64,000 nucleotides of DNA from Torpedo marmorata (lineage: Eukaryota), in contig OZ360227.1 of the NCBI GenBank assembly GCA_977017645.1, forward strand, positions 64,852,001 to 64,916,000, written 5' to 3'. The position numbers were made by a program, and so were the translations under genes. Shown piece after piece: positions 1 to 64,000 of this stretch. Position 1 is the first letter of the stretch. Each line of letters begins with the position of its first letter. The notes beneath the pieces were generated by a model, which was not told the origin of the DNA, did no database searches, and worked only from the letters and a program-made list of their open reading frames with translations.

Positions 1-394
1 GTCATCACCATCCAACCTGTCTCCAAACTGACAAATTCATTGTCAGATATTAATATTAAATGAACAGACATTTTCTCGAAATAAATGCTGGGGAGAGCAA
101 AGCCACCAAGTTCAGTCCCTATCTTTAATTTTGCTTTCTTGCTTCTCACTACATTCCTGTCCTTGGGGGTCAATCTGACATGAAACCAGACGGTCCACTG
201 TCACATTTGACATTGGGACAGGGATAGGAACTCCTTTCCATCATTAAGATCATATCACCTTGGGGGGGCGTGTCGTGATGGCGTAGGAAGAAGACGCAGA
301 GATACACCTCTCCCAGCAGATAAAACTAAGAAGACTTTTTAAATAACTCAAAAAAATCAAGAACATCACAAAAAGTGCTATAACTACTTTAAGA

Positions 395-1765
395 ATGGCT
401 GGCAGAAAAACGAAAGAACAAAGAGCTAAAAAAACCATGGTACAAACAACTTTATTACATGAAGAAAAAAGGCCTACCTTGGAGATGGAGCCTGGGACTG
501 TCCTGCAGTTGAAGCCTGGTAAGAGACCTGGCAAACGCCTATCTGAATCGGGAGCGCCGACACCACCTCCGCAGGGAGCTGCGGAAGATGGCGCCGGCGC
601 CCGATCTAAAACTACAAAAAGATTGGAAGAACAAGCGCGCATGCGCAGAATCGCCGATCTACAACTGCAACTATACGAGGCCAGTATGACGTCAGCGGAG
701 GCTTCCCAGACCATACTACAGGCTGGGAAGCCTGCATTATCGTCGGAATCTGAAGGGGAGAAAGAAGATAGCCAGCTGGGAGAAGAAGATACTGAAGATT
801 TTGACGTGTATGAAGGTGATATGCAGAGAAAGTTATCTTTAATTCAAGATAATATTTTACAGGCTATAGCAAAATTGGAAAGGAAAATGGATACTAAGCT
901 TAATTTGACTATAAGTAAAATACAAGATGAATTTACAGAAGTAAAACAGAATATTGGAAGATTGGAGAATGCTGTAAGCAAAGTGGATGAGAGAGTTAAA
1001 AGAATGGAAGAGGAAACTGAAAATAATAAGCATGAAGTTGAATATTGTAGAGATAGAGTGGATAAGATGGAAGATACTTTTACTGGATGGCAAAAGCAAA
1101 GAGATGAAATGATGTTGAAAATAGAACAGATGGAAAATCAAAGTCGCAGAAATAATGTGAAAATATTGGGAATACCTGAAAATTTTGAACCTTTAGATAC
1201 GACTAAGTTTTTTCAAGATTGGTTGAAGCAGACTTTTGGATTTGACCAACCAATAGAGCTTGAACGTGCTCATAGGATTGGAAGGAGAGATCAGATAGAT
1301 CGGAGACCACGTCCAATTTTGATAAAGTGTTTAAGATATCAAGACAGAGAAAGAATTATAAGATCAGCAATTCAATATACACGAGATCATGGTGCTCCGA
1401 TGCAAATTCAAGAGAACAGAATTCTCTTCTATCCTGATTTGAGTCCTATGTTGGTCAAACAACGTAAAGAGTTTAATCCTGCTAAGGCAAAGTTATGGGA
1501 GAAAGGCTACAAATTTTCGTTTAAATATCCGGCGACTCTGAGAATTCAAAATGGTGATGGTTCTCTATTATTTATGGATCCTCGACAAGCCTTGTTACAT
1601 GCAACTAATCTTCCGAATCTGAGAAGAGTTTATACTGTGGGTAATATTCAACAAGCGCAAGAAAGTCAAGTAAGAAGAGAGAATGAAATGCCAGGTTTGA
1701 TAACCGAAGAAGCTGCCTTGGTTCAGATTGAAGAAGAAAGTGAAAATTTGAGAGGAGTTAATTGA
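395..1765 (+). CDS. L1 ORF1p (coiled coil + RRM + CTD, Transposase_22-like)
   Basis: 456-aa ORF with heptad-rich region followed by ENQSRRNNVKILGIPE, LERAHRIG, PRPILIK and FYPDLS motifs typical of vertebrate L1 ORF1p. Confidence 0.93.
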   Translation: MAGRKTKEQRAKKTMVQTTLLHEEKRPTLEMEPGTVLQLKPGKRPGKRLSESGAPTPPPQGAAEDGAGARSKTTKRLEEQARMRRIADLQLQLYEASMTSAEASQTILQAGKPALSSESEGEKEDSQLGEEDTEDFDVYEGDMQRKLSLIQDNILQAIAKLERKMDTKLNLTISKIQDEFTEVKQNIGRLENAVSKVDERVKRMEEETENNKHEVEYCRDRVDKMEDTFTGWQKQRDEMMLKIEQMENQSRRNNVKILGIPENFEPLDTTKFFQDWLKQTFGFDQPIELERAHRIGRRDQIDRRPRPILIKCLRYQDRERIIRSAIQYTRDHGAPMQIQENRILFYPDLSPMLVKQRKEFNPAKAKLWEKGYKFSFKYPATLRIQNGDGSLLFMDPRQALLHATNLPNLRRVYTVGNIQQAQESQVRRENEMPGLITEEAALVQIEEESENLRGVN

Positions 1766-2033
1766 ATATTAAATGTATGATTAATTATCTGTTTGGGGGA
1801 GGTGGACTCATTGGGACTTTTTCCGAAGCCACCACCACTTTAGCGGTTGTACCGCTTCTCGAGCGACGGAGGGGGGTAGCACTGGGATATATACAGTCCA
1901 GTGTTAATTATGGGATGTTCTTTTTTCTTGCTTTTCTATTATTTCACTCTATTTGAGGAGAAAATATGTAATCAACGGAATAGGAGGGATGCGTCGGCGG
2001 ATCTGACAGATAGAGAATGTTTAAAATTTAATT

Positions 2034-5000
2034 ATGGTTGATTCTAGAAGTATTAATTTTGTAAGTATTAATGTTAATGGGCTTAATAATCCAATTAAAA
2101 GGAAAAAAACTTTGGCATATATTAAAAAATTAAAAGTAGATATAGCTTTTTTACAGGAAACACATCTGACTGACAAAGAACATCAAAAGTTGAAGAGAGA
2201 ATGGGTAGGACATGTAGTAGCTTCGTCTTTTAATTCTAAAGCGAGAGGAGTAGCAATTTTAATCAATAAAAAATTACCATTTAAAATACAATCAGTAATG
2301 ATGGATATAGCTGGTAGATTTGTTATGGTGCATTGTCAAATTTATTCAGAAACATGGACTTTTTTAAATTTATATATTGTAAACCCAGAGGATGAACAAT
2401 TTATTCAAGATATCTGTTTACATTTATCTGAAGCTAAGGAAAATATTTTAATTGGGGGAGATTTTAATTGTTGTCTTAATGCGAATATGGATAAAACATC
2501 TAAAACATCTGTTAAACCTAAAATAGTTAAAAGAATTATTAATTTAATGGATGATTTAAATTTAGTAGATATTTGGAGAAAGGTAAACCCTAGAGAAAAA
2601 GATTATTCATTTTATTCTTTTCGACATAACTCATTCTCGAGGATTGATTTATTTTTAATATCGTCACAAATTCAGGATAGAATAACTCAAATTTCTTATA
2701 AAGCAAGAATAATTTCAGACCATTCACCGTTATTAATGACTTGTATAATTCCAGAGAAAGAAAAAACTGTATATAATTGGAGATTAGATTCTTCTTTATT
2801 AAATAGAAAAGATTTTTGTGATTATATGAGAAAAGAAATTCAGGAATTTTTAAGAATTAATAATAATTCAGTAGATGATAAGTTTATAATTTGGGAATCT
2901 TTAAAAGCATATTTAAGAGGATTGATAATAAGTTTCTCGGCAAAAATTAGAAAAGATTATTTGAAGGAAGAAGAAAAATTGGAGGGGGAGATTGAAGTTA
3001 TGGAAAAAGATTTTCAAAGAAACAAAACAATTCTTAAGAGACAACGTTTAATGGGGAAAAAATTACATTATAATATATTACAAACTCGAAAAATGGAAAA
3101 ATTAATTGGTAGAACAAAGCAAAGATATTATGAATTGGGAGAAAGAGCACATAAAGTTTTAGCATGGCAATTAAAGAAAGAACAAGTTTCCAAAACTATA
3201 AATGCTATAAAGAAGAGTAATGGAGATATAACTTATAAACCTCAAGAAATAAACAATTCTTTTAAAGAATATTATCAAAATTTATATACTTCACAAATGA
3301 GTCAAGATGTTGTAAAAATTGATGATTTTTTATCTAAAATTATGTTGCCCAAATTAAATAGTTCTAATAGAGATTTGTTAGATCTACCAATTACAATGAG
3401 AGAAGTAGGTGAAGCTTTATCATCATTGAATAGTGGTAAATCTCCTGGTGATGATGGATTTCCTGTAGAGTTTTATAAGAAGTTTAAAGATTTATTGATA
3501 CCTATATATATGGAAGTATTGACTCAAATAAAGGAAACTCAGTTATTACCGAAAACTTTTTTAAATGCTGTTATTACAGTTATACCAAAGAAGGATAGAG
3601 ATGTATTGAAAACTGAATCGTATAGACCTATATCATTGTTAAATGTAGATTATAAATTAATGGCGAAAATCTTGACAAATAGACTAGCTAAGTTTTTACC
3701 ATTTTTAATACATCCAGATCAAGCAGGATTTATTAAAAATAGATATTCAAAGGATAATATAGCAAGATTAATAAGTTTGATTAATTTACAAAAGAAGAAA
3801 CAGGATTTACCGTTAGTGATAGCATTAGATGCAGAAAAAGCATTCGATAGGTTAGAGTGGAAGTTTTTATTTAAGGTTTTAGAGAAATATGGATTTGGAA
3901 ATACGTTTATAAATTGGATTAAAACTATATATAAGGAACCTACAGCTAAAGTAATTACAAATGGTCAAATATCATCTAAATTTTCTTTGACACGGTCAAC
4001 AAGACAAGGATGTCCATTGTCACCTGCCTTATTTGTATTGGCAATAGAACCGTTGGCGGAAATGATCAGGAAAGATATGAATATAAAAGGGATAAAAGTA
4101 GGTGCAGAAGAGCATAAAATTAGTTTGTTTGCAGATGATGTATTAATATATATGACAAAGTCTATTGAATCACTTCAACAATTAGATAAAATATTGAGGG
4201 ATTATGGTGAAATATCTGGATATAAAATAAATTCGGATAAAAGTGAGATAATGGCTTTATCTCAAGGAGATTATACTAAATGTAAAGAAGTTACAAAATT
4301 TAAATGGGCTAAAGAAGCTATTAAATATTTAGGAGTTAAAGTGGATACAAAGTTAGAAAATTTATATAAATTAAATTACATACCTTTATTTCAGAAAATA
4401 AAGAAGGATTTGGATAATTGGAAAGATTTACCTATAACTTTAATAGGAAGAGTGAATTGTATTAAAATGAATATTTTTCCAAGAGTTCAATATCTTTTTC
4501 AATCTATACCTTTTGGTATTCCCCAAAAATTTTTTAAAGATTTAAAAAGTATTATTAGAAAGTTTTTATGGAAAGGAAAACTGGCAAGAGTAAGTATGGA
4601 TAAATTAACTTGGGAATATGAAATGGGTGGATTACAACTTCCTAATTTTCAATATTATTATAAGGCAGCACAATTAAAATTTATAAACGAATTATTTGAT
4701 TTAACTAAAAACACGGCATGGATTAATATAGAATTAAGTAATATAGGAGAAAGAAATAAGGAAGATATTATTTATAAATGGAATTCTAAATTATTATTGA
4801 TTAAAAAGAAAAAGTCACCGATTATTAGACATTTATTAGAGATTTGGAATCAATTAGATAATGAAATAGGGCGAAAAGGATCAATTTCTTTAAATATGCC
4901 ATTATATCAGAATTTATTATTACCATTTTCTATGGATAATCAATTTTTAAAATTATGGTATCAAAAAGGAATTAAGAAGATTAAAGATTGTTTTGAGGCA

Positions 5001-5819
5001 GGAAGATTTGTAACTTTTTCCAGATTGAAAGAAAAATTTGGAATAATGGATAATACAATTTTGGCTTATTATCAAGTTAAAGGATTTTTAGTTGAGAAAT
5101 TAGGGAATCAATTAATATCTCCTAGACAGGATGGGTTAGAGTTACTAATTACTAATGGAAATGTTAATAAATTTATATCGCAAATGTATAAATTATTTCA
5201 GAAAAAGATACCTAAAGTAGGATTGCATAAATCTAGATTAAATTGGGAATCAGATTTAAATACTAATATAGATGAACAACACTGGAAAGAATTGTGTAAA
5301 TTGAGTATGACTAAGATTATTAATGTTAGATATAGATTAGTACAGTATAATTTTTTTCATCAATTGTATATAACACCCAAAAAATTAAAGAAATTCAATC
5401 CGGCATTGTCAGATATGTGTTTTAGATGTAAAGATGAAATAGGTTCCTTTGTACATTGTACATGGTCATGTTCGAAAATTAAAAATTTTTGGTCTAAAGT
5501 CAAAGATTTTTTAGATAGAATTTTTAATATTATGATTCCAATGGATCCTATGATATTTTTATTTGGAGATATAAAAAAAATGAGTATTAGAAATAGATTA
5601 AATATGTACCAAATAGAATTTTTACGAATCGTATTAGCTATTTCAAAAAAATGTATTGCTATTACTTGGAAATCAGATTTAGATTTGAATTTAGATAGAT
5701 TACATGCAGAGTTACGTTCTTGTATACCACTGGAAAAAATTACGTATAATTTGCGAGACAAATATCATTTCTTTTTGAAAATTTGGAGCCCATATATGAG
5801 AATTATGGGTATGAATTAA
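2034..5819 (+). CDS. L1 ORF2p (APE endonuclease, reverse transcriptase, CCHC knuckle)
   Basis: 1261 aa; EN motifs SINVNGL, LQETH, GGDFN, SRIDLF, SDH; RT motifs YRPISLLN, LDAEKAFD, RQGCPLSP, LFADD, YLG; C-terminal CFRC-x8-H-x4-C. Confidence 0.97.
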   Translation: MVDSRSINFVSINVNGLNNPIKRKKTLAYIKKLKVDIAFLQETHLTDKEHQKLKREWVGHVVASSFNSKARGVAILINKKLPFKIQSVMMDIAGRFVMVHCQIYSETWTFLNLYIVNPEDEQFIQDICLHLSEAKENILIGGDFNCCLNANMDKTSKTSVKPKIVKRIINLMDDLNLVDIWRKVNPREKDYSFYSFRHNSFSRIDLFLISSQIQDRITQISYKARIISDHSPLLMTCIIPEKEKTVYNWRLDSSLLNRKDFCDYMRKEIQEFLRINNNSVDDKFIIWESLKAYLRGLIISFSAKIRKDYLKEEEKLEGEIEVMEKDFQRNKTILKRQRLMGKKLHYNILQTRKMEKLIGRTKQRYYELGERAHKVLAWQLKKEQVSKTINAIKKSNGDITYKPQEINNSFKEYYQNLYTSQMSQDVVKIDDFLSKIMLPKLNSSNRDLLDLPITMREVGEALSSLNSGKSPGDDGFPVEFYKKFKDLLIPIYMEVLTQIKETQLLPKTFLNAVITVIPKKDRDVLKTESYRPISLLNVDYKLMAKILTNRLAKFLPFLIHPDQAGFIKNRYSKDNIARLISLINLQKKKQDLPLVIALDAEKAFDRLEWKFLFKVLEKYGFGNTFINWIKTIYKEPTAKVITNGQISSKFSLTRSTRQGCPLSPALFVLAIEPLAEMIRKDMNIKGIKVGAEEHKISLFADDVLIYMTKSIESLQQLDKILRDYGEISGYKINSDKSEIMALSQGDYTKCKEVTKFKWAKEAIKYLGVKVDTKLENLYKLNYIPLFQKIKKDLDNWKDLPITLIGRVNCIKMNIFPRVQYLFQSIPFGIPQKFFKDLKSIIRKFLWKGKLARVSMDKLTWEYEMGGLQLPNFQYYYKAAQLKFINELFDLTKNTAWINIELSNIGERNKEDIIYKWNSKLLLIKKKKSPIIRHLLEIWNQLDNEIGRKGSISLNMPLYQNLLLPFSMDNQFLKLWYQKGIKKIKDCFEAGRFVTFSRLKEKFGIMDNTILAYYQVKGFLVEKLGNQLISPRQDGLELLITNGNVNKFISQMYKLFQKKIPKVGLHKSRLNWESDLNTNIDEQHWKELCKLSMTKIINVRYRLVQYNFFHQLYITPKKLKKFNPALSDMCFRCKDEIGSFVHCTWSCSKIKNFWSKVKDFLDRIFNIMIPMDPMIFLFGDIKKMSIRNRLNMYQIEFLRIVLAISKKCIAITWKSDLDLNLDRLHAELRSCIPLEKITYNLRDKYHFFLKIWSPYMRIMGMN

Positions 5820-6100
5820 TTCTCTAAAAGTTAGTACCGCTGACAAAAGTATCCTCCATATATAAATAGAGTTAGTCTGAAATAGTTTTCTCCTCATACT
5901 AACTCTCTTAACTTTATTTCTCATTCTATTTCTTTCCTTTTAACTAACATTTCTATATATTCTTTTTTTATTCTCTTTATTAGAATAGTGTGGGAGGGCT
6001 GGGGAGGGGAGGGAGGGAAGGGGGGTTGGTAAAAATATCACATGTATTTTGATAATATATTATTTTGATTATGTATTTTGTGATTTTAAAAATTAAATAA

Positions 6101-6141
<41 letters not shown>

Positions 6142-6819
6142 TCATATCACCTCACCACATTCAATCCAGCTCTTGCTTCAGTTCTTCTGTTCTGAAAACT
6201 CTCATCCACACCTTTTCTCTAGACTTACTTTTTCCAATGCATTCTTGGTCACCATCCCTGTAAAAATGAGCTAAAACAAGTCTGTTGCCTATCCCTGATA
6301 CAGTTCATGTCCTTTTAAATCATTTCCCTGTGGTGCCTGGTCCACACAGTCAAATAAAGCCATAATTTTGAATTTCTCTTTTCTGTTCAACTCCAAAGTT
6401 TGGCACGTTCCTTACCCTGCAATCTCCCACCCCTACAATCCAACACCTGCTCTCATTCAACCTTTCGATTATTACTTCATCTTTGCCACCCACACTTTCA
6501 GCTGGTAATTCTGAAATTCCCTCCCGAGAAATTCCAAATCACTACATTTTTCCTCCTTAAGCTCCCAAAGCTTTGTCTTGTTAACCAGGCTGTTAGATTT
6601 CTGACGTTTTCCAGCACAGTGTCAGATTTTGCCCGATAGCACTTCTCTGAAACACCTTGCTACATGAAAGACAGTATGTGACTGCGCTGTTGGTAGAATA
6701 TGGCATAGGAAATACCAGTAAACCCATCAAGACTAGTAGAACAATCCCCAGACTTCTTCATCCCCCTTCCTAGCACCTTCACCGAAGCTCTGCTATTCAG
6801 TACAACTGAACCAGGCAGA

Positions 6820-7960
6820 ATTTAGTCATGGAGTTTTACAGCATGAAAATAGGCTCTTCAGCCCAATTCATCCATGCCAATCAAGTTGCCTATCTGAGCT
6901 AGTCCCATTGCCTACGTTTGGCCCATATCCCTCTAAACCATTCCTAACCATGTACTAAATGTCTTAAACTTTGTAATTGCACCCACATTTACCATTTCCA
7001 CTGGAAGCTTCTTCCACATACCCATCATCCTCTGTGTGAAAAAGGAACCCCTCTGATCCCTTTTAAATCTTTCCTCTCTCACCTGAATCTTACATCCTCT
7101 AATTTCAGACTCTCCTCCTTCTGTTACCATTCACCTTACCCATGCTCCTCATGATTTTATAAACTTCTATAAGGTCACCCCTCAGCCTCCAATGCTCCTT
7201 GGAAAATAGTCCCAAGCTATCCAGTCTCTCCTTATAATTCAAGCCATCAGGTTCTGGTAACATACTCATGGATCTTTTCTGCAAACTTTCCAACTTATGA
7301 CATCTTTACTATAGTTGGATGACCAGAACTGCACACAATATTCCAACTGTGGTCCCACCAATATCTTGTACGGTGTAATATAATGTCCTTGACTGATGGT
7401 GGGGAACATGTGCGACATGCTTGCCTTCATCTTGTCTACATTTGTCACCACATTCAAGGAATTCTGTAACTGTAACACAAGGGTTCTCTATTCTACAACA
7501 CCCTCCAGGGCCCTACCACTTACTGTGCAAGTCTTGCCCTAGTTTAACTTACCAAAATGCAACATTCTGCACTTGTCTGAGTGAAATTCCATCTTCCATT
7601 CTTTGGTCTACATCTCCAGTTGATCTAGATCCTGTTGTATACTTGGATAACCTTCTTCACCGTCCACTTATACCAATGAATTTGGTGTCATCCTCAAATG
7701 TACTAATCACGTTAACAACTTTATCATTCAAATTTTTAACACCTATGGCAAACAACAGTGGACACAGGACCAATACCTGTAGCACACCACTGGTCACAGG
7801 TCTCCTGTCTGAAAAGGAACTTTCCACTACCATGCTGACTCCCTCGACCGAGCCAGCTTTGAATCCAATTGGCTACTCAAACTGGATCCCATGCAATTTA
7901 ACCTTCCAGAAGAGCTTGCCATACAGGACCTTGACAAAAACCTCACTAAAGTCCATGTAG
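6820..7960 (-). mobile_element. Degenerate CR1 LINE 3' portion
   Basis: Minus-strand fragments LEYCVQFWS, LGLFSKEHWRLRGDLIEVYKIM and FFTQRMMGMWKKLP match the CR1 ORF2 C-terminus; broken by frameshifts. Confidence 0.85.
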
Positions 7961-7964
7961 AATG

Positions 7965-10071
7965 CACCACTGCCATAATGGACTTCATCAGGAAGAATGT
8001 AGAAAACTGTGTGCTAAAGAGAACAATTCATGTGTTCCCCAACAGGATACCATGGTTGAATGGCGAGGTTCATTCAATAATGAAGGCCAGGTACAAGTCA
8101 TGCAACTTGAGCAATACAAGAAATCCAGGTACAGTCTGCGCAAGGCCATCAGGGATGCCAAGAGGCAGTACCAAGCCAGACTTGCATCCCAGTTGTATCT
8201 AACGGACACCAGGCGCTTGTGGCAGGGCATGCATCTCATCAAAACTGGGCAGAATAGCAAACAACAGCACAGCCTTCCTGCACAAGCTATAGTGGTCTGG
8301 GTAGGATTGAAGACTGCCACTATCATCCAAGAGAGCGACGGTAACTGGAATAAATGACTACTACCGAGTGGTTCTGACCTCTACTATCATAACTGGTACT
8401 TTCAGCGACTGGTAATGGAACGCATAAAAATGCAACATCCAGCGACATTGGACCTGTTCCAGATTTCCTACCGTCCAAACCATTCTACAGATGATGCTAT
8501 AGCCTTACCCTCCATTCTGTCCTCACCCACTCCGAGAACGATGCCTCATACGCCAGGCTTCAGCTCAGCGTTCAATACAATTATATCTCAAAGGCTGATG
8601 GATAAACTGTCCTCACTGGGACTCAACAACCCTCTCTGCAACTGGATTCTGGACTTCTTGACTGAAAGACCAGTCAGTCTAGGTTGGTAGCAGAACCTCA
8701 AGCTCCATCACATTGAGCACTGGCGCTCCTCAGGGCTGTGTACTCAGCCCGCTACTGTTCACGCTGCTGACTCAAAACTGCACTGCCAGATTCAGTTCCA
8801 AAAGAATCATTAAATTTGCGGATGATATAACAGTAGTTGGCCTCATCAGCAACAATGATGAGTCGGCTTACAGAGAGGAGGTTGGCTGGCTCATAAAATG
8901 AGAACAACAACCTGAATCTCAATGTGGACAAGGCAAAGGAAATAATTGTGGACTCCAGAAGGACAAAGGTTGACCATTCTTTACTATACATTTTGACAGC
9001 TCGGCCTGTATTCATTGAAATTTAGGAGAATAAGGGGAGATCTCATTGAAACATTTCGAATGTTGAAAGGCGTCGACAGAGTAGATGGTGAAAGGTTGGT
9101 GGGAGAGTCTAGGATAAGAGGCCACAACTTCAGGATTAAAGGGTGTCCACTTAGAACTGAGATGCGTAGGAATTTCTTCAGCCAGAGGGTGGTAAATCTG
9201 TGGAATTTGTTGCCACAGGTGGTTGTGGAGGCCAGGTCATTGGGTGTATTTAAGACAGAGATTGATAGGTTCTTGTTTAGCTAGGGCATCAAGTTATGGG
9301 GAGAAGGCCGGGCAGTGGGGCTGAGTGGGGAAATAAATCAGCTCATGATTGAATAGCGGGGCAGACTCAATGGGCTGAATAGACTATTTCTGCTCCCATG
9401 TCTTATGGTCTTATATCAATGGTTCCATTGTGGAGTGAGTGGAGAGCACAAAGTTCCTTAGTGTACACATAATGGATGACCTATCCAGGACCCACAACCC
9501 CTCCTTATTCGTCAGCAAGGGGCAGCAGCGCCTACACCTCCTAAGAAGGTTGAGGAGGGCAAGACTTCTGGCCCCCATCTTCACAACATTTTACAGAAGC
9601 ACAATTGAGAGTGTCCTGCCTGGCTGCATCATTGCCTGGTATGGTAGCTGCAAAGCGTCAGACCAGTAGTCAATACAGAGGATCATCAAAGCAGCTGACA
9701 AGATCACTGAGGTCTCCTTTCCTCTATTGATGACATTTACCAGGAGCGTTGCTTAAATAGGACTCAAACAATTATAGAAGGCCTTTTCCATCCAGCACAC
9801 AGTATCTTTGATCCACTACCACCAAGAAGGAGGCACAGGAGCATCAAAATCAGGACTGCAAGGCTGGAAAAGTTTCTTCCTGCAGGCTGTGAGATTGATA
9901 AACTGTATCCTGTATCTGAGTAAATCATTCCAAAATATTTATATATATATTTTAAATTATATCTTTATGTACATATTTGATTATTACGTACTGTGTATTG
10001 TGTGTGCACCGTGGTCCAGAGAAACACAGTTTCGTCGGATTTATATGTACAGCCAGATGATAATAAACTTG
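7965..10071 (+). mobile_element. Degenerate Rex1/Babar-clade LINE, interrupted by a CR1 fragment
   Basis: Fragments [67 protein letters not shown] and FYRSTIESVL are Rex1-type. Confidence 0.87.
8991..9414 (+). mobile_element. CR1 LINE 3' end nested in the Rex1 element
   Basis: RRIRGDLIETFRML...RRNFFSQRVVNLWNLLP; ends in a TCTTATGGTCTTAT tail; Rex1 sequence resumes at TCAATGG. Confidence 0.85.
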
Positions 10072-10134
10072 AACGTGCATATTTCTGACTTTCAGGTTTT
10101 CGTGACATTATACAAGTCATTAGACTAGCTGATG

Positions 10135-10695
10135 CTCTGACTAAAAACACAATGCTGAAGAAAATCAGCAGGTCACACAGCATACTTTATACAGCAAAGG
10201 TAAAGATACATAACCAACTTTTCGGGTCTGAGCTCTTCATCAAGGTGTAAGCAAAATGTAGGCAGGCGCCTGAATAAAATGGTGGTGGGGAGGAGCATAG
10301 GCCCACAGGCAAGAGGTAATAGGTGGATAAGTGAGGGTGGAGCACAAGAGAAAACAGGGGAGGGGTGATAGCTCTGTGAATGGGGAGGGAAAAGGGTGGA
10401 GAACTGGAGAAAAGGAGACAGAGGGATAGGGTAGAGAGGGAAAACGGGGAGAGATCTTGCAGAAACCGGAGAAGTCGATGTTAATGCCATCCAGTTGGAG
10501 AGTGCCCAGACAGAATATTAGGTGTTGCTCCTCCAATTTACGGGTGGCCCTCGTTTGGCAGTGCATGAGGCCATGGACAGACATGTCGGCGTGGAGTGGG
10601 GCGCAGAATTGAAATGGTTGGTCACTGGGAGGTCCCTGTCATTGATGCAGACAGAGCGAAGGTGCTCAGCGAAGCGATCTCCCAGTCTGTGTCCA
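10135..10695 (-). mobile_element. Penelope-like element 3' fragment (GIY-YIG C-terminus plus terminal region with degenerate hammerhead motif)
   Basis: TGHRLGDRFAEHLRSV...LPVTNHFN and RKLEEQHLIFCLGTLQLDGINIDFS; homologous to 54880-55531. Confidence 0.85.
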
Positions 10696-11059
10696 GTGAT
10701 GTTCGAAATAGTGTGGAGCTTCAGATTATACAATACAACCAGGGATCTGAGCTTGCACTCCTTCAGTACAATATGAGAGCATCACACCAATTGCACTTAG
10801 GGCATGCACTACATTCCCCGGGCACAAGTCCGAACACACAGCCTGGAGCACCATACTTCCAAGAGCAAGCCACCCTCTCCAGATGGAATTCCCAGTTGGA
10901 AAGAAACAGCCATGCATCTGCTGACATGAACCAGGAGGTAACATCATAGAATTAGTCATAGAGGCAGCATAGAAACAGGCCTTTCAACCCATCCAACCAT
11001 GAATCATTCATTTACACTAATCCTACATTACTTTTTTCTTCTCTCCATAATCTCTTCAA

Positions 11060-11285
11060 CATGCCCCGGATTCTACCAGACAGCTACACACTAGGGGCAA
11101 TAAACAGTGGCCAACTAACCTACCTTCCACACTTCCACACTTCTTAGAGATGTCGGAGGAAACCAGTGCACCCAGAGGAAACCCACATAATCACAGGGAG
11201 AACACACAAACTCAACACAGACAAAACCCAAGGTCAAGGTCTCTGGCACCATGAGGCAATCACTCCACTCACTGCGTTGTGCAGC
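11060..11285 (-). mobile_element. Degenerate V-SINE (HE1-like)
   Basis: Reverse complement has TTCTCCCTGTG...GGGTTTCCTCTGGGTGCACTGGTTTCCTCC, matching the central domain of the SINE copies at 28403 and 63576. Confidence 0.7.
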
Positions 11286-12491
11286 CCACAACACCATGGG
11301 GAAGTCATGGTATTGGAAAAGAGGGCTAGCTTCTGTACACATTGGAGTTTGTTGTATGAAAGGCAAATGTTTTACTTTGTTAGCTATAGAGTTCAGAGTA
11401 TGCCAGCATGCACATCCTTATATCATTGTAGTTTATTCAATCAACTTAGATTTGTACAGTAAATTCCATATTCTTTTCAGGCTAATTCAATGATGTGTTG
11501 TTGGACTCAAAAATAGCAGATGAAGATAATAACATTTCCTGGTCAATCACTCCGTCAAGAGATTCACCAGGGAAGATATGAACAACATGGTTTCTGCCTC
11601 AGATCCCTTCCCACCCTGTTGGAAAAGTACTGAGATACAAGTTAAGTCTTTGATATAATGAAGTGCAAGTCACAGACAAACAGAAAGGGCTTAAAACAAA
11701 ATCAGACCCCAAGGTAAACAGATACTTATCTACAGTAGTGAGAGATTAATAAAGAATTTTACTAGATACCGATGATCATTATAAGACAGGCAATGGACAC
11801 TGGGGAGATTCTCAGATTGGAAACAGGGCAAGAGTGGTCATTTGCAAAAGCGTAATAAGTTCATCAGAGGCAATGGCAAACTCATTAACATCACCTCCAT
11901 TACAGGATTAAAAGTCAGAATTAAAAACCCACGAGTAACAGTCAATACACCTTTTACAGGTAATATCTTGCCTGCCCAACTATCTCAATATATCTCAGGA
12001 AGTAACAAAGTGCAAAACTTCCAAATGCCTTTTAATACAGCTCAAAGCCAAAAGATTGTTAATTCATCGCAAAATACAGGCATTAAATTTGATCTGTGAA
12101 ATAAAAGGAGGTAGCCCAGGAGCAAAATATGTGAGCAAGATGAAAATGCTGAACAGGTGTAAATAATTTATCAAAGGAAAGAAAAATATAGGCAATGTGA
12201 AAACTTCATAAACAGTGTTTGAAAAGCTAATCAGCAAATTGTAAAATAAAAACCTAAAATTCTCAGTAAATTCAACATCATAGGCTAATGAAAAGCAATA
12301 AACATCAAACCAAAACATTACCGAACTACGTAATCAATTTAACTCTGGCCAACTGCATCTTGGGTGACCTAAAGCTTTTATCACACTGCTTGAACATTTT
12401 TTTCCATAGCAAATTTCCTATATTCAGCCAAATGTCACAAACTCTGAAGCACAAATTAAGTTTCTGCAATAATTTGCAGTATTTCATAATA

Positions 12492-13157
12492 CAGTAAAAC
12501 CCAGTAACCGACAAAAGAAAAAAAAAATCGAGGAAAATAAATTTTAAAAGTTAAAATAAATAATAGAATAATAGGTAAAAAATACGTAAATTTAAAATTG
12601 TAAAAGTAAATGTTCTCTGAAGGAACACATAAACCTTTGGTGAAGGTGGGAACAAATATTCATCCAGCGGAGTGCTTTGGTCGTGCTTTGCTCGTAGCAG
12701 CTGTTTGAATAAAGTTGTGTGAAACAGCAATGGCGTCGCCCAGGAGGAAGAGCTGGTTGATGCCACTTGCCGTTGGGATAACTCTCTTAAAGTGTCTCCT
12801 TATCCCTGCTTAGTAAGAGTTGCCCCAGTCAGAGGCTTTATCTGTAAACTTGGGGTTAATTATCTATAATGTTATTGTTCGTCTTTCTGGTGGCTCCGTG
12901 GAGGGGGAGGAACCTGCAGATGCAGCAACGGTTAAATGTTTTCAAAGAATGTGACTGAAAATAAAGTAAAATGCTTTAAGGTTTATATATTCAAGCAAGT
13001 GAAGTTTGTTCAGTGTAAGTACAGTATAGTAATTTTGTCTTTTGTCTTTTAAACTGTTTATTCTTAATGCAGGTGTATTAGTTAGGTAAGCAACCGGAAA
13101 ATACACTTATCTGGCACCTACCAATCCCCATAGGTGCCTGATACCAGGGGTTTACTG
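12492..13157. mobile_element. Non-autonomous Tc1/mariner-pogo (Tigger-like) DNA transposon
   Basis: TA at 12490-91 and 13158-59; termini CAGTAAAACCC ... GGGGTTTACTG; near-identical second copy at 59529-60851. Confidence 0.85.
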
Positions 13158-16100
13158 TAATATTTTTGTGCTCCCAAGCCTTCCTCACAAATCACTGTTT
13201 TGAACTTGTGACCATCAAGGAGATTGTCCATTTAAAATTAAATCCATTATTTTGGATGCAAGGACATTCTTTAAAAAAACTATTGAATGCATTTTTAAAC
13301 ATTCATAAAGAAAAAGGTGTCTGCATAAGTAAATAGTAGCGTCCAGATTTTTAAAGTAATGTTCATTTTAAATTAGATTATTCCGTTTTGTTCATAGACA
13401 TAGCAATTAAAGTGTTTTTGTGCCAAACATGTAGTCATCAAAATCCAAACAATCCCAGTAATATAAGTATATTTTTAAATATTATACTCTCAGGCATTCT
13501 AAAGACTGTGTGGGTTTGCTGCTCATTTTGCAGTAGAGATATGCCAATGAATTTTGTGCAAAAACATAAGATAGGAAATTTACTCAAAGATAGAGCTATT
13601 TGGCTGCAAAGGGTAAAGTGCAGGTCTAATCCTAAGGAATTTGGAAAATATTGAGCTCTGGAAGAACTGCAGAGGCAAGAGGGTATATCAGTTACCTGAC
13701 TTTGGAGAAAAACCTGGTGAATCTAAGGCCTTTCACACAGAGCAAGTGTATTAAATTAGCATAGTGAATTGTGCCAATGTGCGAGTCCCTCTTCTGCAAT
13801 ATTCTATTTCATGTTTTATTTCTCACTGTGACACATTTGTAGATATTAAGGAACTTAAAGGATATGAGATCAGTGCAGGAAATTGGTGCTGAGGGAAAAG
13901 ATCAGCCATGAATTTACCAAATGGAAGTGCTGCGTGAGCAACCTAATTGCCTGCTCCTACAATTATTTTTTTATTTTATGTACGCGCAAAGCACAGGGCC
14001 CTGCAGTCTTTATGAACACAAAGGTTTTTTCTCTATCTCTGCTCTTTTAGGGGTCAGGTTCAGGTCAACAAGTCTGGTAGGTGGCAAAATGCGCATGGGG
14101 ATTGGGGAGGGAGGGTTGTAGTTTCAGTGAGGAAGTATCTGAAGGAAAGAAAATGGGTCTTCAGAAGTTACTCTGTGACAGGAGGCCAGCAAAGGTCATG
14201 ATTGGACCAGGGCCTAAATTACACTTGTAGGAAGGTGAAATGGTGGGCTCCCTGTATATGGATTCAAGCTTCAGACCCCTCAACTTTAGAACCATCAGGC
14301 TTGTCTACTTTGGGTTTTTCTTGAAGCTGTCCAAATAAATATGAAGCAAGTACCACTCAAAAACCTAAACTGGCCACATTTTCAATTTTCACCACATAAG
14401 TCCCAACTTCATTGTGCTTCTGTTACACTTTTTAGGCACAGGACGTTCAGCATGGATCAGAAAGTGAGGCCCTTACAGGAATGACTCGGACATGGAAAAG
14501 GCTTATCTAATACAGTAGTTTAAATTAAAGACATACAAGTTATTAGTCATTTCAAAATGACTTTAGAACTGTCAACTGGGGGGTTTTTCTTTGCTGATTG
14601 ACATAGAGGGAAGTCCTGAAATTACTCAAGAAACTAAATGCTACAATGAAGGGAGTGCAGATGAAATAAGAGCAAGTGAAAGGTTTTCTGTATCATTATA
14701 ATTCTTATTGCTATGTGAAAGAGGAATTATGATTTCATACTGTAATGTGGGGAATGTTCAGTCTGCCATTTTGATTCTTTCAACTATCCTTCCAAATACT
14801 ACCACGTCCAGTCAGAAAGCAAGAGCTGACTTCCAGAAAAATCAATCCATTGATTTTGTCTGCTTTTCAAGCCAACCTACTCTGCTAAAATTCCATTTGC
14901 AACTGGTTTAACAATAAGATACAGTATAATTAAGGGAGGCCTGGGCTGAGGAGGTGAATAAAGACAAGTGCATTCATAAAACTAAAAATGTAATTGTACA
15001 CATGCTTGAAAGAAGCTTTCTCTCCATCACAAAGACAATAACTCCAATTTCCTTACCTCGCCATAACCCCAGCTCTGATTTCACCTTCAGCCCAAGTTGA
15101 GGAGGTGGGCAACTCCAGCTTCCAATGGCAGACCGGTGGGAGACAGGTGCACTGTGGGAATTGTAGTCACTTTCCCTTCAACACACTTTCTCAAAATGAA
15201 TACTCAATTTTGAGAAGTACAACACAATTACAAAACATCTGATAGGGATTATGATTATTATAAAGGAAATGAAGTATATTATTTTATGCAGTTTTGGTCA
15301 CATGATATGCACCAGCAAATTCATGGTCTGGAAGCCCGGACCATTCCTCATCGATAAGCTGTCCGATGTTTTACTTGAAGCTGTTGGTTTTTTCCAGGTA
15401 CATGCCACTAAAAGATAAATGTTGATACATTAAAAAGGTGTTCCTTTTATTTTGTTAATTCCAGAGAATAAGCCATCACTACACTAGTCAAGTCATTTGA
15501 ACTGTGACATGTTTGTCCATTTCAAGTAAGAATTAACCATATTGATCTGAGTCACATAAGGCCAGTCCATAACACTTGAAACTTTTGATTTATGTAAATC
15601 ATTGGATTACTGTCACTGTAAGGGTATGAATGTGTGCTTCAGATCATTCATTGCTGGATCAATAACTCCATGCTACCCTATTCTTCATCCCCTTCATCAT
15701 TTATTGGAATTCTATCAAGAGCCTTTATCACCCACGGACAATCCAAAGTAAAAAGTTTCTTGCTTGAAACGTATACGTAACTAAATCACTATTACATGGA
15801 ACAGGACGCCATGTGTCTGCGCCGAACATGATGTCCAAATGAAACTAAATCTCACCTGCTGCAAATGGTGCCTCTCCCTTTATTTCCTGCATGTTCACGT
15901 ATCTATCTAGAAGCCTGTTAAACGCTGCCGCTGTATCTGCTTTCACCACGACCGTGGCATTCTGTTCCAGGGACCCACCACTGTATTTAAAAAAACGTGC
16001 GTCGCTCATCTTTAAATTCCCTGCTCACCTTAAATTAGAAAAGCCTATGTTTAATTCTCATCCTTGATTAATCTCAACAATGGTGGGGACAAACATTAGA

Positions 16101-16555
16101 TATACATTGTTCAGATTAAACTATTCTGGGTTAAGGAGAGAATAATTGTTCAAAGCTTTGTTGCCAACAGCTAAAGTTGTTGGGACCAAACCCCTTTAAA
16201 ATATGCAAATCTACTGTAGTTTAGTGAGGACAGGCGGACAGCCTTGGGATCCAAAATAATGTGGATGCTGAAAATCTGAAATAACAATAGCAACTATTGC
16301 AAATAATCAATTGATCATGTAGCATTATGGAGTGATTTTAAAATGTCGGTAAATCAGGAGTTCATCAGAAGCACTAAAGCGTTAACTTCAGCTTTGGACT
16401 TTACTGTGACACTTTCCTTGTGACCAGAATCAGTCGACTCATCTAAAAATCTACGATAAAAAGTCACTGGAGAAGCTGTTCATATCGATGTTTGGCTGGG
16501 GTCGAGGAGTCAAATTCATTTTTGCAGAGGAGCTTTCACTTCAAGCGTCAGCCTT

Positions 16556-17143
16556 TTTTTAAAAAATATTTTATTTAAAATTTTTAAATCACAAAATACT
16601 TAAAATAAAATATACTGTTATGAAATTATTTGTGATACATTTTCACCCCCCCCCTCCCTCCCTCCCCTCCCCAACCCTCCCAATCCCACTAATCTAATAA
16701 AAATATAAAATAAAAATAGAAAGAGAAAGAAAGAGAAAAATAGAGTTAGGGGAATGCCAATCTATAAACTACTTCTATTATGGAGGTCAAGTATGCCAGT
16801 AGACCCAATACCCAGAGATCCTCAAATTCTTAAGCCAACAGCTCTCATATATGGGCTCCAAATTTTTAAGAAAAAATGATATTTATTACGTAAATTATAA
16901 GTAATTTTTTCAAGTGGTATACATGAACGAAGTTCTGCATGCCATCTTTCTAACCCTAAATCTAAATCAGATTTCCAAGTAATAGCAATACATTTCTTTG
17001 AAACAGCAAAAGCAATTCACAAAAATTCTATTTGATACATATTTAATTTCATCTTAATACTAAATTTTCTAATATCTCCAAACAAAAATATCATAGGATC
17101 CATTGGAAACGTAATTTTAAATACTTTATCTAAAAAACTTTTA
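16556..17143 (-). mobile_element. 5'-truncated L1 (end of ORF2 plus 3' UTR), same subfamily as 46549-49538
   Basis: 15-bp TSD TCAAGCGTCAGCCTT at 16541-16555 and 17144-17158; reverse complement closely matches ~48935-49540. Confidence 0.93.
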
Positions 17144-18699
17144 TCAAGCGTCAGCCTTGACAATAACATGTTAACTACAAAGTCATCACAATTACATTCC
17201 TTGTAACTCGGAGATACACAAAGAGATCAAAGTATTCTCCTTCCCACTTCCCACTTCCATTATTACCGGTATCTGCAACACAGGAGGAAATTCTCAAGTG
17301 GAGGTGTAATTTACCATCTGAATACAACAACCTCAAGTTATTCAGTTTATACCATCGAGTTTGCGACAAAGTGAACATGGTCCACTACTTTTCAGGATAA
17401 ATCTGTGTGTCGGCCTTGGTACATACCTCCCCAGATGTTAAACTGGGCTTCTTTCTATCTTTTCAGATGTGCATAGCGACACCCCCCCCCCCCAACCAGA
17501 TTTTAAAACTTCTTGGCGTCTGGTGTCCTGCCTCAACTAACGTCACTAACACAAATGGTCTTATTATTATTTTCTTAGATTAGATGAAGCCACTCTGTGT
17601 GCAACTGGCAGCCACGATCCTACATTTCCAGCAATTACTACATTTTATCAAATGAACTGCAGTATTCGTCAGAATGTTTTGAGCCGTAATCGTTATTGTA
17701 ATCTCTTCCAATTTCTCACCACATCTGATCAGGGAAATGCCTTCAGATTGGACATGCCATCATCAGCTCAGTGAGCAAAGGCAAGTTAACCAGGGGTACT
17801 AATAAAAGGATCTGAATAGCAAAGTGCCTGCCCACTTTGCAGATATGCTCATGTTTCCAGTTTTAGGACCCTTTTTAATACTGGGCTGGGTTTCATTTCT
17901 AACCGGGGAAATTAAAGAGCTCCAGTAAATATTCCGAGCGTCTATCTATTGGGGAAGGGGAGAATCCCATTACAGTGAAATTAAAGGCAACATGTTAGGT
18001 GCTATGGGTCTAAATTTAGTGAAAGTTCAGTGATACAGAAATGTCTGGCAGATATGGACGGTAAAGGAACTATTTAGGTTGTTGCAAGGAGGAACTAGAA
18101 AGGGGACTGCAAAGAAGGACTCCTGGGCTCTGAAATTAATAAAACACGTGGGATTTGAGAAACCTCATTTTAGGCAAGTGTGCCAGAGAGTTTGCCATTG
18201 CTAATGTGTTGTTTGCGTTCCTCCCACTCTTCAGCCCTTAAGTGTCGCCCGGGAGTCCGAGGCTGCCCAATGCAAGTGCACTGGAAAGCCTTACATGGCC
18301 TGGTCCTGAAAATATGCTTGCAAAGTTTCTGCCAAGAAATAGTTTTATTTTCAAACGACTTATTTCTGGTGTATGCAGACCGAAAAAAAATCTGGCCATT
18401 TGCCACTTTTAGCAAAATACTATAGATTTTTTAAACATCAATTTATTTTATTAGTTACCAAACGCAAACTATCCTTTACTCTTCTGTTTACTTTTAAATA
18501 ATCAAATTTTCCTTGACTTTTAGCAATGCAAATGCATTTAGCCGAGTGTTTTTCCAAGTAGCGTATTTTAAAAGCAGTGCTAAAGACCAGTTTCGACTTA
18601 AGAAAGTACAAATACGATGGTTAATTTCACAGTACAATTACTATTCTAAATGCTTTTAATGCTGCTTATGACCTTGCATGGGATCGAGCTACATTGAGC

Positions 18700-19050
18700 T
18701 CTATTGTGATTTCCAATCCTTCAATGGCGCAGTTACTCAGCCCTGACCAAATTTTCGTGAATGAAACCCGTCATCAGGCCAGTTATCAATCAATGGCACG
18801 CCCAGTGTTCTGATTGGTTGATGAATGTTATTTTTTCCGCTTTTCGGTGCACCATCTGTTTTTGACCAATAGCATTCATCATTTTTCTTGTGCTGATGAG
18901 CGATTGGTTAACATGTCGCTTCAACAGTGACTAATAGAATGCTTCGCATGGCGACAGGCATGTGACCTGTCCAATCAGTGCACGGTCGTGGTGCCCGAGT
19001 TTTGCCTCTGGGGAGGGGGGAGGAGGGAAGGGTGGGGGGGGGAGGGAAAG
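18700..19050 (+). promoter_or_regulatory. ETV5: Probable ETV5 promoter with multiple CCAAT boxes and a G-rich tract
   Basis: CCAAT/ATTGG at 18713, 18813, 18866, 18903, 18971; G-runs 19010-19047; rising CpG density; lies upstream of a donor at 19196 and the start-codon exon. Confidence 0.7.
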
Positions 19051-19196
19051 AAATCGCGTTCACTTCAACTGAGCAAAAAAGCCATTCAACTTTTTTCTGA
19101 GCGTCGACTCGGGAGTCGAAATGCGTGGTGTTTATTTTTTTTAGATGGTGTATTTTTAATAAAGTAATTTTAAATACATTACAAACAATTTCACAG
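19050..19196 (+). other. ETV5: Probable non-coding first exon of ETV5 (start approximate)
   Basis: Strong donor CAG|GTAAGC at 19196/19197; matching acceptor TTTTTGCTCTGTCGTCTCTCTTAG ends at 19635. Confidence 0.55.
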
Positions 19197-19747
19197 GTAA
19201 GCAGAAATTATATATGAGTCTGCAATATTATTTCGAATAAAGTTTACCTTTTTTAAAATGTAGGGAACAATAAAAAGGAGAATGAACATCTTAATGCTAA
19301 AGATAGATACTAACGAGATCTTCGGTTGAAATGTTCGCCATTTTTCTTGAATACGCCTGTGCGATCGGGGGGAAAAAAAACAGAATGCAATCGGCCGCTT
19401 ATGAGGTCGATTCTTTGCAGACAAGGGTTTTCTCTGGAACCTCGGGGCTTTTCCTGCGGTCTTTAAACTCAATGTGAGTTGTTTGCTGTGCGGTGGGCGG
19501 TGGGCGGTGGGCGGTGGGGCTCAGCTGCGTGTGTGTGTGTTTTTTTGTGAATGGGGCGCTCGGATCCCGTTACGCTCATACCTGACGCCAGCCTGCCTGC
19601 CCCATTCATAATTTTTGCTCTGTCGTCTCTCTTAGGAGGAGCTGCGGAGAAAAAGGGAAACAAAACAACCAAAAAAAAATCTCATCTGTGCTCATGCGAG
19701 TCCATGTTAAAGGATTGTAGAGTGACTTTTAATAGACCAGTTACAAA

Positions 19748-19792
19748 ATGGACGGATTTTACGATCAGCAAGTTCCTTTTCTGGTGCACAAC
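19748..19792 (+). CDS. ETV5: ETV5 coding exon 1 (MDGFYDQQVPFLVHN; may end at 19798)
   Basis: PEA3-family N-terminus MDGFYDQQVP; two in-frame GT donors at 19793 and 19799. Confidence 0.9.
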
Positions 19793-20000
19793 GTACCGGT
19801 TAGTAAATCAATTATTCTCACTTTATTATTTTTAAGAAAACCATTTTCAGAATTCATTCTTAAATATGAACAGAGACGCGTCGATTTGTGCATGAAATGG
19901 GTTTTATTGTAAACATTTCCGCGTGTTTTTGATCGATTTTCAATGTGAATTAAATCACGAAAATGTGAATCACAAATGTGAATTTACTTGCTTTTCGCAG

Positions 20001-20088
20001 AAAACTCGCGGGGAAGAACTCCGCGGGCGACAAATGAACGAGAGAAAGAGGAAATTAGTGGAGACTGACCTTGCCCACGATTCGGAAG
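20001..20088 (+). CDS. ETV5: ETV5 coding exon 2 (KTRGEELRGR...DLAHDSE)
   Basis: TTTTCGCAG acceptor, G|GTAAAT donor, RKRK...DLAHDSEE motif. Confidence 0.93.
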
Positions 20089-20199
20089 GTAAATAAATGT
20101 CTGTTATGGATTAATTCGATTTAAGAACCAATCGTATACCTCTCGCCGTGTTGCAAACGCTTGTTTTGATCATGCTTATGATCTGTTTCGCTTCCCCAG

Positions 20200-20247
20200 A
20201 ACTTTTCCAAGATTTAAGCCAATTACAAGAAACGTGGCTAGCAGAAG
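20200..20247 (+). CDS. ETV5: ETV5 coding exon 3 (ELFQDLSQLQETWLAE, acidic activation domain)
   Basis: CCCCAG acceptor, G|GTATGT donor, invariant PEA3 motif. Confidence 0.95.
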
Positions 20248-20396
20248 GTATGTACAAATCATTCACTTTAGTTCAAAGTAATTGCACATTCATACTCAAT
20301 AGTCAAGAAGAGATATACTGTATGCGCGAGTCAAAAGGAAACAGTGAAGTGTTTCAAGCGAAGATGATTGATTTCTTTCATTCTCACTTTGCACAG

Positions 20397-20450
20397 CCCA
20401 GGTTCCCGAAGATGATGAACAGTTTGTACCAGACTTCCAATCGGTGAATT
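20397..20450 (+). CDS. ETV5: ETV5 coding exon 4 (AQVPEDDEQFVPDFQSVN, COP1 degron region)
   Basis: GCACAG acceptor, T|GTAAGT donor, VPE/VPD motifs. Confidence 0.94.
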
Positions 20451-23400
20451 GTAAGTATTTTTTTACGTGCAGTTGCTAATTTAAGGTCGTAACTTTTTAG
20501 TGGAAATAATCTTTTCTCTGCGGTCCAGGAAAGATTCAATTTCGGATGTGTCCATTTATGCAGAAGAGTTGTGAATTTGCTGAGATTTCACGGGAACTGA
20601 TCAATTTTAAACATTCAAGCAAAGTGCAATCCTATCTGCTGAGCCTAGTCGAAAAGACCACCGACTCTATTTGCATTAACCTTGACATCAAATACTAAGT
20701 GATAATTTACGTTGTTTTTCCAATCACGCTTCTGTTTGTATCGTTGCTGTGTTTAGGATTATATTGGGATGCAAATTACATGGAGAGGTGGCGCTAATCT
20801 TGGTTCATCTTTGTTGCACATCCAGAAGCTTTTAGTGAAATGATATTGCTGGGGCATTGAAGCTTTCGAAAGAATAATTTCTAGTCCTATTTTCTTATTT
20901 AATTTAAATCTCGATGATATAAATGCGCAATGGCTCCTTAGAAGTGCTAATGCTTGGATAATATTGCAAAGGTGCATTTTGTAAGTCTTCAGTCATGTGG
21001 GGCGGGAGATCAAGGGTGCGGAGAATGTTTGGAGCGGTTTTTCCTGGCTGGGTGGGAACAGATCAGTTACACTTGTATGCTTTTAAGGTCATTGGGCATC
21101 TGAGCTTCCCATCGCAGAGAAAGTGCAGGGAGTACATGTGTGGAGTTAAAAGACGTGAAACTTTTGCTTCTACCTGACTCCCAAATTGATCATCTAAAAA
21201 TTCACATTTCTGTCTGTATTGAACAAAGACAGGCCTTTTCGCCAAAGTTGTTTTTTCAGTTGATGTGATTTCTAAATTTAGGGATTTTCCAGTCCATCCA
21301 CTGGTACAGAGCAGCTCGTCTACTTCAGAGTGGTTGTAGTTTACCAAGACCGTCAAAGCTGGTTGTGGATTTCGATGGGATCCTCAATGTAGATTCCATG
21401 AGTTACTTCATTGACAAACATTATATAAATAGATGAATGGAAAATAAAGAAGGGATTTGTTGTTTTTCTTTTAGTCCATTTATTCTTGGCTACTCCAGCC
21501 ACATGGGAAATTGTAGACTCCAATAAAGGTCATGTGACTGCTTTGCTATTGGATAGGGGAGGAGAAATTGGCACAAAGCCAACAATCCTGGGTTATAGCC
21601 ATTCTGGTTTCTGGTTCCTGTGACAATTTAGCATTTAACTCCTGGTTAGACTTTTTGACATGAACCAACCACAAATGCCAGTTTATTCCATCCCAGTATT
21701 GTTTGCGCCATAAAGGGCTCAGCCGGTTCTCTGACAAGATTTTGGTTTTATGGTTATATAATGACTCTGATGGTCAAAAACAGCTAAACTAAAATTTGGC
21801 CATGTGTTTCCAGTTTTAGATGGCATTAGTCATTGTTATTGTCTCTGCTGATGGAATGCTTTATTCTTGCATCTTTTATTGTGGTGAAGTTTTACTAGAA
21901 CACTGCACTAAGTAGTAAATGAAATGAAAGATTTGTACTTGTGTAGCACCTTTCACAATCCCAACACATTTTACAGCCAGTGAAGTACTTATGTTTAACC
22001 AGGAATTGCTGCTAGTTACTGCTTTGTGCAATAATATCGGGTTTTATTTCTATTATATTTGTCCCATTCAGTCAGTACTGATTACAAGTTTCAAAAGCAG
22101 TCCAAGAAGGGTTGTCCTCTATCTGTACCATGATATTTCTTTACTACCTTATTTTGAACTATTTAGCAACAATTTTAAGCACAATATTTACCAGTTGGAT
22201 TTCTCTTTACTTTATTTTAACTCCAAATATTAAATGCAAATCTTTCAGTACACAACACAGGTTTTTAAGAATGAACCTTTGATAGAGGGGTAACCCAAAG
22301 GAAATGTACTTCACTTGGGTGCCTTGTTGCTACCATTTGGAGATCTTTGAAGCTGACTTATGTGAGTGTGCTCTACACAGGGACCTTGGTTCCAACGGAC
22401 CATTCTACATGTTGAATACTTTGCAAATTTCTAATTCATGCCCCTCCACTATCAACCATTTGCAAAGTCAACTTTTGGTGCATTTATGTAGGTGGTCTGC
22501 TGAAAAATGGGTGGATAGGATTGCTGTTTCCAGAGTGACAGGGTAGGAGGGTGGTTGAGGGTGGAAGTTGAGGGAGGTGGAGGTGGCAATACTCATGGGA
22601 TATATTTTTCAGATGATTTTTCTCTCATTCAAAATGTATTTAGTCACTGAAAGTCCGGATGGGATGAGAAAATGAAGAGTTGGTCCATGTAATTAGTTCA
22701 TTCTACAATGCTCCTTTCCTGAAGACAGATTCAAAATGGATGTGTCTTGTGTGAAAGCTAGAAACCGTGTACAGTGTAACAGTTGTCCTGCCTACTTATA
22801 GTGACTGTCATGGCCTTGACAAATGCCTATCATTTTCTCCCACCCCACTGCTAAAGATGTTTACTCACTTCTACTTCCCTGTAAGAACTGGCTTAAATAA
22901 CAAAGTAATAATACTGCTCCAGGCAATGTCACTCAGTATACAGTATTGTCTAACAGGCAATAAAATAGATTCTTCTGCCATTGAAGCACATTTAACCCAA
23001 GTAACAATGATGACTTAATTGAAAAGGCACTGATCTCTTGAGTCTCAGTTTTGTGTCGAATGCTCTTTTCTGAACAGCAAGTTTTGCCCTCCTTCCTCCC
23101 TCTCAAAAATCAGACAGAGTGGTTCTTGCTGAAAGTCAGATGAGTGTCACCTTAAACCAGAGCTGGTGTTGTGGGCAGCCTGATTCTTGTCCTATACATG
23201 ACTTGACACTTAATTATGTTTAATGAAACATGAAAAGCTGAACTTGGTTGCTGATTGTGATAGAAAGGGAATTTGATTAAAATCTGCATTGAAAACCGGT
23301 GTTTTCTGATCGGGCTGGGTGATCAGCCACCTGGAATTTGCCACTTTATGGCTAAGAGAAAGTCATCAAAAATAGTTATTTAATTGTCAGGAAAACATTT

Positions 23401-26284
23401 TTTTTAATTGGATACAGTTATGCCTTTTGAAGAGATTTTCCAGAAAGTATTGTAAGAACACATAGGCTGAATTCTGCTTTGCATTATCATTCATTGCTAA
23501 ATTGTCTTGCAATTAAATAGATTTCACTGCAGTTATTGGCTTTGTATTGTGACTTAAGTCAGCTTTCCAAAATTGTTCTCTGTGGTAATGGTGATGTGGC
23601 AAGTCAGACTGCTGTTTGCCTTTAAAGTCCTCTGATTTCCCTCAGGAACAATGAGATACACTTGGAACATATGTGGCTTCACTGACTCTTTGGCACACTG
23701 CATCAAAATTAAATTCAATGTTACTGGATCTGCTTTATTCAGTGTGGGACTTTACAACGAGGCAATGCCAACTCCATTATAATTGCAGGAGATGACACTT
23801 TGCTTAGGTAGTTGATGGCCATTATGTTTTTATATTGTTAACCAAGTCACCTGTCATTCTGCATCCCCTCTGTAACCCCATTGCAATAGACCATGCGCTG
23901 ATAAATGAACTCCACCAAAAAGTACAAAGAGTCAGGTGAACATCAGGTGTGCCTCTTTGTTCTTGCTTTTGACTGTGCAGTGATGAATTATACATAATTA
24001 GTGGCAAGGAAGTGAGTCTGGTTGGCACAGCTATTGCTTATATGAGTGGACAATTTTGTTCAATTCATCACAATTCCTGCTGCAGTCTTGAGGTCCTAAT
24101 ATGCTCCAAAAAGTAGATAATAAAGGTTAACAATTCACACAACTCTCAGAGCTGAAAGTTTGTGCTTGCCTCCCCTCTACTGTGGTGATCACTAATGGAG
24201 GCGAAGAGTAAAGGTTATTGACCTTGAACCATGCCTGCATTTAAAAGGCTGGAGAAAAATTCCAGCCCATCTGCAGCCTTCAGACAATTTTTCTGTGCGT
24301 GTTGTGGCCTGTGTGATGGCCATCTCTGTCTGGTTCAGTGAGTCTTCATTGATCATGTGATGTGCCTGGAGGCACAATCTTGATTGGGAAAGTTTTAAAA
24401 TTTTATTTTAAACTTTATGAAAATATGTTCTAATTGACTGTTTTTTCCTCAAAACAATTGTATATTAAACATAAGATTTTAGGTAATAGTAATAAGTTCT
24501 GTATACATCTTGTAATTAACCTCTTGATGCCAAGCCTACTTGCAACAAAGCCAGTTTTTCGCATTGCTTGTTCAACTAGTGGCATCTTCGTGATGCATTA
24601 AGCTTTTGTATAAAGTAGGAGCATTTTTCTCCTCGGCAGTTGCCATTTACCCAATTTCTTTGGTATTTATTTACAGTTTTCTCCCAACTAGCCTTTCCCT
24701 CTAGCTCTTATTCTACTAATCAGTAGAATATCAAAATATATGCTTTATTATTCCAGAGTAGGTCATGGTACACGTATGGAGAAAATAAAATTACACAAGG
24801 TCAAGTCTTTACAAATTTCACTGTTAAAATAATATACAAAAATGAGATTTTGGTGAATGAATTGTCAATTTTTTTTATTGACTACAAATACTTGGGTTTT
24901 AGGAATTGATGAGAACTTGTATCATGTAGTGAACATCAAAATTTTATAATTGCCTTTGAGTGCATCAGGTCCAAAGGGGGAAATTTTGGTTGGTGAGTCC
25001 CCTTTAAGCAAGTGTTCAACAAGAAACAGGAGGAACTTACTTTTCCATGTTGGTGCCTAGTAAATGCCATTCCCGAAGGTGCAGTGTTGATTTGATTCAG
25101 TAAGTTCCTTTGAAATTGTGTCAAACAAAACTAAGTGTTGATTTAAATGCAAAGTGAATTTTTAAAATATCATTGAGCCTCCTGCATTTAAAACTCAACT
25201 TTGTCATTGACTGTAAACATCTTTTTTTGGTGATTTATTAAGAATAGGGTTTTGTTTACTGCTGGCCACTTCCAATCATCAACCATATGACCACTCTTAC
25301 TCTACTGAACCCCCTCCATTTTTACACTCACACACTGCAGTGCTCCCCTGATCCCCACCTTCGTGAACTTGAGTTTGTCAGATCCTGTTCAATCATCGTA
25401 GAACAAAGAACATTACAGCTGTTACAAATTCAAACCAGCAATGACAGAAGACGCAATGCAAAAGGGGCAAAATTGAAATTTTTATTTATTAATGACAATT
25501 AAACATATAATTTCACAACAATCAACCCCACTATAAATGTCTATAAACACTATTCTTATCGTGCGCGTGCGCGCGTGTGCCCCCAAGCCTCAAGAAAAAA
25601 AAATTGAAAACCTTCCCCAAAACCCAAGGCCAGTCATAACAATTAGTCAGTCCCAAAAATATAGTCCACAAAATTAACTCTCTATGTTCAGGGTCCAATT
25701 TCACCTCTGTGCGCTGGCACCAAGGACATCTTAATGAACGTTGGAGAGAGAGACAATGACTGTTTAAGCTTACGAATGCTTGGCCTGCTTTTCTTCCAAT
25801 GGCTTTCCCTTTTGGTAGGTGCACGAGGGTTGCTGTTACAAATCAGTATACCACTGATTGAGGCGTGTACGTGTATCTCACAGCCTGTCTCGCTGATCTC
25901 ACGCCTGTTCTCCACGAAAGTTGCTTTAATCTCAGGATTTTGCTGATACAGGAGGCCATGTGCTATTCTCCCAGCCTTTCTCACTGGAATGCACAAGCCT
26001 GTTTCTGATGTTGTTGCTTCAGCCTTTTGCAACTCCAAACTGAATGCTTTTTGCAGAGGTTTGCACCTGCTTTTGTAAAAGTGCAACAAAGTATCTTTCC
26101 ACAGCCTGTCTCTCTATGTCTCTCTCTGAGCACAGCCAGTCCTGGGCAAGTTAACTCTTTCAGTACCTGGTCCCAGTGTGTACCCAAAAGACTTCATCCT
26201 CCTGCTGACCGTCCGCAGTCCAAATGGTCAGTCATGGTCCATAACACAGCATAGTCAGCTCCTTTGGCCCATGATCATAATCAG

Positions 26285-26700
26285 AGAAATACAAACGCTG
26301 TAGATGCTGGAAATCTTGAGCAGATAAAGAATTGCTGGAGGAACTCATCAGGTCAGACAGCATCCATGGGTTGAAATGGTCTGTCAACGTTTCGGGTCTG
26401 AACCTGTTATCAAGACTAATATAAAATAGGTGAAATTATCTATATAAAGGGGGAAAGGAGCTGGGCCCAGAGGTAATATACAGGACAGAAGGTGTGAGAG
26501 GTGGAGAGACAGAGGGAGAAACCATTAGGAAAGGGGATGAGGAAAGAAAAGTTAGAGAGAGAGAGAAAAAAGGTAAAGAAGAGATGGAAACTAGAATCAG
26601 ATAAGGGTAAGGGTTACCTAAAGTTGGTGAAATCAGTGTTCATGCCATTAGGTTTAAGGCTTTTCAGGAGGAATATGATGTGTTGGGCTCTTACTCTGGC
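26285..26700 (-). mobile_element. Penelope-like 3' terminal fragment with variant hammerhead motif
   Basis: CTGGAGGAACTCATCAGGTCAGACAGCATC...AACGTTTCGGGTCTGAACC resembles the termini of the GIY-YIG-bearing copies; purine-rich tract and degenerate endonuclease end follow. Confidence 0.7.
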
Positions 26701-28402
26701 CCTTCACACCACTCTTGTTGACTGTGACTTCAGTTTTTAGCTTCTTGATTACCTATATCCTCTCAAACTGAGCTCCACTTTTTAATTATCTTCCCCTTTT
26801 AGACTTTTTAAGCCACCAATGCAGATGACTCCTCCTTTCGCACAGAGGTAGCTGATTCGCCTTGTAATGCTCCTAAGTAAAAGATGCTATTTTTGTTATA
26901 TTTTTAACAACAAATCCCTGTTATTTTAATGGCACATAATGCTCTACAAATTACTTGAAGATTATGTCTTGGGAATAGTGAATTTTATGAATTCTTGTCA
27001 GTCAACAAAATAAGTGCCAAGATTTCGCTTCATCACTGCTAGTGTTCATTAAGACCACATCTTGAAGTGTATGTGAGTCTTGAAGTGTATGTGAAGCATG
27101 TTCCAGTAAGCTCTAATTTTCTGCTGTGTGATGCTTTGCTGGCTGTAAGGACAATGTAGAGCACAACCAGTAAGTGATCATTTGACTTTGGTGTTGTTGA
27201 TGACCATGTCACTGAAATTTGCTGTTGCCTAACAACAGATTATTCCACAAATGTCAAACCACTCAATGTGACTGCAGAGTAAAAGTCCAGGGTTGACATG
27301 GACCTTCCACAATAACTAACGGTCAGAAAAACAACAGGCTTGGAAATACTGCATTAGCAGCTTGGTCCTTTCCGACTGCAGAGATGGGCACAGTAAAGCA
27401 ACCATTGACTTGGCTATTTCACCTGATTAACCGTACTAGCCTATCACCACAAAATAAGCATCCTCCAATTTTAAAAAAGATTACAAATGGAGATTTATAA
27501 GGAACAGTTGGTTTGATTTTCACCATAAGTTGCAAGATTGTCCAGTTTGTTAAAAGGGCATGCTCCAGTTTTCCACAACTTGCAAGCTTAAAATGTAAAT
27601 TCTTTTTAACATTCACCATTGTTTATAACTACAAGGAGAATCATCATTTCCCCTTTAGTCATTGTAAGCATTTTTTATTTGCACAGTTGAATTCTTGCAG
27701 TCAGCTGTGTTTGTGAAGTTTGTTGGCTTATTCATCTGTGAGCAGGTCCTCTCCATTGAACTGTTGCATCATCTGCTCAGGAAAAGATGGATGGAAGCAA
27801 TTAACCCAAAGCCGCCACCTTTCATGTAGTTTGTTCACTGGGTCCAGTTGGGAGTGCTCAGGTGATCATTGGCTGTCTTTAGAGTTCGAGCCTGATAGTA
27901 TCTCCATGGTTCTGCTCCGGAATTCACCCAGTGTTAATGTGCTCTGGACCTTATGAGTTGACTTCCTTAAAGTTTTGGCTATGGTACCTGTTTCATTGTT
28001 CCTTGTGTCACAAAAGTTAGAATAACATTGGTCTTTCGTGGCTTGACACCTTCAATCGCCCACCTGCCATTGATGTTTTCTAATTGTTGGAGAATTGTCT
28101 TTACCCCTGTTCAAGAGATAATGGTGAGCTGGTGCCAGTTTACAGTCCTACAATGAGTACATTTAGCCACTAAAGAAATCCACTTTTTAAAAGCCTATAG
28201 AATCGTGCTGAAAATACAGACCTCTTGGATGCCATTATTGCTTAGCCTTAGATAATGCACTCTTGTCTCTGTCTCAGTGATTATCCAAGTTCCATTTGAG
28301 AGACCTGAGCACAGGAACCTAGCACGTCACTCCAATATTGTGCTGTCAGAAATGTGTCATTCTGCTCTCTTGTGCAAAGATTCCTTGATCCTTTCCAACC
28401 GC

Positions 28403-28640
28403 GGGCGGCACGGTTAGCGTAGCAGTTAGCGCAGCACTATTACAGCGCCAGCGACCCGGGTGCAAATCCGGCGCTGTCTGTAAGTTCTCGTATCTGCGTG
28501 GGTTTCCTCCGGGTGCTCCGGTTTCCTCCCACCCTTCAAAACGTACTAGGGGCTGTAAGTTAATTGGGGTATTTGGGCGGCACGGGCTCGTGGGCCGGAA
28601 GAGCCTGTTACTGTGGTGTTTGTCTAAATTTAATTTAAAT
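28403..28640 (+). mobile_element. tRNA-derived V-SINE (HE1-like)
   Basis: Box A-like GGTTAGCGTAGCAG and box B-like GGTGCAAATCC, central GGGTTTCCTCCGGGTGCTCCGGTTTCCTCCCAC domain, AT-rich tail; homologous to 63576 and 50235 copies. Confidence 0.85.
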
Positions 28641-30377
28641 TGAATTACATTTAAAGAGTGCTGGGTAGTATTTGTCCCTCAAATCACATCTGAGTGAGCT
28701 TGTTATGTGATAACTGGCATCTAAGTTTTCTATATTAGCATACTGACTACACTTGAAAAGTACTTTTTTAGCAGTAAAATGCATTGGGATGCCCTGAAGC
28801 TTTGGATGATAAGATATAAATGCAAGTCTTTCTTTCTTCATTTTGCATCTGTTTTGAAATATCACGTGCATAAAATATGTAACCATTGTTAGCCCATTCT
28901 GGTGATTCACAGCTGCCACCATTTTGCAGCTGTGCACCATTTTCAAACTGGAGCATAGAACCTTAGACTAAAGCCATGGAGATAACAATTGACGTATGTT
29001 CAGTACTGAGTGGTGATCTTGTAAGATGATATGATTGCTGACAGTCAGGAGAGATAAACTGTAGGTTATTTTTTGGGGGAAAAAAACTAAAAATATGTGA
29101 AGAGATAGCTGTTTTCTCATTTTTAATTGTTAATTAGAAAATTATATGGGGACGTTGCTAATTAAAATGTGTATGAGCTAAATAGTAAAAGTGCTGCGTA
29201 ACATGGGTTGTAAAACCGGGCAGCCCTTGTCACATGCTTGCTATAGGGATTGAAAATCGGCTTGCATGAATGGTTCAGGGATGGCATGTCCTGGACAATT
29301 TCAACTGTGTTATCTGTCACTGAACTTTGGCTTTAACCAGGATGCTTTTTTAAAAAAAAAAAAAAAAAATGTTGCCGATTCTGGAAGTCTGAAGTGGAAA
29401 CAGGAATGTTGGAAATACTCAGATCAAGCAGAAACTGGAAAGAGAGAAACCAAGTTAATGCTTCAATTGGTTGGCTGAGGATTTCTCGCATTTATCTGTT
29501 TTCACTTAGCAAAGGTAAAGACTGGGATAAAGTGCACAAATACTCTTAACAGTTACATTTTAATCTTTGGCCTTACTAAATGTGCATGGATATTTAATAA
29601 TATATTCTAAGAAGCAAACTGTATAGCCCAGTGGTAGTAATCCTGGAGTTGGATGGTTTTGTTGTCAAGAAGATCTATATTTTTTTTCAAGGATTGGAAT
29701 CTCTCCTCCAGTGAAATTCAATCTTGAAAAGGTCATTAACTTTCTCACAAGATGCAAGGGTCAATGTCTGGCCTCCATCTGTAAACCATTCACTGTCTCC
29801 ATAAGAATGTTTCCTCACAGTCAACCTCAAGCTTTGGAATGCACCCGTTAGATCTGTCTAGTTCAATAATTCCGTTGCACCACGGTGAGAGAATTCCTAT
29901 CTGCTGCACACAGACACTTTATCTCTTGAAGATTTGTTAATTAGTTGATATCAATGTGAAATCTAATGTTCACCAAGGTTATGTACGTTTTATGGATGTT
30001 TTAAGGATATGTACATAATTCATAATCTACTGTTGTGAAACTTTGTAAATTAGCATCTGATCCATCCTTTTTCCGTTTATGTGTTGGTAACATACGAGGG
30101 TGTTCGCTATCAGTTATTAATCCATTATCATTTTTTCTTCCCTCAGTTCTTTCTCCCCAAACAATAAGCTGCAATAAAGCTGACACTTGTTTAAAAAGAA
30201 ACTGATCTGTTTTTGGCCTACCACCTCCCCCACCCGTGTACTTTCATCTGGACAATTAAGGTTGACCCTCAAAGTCCAATCAAATGCTTGTTAGTACTTA
30301 CTTGTCATTGTCTATCTTAGTTTTGCATCTGTCATTCTCTATGGCTAGAGTTACAATGTGAACTTATTTTATTTCAG

Positions 30378-30504
30378 TGGTATTTCATGGACCTTCCCCG
30401 GCAAAGATCAAGCGTGAAACTCAAAGTCCTAATATAGATGTGTCCTGCCGCCACAAGCAGAGTCTCAGTTCCAGTTATGGAGAGAACTGCCTCTACAGTT
30501 ACAG
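30378..30504 (+). CDS. ETV5: ETV5 coding exon 5 (VFHGPSPAKIKRE...YGENCLYSY)
   Basis: TTTCAG acceptor, AG|GTACGC donor, KIKRE and YGExCLY motifs; phases match neighbours. Confidence 0.93.
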
Positions 30505-31769
30505 GTACGCAATGACTTATTCTTAGTTTAGGACAGCCCTCTTTCTGCCTGCATCATGACATGATTGTGCTTTGCAACTAATTGGCTGTGAAGTCTTGCA
30601 CACAGATGGGTAATGCTTTACATTCCAAATGGGACCTTCTGAGAGCATCAAAGATGCATTATGTAAATGCAAGCTCTTTTTATGATGAAACAGTCCTTTC
30701 ACTCCTCTCGCCTGTTTCCTGGCCTCTTGTCCCATTATTTGGCTTTACTCCTGAATTGCTCTTGGTTACACTATACCTCCAACTAAGCCAATCCTCCCAG
30801 CATCTATATTCCAGTTCTTTCAGCTGTAGATAAAGCAATATTTACTTCTCATGATGGTCATCTCTCAAATTGCTGAGGTTCTCTGTCTGGATTTTAGGTA
30901 ATTTATAAGCAGTTACAAGATCATCATCATTACATGTCTGTCCGTTTGGTGCAGGAGTACCAGTATATTGTATACAATGATATTACTTTTTGACAGTTTT
31001 TAAATTGGTCTGATAGTCGTACACTCTAGCACGTAGTGCACACGATAGCACCAAGATTTAACACTAAATGGGATGTACTGATTGACCTGGCAATATAATT
31101 TCATTTCATATAGTATGGTGGTTACACATATGATTGAATGTAAACTCAACTGATTTAGTATGGTTTAAATAATTTTTAAAAGATGCTGATTGCTAGGTAT
31201 ATATTTGATTATCAAGCCCAGCCTAATTTACTGATGTGTTTTGGCTGACCTTTTGAAGTATGCTATTTGGGATGATGGGTATCGTTATAAATTGTGCATC
31301 TTGAGGTGTGAATGCTGTGGACAGGTGACTTCATAGGATCCAGTAGGCCTTACATTTAATTCTAGGTTTGCATTGGTTGCTGGTTGCTTGTAAATTTCCC
31401 TTTCTCCCTCGGAGTCCTGCGACAGGCACTCTTTTGTCATGGGGGAACTCCGAAAGCATTAGCAGGAAGATAGTAAAGAACTTCGAGGCTCTTGAAGCAG
31501 CCTGTATTCCTCCTCACCCAATCATGGAACACCTGACCTGTGATTGGTGAAAATGAAGGTGGTGCTGGGCAACTCCAAGCACCTCTTAATGAGCCCACAA
31601 AAGGCAAGTGAAAAGGGTGGCAGGAGAGCACCACCTCCCAACCTACTCAGCTGCCCCACCATTCTGTAGTCTATTGGAAAATCTACCTAAACCTGGCGAA
31701 ACCTCAGTGTGATGCCTCTCAACATCTAACAACCAAATTTTCATTATATTTTTCATATTTTCTTTTTAT

Positions 31770-32245
31770 TGAAGGAGGTCATTTGGCCTATTGAATCCCT
31801 GCTGACTCTGAGCTTATCGATCTTATTTCCCTGTAACCTATTCTCTCACGTTATCATCAACTCCACTCAATTCTCATACCTTGAGGGAGGATGCTGATCA
31901 CACAGAATTACAAAGGCCAACTAACCTACCAAGCAGCATTTCTTTGGGATGTGGGAGGAAACTGGAACGCCCAGAGGAAACCCACATGGTCACAGGGAGA
32001 ACGTGCAAACTCCACACAGATAGCACCAGAGGTCAGGATTGAACCCTGGCTTGCTGGAGCTGCCAGTCAGTGGCACTAACAGCTGCATCACCCTGCCGCT
32101 CCCTTTCATGCGCTTTATGTGGAGCAGCCGGGGGAAAGCCACAGGGAGAACATGCAACTCCACAGAGGGCACCGGAGGGCAGGATTGAACCCAGGTCGTT
32201 GGAGCTGAAAGACAGCAGATCTACCTGCTGCTTCACCATGCCTGC
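31770..32245 (-). mobile_element. Two tandem degenerate V-SINE copies
   Basis: Repeated CACAGGGAGAAC(G/A)TGCAA...CAGGATTGAACCC blocks at ~31990 and ~32140. Confidence 0.7.
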
Positions 32246-32566
32246 CCAACTGCTGCCTCAACCTAAAGCTCAAGAATTAGGTGTTCACTTTTGTGAAGAT
32301 TATGACTCGTTATCTTTTGGAAAGGTGATGAGAAATTCTGTGTTCGGAATTGAAGCTGGTAGACGAACAGTGGGAGCCTCACAGAGCACATCGTTGGCGG
32401 TTAGAGCTGGTAGACTGACAATGGGAGCCTCACAGAGCACGTCGTTTTTGCAATTAACAGCTTGCACCTCAACGATTCACCTTTACTAACAACAGTGCAA
32501 GCCATGGATGTGATAAGTGAGTTGCCAGATAAGTAACCTTTTGTTCTTCTGTGCTTCTACTTGCAG

Positions 32567-32839
32567 TGCCTACGAGAGGAAGCCCCCTGCTGGGTTCAAG
32601 CCATTAACTCCACCAGCCACCCCCGTGTCTCCAGTTCATCAGAGCTCTCCTCTCCCTCACCTTCCCACTACTGCGGTGCCCCCGTCAGCCCACACCCCTG
32701 CTTCAGCCCCAGTGCAGGCTGCGCCCCCCGCACCAGTTCCACCACCACAGCAGCAGACCTTTGCAGTACCTCGACCACCCCATCCACCACTTCAGTTGTC
32801 CCAGACCTTGTCCGAGTCCCAGTATGCACAAGAGCACAG
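32567..32839 (+). CDS. ETV5: ETV5 coding exon 6 (proline-rich)
   Basis: TTGCAG acceptor, AG|GTAAGT donor; AYERKPPAGFKPLTPPATPVSP...QQQTFAVPRPPH. Confidence 0.94.
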
Positions 32840-35139
32840 GTAAGTTCTAAATCACTCTGCTGCCCTGTAATGTGTGTAAATTAGATCTGTGAATGAAGAA
32901 AAACAAATGTTGGATTCTTAATCAAACAATTAGCTACTGGAGGAACTCAATGGGTTAGACAGCATCCATGGATAGAAATGGTCAGTCAGTGTTTCGGGTC
33001 GGAACCCTTCATTGAGACTCGAGCCTGTAGTTTGCTGGATGTGAATGATGTGCCCTGATTGCTTTCCCAGATCTCTATGTTGCAAACTTCTTTGCATCAG
33101 TTTTCTTCCTCTAAGGTGGGCTTTCTGCTGCTCTGTACTGACCTCCGGGGTCTTAGCTGTTCCTTCCCCTAAACTAGGGAGGAAGTCAGTCTGGGCTCTC
33201 TGTATCCAGCATAACCTTGCTCAGAGCTGAATGTACAGCCGGATTTAAACCACGTCCACTGTTTACAAGGCTCAACCGTTTGAGCGAGGTGTTTTGGAAC
33301 ATCTGTGGAATTGTACAGAAGCTCAGGGGTGACACGGCCAAACGAATTAGTGGGGGGAAAGGGGACATTTGAGCAGGAAAAAGTGATTTCTTGGCACATT
33401 GGCTTCCTTTAATCATAAAATGCATCAAACGTGCTGTCTTGCCCCAAGGCACTGATTAATTATTAATAATAATGATCATGAGTTTATCGTCATACACATT
33501 GTGCAATGAACATATCCATTGACATTCTTGCTTGCTGCAGCTGAACAGGTACTTGTAAAAACCATAATAGTTAACTTAGTTGAATTTAAAAAAAGACAAT
33601 AAATACATAAGATAGGTAATAAATATTCACAGTAATCCTAGTGCAAAAAAAACAGACTTGCAATAGTACAGATAGTCCTTTTGTGCTGTCGGAGCAGTCC
33701 CTGACCAGTGTAACAAGGGGAGGTCATTAAATAAGAAAGAGGAGCAGGAATAGACTGTGGTATCTCAAGCCTGCTCCACAATTCAATGTTAACGTGGCTG
33801 ATCTATCCTTGGGCCTCATTCCACTTGCCTGATTCCCCACCCCCCCCCCCCCCACCGTCCCCACCCCACTCCTTCATAACCTACCGTTTAAAAATTCAAG
33901 ATTGAATACATTAATTTACACAGCATTCCCTGATGTCTGTGGTGGAGAACTTCACAAATTCACAATCCTGAGAGAAGAAATGCCTGTACATCTGTCATTA
34001 TTTTGGGACAGTGTCTCCGCATTCTAAAGACCCACCATGAGGGGATTGCAGCCCCTTCTTCCCATATCAAACAGCCTCATCATCTGAGCTGTCATGAGAA
34101 ATAAGTACACATTGTGCCCCTGTCAAACCCTCCATCTGTGTTGCCATGTGCCTCTGGAGTTTAATTGGAGTTATTTTGGGAGTCTCGGTAGAATAAATAA
34201 AAGATCTGTAATGTTGCTGAAATCTCAAAGGAGAGCAGGAAGATGGTATTTTGGACAGTGGCAGCTCCCTGGTTAGCACCTGCTTCTGTGGCATCTATTA
34301 CTTCCCACAGCTCTTGGTTTCCACCTCTTGCCAAGTGGTATGTGCGGGATGCTGGCTGGAGACCATCTGGATGTGTTTGTTCCGATGGAGGCATACCAGT
34401 AGAGCGATAGATTTCAGTTTGGCAGGCAGGTTGATACAAAGTGGAAATGGGACTAATCCGACAGCAGTCAGCTGTGAAGGATCAGTTTACATGGAAAGTG
34501 GTGCCGGGGACCTGAGTGATTTGCAAAGGGCTGATTTGTGTGGGATCGCCTTTCAAGGTGCTAAATGATTCTCAAGAGTTCTATTTTGGAGATGTGCTGA
34601 CCAGCCTTCCATAGGGGAAGTAGTGATAGAGTCAAAGCAACATTCCTTTAGTCTGAAAAATAATTTAACCTGCATATTCTGTTCAGGGCGTTCTGAGTAT
34701 TCACTACTTTAATGCAACAGCCTTTTAATAAATATATGCTGCTTTCCAAAAAATACATTTTTATCTCGTAGTTCCACATGTTTGACCAGACAAGCATGTC
34801 TTAAGTTAAGGATGACACTGTATAATCATTTATAAATGGTTAGAGGTCTTTTTCTATCACTTGACTTCCAAATAATAGTCTTTTTTAAGCTTGCATGCTA
34901 ATTTGATGTAAACACTTTTTTTGCTGATTCTGGTGTGGTGTTCACACAACCTGTACATCATCCCCCCAATTAAAACTTTTGGAGGCAATTTAAGTAAATG
35001 TGTATGGCATGGTGCCCACAAGAAGGGCTGTGCTTTTATTTTTAATCGTTCTCCTATGCAATGTTTTGTGTCTGGTGATAATGTTTGCGTTGTGAGAGGT
35101 GACCAAATATATTGAATCTTTTTTCTCGTCGTTTCAAAG

Positions 35140-35378
35140 GTTCCAGCGGCAGATGTCTGAGCCAGGCCACCCATATCCAAGTCAGTCAGGAGTGCCCAAC
35201 AACAGTCGGCAAGTATACCAACGGCAAATGTCAGAGCCCATGCCTTCACTATCTCCTCGGACCTTTAAGCAAGAGTACCACGACTCGCATTACGATCATG
35301 TCGGTGGACCCAGCAGGCAGAATTTCCAACCCCCCCTTGGGATTAAGCAGGAGCCAAGAGACTACTGCTATGACTCAG
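35140..35378 (+). CDS. ETV5: ETV5 coding exon 7 (FQRQMSEP...FKQEYHD...[12 protein letters not shown])
   Basis: TTTCAAAG acceptor, G|GTTGGT donor, conserved PEA3 motifs. Confidence 0.94.
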
Positions 35379-35470
35379 GTTGGTTTTCTCTTTAGGCAAG
35401 TGTTGAAGCACACAGATCTGTGTTTAATCCAATCCTGGTTGGCTATTGATTGCATTCTGATGGTTAAAAG

Positions 35471-35835
35471 CAGTGGTTTTCAAACTGCCCCCCTAAACTC
35501 TCATCTAATCTTACTAATCACAGAACACTTATGGCATAGGGATTGCTTAAGGTGGAATGTGAGTGGAAAGAAAAGGGTTTGAAAACCACTGTTTTAATCG
35601 TACCTAATTGACTCGTTATGTGCACGGTTTCATAACTCCAAAGGAAATGGGCCAATGACAATTTTTCCTCAAACAAAATATTTCAGTAACAATTGGGTCT
35701 AGAGCAGTGGTTCTCAACCTTCCCTTCCCACTCACATACCACCTTAAGCAATCCCTTACCAATCACAGAGCACTTATGGCATAGGGATTGCTTAAGGTGG
35801 AATGTGAGTTTAGGGGGGCAGTTTGAAAACCACTG
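35471..35835. mobile_element. Composite hAT-Charlie-like MITE
   Basis: Perfect 30-bp TIR CAGTGGTTTTCAAACTGCCCCCCTAAACTC; 8-bp TSD GTTAAAAG/GTTTAAAG (7/8); two internal subunits. Confidence 0.88.
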
Positions 35836-36879
35836 GTTTAAAGGAATAAACCTGGATCCTCTTCCTGCCCTTGGGTATTTTGCATCGCCTTTGTTATCTT
35901 TTGACATCAGCAAGCTGAGAGATTTGTTACCACGGTGATGGGCATTGGTTGACATTTCACATGTTAAATTTATGGAGGTAGCCTGACAGACTTAGCACAT
36001 TCTACAAAGCAACCTTTCAGTCTTGCAGTGACTGGAAAGGAAACCATTACAACGTCTAGTATTTAGAATAATTCCTTTATATTGATTTATAAAATAAATA
36101 TTTAGCCCAGTGCTTGGTCGATCCTTATTTTTAAAGAGAAAAAGTGCCCAAGCTTGGCTTAAATATTTAAAGGATCATGCTTTTTGTACATCTTTTGCCA
36201 AATTCTTTCTTTAAGGGTGTTATTTATCTGATGCTCCATGACGTAACTGTAAAATCTTCTAATCAGTTTAGGCCTATTAATACTATAACCTAACAGGAGG
36301 CAGAGAGTGGGGATTGCTGTAAACCCAAGCAGATGGTTAAGATTTAAATCTAAAGGACAACATTTAACAGTGACTATAAGGCTTTAACAGAATGGATTTT
36401 TAAAATGTAGGTCATGGTTTCCTGTAACTTGTGGTTCACCAGTTAGTTATCATTGGTTCATCCAGTGGCGTATCTAGGTAAAATAGCACCTATGGCAAGC
36501 ACTCAAATTGCACCCCCCTCCCTGTTAAAAAATCGCAAATAAAGTTGCCAGTTGGGCGAGTTCCACGCACAATTGGGCTAGTTTTGAAGATCGGCCGCAT
36601 GTGATTTGGGCATAGTTTTTTTTTTATGTCAGACAAAACTGCTAAAAGGAATAAAATGTCCTTTTATGAGGAGCGTACACTTCCCTGAACAACGCTTCCA
36701 TTCCGTTTATCTGCTTGCCACTATAGTGCAGGCAATTGCTTTGGAGTTTTTTTTTTAGTTTGTAGTCTATAATACTTGTCCATCGCTTCAATTAGGAGCA
36801 ACAAAGAGAGGGCTTTGTAATGCAATTATCTTGTTAAGGAGAGCGCAGACTCTGAACGCAGTTTTGTAGTAAATGATTT

Positions 36880-37200
36880 CATTTACAAAAGACGGGCGTG
36901 GGAAAATGGTAACGGGGATAACACACACACGCACACAATTTATAGCGAGCGTGGGAAACCATAGCAGCAATAAAACACATACGCACACAGTTTATAGCGA
37001 GCGTGGGAAAGTTGTAGCGGCGATAAAACACATACGCGCACAGTTTATAGCGAGCGTGGGAAACCGTAGCGGCAATATAAAACACATACGCGCAGTTTGT
37101 AGTGAGCATGGGAAAGTCTCACCGGCAATAAAAAACACGCGTACAATTTATAGCGATCGTGGGAAATTCGCAACTGGGATTAAATACACGCACACACACA
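36880..37200 (+). repeat. Six-unit ~52-53-bp tandem repeat with core TTTATAGCGAGCGTGGGAAA
   Basis: CGTGGGAA at 36897, 36950, 37002, 37055, 37158 and CATGGGAA at 37107. Confidence 0.9.
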
Positions 37201-38966
37201 ACAAACTGGGTACATACAACAATCAAGGAAAACCAATACAATACCCACCACGCCACCCCTTGACTCAGTGCAGGCACACGGCTCTATGCTACTACTAGGA
37301 ACACTAATTAAACACTTTCAACCCTTTAACAGTGCACATCTTACCAACAACTTACCAACAATTTCTCCAGCGCCGTTCTACGGTTCTAGGCCTGGAGTGA
37401 AGCAGGGTGGTCTCAATGGCAAAGAGGGCAATTTGAGCACACGTGGCGCCCTTTATAGTGCTGGAGGGCTGGGGAGGGTCCAGCCCAGGTTGTTTACAGG
37501 GGACCAATGGCTCGGTGCCAGTAAGGTTAAACCAATTACAACAGCCAATGGCCCAAGGCCAAGTACAGGCGGGCTGGGGAGTCCAGCCCAGGTAATTTAC
37601 AGGGGGCCAATGGCTCAGTGCCATCAAGGTTAACCCAATTACAAAGGCCAATGGCCCAAGGCCAAGTACAAAGGAATTTAAATTGGCCAATGGCAAGGTG
37701 TGCACTAATGGGTGGGGTGGGGCGGGGCAGGGCGGGGCAGGGCAGGGCAGGGCAGGGTGGGGCGGGGTCAAACCTTGATTGGCAGTGCTGGGCAGTGCTG
37801 TCACGTGACAGCCACGACCCTTCACAATAGAGTGGTGTAATGGTACTTCCTCAGATTATAGTATATTACCCTTTTTAGTCACACACCAACACGCTTTTAA
37901 TTCACGTTTTAAAGATGATACATTTTCCAGTGAAACAAGAGAGTTTATAGTGAGCGTTGGAAACAGTGGCCCATTGAATTTCAAGGGAGTGTGGTGGAAA
38001 CAGGACCCCTGTGAATTTCAAGTGAGTGCAAGTAATAGGGCCGTGGTTTAGTTCCAAGGGTAACAGCCCAATTAGTCAAGGAAACATGTGAACGGGGTCC
38101 TCAAAGAGTTTGGAGGGAGTCCTGTAAAAGTCAATATGCCAATTAGCGGTTTGCGGAGTTTTATTGTAACTCTTGCGAACAGCAAGGGAACTGAAGTCAC
38201 ACAGGAGACTGCAGATGCTGTAATCTATATCGAAATACAATTTACTGGACGAACTCAGCGGGTCAAGCATCAGTGGGATAAAAATAATTGTCGACGTTTC
38301 GAGCTGAAACTCTATCAAGACTCAAGCCTTAACACCGAAAGATCTTGTACTCTTTCAATGGGTAAACTGATTATCAAGGAGCCTAGATTTAAAAAAGCCA
38401 AATGCAAAAAATTATTTGAAGCCTGCCCCTTGGCTTCACTCTTTCTTTGAAATTGGTTTTTAATTCGCTTTTTTATATTGTTTTCAGTTTCTTTTATTTC
38501 TGGAAATTCAATTATATGCACATTATTTTAAAAGTTATACTTTTAGCAAATTTTCCACCCTTTTAAATTGAAAAGTGTGCCAAAGATAGCGACACACAGC
38601 TCGATCCAGGGCGGTTGGGCGTCGGGAGTTAGATGGTGGGGGGGGGGGCGATGGACGGGGCTAGGTAGGGATCAGCGACAGCGAGGCCGAGGTGGTCCGG
38701 CGTCGGTCGGGAGTTAGATGATGGGCATGGGGCAGTTGGAGTTGCTTTGCAGTTTAACCCCGGGCACTGCCTTTTTGAGACAGACTGCGGTCTGCCATTA
38801 ATCTAATAGCCTTTTAAGAAAGAATAGTCACATCATGTATTCAGCCACGCTCTTGCCAAACTAAAGAAACATTTTATTTTATAAAATAGACGTAATTGAC
38901 GACAATTAGATTTACAAATATGTACAAATAAATGTGCTTCACAAAGCACGTGAAGAGCTGCACAAT

Positions 38967-39097
38967 CACAGAGGATCCCTGCCACACAGAGGATCCCTGC
39001 CACACAGAGGATCCCTGCCACACAGAGGATCCCTGCCACACAGAGGATCCCTGCCACACAGAGGATCCCTGCCACACAGAGGATCCCTGCCACACAG
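38967..39097 (+). repeat. Perfect 18-bp minisatellite (CACAGAGGATCCCTGCCA)x7
   Basis: Seven identical units plus a partial CACAG. Confidence 0.97.
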
Positions 39098-39882
39098 CTC
39101 TTTGTTTTATCTAGTGCTTGTTGATCTATTCATGGCTAGAATTAGCTTTACAATGAGACGAGTCGATAAACTTCGTGGGTCTCTTCATCGCCCGTTTACA
39201 AATTAGTTCAACTTGTCTGACAGACACTGGCTTGATTTCCATCAGAAAGCAAATTGTGACAGTGTCATTAAAGAACTTCTGTTGCCCATACCTCGAAGTT
39301 CTTTTGTCAGATGAAGATTCTTTGTTGGGCTCGGGACTCGGGAGTTCAATATTGGGCGGGCGAGGACAGTGGCGCCCCCCTTCAAGTGGCGCCCAGGGCA
39401 TGTGCCCTAGCTGCCATACCCTAGATACGCCTATGGGTTCATCTGTCAGTCTGGCAGAGAGATGCTACTTAATTGGTCAACAACCAAGAAGCAAATTTTG
39501 TTAGCCCAATGACAGTTTGGTCTGATGTGACACGGCTGATCAAACTTCATATGTAAGCTTGTGTTGACACTGCTTTGGAGATAGATTCAGTGCAGTACTG
39601 AGTCTGGTTTTCCATGTAGATTTTTCTAATGGGTCATGTGGATCTTAACAGCTCAGAAGTGGCAAAGATCTCTCCATGCCATACTTTAAATGATTTTAAT
39701 TGGTGGTGGAGTGCTTTATGGGCTTTACCATAGGCAGAAGCAAAAAGCAGCAGCTCATGAATAGGGTACACCCTCACTGACCTCTGTACCTCATTCTCCC
39801 AACTTCTTCCAGTCAACAAGTCTCTGCCATGAGTGTCTTGGTTTCTGGGCCTATACCTGGTTTTATCTTGTCCTTAAAGAAC

Positions 39883-39998
39883 AATTAGATTGTGTTTTCC
39901 TGTTGTGTCCTAGTGCGTGAATTATCATGCCATGATGCTTAATTAGATTGTGTTTTCCTGTTGTGTCCTAGTGCGTGAATTATCATGCCATGATGCTT
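39883..39998 (+). repeat. Perfect 58-bp tandem duplication
   Basis: 39883-39940 is identical to 39941-39998; AATT at the junctions. Confidence 0.95.
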
Positions 39999-40135
39999 AA
40001 TTTGCTTAGTCCTGCCCAGAATGCTTGTCAGGTTTTCAGTGGGTTACAATCCAAATCAGCTGTTGTTGTCATGGTCTTGTAATGTTGTGGTCTCCATCTG
40101 AAAGTCCTTTTGTTTTCATTAATCTTTCTATTTAG

Positions 40136-40204
40136 AAGTGCCTAATTGCCAATCTTCATATCTGACGGGAGGAAGTTATTACACTGCTCCTAACAACCAA
40201 GAGG
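40136..40204 (+). CDS. ETV5: ETV5 coding exon 8 (EVPNCQSSYLTGGSYYTAPNNQEG)
   Basis: TTTAG acceptor, G|GTAAGT donor, EVPNCQSSY motif. Confidence 0.92.
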
Positions 40205-41439
40205 GTAAGTTTCATTGACCTCTCCACCAATGCTGTTTACTATAATAAAAACAAACTGGAAATTCTCGGTGGGTCAGGCAAGATCAATGAAGGGAGAAGC
40301 AAAGTTAACAATTTGGGTTGATATCCTATCGGGTTCTGATCAAACTGAAAAATTGTTTCCATCTCCAGTTTCTGCCTGATTTGTTGATGGTTTTTGGCAT
40401 GTTCTGTTTTCACCCAACATCTGCTGTTACTTGCTTTTGCATGTTTGTCTATTGTAATAATGTGCACTGAGAGATGTGGATCCACAGTGGATACAATGTT
40501 ATAACCACCAGAGTAATCCAGTAGTGAATTTGACCCAAGGGTTGAAATAGAGGACGGTATTATAGAAGTCAATGTTTTGATTCTGCAAAGGATGAACAAA
40601 CTGCAGGTAATTAAGACTATTGGTTGAGATAGAGCATGAATCCTGCACATAGATCAGATGTTTTCATCAGGAGGAAGAGCACCAAAGTGTTTTGTTCATG
40701 TACACTGCAGAGTGCTAGCTGGTTGCTTGCACCTGTGGAACCACCTCAGCAGAGATGGGTAACAAAGCCATTTGGGCAATCAGTCTTCAAAAAAAAAATG
40801 TAGCCCAGCACCAATTTAAAAATGGCACAGTTTGATGTACTCCTCAGAACAACTCTGTTTCCACTTCCTCTCACTTTGCCAAGCAGCCGACATGAATCCT
40901 GTTCATGGGGATTTTGGGGCTGAAGTTACAACAGAAAAGAATGACGAACTCTCAGCAGGTTCCTAGCTGTAAACTTTTCCACCTGATCCTTTACAAAAGA
41001 AATGAAAGTGTAGGTCTGAATTTTCAGGAGGGTTGCATAAATGCTTCTTGAAAACGGTGTTTACTGGTATGGAAAATTGTTTCTTCCATTTGATTTGTTC
41101 ACATATGTACTTATCAGATTGAAACGTGCAGGTGTAAAAATAAAATTAATTTGGAACGCTGAGGTTTAACGGATCTGTTAACATTATGATTTACAGAGGT
41201 CTCGGGCAGCTGCTGGTGTGCTGCTTGTTCCTGTTTCTTGTTGTACGTTCTCTGTCAAGCAGTGTTATCTGCTGTGGCTACTGCATCTGTTGCAAATTTA
41301 CCTCAGCCTTCTGATGAGGTATTGCTTGGTAACATATTTGGAAAAATGCAAGATTGCTCAAAACCTCAACATAAAATTCAGGCCATCTAACTCGGTGTAT
41401 GTGCTTTTTTTTATATAAATTTGCACAGATGCATGACAT

Positions 41440-42280
41440 AGAAGAAAGCCATTTGGCCATTGAGTCTATGCTGGCTATTAAAGCATTCCCAATAATCCCA
41501 TTCCCCCACTTATTTTCCTGTAACCTATTCTCCTTCACATGCCTATTAACCACACCCTGATTCTCCTTCACCCACCTACATGGGTGTGGGGTGGCAATTT
41601 GCAGTGACAAAATAATGCATCAACTGGTACACTTTTGAGATGTACAAGGGAATCTGAGTACCCAGAGGAAACACGTCTCGGGGAGGGCATACAAATTCCA
41701 CACAGATAGCACTGGAAGTCAGGATTGAAGCCAGATCACTGTCAAAAGCACGAGCTGCTGCACCACTGTGTCACTTAAGCACGAGCAAACTACCAGCTTT
41801 CCCAGATAATCACACACTCCCATTGGCACAGTAGCACAGCAGGAAGCACTGCTTTGTTCACCTGGACTTTGTTCAATCCGGACTTCTGGTGCTACGTGTG
41901 TGATGTTTGTATTTTCTCCCTGTGACTACAGGACTTTCCCCTGGATCGCCCACATCCCAAAGATGTGCAGATTGGTTACTGTATATTACTCCTTGTAAGA
42001 GAATCAGGGAAGAGTTAAGGGGCAGGTGTAAAGGACAGATTAAAGGGAAACAAGAGCTTGAAGATCTTGGAGACAGCATAGATTCAGTCAGCCGAACAGA
42101 CTCCTCTATATCATAAGGGAATAGAATCAAGAGTTTTATAGCACAGAAATAGGCCCTATGGCGCAACTTTTCCATCCCAACCAAGTTGTCCACCAAGTTA
42201 GTTCCATGTGCCTGCATTTGGCCCATATCCCTATAAACCTTTCTTATCCATGTTTTTGTCTAAATATCTTTTTAACATTA
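41440..42280. mobile_element. Cluster of degenerate V-SINEs (one per strand) and a CR1 3' tail
   Basis: SINE-like blocks at ~41560-41770 (-) and ~41820-42120 (+); TTTGGCCCATATCCCT CR1 tail motif at ~42220 also seen at 6917. Confidence 0.6.
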
Positions 42281-43129
42281 CAAACTCCTTCAACTCTAAG
42301 GCCAGAACATACATTCTATAAAATTTTAACATGAGGAAAATTGTTCACTAGAACTTCCATGGCTTTTTAACCCCTCTATTTTCCATGCTCTTGGGAGGTA
42401 AAATCACAAATCAATAAGCTCTTCGATCTGGGAGCAATAAGATTGCTGCAAGGGTTTTAAGTTATCCCTCTGGTTACGAAGTGTAGGTCAATGTAAATGC
42501 TCTGCAATAATGTGACAATGTTACTGGGATTTATCTTGAGGCTATCCGATTTAGAATGCTAAGCAACACTGAAGGTTTATCCAAGGATATATTGTAAAAT
42601 ATAATCAGAAAAAGTTAAAGCACCAACGAGGGGGACATTTTATTCCATTGCACAATCTCAAAAAATAGTCCCACTATTTCCTTTTGTATTCAATATTCAT
42701 CAAAATAATCTTACGCCTTAAATTCACAGTACCTTTTTAATGGGCTTTTAATTATGCCAGAAGCTCTGTTTATTTCTGCACGTAGAAATTTTATTCTTTC
42801 ACTCTGAAATCTTTAAAAATCTTATTTACATTATGTAACCTTTTTAAAAAAAATTCCACTTCTTTGCACTTATCTGCATTTTACTTTAATCAAAGTAGGC
42901 TCTAAATTTGTCATATTGTCAAGTATTCTGGTGAAGACTTCTTATGAAGTGTTACTCCCATTCACCCTATCTCGAGATCTCGAGAATATTTGGAACAATA
43001 AGATTTCTGCCATGTCAGTATTTGCTTTATAAAAGGAAACCTATTTAACTTTGATTCTTATAGGCAAGCTACTCATCTATCTCCAACTGATTAAACAATT
43101 TAAAATGTGCATCTTTATCCTTTTCCCAG

Positions 43130-43198
43130 GTTTCCCTTATGAGAAGGATCCCCGAATGTACTATGATGATACATGTGTGGTACCAGATAGAATTGACA
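43130..43198 (+). CDS. ETV5: ETV5 coding exon 9 (FPYEKDPRMYYDDTCVVPDRID)
   Basis: TTTTCCCAG acceptor, A|GTAAGT donor, DDTCVVP motif. Confidence 0.94.
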
Positions 43199-44279
43199 GT
43201 AAGTTTTAAAATATTTAACATTTTTAAAATCTGGTTAACATTGATTGCAAAGACATTTTGTAGTCCTTCAGTGTGGAACTGAAACAAGGTATCAGTTTTG
43301 ACTTTGGTCACCAAGTTACTTGATCTCGACTGGGAGATTTGTAGGATGTTTACAATTGTGGTGCAGAGGGACATTAGTCAAGGTCCTGCTTCTTAGCACC
43401 ATACAATTATGTATGCTGGATAGTCCTCCTGGTTGTCAAGAACCAGATTTTCTAGGTGGGGGGGGGAGGGGGCAGCTGTACACAACTATTCCACTAATCA
43501 TTTTGCCTTTATAGATGCATGCAAAATGACCATTTGTGGTATTACTCAATGGCAGGTTATCCACAGGGACTGCAGACTGCAGCAAGACCCATGTCTTTAC
43601 TGGAAGGGAAATATGAGTGGAATCTTTTAAGATGCAATCTATTCTATTTAGAGGCCCTCTGCTAATCACTATCTAAGATGCACTTTTAACGTTAATGTGT
43701 TCATTACCAAGACCTGAAGTGTTCTCAATGATATAATCACTGTCAGATTGAGACAAGTCATTTTGGTTGATGACTCACTTTCAGGCACATAATATTGATG
43801 CAGCAATTATGTAAACATTATAGTTGTTTCATGTCAAACCAAAAATATACAATAGAAGAATCAGAATCCTTGTATTCTCTCCCATCATTGTGCCACAAGA
43901 TCAGTGCCCTGTTAGTGTATATTTTTGTTGAAAGGGATAAAATGGAGTAATTCATAGCTGCTTGTCTAGTGCGCCAGTGATTGAGATTGAGCCAGTCATG
44001 TTCAATATTAGGGCCTCTCTAATGTTTTTTTCAAGTGACTAGTTCTCCTCAATGGGATTTTTGTTTGCTTTTGAAGGAGCTGCACATGTGGAAAAAGTAA
44101 AATCTCTACACACATCCTTTGCCAATATACAAAGTTCTAACCTCTCTGCAGATTTAGCCATAAGATTTTATTTTATTTAGAAAGTGGTTAGATTCTGTGA
44201 CTAGCCATTTTGTTAAGATGGGAAACGATTCAAGAAAACGACAACCAGCTTTTCATTTTTGGTTTTGATTGTTTAATAG

Positions 44280-44449
44280 ATAAAGTCAAACAAGAATCCC
44301 CAGTATACAGAGAAAGTCTGCCCTACCAACGTCGCGGTTCTTTACAGCTGTGGCAGTTCCTAGTAACTCTGTTGGATGATCCGTCGAATTCCCACTTCAT
44401 CGCGTGGACAGGCAGAGGCATGGAATTCAAGCTGATTGAACCTGAGGAG
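44280..44449 (+). CDS. ETV5: ETV5 coding exon 10 (start of ETS domain)
   Basis: KVKQE...YQRRGSLQLWQFLVTLLDDP...FIAWTGRGMEFKLIEPEE; TAG acceptor, GAG|GTGTGT donor. Confidence 0.96.
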
Positions 44450-45827
44450 GTGTGTGCTCCACATTTAACCTGTCAGTGTTGGTGAGCTCTGTATGTTGCA
44501 TCTCCGCTTCTGGCTTCTTGTATGTCCTGGATTTTCACAGCTCCACTGACGGCAGCCTTGCCTTCAGTTGCTTAGGGCCTATGCACTGGAATTCTATCTC
44601 CGAGCCTCTGCAACTCTAACCTTTATCCTAGCAGAGATTCGTTAAAATTTACTCCTTTGACCAAAATGATGGTGACTTTGATTTGTTGGCTTTTGGTTTT
44701 GTTTCTGTGAAGCTCTTTGAGGTGTAATCACACAGAAAAGGGGCACCATGTAAATACAAGTTCTCTCCTCAGACTTTTCCTTGCTTAAATTTAACTCTGT
44801 GCAAGCAGACCATGCCACAAAATATTTTGCATTGTTAAGATTTATTTTTGTGCTTGAGGAATGTTGCAGCACAGTGAAGCTGCAGTAAATTTAATTGATT
44901 CACCGCTTCAAACACCCATGTTCATTCCTGACTTTGGGAGCTTTCTGTGTGGACTTTGCATGTTCTTCTTATGACCACATCAGGCTGCTCCTGTTTTCTC
45001 CCACATTCCGAAGACTTGTTGGTTGGAAGCTTCATTGGCCACTACACCCCTAGTGTAGGTGGGAGGTGGGAAAATCAGGGGGCATTGGGAGTATATGTGA
45101 TTAGGTTAGGGGGATATGAATGGGGGAATGTGATGAGTGTTGCTGTGAGAACTGGCAAAGACTTGATGGGCCAGGTAGCTTTCTATGACATAAATATGAC
45201 ATCAGATATGAATGCAAGAAGAAAGCAACTTGATTTTTTTGGATAATTCATCTGATTTTCATGTTTCATCAGAATTATTTGGATAAAATAATCTGTATGG
45301 AACCTTTATCCTCTGCTAGTTTTTTAACTATTGTATATCATGTTGCTGAATCCAGCAAGACAAAGTAACTATTCGAGGAATGTCGGCTATTTTTAACAGT
45401 GTACTTCCTTTACATAACCTTGAATAAGCCCTGACGCTCCATTATAACTCACAGTAAAAAAAAAAACAAAACAGGAATTGGCCCATATTGATTACTGGTT
45501 TACCCAGAAATGGTATTCTGTACCTGGGAATCAGATTCTGTGGTGTTCTAGAACATATTCCTGGAAATCAGACAAAATATGCACTGTAGTCCTGTTTCCA
45601 AGGAGATGGGCCTGTTTTCTTGTTTTTACATATTAGCATTTCTGTTGCCCCTGGGCTTTTAATAAAACCATTTATCTGTACTGATGGGGAGTGGAAACAA
45701 TTTATGAATGAGGATCTGTGACCACGCCCTGTCATTAAAGACTTGGCTTTATTAAAAGCTTGGGGCACTGCAGAAATTGTGAATGAAGCAGAAACAAGGA
45801 GCAGTCACATCTCTCCAGTGACTTCTT

Positions 45828-46133
45828 TCTTTTTAAAATATTTTTATTGATTTTAATAAATAACATACAGAAAAAGGTATAAACCAATAAAATGATATGA
45901 ACCGTTACACAGAATAAATTATCCATTCCGTATATCATAACATATCTAAATTGTAAATCAAAATTATAACTAAAACTATAATTCTTTTCTTAATAAAATA
46001 TCATAAAATCATAAATCTTATCTAAGGTCTTACGGTTATGGTTAGGGTTAACAATTAAACATTTCACTAATATAATATTCCAGTTATATTAAGAATTATC
46101 CTCAAATTGTGAACAGAATTAAAAACTCCAAAC
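45828..46133 (-). mobile_element. Probable L1-type 3' UTR fragment of a third family
   Basis: AT-rich insert between 15-bp repeats CTCCAGT(G/A)ACTTCTT at 45813-45827 and 46134-46148; minus strand ends AATAAAAATATTTTAAAAA. Confidence 0.6.
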
Positions 46134-46548
46134 CTCCAGTAACTTCTTCCAAATGTTTTCTGCTTGGAGCTGCTGTCTGTATTTTTACATTTGCGTAGGT
46201 GGCCTATGTGATGGCATCAGCCATCTGAATTTGCTGAATTGTTTTGTGCAGCAGCTCAGTTCTGAATGGTTGTGGAATCCACAGATAATTTCAAAAGTGA
46301 GATAACCAGAATGATCTTGTCCCATCCAGAAAATATTTCCTCCTAATTGTATTTTATGGCACACGTGCACATGTTGCTCAATGTTTGCTAAAGTATTGGA
46401 ATAAAGTAGGAAAGGTTTTGCTGAAACCACTGGACATTTTTCTGACTTGTACAAACAGTTGAAAACAGAATGGGATTACTGGAAAATGGTGCAGCTGATA
46501 ACACATCCAGATCTGAGTGAACTTGGCAATCAACAGTACAGACCTTTT

Positions 46549-49538
46549 TAAACAAAGATACTATGAATTAGGGGAAAGAGCTCATAAAGTTTTGGCATGG
46601 CAATTAAAAAAACATCAAACTTCTAGAACTATAAATGCTATAAGGAAAAAGAACTCTAGAGAAATAACTTATAAACCTCGAGAAATAAATGATTCTTTTA
46701 AAGATTATTATTTGAATTTATATAAATCTCAGATTGATCAAGACGATTCTAAAATTACTAGATGTCTATCTAAAATTATATTACCTAAATTGAATACTCA
46801 AAGTAGAGAATCTTTAGATTTACCTTTCTCAATGAGGGAAGTTAATGAAGTTCTTACTTCGCTAAAGAGTGGTAAATCTCCAGGTGAAGATGGATTTCCA
46901 TCAGAATTTTACAAAGAGTTTAAAGATTTATTAATACCTCCATATATGGAAGTATTGAATCAAATTACGGAAACTCATTCATTACCGGATACTTTTTTAA
47001 ATGCAATAATTACAGTTATACCAAAGAAAGATAGAGACGTATTGAAAACTGAATCTTATAGACCTATTTCATTATTAAATGTAAATTATAAGATAATGGC
47101 AAAAATTTTAGCAAATAGAATGGCTAATTATTTACCAGATTTAATCCATGTAGATCAAGCTGGTTTTATTAAAAATAGATATTCAAAAGATAATATAGCT
47201 AGATTGATTAGCTTAATTAATTTACATAAAAAGAAGGAAGATTTACCATTAGTTTTAACTTTAGACGCTGAAAAGGCTTTTGATAGATTAGAGTGGAATT
47301 TTTTATTTAAGGTATTGGAGAAATTTGGTTTTGGAAATATATTTATTAATTGGATTAAAACTATATATAAAGAACCATCTGCTAAAGTAGTTACAAATGG
47401 ACAAATTTCTTCAAAATTTCCTTTGACTCGATCTACTAGACAAGGATGTCCTTTGTCACCAGCATTATTTATTTTGGCGATAGAACCTTTGGCAGAATTA
47501 GTTAGAAAAGATCCTAAAATAGTTGGTATTAAAGTTGGAATGGAAGAACATAAAATTAGTTTATTTGCAGATGATGTATTGATATATATGACAAAATCTA
47601 TTACATCCTTAGTACAATTGTCTGTGTTATTGAGAGAATATGGGGAAATATCTGGATATAAAATTAATTCTGATAAAAGTAAAATTCTGGCATTATCACA
47701 AGGGGATTATAGTAGATGTAAAGAAATTACACAATTTAAATGGGCAAAGGAAGGAATTAAATATTTGGGAATAAGGGTTGATACAAAATTGGCTAATTTA
47801 TACAAATTAAATTATCTACAATTATTTGTGAAAATAAAGAAAGATTTAGAAAATTGGAAAGATTTACCTATAACTTTAATGGGAAGAGTAAATTGTATTA
47901 AAATGAATGTGTTTCCAAGAATTCAATATCTTTTTCAATCAATTCCTTATGGAATTCCTCAAAAATGTTTTAAAGAGTTAAATTCAATTATTAAAAATTT
48001 TTTATGGAAAGGAAAGTTAGCAAGAGTAGGTATGGAAAAATTAACTTGGAATTATGAAATTGGTGGTTTACAACTTCCTAATTTCCAAAATTATTATAAA
48101 GCAGCTCAACTAAAATTTGTTAATGAATTTTTTGATTCAACTAAATCTTCTGCTTGGATTAAAATAGAATTAAATAATATAGGAGAAGATTCCAAAGAAG
48201 AAATTATTTATAAATGGGATTCTAAATTAATATCAACAAGAAAGAAAAATTTGCCTATTTTTAAACATTTGTTAGAAATATGGAATAAGACGGATAAGGA
48301 AATAGGAGGAAAAGGATTGATTTCTTCAAGGATGCCTTTATTTCAAAATGGACTTATTCCATTTACTATTAATAATCAATTATTTAAAATTTGGTTTCAA
48401 AAAGGAATTAAGAAGATTAATGATTGTTTTGAAGCTGGGAAGTTTATTACTTTTCAAAGAATGAAAGATAAATTTAATATATTAGATAATACACTTTTTG
48501 CTTATTATCAAATTAGAGCTTTTCTGATTGAGAAATTAGGTTATGCTTTGATTTTACCAAGACAAAATGAATTAGAATTATTAGTTACTAATGGAGATGT
48601 TAATAAATTTATTTCTCAAATGTATAAATTGTTTCAGAGGAAAATGCCTAAAGTAGGATTGCATAAATCAAGATTAAAATGGGAATTAGATTTGAATGTA
48701 AGAATAGATGAAAATCATTGGAAAGAATTATGTAAATTAAGTATGACGAAGATTATTAATGTTAGATATAGATTAGTACAATACAATTTTTTTCATCAAT
48801 TATATTTAACACCTAAAAAATTAAAGAAATTTAATCCGACACTATCAGGTTTATGTTTTAGATGTAATAAAGAGGAAGGGTCTTTTGTACATTCTACATG
48901 GTTTTGTCCAAAAGTTTATGATTTTTGGTTGAAAGTTAAAAATTTCTTAGATAAAGTATTTAAGATTACATTTCCAATGGATCCTATGATATTTTTGTTT
49001 GGAGATATTAGAAAATTTAGTATTAAGATGAAATTAAATATGTATCAAATAGAATTTTTACGAATTGCTTTAGCTGTTTCAAAGAAATGCATTGCTATTA
49101 CTTGGAAATCTGATTTAGATTTAGGATTAGAAAGATGGCATGCAGAACTTCGTTCGTGTATAACACTTGAAAAAATTACTTATAATTTACGTAATAAATA
49201 TCATTTCTTCTTAAAAATTTGGAGCCCATATATGAAAGCTGTTGGTTTAAGGATTTGAAGATCTCTGGATATCGGATCTACTGGCATACTTGACCTCCAT
49301 AATAGAATTAGTTTATAGATTGGCATTCCCCTTACTCTATCTTTTTCTTTCTTTTTCTTCTTCTTTTTCTATTTTTATTTTCTATTTTTATTTTTTATTA
49401 GATTAGTGGGGTTGGGAGGGTTGGGGAGGGGAGGGAGGGAGGGGGGGTGAAAAAGAAATCACAAATAATTTGATAATTATATATTCTATTTTATGTATTT
49501 TGTGATTTAAAAATTTTAAATAAAATATTTTTTTAAAA
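46549..49538 (+). mobile_element. 5'-truncated L1 in the ETV5 intron after coding exon 10, sense orientation, ORF2 remainder uninterrupted
   Basis: 17-bp TSD AACAGTACAGACCTTTT at 46532-46548 and 49539-49555; open frame to 49258 with RT (LFADD) and CCHC; endonuclease and ORF1 absent. Confidence 0.96.
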
Positions 49539-50234
49539 AACAGTACAGACCTTTTGAACAGAGACTGATGCAAATCAATTGTTATACTTAACATGTTATA
49601 CTCCACAGTCATGTGTTATTCTTAATTAATTCTTGTTCTTTACGTGAACCACTATTGTATTCAGATCTGGGCAAGAATATCAGAACTTTTCTTTTGTGAG
49701 CCCTATAAATATTTAAATGTAAAGCTACCATTAAAATTAATAAACAGTTATTTGTTAGCACTGGCACATCTTGATGTGCTGATTTCAGAAACAGTAACCA
49801 CGGAGACAGTCGCAGGAAGAACAGCCTTTTCCAAACCTTTAGTCTCGCAGCATCCAAACAGAATAGAACAGCTGAAAAGAAATGTAAACATAGCACAAAT
49901 GGAGGAGGGAGTTCACAGGTAGAATTAAAACTTTCCGGATACAATCCTTGGGATACTTATTCTCCCTTTCATTAACAGAGAGTGACACATGGTTGTAACT
50001 GCCTTCAAAGTAAATTATATAGTTCAGTATATCTGACCACACTTCTTTTATTCAATGATTAGATGATACAGTTTTCTTTAAATGTGAGTACAAGACATTA
50101 TGGAGACACAAGAGACTAGATGCTGGAATCTGTAACAAGGAAGATCATGTGACTTTACCCAATCACAGGACAACATTAGACTGTAAGGCTTCACTGCATC
50201 ACTAAAAGCAGGAAAGAGTTTTAAGAGGCTATTT

Positions 50235-50485
50235 TTATTTAATTTTACAGCATGGTAGAAGGCTCTTCCGGCCTATGAAACCCATGATTCCCAATTTCAC
50301 CAAATTAGCCAACCTATCTCGTACATTATTGGAGGATGGGGGGAAACTGGAGCACCCGGAGAAAACGCACGCAGGTCACAGGGAGAACGTACAAACTCCT
50401 TACAGACAGCTGCAGATTCGAACCCGGGTCACTAGCGCTGTAATAGCGTTGTGCTAACCACTAAACTAATTGTGCTGTCCAATGA
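50235..50485 (-). mobile_element. tRNA-derived V-SINE
   Basis: Reverse complement has GGTTAGCACAACGCTATTACAGCGC...GGGTTCGAATC, homologous to 28403 and 63576. Confidence 0.85.
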
Positions 50486-51478
50486 AATTTAAAAAATAAG
50501 CTGTCTCTATTCTACAGAAATGCTAAGAATCATGTGCTAAGAATTCTGTGAACATGACCTTTGTTTGTGGCTTCAATAACTAAATGATTTTTTTTTTAAA
50601 ATCTTTAGGAACTGGATAATTCTGCTGTAGAACAGTAGAACCTGTGCTGTGTGTAGTGCCTCTGATGTGAGCATTGTGGATGTCTGAATGATGTGTTTTT
50701 ACCATAACAGTGGCTTCACACAACTGAAGAACCACCTTAGTCACTGGCCAATCAAATTTCACTTGAGTTGAAAGCTTCCTTATCTGATTTGTATGTCAGT
50801 GGAGAAGGTGATGAGCTAATGTTCTGTGCTAATTATGGAGGCCATGAGCTGACATGAAGGAAGCAGTATTAGAACTAACCTTGGTTGCTGCATCCATTTC
50901 TGATAAATGCTTGGTGGGTGTACCTCGTTCATTTGATCACTTGGAGATCTCCAAGGGATTTGAAGCCTGCATTAAGTTACAATATTTGATGGCCAGTGTG
51001 CTAATTTTAGGACCTTAAGGCTGTTTGGATTTTAACAATATTTATTATTCTGAATTCTTTTTTGAATTAACATTGCTCTTTTTCAATCATGTTTCACAAA
51101 TTCACATTTGTACTTTAAATTAATTAGGTTAAAACATTAGAAAGGATGTCCTTGAGAGCAAATTGACTGCCATTTTCACCCTCATTCAAAGATAGGCAAA
51201 TGGATAAGAACTAAATGCTCTCCAATATCTCATTTAAAATCGTACTTGTCACATCAACAAGCCCATTAGTAAGCAGATGATGCAGTGCTGCTGTTACGGT
51301 AATGACCTATGTGGCTTCCATTGACTCCTGCCTTTACTAAAATGTACACTAATGGGATAAAAATCAATAGCATATAAACACAATCTGTGGTAATTTTATC
51401 CGTGCATCCTTTTAAGAGTTCATTTGCAATGTGTCCTGAGCTACAAACATGTCAACACATATCTCTGTTCCGCTACAG

Positions 51479-51580
51479 GTTGCCCGCCGCTGGGGCATCC
51501 AGAAGAACCGCCCCGCAATGAACTATGATAAATTGAGTCGCTCACTGCGCTATTATTATGAAAAAGGGATCATGCAAAAG
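51479..51580 (+). CDS. ETV5: ETV5 coding exon 11 (ETS recognition helix)
   Basis: [34 protein letters not shown]; TACAG acceptor, AAG|GTAAAG donor. Confidence 0.97.
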
Positions 51581-51585
51581 GTAAA

Positions 51586-51682
51586 GTGTGTGCATGTGTC
51601 TGTAGGTCTGTGCGTGTGTGTGGGTCTGTATGTGTGGGTCTGCGTGTGTGTGTGTGTGTGTAGGTCTGCGTGTGTGTGTGCA
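51586..51682 (+). repeat. Interrupted (GT)n microsatellite
   Basis: GT runs alternating with GGTCTG(C) units directly after the exon donor. Confidence 0.9.
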
Positions 51683-52489
51683 CATACATACTTCCAGAGT
51701 GACGACACCTCCTGTCTTTGTGTAGCTCTTTGCTAAACGTGGCAGCATCTGTGTGAAATCTGCACATTACCCAATCGGCATAGTTAACATAAGGATGACA
51801 GTTTGTTTTTCATCATGTACACTAGGGTCCATGAACAAGATCTGGAGAGCAATGCCCTGCTGTTATTTTGCATGTTACATGAATATGACCAGATGCTAAT
51901 TTCTACCACTCTTTATCTTGACCCCACTGCAATTTAACGTGGTATGCAATTCTGTTTTTGTTCAAAATATGAATCTCGGTTTGGGTTCAGTCTTTCAAAA
52001 CAGTGGCGCATATTTTTTGCTTAAAAGCCATCAGTTATGTTTGAAATGCTGACTTTTCCCTTTGTGACTGCAGGACTGATGGCTTGTGAGGGGACAACAA
52101 CTGTACTGTTCCCCATGGAGTCCAAGGAGGCAGGTGATGAAATGGGACCATAAATCCCACACATTTCCTTGCACTTAAGCTGGGAAATCTGCCCCCTGTG
52201 CCAAGTGCAGCCATTGCATTTATTTTAATAGGAAGGAATAGCTTTAGATAGAAATGCAAGTATTCCTTTTTACTTAACCAAGTTCATTGAAAAACATTTA
52301 GTTATTTCTACTTCTTTTAAGTGTTTTAAATTTTTAACCTTTTTGTATAGTTTTTGCACCCAAGGCATTCACAGACATTTAATCTCCTTAAAAGTTTTTT
52401 TGACAGGTTGGGGCACGGCTTGCTAGCTTTGATTAAAATGACGCTGCATTGGGCCTTGAGAGTAAATTGGCTGTTGGTCTCCTGCTAGA

Positions 52490-52677
52490 TCGGGGACTCT
52501 CTTTTGCTTCTCTTTCTCTGACTGTAAGGAATGTTAGAGGCGCTTAGGCAATTTCTGCCGATGGCGAATCTGTCTGCCTTGCAGCAGGCAAAAAGAAATT
52601 TTGTGGTATATGACACTGTCTTATTGCTGTGACAATAAATTGAATCTTGAATTTTGAATCTTGAATCTTGAATCTTG
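52490..52677 (+). mobile_element. Probable LINE 3' end with (TTGAATC)n tail
   Basis: AATAAA followed by about five TTGAATC units, typical of tandem-repeat-tailed LINEs such as Rex1/Babar. Confidence 0.55.
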
Positions 52678-52871
52678 CTGGTCAGTGGAAGATCTGAGCC
52701 TTTTAGCATTATGACACTTTTTTTTAGTCTAATTATTCTAAACGTTTCTCTTTGCGCATATTATTGTATTGGGGCATGGATAGCACTTTGCCTTCTGGTT
52801 AATTCTTTTATCTACAGCTTTTAAAATCCATCTCTAGTTTGACGTAATATGTGTGTTTTTCTTCACTCCAG

Positions 52872-53090
52872 GTTGCAGGGGAGCGATATGTGTACAAGTT
52901 TGTGTGTGACCCTGAGGCACTTTTCTCTATGGCTTTCCCAGACAACCAGCGTCCCTTTCTGAAGACTGAAATCGACTGTCACATTAAGGAGGATACTGTT
53001 CCTTTGACACATTTTGATGATAATGTAGCCTTCTTGCTGGAAATGGATCACTGCAACAATCTCCAGTATCCAGAGGGCTTTGCATATTGA
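52872..53090 (+). CDS. ETV5: ETV5 final coding exon (VAGERYVYKFVCDP...EGFAY*)
   Basis: CTCCAG acceptor; end of ETS domain and ETV5-type C-terminus; TGA at 53088-53090. Confidence 0.96.
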   Translation, partial: VAGERYVYKFVCDPEALFSMAFPDNQRPFLKTEIDCHIKEDTVPLTHFDDNVAFLLEMDHCNNLQYPEGFAY

Positions 53091-54699
53091 CTGAATCACA
53101 GCAGCTCTTGTGACTGAATGCATCACTGTCCAGCTGATAAAGTGCATCCTATGTGGTACTGTTGCACTCGGCTGTATTAAGAATCCAGCTCTTCAGAACG
53201 TGCAAAAGCCCAAAAGTTGTATGGTAGCATCACACTACTGAAGAAGCTGCCACGTGCTTCACTGATGATGCACGAACAAGCGTGACTTAATTTGCTTAAG
53301 TCCTCCACTTTGATAGCCATGGGTGTGGGGGGGGGTGGGGAAGCCTAGCAACCAGGCAGTGTGTGTTGCTATCAGAAATGCGTTCAGGTGTGGCATTTGT
53401 GATTGTTCAGTGTGGCATTCACGGAGCTTGGATTGACCGTGTGGCTAGCGTTTGTAATGACAATCTGCTTTGTGTTGAACACAGTTCTTTCAGCTGCCTT
53501 TTTGATGTTAAAGGGCTTCAACTTGCACAATCCCACAGTTGTATCATGGGTTAGACTCGGAAAGGAAACTTTATGCACTATAGCATATGGATCTGTTCCC
53601 TGGACTGGATACAAGCTGGTGCTGTATTAAAATAGCTAAAGACAATAGTCCTGACTACCTGAGACTTAAATAGAGTACAGCTTGTAGTTTATTTTGTTTT
53701 ATTTTTAAATGCTTAAATGTTTTGAATTTTTGAAACCTGAAGTCTTTGGCACCTTCCACACATTGTTATTTTTGTCTGCTCCTTTTCTAAAGTACACATG
53801 TATATGTAGCAATTTCCAAATGTTCCATTGTATTTATCAAATGAGAAAAATACCTTTTATTCAAGTTTAAAACTTCATTTGATATTTTTTCTTCCCCTCC
53901 GACTTGTGTCCCCAATCCCAATCTCTTCTGCCGTGTCTCCAGTTCTATTATCCCATCCTTGTTCAAAAGAAAAAGCCAAAATCAGATGTTTGATAGTACG
54001 ATCCAACTCTCGGGAATGCAGTTGTATCCCGTACCATTTGTACATATATCATTCCCCAGAAGCAGTTCTAGTAAGTTAATATTCTATCACTTTCTTTTAG
54101 AGTGGGTGAGAAGGTGAGGTGGGAAAAAGGGAAGAAATCTGCAGGTATTTTTCAAAATATTTTCAAAATAAATGTATTAAATTTGTAATTTTTTTTTGTC
54201 TTTATACTCAAGGCAAAATCTTTTTGTTAATGGCACTGCACTCTGAAAACAAGAGTTCCAATATTTTGATGATATTACTGCTTTAATCAGGGGGTTAGGG
54301 TTTACTGTGTAACACAGTTAATTCTGCTGCAGGTTATACATGCCTGCTTCAAGCTTTGCACCGATGATCTTTTACAGAAATCTAAATAATGATATGACTG
54401 TTTCTTGTCATTGTATCTTGCAATGGCATATTGCAATTGTATAATTGCAACATATCCACATTGTTTCCGTTCTTGACATTTTATGTATAAAGTCCCCAGG
54501 ATTTATATTTTTTTTGGAAACAAAATTATTTTTACAACAGGTCTCAATTGTATTTTATTTTGGCAGTTCAAATGTTTTGCTTTTACTTTTGAATCGTGTG
54601 CTGCAAAGTCCATAAATAAGCCATTAGATTAATCAAGCAAATTTACACCTTTATTTTCAAATCCAGTTGTGCATTTAAGGGAAACTCTGTCATGTACAC

Positions 54700-54775
54700 C
54701 AAATAAATGTTTGATCTCTGTGTACAATAAAGTTTTTCTGGTCCTCGCACTCACTTATTTTATGTCTTTGTTAAA
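54700..54775 (+). terminator. ETV5: Probable ETV5 polyadenylation region
   Basis: AATAAA at 54702 and 54726, each preceded by TGTA and followed by T/GT-rich sequence; a proximal AATAAA lies at 54167. Confidence 0.6.
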
Positions 54776-54879
54776 TAAGGGTCAGCCATCAGGTTAATAG
54801 TTAGGCAGTACCCAAAAGAAAATAACTTTCCTCAGCAATCTAGGTCTTAAGTTGCAGATGACAATGTCTCCACTGTCAC

Positions 54880-55531
54880 CCTCACCACAGTCCAGGGCCC
54901 CAAACAGGCCTTCCAAGTGAAACTACACTTCACCTGTACATCCAGAGAACTTATTTACTGCATCCGGTGCTCCCTTTGTGGCTTTCTATACATTGGAGAG
55001 ACCGGTCGTAGATTGGGAGACCGCTTTGCTGAGCACCTCCTCTCCGTCCGCAACAACAGCGACCTCCCAGTAGCCAACCATTTCAATTCCGGGTCACACT
55101 CCCACACTCACATGTCTGTCCATGGCCTTATGTACTATCCCACCCAGACTACCCGCAAATTGGAGGAACAACATCTCATATTCCGTCTCGGCACTCTCCA
55201 GCCAGATGGCATTAACATTGACTTTTCTGCTTTCCACTAAACCTGCTTGTCGTTCCCTTCCCCTCCCCCCTCACCTGTCCTTCCTGTTTTTGTCCCCTCC
55301 CTCCTTTCTCCACCTATCATCTCCTGCCTTTGCCATCCCCCTTCCCCCCTCACTCCTTTGTTCGGACGCCTGCCGGCATTTTCTCATACTTTGATGAAGG
55401 GCTCAAGCCCGAAACGTCGGTTATGTATTTCTACCTTTGCTACATAAAAGACACAGTTTGACCTGCTGAGTTTCTCCAGCATTTGTGTTTTTTACTTCAA
55501 CCACGGTGTCTACAGATTTTCGTGTTTTACT
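54880..55531 (+). mobile_element. 5'-truncated Penelope-like element (GIY-YIG domain plus hammerhead-bearing 3' end)
   Basis: 13-bp TSD TCTCCACTGTCAC at 54867-54879 and 55532-55544; open frame LIYCIRCSLCGFLYIGETGRRLGDRFAEHL...GINIDFS. Confidence 0.92.
55385..55425 (+). ncRNA. Putative minimal type I hammerhead ribozyme variant
   Basis: CAUACU-UUGAUGA-A-GGGC(UCAA)GCCC-GAAA-CGUC-GGUUAUG: core boxes, stem II hairpin, palindromic ACGU stem III, GUC triplet, bulged stem I. Confidence 0.65.
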
Positions 55532-56859
55532 TCTCCACTGTCACAACCTTCGAATCTTCCTTTCCCTCTTAACAGCAATGGCAGAGATAATTTCATCAGC
55601 AAGATCACAGTTGTAGTTAATTGTACCTTGGAAAAATATGGATTAATTCAAAGTCATTACAGTATAGACAAATGGAACAAAGAGGGGTTGATATGGTAAT
55701 GAAGTTGATATATAGATGGATTTTAAAAGGTATTTGATAGAATGCCATATAATTGGCCTGTAGGCAAAACTGAAAGACAAACCTGAATTCAAAATGCTGT
55801 GGCAGTATTGGTAGAAACCGGGATAAATGTCAAAGCAGAGAAGTGATGAATCCCAGCTACCATACTGGAAGAAAGTGGTGTTCCATTGAGGACCGCCTGA
55901 GGATTCTTGCAACATATCAAAGGCAGGAGCAAAAGCTCAACAACTCCTATCTTTGCTATGTTACACCCAACCCTGGCATCTCCCAGCAGGACAGGGAAGA
56001 TGTCCAATTCAAGATATCTAAACTTCAAGACTTGTATAAATACTAACAAACCCAGATCAGTATTACTTGATCCTCAGGAATTTTAACTGGTGAACTATCA
56101 AGATTTGGATAGTTTTCACGTCGATGATCACTTCTTGTACATCATTTGATGGGATTAAGTAGCCCCATTCTGCCCTGGCAGTCCCTGTTGCAGATGAATG
56201 CAGAGGGCTGAGAAGGTGCAAGGTTTGATAGATTATTTTCCCTGGGCCCTCTTTACTGCTGAGGGTCCAGTTCTCCTTGACTTTTCTAATGTCTTACTGG
56301 TCATCATCTATCTTCCAGGTGCCAATAATGATGCCCACAGTCTTCCTGCATCAGTAGAAAGATAGTGGACATCAACAGGGGTATGGCCGTCCAATAGCTT
56401 GTAGCCAGTTCATTGAGGAAAGAGAAACAGAGTTAACCCGTTAGGTCGAAGACCTTCTGTTGGAATGACCTCCAAGAGAAATGGATAGATGGAAACAAAC
56501 TTTCAAAGATTGCAAAAGATGGGAAGATGACTGTTAAAAGAAGATGGGGAATTACTGATTTTACAAACAGAAAAATACATGAATATTCACTTCTGAAAGC
56601 AGTTGGGTTTGGGTGGATTGACATTAAAATGTTTATAGTAAAATTCAGATTTGACACTGTTGATAATTTGCTAACTTTGGTTTTAATTGTGGTGTAGTGA
56701 ATCCGAGGGTTGATTGGGGCACAGAAAACTAACCAACCCACTTTAATAAGACTGGGTGGTTATAACAAGTCTTGTTGGTTTTCAAGATCTCTGGAAATCC
56801 AGCAGCTCAAGAGAACAAAGGGCTGTTGGATCAAAGCAAAAAAAGCACAAAAGACAAAA

Positions 56860-57255
56860 TATTTGGCTGAACTTTTATAAATCACTTGTTGGTCCCCAGA
56901 TGGATTATTGTAGCTAGTTCTAGCCACCATATTTTTGGAAAGATATCAAGGCCTCAGAGAAAGTGCAAAGTTTATGAGAATGGGAATAAGAATTCAGGAG
57001 CTCAGCTACATGAGATATTTGGCAAAAGGTGATTAATATTTTTGGAGCAAGAAATATTGAGATAAGACTGGACAAGCTGGGTTTGTTTTCAGTAGAGGGG
57101 CAGAGGCTGAGGGGGCATCTATGGCAGGTGTTTAAATTGTGAAGGCATAGATAGGGTAGAAGTTAGGAAGCTTTAACCCATAGTAGAGGTGATGAAAACT
57201 GGAGGGCATGAGTTTAGGATAAGAGGTTTAGAGGGGGATCTGAGTTTTTTTTCAT
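56860..57255 (+). mobile_element. Degenerate CR1 3' fragments
   Basis: CTGGACAAGCTGGGTTTGTTTTC...AGGCTGAGGGGGCATCT...GGGCATGAGTTTAGG resembles the CR1 ORF2 end. Confidence 0.6.
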
Positions 57256-58032
57256 TCATATCACATTAAAAATTGCCAAGTTAGGACATCCTTGCTTTAA
57301 AAGATGCTCCCTCTACAGGCTTTAGTATTTAATCTGCAGGTTCTTGGATGGAAGCCACTCAGTCTTCTGAAAACATGAGGTAAAACAAGGGTCAGGAGGG
57401 AGCAAATTGAGAGGAGAGGTGGTAAAATTGGGGAGGATGCAGGAGGAAGGGGAAATCAAGGCAGGAGGGGTACAGAGGGGAAGGGTTAAACAACGCAATA
57501 ATCTGTATGATCCCACACCCCACTCCCCAATCTATGGACCAATGCATGCATTGATGGGGCTGACCACATTATTCAATGGGGCCACATATCTCAATATTTG
57601 ATGCATAGATGCTGCAATTTTAACCTGCAGATGCAGCACATTAAAATTAATGTTAGACATCAGTGAAATCAATGCCCCAGCAGGAACCCTTCAAAAACAT
57701 GAGCAAAACACTTTTTATGCATGAATTAAATGTAAAAAACAGGTGTAATTTTAATTCTAATCCTATTTCCAGACTAACGCCAGGGGTGGTCAATAAATTG
57801 AGGACAGAGATGTATGGCAATTGAAAAAAAAGGGAGCCAAAGAGAACATTTTAATCCAGAAAGTTATGATATGGAACACAAAAATAGTGGAAGCTGAATC
57901 AGTGGCAATTTTCTAAAGGGAATTGATAAATAATTGAAACATATTGCAGAGCTAAGAAGATAGAGGTGGACAGTGAAATTAAATTATCATGGGAAGGATG
58001 GACTGCTTTGACCCTTTGCAGTATCACTCTGC

Positions 58033-58990
58033 GTGATGTGCTTTACAGAAACGTGGCTAAAGGCGGACATTCTGGGCACGGCGCTGCAGCACAAGGGCTA
58101 CACCCTCCATCGCGCTGACCAAACACCGGCGACTGGAAAAACCAGGGGAGGCGGCGTTTGTGCCATCATCAATTCATCATGGTGCACAGAAGTGTCGGTC
58201 ATGTCCCAGTCCTACTCCCCCGACCTGAAACATCTGGTGATAACAAGTGTCGCCCATTCTACCTGCCGAGGGAGTTCACCGCCATCATCCTGGTCGTAGT
58301 GTACATTCCGCCCCAGGCTAACGTCAGGCTGGCACTGGAGGGACTGAGCACTGTGATAAACAGCCATGAGACAGTACATCCTGATGCCTTCCCGAGCATT
58401 GTGGGAGACTTCAATCAGGCCAATCTGAAGAAGTCACTGACAAACTACCACCAACACGTCACATGCGAGACCAGGGGAACCAACACACTCGACCACTGCT
58501 ACATCACCATGAAGAACGCATACCGAGCCATACCACGACCGCACTTCGGCAAGTCTGATCACCTGGCTGTACTTCTACTCCCTGCGTACAAGCAGAGACT
58601 GAAGACCACAGCACCAGTGGTGAAAGTATGGTACAGGGAGGCGGAGGAGCGTCTGCAGGACTGCTTTGAATCGGTGGACTGGAACATATTCAAGAACTCA
58701 TCCATAGACCTGAATGAATATGCAACAGGTGTCACCGACTTCATCAAGACCTGTGTGGGTGAGTGTGTGCCCACGCGCAAATACCGGATGTTCCCCAACC
58801 AGAAGCCCTAGATGATTCAGAGAATTCGCAACCTGCTGAGGGCGAGAAGAAGGGCGTTTAAGGCCGGGGACCGGGATCTTTACAAGAAGTCCAGGCACGA
58901 CCTGCGGAAGGCCATCTCTGAAGCAAAGTGGCAATTGTGGAGGTAGCTAGAGACAGAGACAGATACACGCCAAACCTGCATGGCCGCAAA
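58033..58990 (+). mobile_element. Rex1/Babar LINE fragment (APE endonuclease region, frameshifted)
   Basis: CFTETWL, KTRGGGVC, CRPFYLPREFT, VVYIPP, GDFNQANL, TLDHCY, FGKSDH. Confidence 0.9.
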
Positions 58991-58999
58991 AACCCAACT

Positions 59000-59330
59000 G
59001 CCCTGGTAGACCCATTATCACTGCATGCTCCTACCCCACCAAACTGATATCATTGTACCTTAACTCCATTTTGTCCCTCTTGGTCTAGTTCCTTTCTACT
59101 GACATCTGGGTCACCTCATATGCTCTCCATCACTTCGACAACTTCCACTTCCATGGGTTGGATCACCTCATTTTCACCATGGATGTCTAGTCCCTATACA
59201 CTTCCATCCTCCATAAAGAAGGCCTCAAGCCTCTCCTCTTCGTCCTGGACAATGGACCAAACCATTCCCCCTCCACCACCACCCTCCTGCACCTGCAGAA
59301 CTTGTATTCACTCTCAATAACTTCTCCACT
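59000..59330 (+). mobile_element. Degenerate Penelope-like RT fragment
   Basis: Translates to IFTMDV*SLYTSILHKEGL...ELVFTLNNFS, resembling the Penelope RT motif region. Confidence 0.65.
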
Positions 59331-59528
59331 GGGTGAGAGGGTGACAGACATGGGGAGGACATTTGAACACCAGCATCAGGTAATCCACACCAAGAACAAT
59401 AAATGCTGGAAATAACCAGTAGCATGAGCAGAGAGAAAGAGTTAACGGTTCAGCTTAGAGCTGCTCCCTCAACAAATACTGTCTTTACAGAATTGTCTTA
59501 TTGTTTTCAACCTTCAGTATCCCCAATA

Positions 59529-60851
59529 CAGTAAAACCCCTGGTATCTGGAATTCAAGCAACCGGCAAAAAATAGAAGAAAATACATTTAAAAAAATAAA
59601 ATAAATAAGAATAAAATAATAGGTAAAAAATACGTAAGTTTAAAATTGTAAAAGTAAATGTTCTCTGAAGTGACACATAAACTTTGGTGAAGATGGGAGA
59701 AAATATTCAGCCAGCGGAGTGCCTTGGTCGTGCTTTGCTCGTAGCAGCAGTTTGAATAAGGTTGTGTGACACAGCAATAGTGTCGCCCAGGATGAAGAGC
59801 TGGTTGATGCCGCTCGCCGTTGGGGTGACTCTCTTAAAGAGTCTCCTTATTCCTGCTTAGTAAGAGTCGCCCCGGTCAGAGGCTTTATCTGTAAACTTGG
59901 GAGAGGGGGGGAAGTTAATTATCTATGTTATTGTTCGTCTTTCGGGCGACTCTGTGGAGGGGGAGGAACCTGCAGATGCAGCAACGGTTAAATGTTTTCA
60001 AAGAATGTGACTGAAAATAAAGTAAAATACTTTAAGGTTTATATATTCATGCAAGTGAAGTTTGTTTAGTGTAAGTACAGTATAGTATTTTTGTCTTTTA
60101 AACTGATTATTCTTAATGCAGGTGTATTAGTTAGGCATTGTAAGAGTAAGCCTCAAGCAACTGGGAAATACACTTATCCGGCATCTACCAATCCCCATAG
60201 GTGCCGGATAGCAGGTGTAAAGGTTAAAGACAATGTTTTGACTCTTAGTTAATTATATGCCTGTCTCTTTAAAATAACTATTGTTTGTAGTGTTACTATA
60301 GTGATTATGATGTAATATGTCGTAATATCCGCCCAGGCTAGAGCCATTACTATTTTCTACGAGATGTGAAGGATGCATAAGCACGAGACATATTTTCTTT
60401 GAATTTGTTGCATCTCTTAAAATGTTTTTGTATCTCTTAAATACCATAAATGCTTTATTATTCAACTATATGGAAATTTTATTGCAAAACTATGTAAAAT
60501 GTTTATACGCTTAATCAACGAATTAAAACGACAAAAGTAACTGCCACAGAACTTGATTTATTGGATTAAAGGGATGATCATTTGGAATATCGTAGTTCAT
60601 GCATTGGAAGATGATACTTTGAAATTAGAAGACAAGAAGAGGCAAGTGTCGTCTATATTTTGATTCAAAGAAAATATCAATTGTGATTTGTTTGGAAGGA
60701 AAGTTTGTAAAATCTGTCTAAATGAATTGCGCAGTTTGAAATTATGCCAAAGACTGGCCAGACAGCCAGTGTCCTTGAAAAAGATAAGCCAGAGCTTTGG
60801 TAGCAGAATTGGCAGGAAGCCCAGAAGTCATCTATAGCAGGGGTTTTACTG
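59529..60851. mobile_element. Second Tigger-like MITE, right TIR split by a 618-bp insertion
   Basis: TA-flanked; left TIR CAGTAAAACCCCTGGTATC, right end GGGGTTTTACTG; body matches 12492-13157. Confidence 0.87.
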
Positions 60852-61589
60852 TATTTTCTTTCAGATATGTACTGATCAGCACAGGAAAATGGGAGAAAGA
60901 GAAAAACTGCATTTACACAGGAGCTTCCTTATTCATTGCACCTTATAATCTATTATTTAAATTCCATCTTAAGTTTCACATAATTAACTTCAGTGTCCTT
61001 AACCTAAGGAAGGGTAACATTAAGAAAAATGACCTATCCTGTTACTCCTTGCTGAAAAGTGTTAGAAAGAACAAGATTGGATTTCGCTGCAATACCTTCC
61101 ACAGATAAATAGAATGCCCGCGCTACACCTGTCCATTCATTTCTACCCTTCCCTTCCCAAACCTTTAAACTAACACCAAACAATTTTTCCAGGTGAAAAA
61201 GTGATTCACTTACACTTCTTCAAGTGGTGTTTACAATGTGGTCTCCTGAACACTTGAGAAACCAAACCTAGGGGTGACCCTGAGCTTGCTGTTGTATGCC
61301 CTTTTAATTCACAATCCCATTTTATTCCAACCTGTTGCTAGCTCCTCCACTGCCATACGTAAATGACAACAACATCTTATCTTTTATCCAAGCACTTTGC
61401 AACCCTCTGGAATAAACACTGAATTTTCTAACAAATAAACTGCTCTCTCATTGTTTCCCATTATCAGGCTTATGTCCCCTTCTCATCCTTTTCTTAAAAT
61501 ACTTTGCTGACGATCAGTACTCATGCTCCTTATCACTTACACCACCTTAACCTGTCTCCAGATTGGCTTTTGTCTTATACCATACTCCT

Positions 61590-61882
61590 TAGAACCATAG
61601 AACACCACAGCACAGAAACAGGCCCTTCAGCCCATCTAGTCTGTGCTGAACTATTATTCTGCCTAGTCCTATTGACCTGAACCACAGCCCTCCATACCCC
61701 TCCCATCCATGTACCTGTCAAAATTTTTCTTAAATGTCAAAATTGAGCCCGCATTCACCACTTCAGCTGGCTGCTCGTTCCACACCCCCACCAATCTCTG
61801 CGTGAAGAAATTCCCTTTAATGTTCCCCTAAACATTTCACCTTTCACCCTTAACCCATTTCCTCTAGTTCTTGTCTAACCTA
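61590..61882 (-). mobile_element. CR1 LINE 3' end
   Basis: TAGAACCATAGAAC tail and TGCGTGAAGAAATT...TTTCACCCTTAACC (reverse of the FFTQR region). Confidence 0.75.
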
Positions 61883-62792
61883 ACTTCCTTCCCCTGCTCT
61901 CCTTTTTAAAACTGTAAACCCAACACTCTTGCCCCCAGTTCTGAGGATCACTGACCCAAAATCTCGACCGGTTGCTCTTTCCACAACTGCTGCTTGACTA
62001 GCTGAGATCTTCCAGCATTTTTTTTTCTTGTTTTTGCATCTACTCCATCTGCTTGACACCATCGATTTGACGGAATGTGTGATATTTCGTGGAAAACAAC
62101 AAAATTGTAAAATTATCAAAGGAGAAACTTAAAAGAATATCTTTTATTTGGAAGGTGATGAGAATGTTAATTATATTACCACTGGTTTAATGTTATTTTT
62201 TTTAAAAAAGGAACTGAATAAATATTTGAAAAGGAAGGGAATAAAATTATATTAAGTAGAAGAAAATGTGCTGAGTGGACTGTTACTCCCCAGAAGAGTA
62301 TATGTCCATCACAAACGATCAGTCCTTGGTATGTGTTCAACATAGCAGTTTTGAATATCCAGTATTAACATGTCCTCCCTTTAATAACTATATCAAAAAT
62401 AAAATTATTTCAAAGAATTGGAAATCAAAAGAATAGGAAAAATTTTTGTACGTAAAAACCTTTAAACTAACAACAAAATCCAATTAAAAGCCTCTATTTA
62501 TCATTCTCTGGGCAGCTGATTTCACCCATTGATCACAATGGACTCTGTACCTGCATCAGGTTAACCTGAGGCAGATTCAGCGGGCAAGACTTTTCATCCT
62601 GAGAGATGGAAAATCTGCTGAGGTTTGCACTTCCCACTTGGTCCATGGAGAATTCACATGAACCGTACTGAATGCGTGTGATTGGTGCTTACTGAGTGTG
62701 AGGCAGAGGTGCACTCAGGAACTGCCTGGTATGGTCAGTTTCACCATGACACGATCTCATTAACTCCTAGTCCAGCAAAACAAACTTTAAAA

Positions 62793-62925
62793 TTCGGACG
62801 CCTGCCGGCATTTTCTCATACTTTGATGAAGTGCTCAAGCCCGAAACGTTGGTTATGTATTTCTACCTTTGCTACATAAAAGACACTGTTTGACCTGCTG
62901 AGTTTCTCCAGCATTTTTGTTTTTT
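62793..62925 (+). mobile_element. Solo Penelope-derived terminal fragment with hammerhead motif
   Basis: Near-identical to 55361-55495. Confidence 0.85.
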
Positions 62926-63575
62926 ATTTAAAATATTTTTCCTGTGTTTAATTGCCATTCTTCGAACACCTTTCAGTCTAAAAGAGGGCTGTGTTACTTC
63001 AATTCTGTCCTTTGTTGAAGTTCCATGATTTCTTTTTTTCCCACCACTGGCAACCACGTTGTCAATTATCTGGATGTTAAGGATATAAATTCCCACCTAA
63101 ACCTCTATATCAGTAGAGCACTCAATTAAAACTTATTTGACCAAACTTTTTATCACCTAATCTAATATCTTCTTAGTGGCTCAGTTTCAAGTGCCATCAA
63201 AATTGTCTCCAGTGAGACAATTTATCACCTTAAAAAGGTGATGTAAATATATGTAGTTGGTTTTGAGGTTTTTGAAAACAGATGGTAGGTGTTCAGGGAT
63301 TGGTTACAAGGATGTGAGGATGAGGCCAGGAATAAGGAAGGAACATAAATCAAAACAATAGTGAGCAATATATTTTCATGAAATGTTCTAATAATGAGTA
63401 TTTGCAACATGGAAGCTTTAATAAATATTTATTAAAAGGAATCAGTTACTCTGTGTAAAAGTGCCCATGGTTCTTGACCTATGCAATTCCAGACAATACC
63501 ACAGGGTGAAAGGACACTGAAATAGCTCTGTTTTTAGTCTTTGGTTTGATTTCCTTTTTTTGGTTAGATTTTTTG

Positions 63576-63860
63576 GGGTGGCACGGTTGGCATAGCGGTT
63601 AGCGCAACGCCTTTACAGCGCTAGCGATCGGGACCGGGGTTTGAATCCTGCGCTGTCTGTAAGGAGTTTGTACGTTCTCCCTGTGCCTGCGTGGGTTTTC
63701 CCCGGGGGCTCCAGTTTCCTCCCACCATTCGAAACATACTGGGGGTGTAGGTTAATTGGGTATAAATTGGGCGACACGGACTCGTGGGCCAAAATGGCCT
63801 GTTACTGTGCTGTATAAAAAAAAATTGTATAAAAAATATAAATAAATAAATAAAATTAAA
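63576..63860 (+). mobile_element. tRNA-derived V-SINE
   Basis: GGCACGGTTGGCATAGCGGTTAGCGC...GGTTTGAATCC head, central conserved domain, A-rich tail. Confidence 0.87.
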
Positions 63861-64000
63861 TATAAATTTCCACTTTGCACGACGACAAGAGATCCCAAAA
63901 GGCCAAAGGAGACATAACTTGCATGAATTTTTGTTACATGTCTTATACCTCCCATCACCGTGTGACTTTATTTAAGTGACTATTATTATAAATGGTGTGC

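Follow-up and report, generated by a model that had tools for sequence, protein, structure and literature searches.

Penelope-like elements in the genome of Torpedo marmorata carry minimal hammerhead motifs with a U3·G8 core

Results

Hammerhead motifs and their host insertions

The window, as we call the whole 64-kb stretch of Torpedo marmorata DNA analysed here, carries six hammerhead-like motifs, each confirmed by sequence check at the coordinates and on the strand given in the first-pass annotation. Two fainter traces that it had placed near 61945 and 56435 also proved real, and a further three decayed copies were added by our searches, giving five beyond the six motifs. The features are listed below, with their basis in brackets.

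54880..55531, + strand: 5'-truncated Penelope-like insertion with the GIY-YIG endonuclease end, 3' UTR, hammerhead and tail (long 3' end) (tblastn, TSD)
55385..55425, + strand: undamaged minimal hammerhead motif of the young subfamily A1 (sequence)
55464..55481, + strand: conserved hairpin 3' of the hammerhead (fold, subfamily consensus lines)
62794..62926, + strand: short A1 insertion with motif 62817-62857 (96% to the full-length element, ends, TSD)
10143..10697, - strand: older A2-type insertion with endonuclease remnant (tblastn E 1e-15; blastn 73% over 560 nt)
26283..26685, - strand: B-type insertion with endonuclease remnant (sequence comparison)
32892..33020, - strand: short B-type copy with motif 32984-33019 (sequence; 5' end at the hammerhead edge)
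36463..39435, no strand assigned: non-autonomous hAT-type DNA transposon hosting the 38290 fragment (TIRs and TSD)
38225..38327, - strand: frozen C-type fragment with motif 38290-38322 (passenger, not an independent insertion)
61943..62029, + strand: old decayed copy (profile match, E 5.5e-6)
56417..56467, - strand: weak remnant of an old subfamily, limited to stem II and the region of the cut site (nhmmer E 2.6e-4)
40241..40342, - strand: additional decayed copy (profile searches)
59392..59473, - strand: additional decayed copy (E 2.2e-5)
29383..29466, - strand: additional decayed copy, tail only (E 8.8e-5)

The six motifs scored E values of 5e-24 to 6e-31 as self-hits against a profile built from the same six, and the best match of this first profile in the reversed window was E 0.23. 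The trace at 56417..56467, missed by the first profile, was recovered with an old-copy profile whose best reversed control was 0.058. A refined profile gave 163 matches in the window plus 1.264 Mb of evenly spaced genome stretches and none in the reversed control; the sample density of ~129 matches per Mb extrapolates to roughly 0.8 million genome-wide. An Rfam scan of the window returned no hammerhead family match at E<=10, and a strict structure descriptor found one copy (55385) against 0.37 in shuffles, which is not above chance; the significance therefore comes from homology rather than from the motif by itself. Damage to the core or stem II affects five of the six copies. The genome also shows why so large a hammerhead family escapes Rfam-style searches.

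The undamaged motif at 55385 has a U3·G8 core, an extra A between positions 9 and 10.1 and a 4-bp stem II; a palindromic ACGU replaces stem III, the cut is predicted between 55418 and 55419, and the motif is identical in 22 of the 30 best genome matches. Its host insertion matches at 97.5% over 122 aa (tblastn, E 8e-76) and is flanked by a 13-bp TSD at 54867-54879 and 55532-55544; an apparent common start at 54879 is simply the truncation point of this copy. The hairpin at 55464..55481 is common to all subfamilies and immediately precedes the first cluster of 3' ends. In the short A1 insertion, which lacks the optional tail and has an 8-bp TSD at 62786-62793 and 62927-62934, the motif shows one stem II mismatch and a GUU triplet. 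The motif at 10208-10250 is U3·G8 with damaged stem II and ACGU, and that at 32984-33019 reads U3, C4, A5 and G8, the A5 probably reflecting CpG decay of G5. Beside the old copy at 61943..62029 lies an endonuclease remnant (61367-61429), with a ~300-bp dispersed repeat (61587-61887) in between.

Two copies reading UUGAUA had been interpreted as U3-A8. This holds for the motif at 26382-26418, where U3-A8 is a subfamily state rather than decay and positions 9a and 10.1 have decayed. It fails for the copy at 38290, a fragment with a 2-nt core deletion carried inside another transposon; the deletion and its passenger status rule it out as a selected U3-A8 ribozyme, and its C-type parent subfamily is mostly U3·G8. 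The fragment has 55 matches genome-wide, and the flanking element was common to all 30 loci fetched. The host at 36463..39435 has imperfect terminal inverted repeats of ~17 bp and a perfect 8-bp TSD (36455-36462 and 39436-39443), with TSDs at least 7/8 identical at loci L182, L186, L187 and L190; from the TIR and 8-bp TSD rule we take it to be hAT-type.

The parent element

Judged from sequence, the motifs are minimal (dimer-type) hammerhead folds in the terminal repeats of Neptune-like Penelope elements, and a hammerhead in Penelope terminal repeats is an already known arrangement. A full repeat-ORF-repeat unit of ~3.95 kb (locus L105) has 767-nt repeats that are 95% alike, each with a U3·G8 motif, and the predicted cut site lies 152 nt ahead of the ORF start. 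Partial-tandem pseudo-LTRs at two loci (L019, L022) read through into the next ORF. At another locus (L176) a frame of 840 codons is open; its matches to RT and, at the C-terminus, to GIY-YIG are both below the curated Pfam cut-offs (RVT_1 E 2e-5, GIY-YIG E 0.004). Element translations show a CX4CX2C linker between RT and EN, and the CX2-5CxxC linker is described as a Neptune clade feature shared with Nematis (10.1101/2021.04.23.441226). The label Neptune-like is drawn from this Cys linker and would fit Neptune or Nematis alike. Other traits of EN+ Penelope-like elements are present, namely a single RT+EN ORF, pseudo-LTRs, 5' truncation, inverted 5' copies and an optional 30-40-nt tail, as are those of minimal PLE hammerheads: stems I and II, palindromic ACGU for stem III, the extra 9a and G10.1-C11.1. 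Subfamily consensus lines support the proposal of the first-pass annotation that several Penelope lineages are involved.

The 3-8 position of the core

The main core variant is not U3-A8. The dominant young lineage carries a U3·G8 wobble, which had been overlooked and is fixed there, with 60,951 exact genome matches to the lineage pattern. All 42 young-lineage copies have U3, while position 7 varies (U in 27, A in 14, a gap in one). The G8-to-A change that would create U3-A8 in this pattern has 616 exact matches, about as rare as the control G5-to-A change with 529, and there is thus no return to a Watson-Crick pair beyond the mutation background. With C at 2.1, exact counts were 9,226 for U3 versus 158 for C3, and each of the 12 C3 loci inspected turned out to be a junction, a 1-nt deletion or a point change. 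Reading the motif in another register, with C3 plus an inserted U, was rejected because it breaks stem I.

Subfamilies differ in their 3-8 pair, with C-G, U·G and U-A all represented. Among 95 distinct full-motif copies from the even sample, 70 were U3·G8, nine C-G, seven U-A and nine other or gapped. A Watson-Crick 3-8 pair is not the state of the dominant lineage but is present in the B subfamily and most old copies, and in the older subfamily represented by 26382 the majority of copies have U3-A8, often together with C4. All subfamily consensus lines keep G5, A6, G8, A9, G12-A14, ACGU and the NUH triplet, with position 7 and loop II varying. This invariance argues that catalysis is still selected, and it counts against the explanation that we favour below.

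Stems and fold

Stems I and II do covary between subfamilies, as had been claimed, with few independent changes. In the covariation set, 95% of 180 cells were paired, against 22-48% in slid controls. Two-sided changes occurred in 3/9 pairs, a pair count reached by 141 of 500 shuffles; the set was hand-picked from related sequences and rests on about three independent changes. Two of the two-sided changes fall in the A lineage, in its bulged stem I. The suggested selection for ribozyme structure fits the fold, and that fit covers the fold and not cleavage. The lowest-energy fold of the monomer is a rod in which the core strand pairs with the cut-site strand (-11.8 kcal/mol, versus -7.7 for the hammerhead model).

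Ends of copies

Separate family status is not supported for the solo ~130-nt elements, which are copies of the coding element shortened from the 5' side; their 5' ends are scattered and their flanks unrelated. The 5' ends of short copies lie just in front of the fold: 30 of 124 fall at -42..-26, the 5' edge of the hammerhead, compared with 4 and 7 in the 17-nt bins on either side (binomial p 2e-7), although divergence from the references used may account for some of the ends near -40. Only 3/124 lie within 2 nt of the predicted cut site and 10/124 within 8 nt. Ends were mapped against references, all-against-all mapping being confounded by inverted pairs, and of the 30 copies in the peak, 13 each form one arm of a head-to-head inversion. 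What looked like a common fixed 5' end near -1058 is an artefact of a deletion in the reference, and a splice junction at helix I was rejected as the flanks of peak copies have no common sequence. The 3' ends are bimodal, near +75 and +110, indicating two fixed sites about 35 nt apart. The window contains no head-to-tail arrays of short hammerhead units; members of the family occur singly or as inverted copies. Eleven sequencing runs, all of them contigs, were compared and show the family in runs of several studies, which speaks to its presence and not to ends, strand or position 3 state.

Discussion

We think it fairly probable that the U3·G8 minimal hammerhead of the young lineage, as read from its sequence, cuts slowly or only with help, and that new copies arise from uncut RNA. 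The element protein would start reverse transcription at two internal sites; long copies would derive from the 3' repeat, and short copies would arise where synthesis runs off the 5' end of an RNA that begins shortly before helix I, probably at the transcription start. Selection in master copies would keep the fold, with its stems, invariant core and free position 7, and tolerate a weak 3-8 pair, U·G possibly being the stepping stone between C-G and U-A, an order suggested by subfamily comparison rather than by a tree. RT stopping or joining preferences could alternatively produce the 5'-end pile-up.

More tentatively, the core may have been caught crossing a fitness valley in nature: the oldest copies have C3-G8, one older lineage has U3-A8 together with C4, and U3·G8, the intermediate presumed to be crippled, is fixed in the lineage that now dominates. 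The hammerhead would then have turned from a cutter into the folded 5' leader of an uncut RNA, and hundreds of thousands of stubs would map the RNA start.

A rather unlikely alternative is that the U3·G8 hammerhead is a normal dimer or protein-assisted ribozyme which processes part of the RNA, for translation, turnover or circle formation, genomic copies coming from the uncut share. The conserved core residues, ACGU and NUH triplet would be expected of such a ribozyme; moreover, U3-A8 functions as a pair elsewhere (PMC3088659), a natural core that combines U3...G8 with an insertion has been published (PMC7151607) and the hammerhead of an anole element is reported to cut once protein is added (PMC11167929). 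However, more than 60,000 copies have not drifted back to a Watson-Crick pair beyond the mutation background, and 5' ends do not pile up at the cut. It is improbable that the motif is a relic, with cleavage and fold irrelevant, U3 having hitch-hiked in a successful master and the motif being kept only by descent or by an overlapping promoter. The few compensatory changes and the rod-like monomer fold are compatible with a relic, as is the internal promoter described near the RNA 5' end of D. virilis Penelope (PMC2377424), but the two-sided changes in stems I and II between subfamilies, and a 3-8 position still paired in 20/20 aligned copies, speak against it. That the ~110-150-nt copies are propagated by master copies of their own, as a distinct non-autonomous family akin to SINEs or retrozymes, is scarcely credible: short copies are many, that at 62794-62926 has its own TSD and the 5' pile-up is strong, but the 5' ends are scattered across 17 nt and further, every subfamily includes short copies whose diagnostic letters match those of its long ones, and the peak is rich in inversion arms, without head-to-tail arrays in the window.

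If, as we favour, copies of the young lineage come from uncut RNA, the family bears on whether Penelope hammerheads must cut at all, given their low activity in vitro and that cleavage was not needed for insertion in one reconstituted system. Three natural 3-8 states in related subfamilies, an element with an open frame and genome-wide counts together make a natural test of the need for cutting. In Anolis PAc (Poseidon), cleavage is protein-assisted and not needed for insertion, and two internal RT starts yield the optional tail (Frangieh et al. 2024, PMC11167929). As described there, PAc resembles the Torpedo element in its two 3' ends about 35 nt apart and uncut RNA template, and its extension of both strands would yield inverted pairs. 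In contrast, the 3-8 pair of PAc is C3-G8 and its ORF begins within the hammerhead, rather than 152 nt past the cut site, and the protein here has a Neptune/Nematis-type Cys linker.

The U3·G8 core fixed in a dominant lineage appears to be new, albeit a modest variant on a known kind. Our literature search for U3·G8 returned U3-A8 and one prokaryotic U3...G8 variant and none in PLEs, although earlier hammerhead papers may already report it. U3-A8 occurs in nature and U4C is tolerated in a viroid (Perreault et al. 2011, PMC3088659); the cases described there are rare variants in full hammerheads, whereas here a variant is the majority state of the genome's largest hammerhead family. Single mutants in the CUGAUGA region are reported to have low activity (PMC9901934). 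Published minimal PLE hammerheads are likewise described as type I, without stem III, with palindromic 15.2-16.2, an extra nucleotide at 9/10.1 and G10.1-C11.1, in many subfamilies and mostly as single dispersed copies or opposite-strand pairs, and a U3-A8 variant is reported for Schistosoma Cercyon elements. The fixed U3·G8, the U3-C4...A8 core and the clustering of 5' ends at helix I are absent from the available text of those descriptions, and stem II has 4 bp in the Torpedo marmorata copies. The Neptune and Nematis EN+ PLEs of Craig et al. (10.1101/2021.04.23.441226) are described with the same C-terminal GIY-YIG, DKG motif, CX2-5CxxC linker, partial tandems, inverted 5' copies and 30-40-bp tail. 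Non-LTR retrozymes (10.64898/2026.07.22.740005) similarly have type I hammerheads from PLE terminal repeats, but are described as tandem arrays, whereas in Torpedo marmorata the copies are truncated insertions of a coding element that occur singly or inverted.

Hammerhead copies and their host element

The six hammerhead-like motifs proposed by the first-pass annotation (10208, 26382, 32984 and 38290 on the minus strand, 55385 and 62817 on the plus strand) are present at these coordinates, and beyond the motif itself all six copies have in common a downstream segment closing with a small hairpin. Only 55385 is undamaged; a strict structure descriptor found one copy in the window versus 0.37 by chance, and an Rfam scan of the window reported no hammerhead. 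A profile of the six motifs found two further window copies at E<0.01 (best in the reversed window, E 0.23), and one built from 12 old copies gained 59392-59473 and 29383-29466 and recovered, on the minus strand, a faint trace suspected near 56435 (E 2.6e-4; reversed control 0.058). The refined profile gave 163 matches, with 0 in the reversed control, in a 1.264-Mb sample comprising the window and 120 evenly spaced 10-kb stretches of large contigs.

Sequence 5' of 55385 is the last part of a frame for a GIY-YIG endonuclease, whose product matches the protein of a near-identical copy at 97.5% over 122 residues; weaker endonuclease remnants are found 5' of 10208, 26382 and 61945. Two insertions carry target-site duplications:

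54880-55531, insertion with the 55385 motif, 13-bp duplication
62794-62926, short insertion, 8-bp duplication

Among the 30 top genome matches the 5' extent varies and most share a single 3' end. Elsewhere in the genome, locus L105 holds a whole, frameshifted unit of ~3.95 kb, flanked by two 767-nt repeats with a motif in each and with its ORF starting 152 nt past the predicted cut, and locus L176 has an 840-codon open frame (RVT_1 E 2e-5, GIY-YIG E 0.004, both under curated cut-offs) containing DKG and a CX4CX2C linker. Linkers of the CX2-5CxxC type mark Neptune/Nematis-type elements, according to excerpts of 10.1101/2021.04.23.441226. The motif shares the arrangement described in excerpts of PMC4209133 for PLEs, without stem III, with a palindromic ACGU and with an extra base between 9 and 10.1. 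In L105 and a further locus, L174, the ORF opens with several in-frame tandem copies of a 57-nt unit, encoding 19 residues each, and continues into a Pro-rich stretch; in L105 the RT part is in another frame than the N-terminal part, either through decay or through a genuine frameshift. An isolated RT fragment at 58987-59327 (plus strand) belongs to a related Penelope-like element and is 75% alike to the full-length unit.

A wobble core pair

Hammerheads in Penelope-like repeats are an already known kind; the variant with a U3·G8 core appears to be new among them. A natural prokaryotic U3...G8 core with an insertion is recorded in excerpts of PMC7151607. The even sample yielded 95 distinct copies with the full motif, and their 3-8 pair is U3·G8 in 70, C3-G8 in 9, U3-A8 in 7 and other or gapped in 9. 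The median distance to the nearest neighbour is 0.065 for U3·G8, 0.23 for C3-G8 and 0.19 for U3-A8, although abundance also shortens distance. U3 is constant across the 42 young copies, 27 of which have U and 14 A at position 7. Exact whole-genome counts in the context of the A lineage (A1, young, as at 55385; A2, older) were 60,951 for U3·G8 and 616 for U3-A8, which is near the mutation background since the control change G5-to-A gave 529. With C at 2.1, U3 matches numbered 9,226 versus 158 for C3; the 12 C3 loci inspected were truncation junctions or the product of a single-base deletion or a point change, and do not make up a subfamily. Given that single mutants of this core region were all low in activity in a deep mutational scan (excerpts of PMC9901934), analogy suggests that the U3·G8 core is slow in the present element. 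By parsimony only, the order of states would be C-G, U·G, U-A.

In subfamily B (the 26382 type), by contrast with the A context, U3-A8 is a real subfamily state, which bears out the earlier proposal that 26382 carries a swap and not decay. A B-context pattern left open at positions 3, 4, 7 and 8 gave 106 matches, and among the 100 listed, tallied by hand, there were 69 U-A, 13 U·G, 9 C-G, 5 C·A and 4 others. Positions 3-5 in the 82 U3 copies among those listed read UCG in 33, UUG in 31, UCA in 12 and otherwise in 6 (Fisher p 4e-4, the copies not being independent); C4 is common within the U3-A8 subfamily, and UCA and part of UUG probably reflect CpG decay. Excerpts of the literature record U3-A8 in Schistosoma PLEs (PMC4209133) and in other natural hammerheads, and U4C in a viroid (PMC3088659). 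The lowest-energy fold predicted for the 55385-55425 monomer is rod-shaped, its core strand being paired to the strand of the cut site; C4 would give an equivalent B rod an added Watson-Crick pair, possibly an off-state.

Clustering of 258 distinct full copies, a mix of even-sample and search-derived loci, placed A-lineage subfamilies 4.5-15% from their own majority lines, and B and C (C being the parent of the 38290 fragment) 12-18%. The claim of covarying stems was supported, on few independent changes. A set of 20 representatives chosen by hand had 95% of its 180 cells paired (slid-structure controls, 22-48%), and two-sided changes between subfamilies occurred in 3/9 pairs; within the A lineage, stem I changes from CAUACC/GGUUAUG to UAUUCC/GGCAAUA around a bulge. 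The covariation score was reached by 0/500 shuffles, but the count of two-sided pairs was reached by 141/500, and since the sequences are related we read the covariation as few independent events and not as a significance test.

Origin of the short copies

We mapped 124 non-edge A-like copies onto 15 reference copies, dropping 7 edge copies and counting from the predicted cut (0). Of these copies, 37 are long and 30 have their 5' end at -42 to -26, whereas the 17-nt bins on either side contain 4 and 7 (p 2e-7); this peak persists in the even sample alone, in copies at least 90% alike and in non-inverted copies. Helix I starts at -34. Run-off on uncut RNA that begins just 5' of the fold would produce ends at these positions and, judging from these sequences, is probably the source of the peak. 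Starts near the cut are few (10 within 8 nt, 3 within 2 nt), and some mapped rows downstream of it are older families matched by tail only. The 3' ends cluster near +75 and +110, resembling the optional tail that excerpts of PMC11167929 tie to two internal RT start sites. In D. virilis Penelope, which has an internal promoter (excerpts of PMC2377424), the hammerhead is close to the RNA 5' end.

We consider it probable that the element would be transcribed from its 5' repeat, that the hammerhead fold would lie at the start of its RNA, that the element protein would prime at two sites downstream of the fold, that long and stub copies alike would be made from uncut RNA, and that the wobble core would cut slowly or only with protein. 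The main rival, in which the ribozyme works normally and handles a side fraction of the RNA, seems to us rather unlikely. Cut RNA is disfavoured as the source of the copies because its end would be at 0, and RT stalling at the fold because a stalled RT would stop on the fold's 3' side.

Head-to-head inversion arms make up 13 of the 30 peak copies. Six loci elsewhere in the genome (L048, L063, L091, L101, L055 and L031) have very short copies paired head to head and joined near the hammerhead 5' edge; such pairs are often unequal, one arm having a tail and the other lacking it.

The 38290 copy and other repeats

The 38290 copy has 97-99% matches across the genome (55 pattern matches) because it is part of a larger element of 2,973 bp (36463-39435), which has terminal inverted repeats and is flanked by a perfect 8-bp duplication. 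From these two features we take the element to be a non-autonomous hAT-type DNA transposon. UUGAUA at 38290 had been taken as U3-A8; since most of its parent subfamily C has U3·G8, U3-A8 occurring in some members, and two core bases are absent from the copy, this UUGAUA cannot count as a swap kept by selection. On the minus strand of the element, directly downstream of the captured Penelope fragment, lies a promoter-like run. Its parts are two 103-nt repeats containing CCAAT boxes, along with GC-rich repeats, a TATA-like motif and a site resembling a splice donor; 52-nt tandem repeats come next. The run may have served as promoter for a transposase since deleted.

The window also contains other repeats:

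2001-6140, 46001-49540 and 16554-17143, AT-rich LINE-like fragments with poly(A) ends, related at 75-93%, presumably L1/Tx1-like
35464-35842, small MITE-like element with long terminal inverted repeats (arms 35464-35513/35793-35842 and 35538-35583/35711-35756)
11138-11247, 28403-28539, 31937-32046, 41634-41732, 50328-50499 and 63557-63748, second dispersed SINE-like family, 70-87% alike
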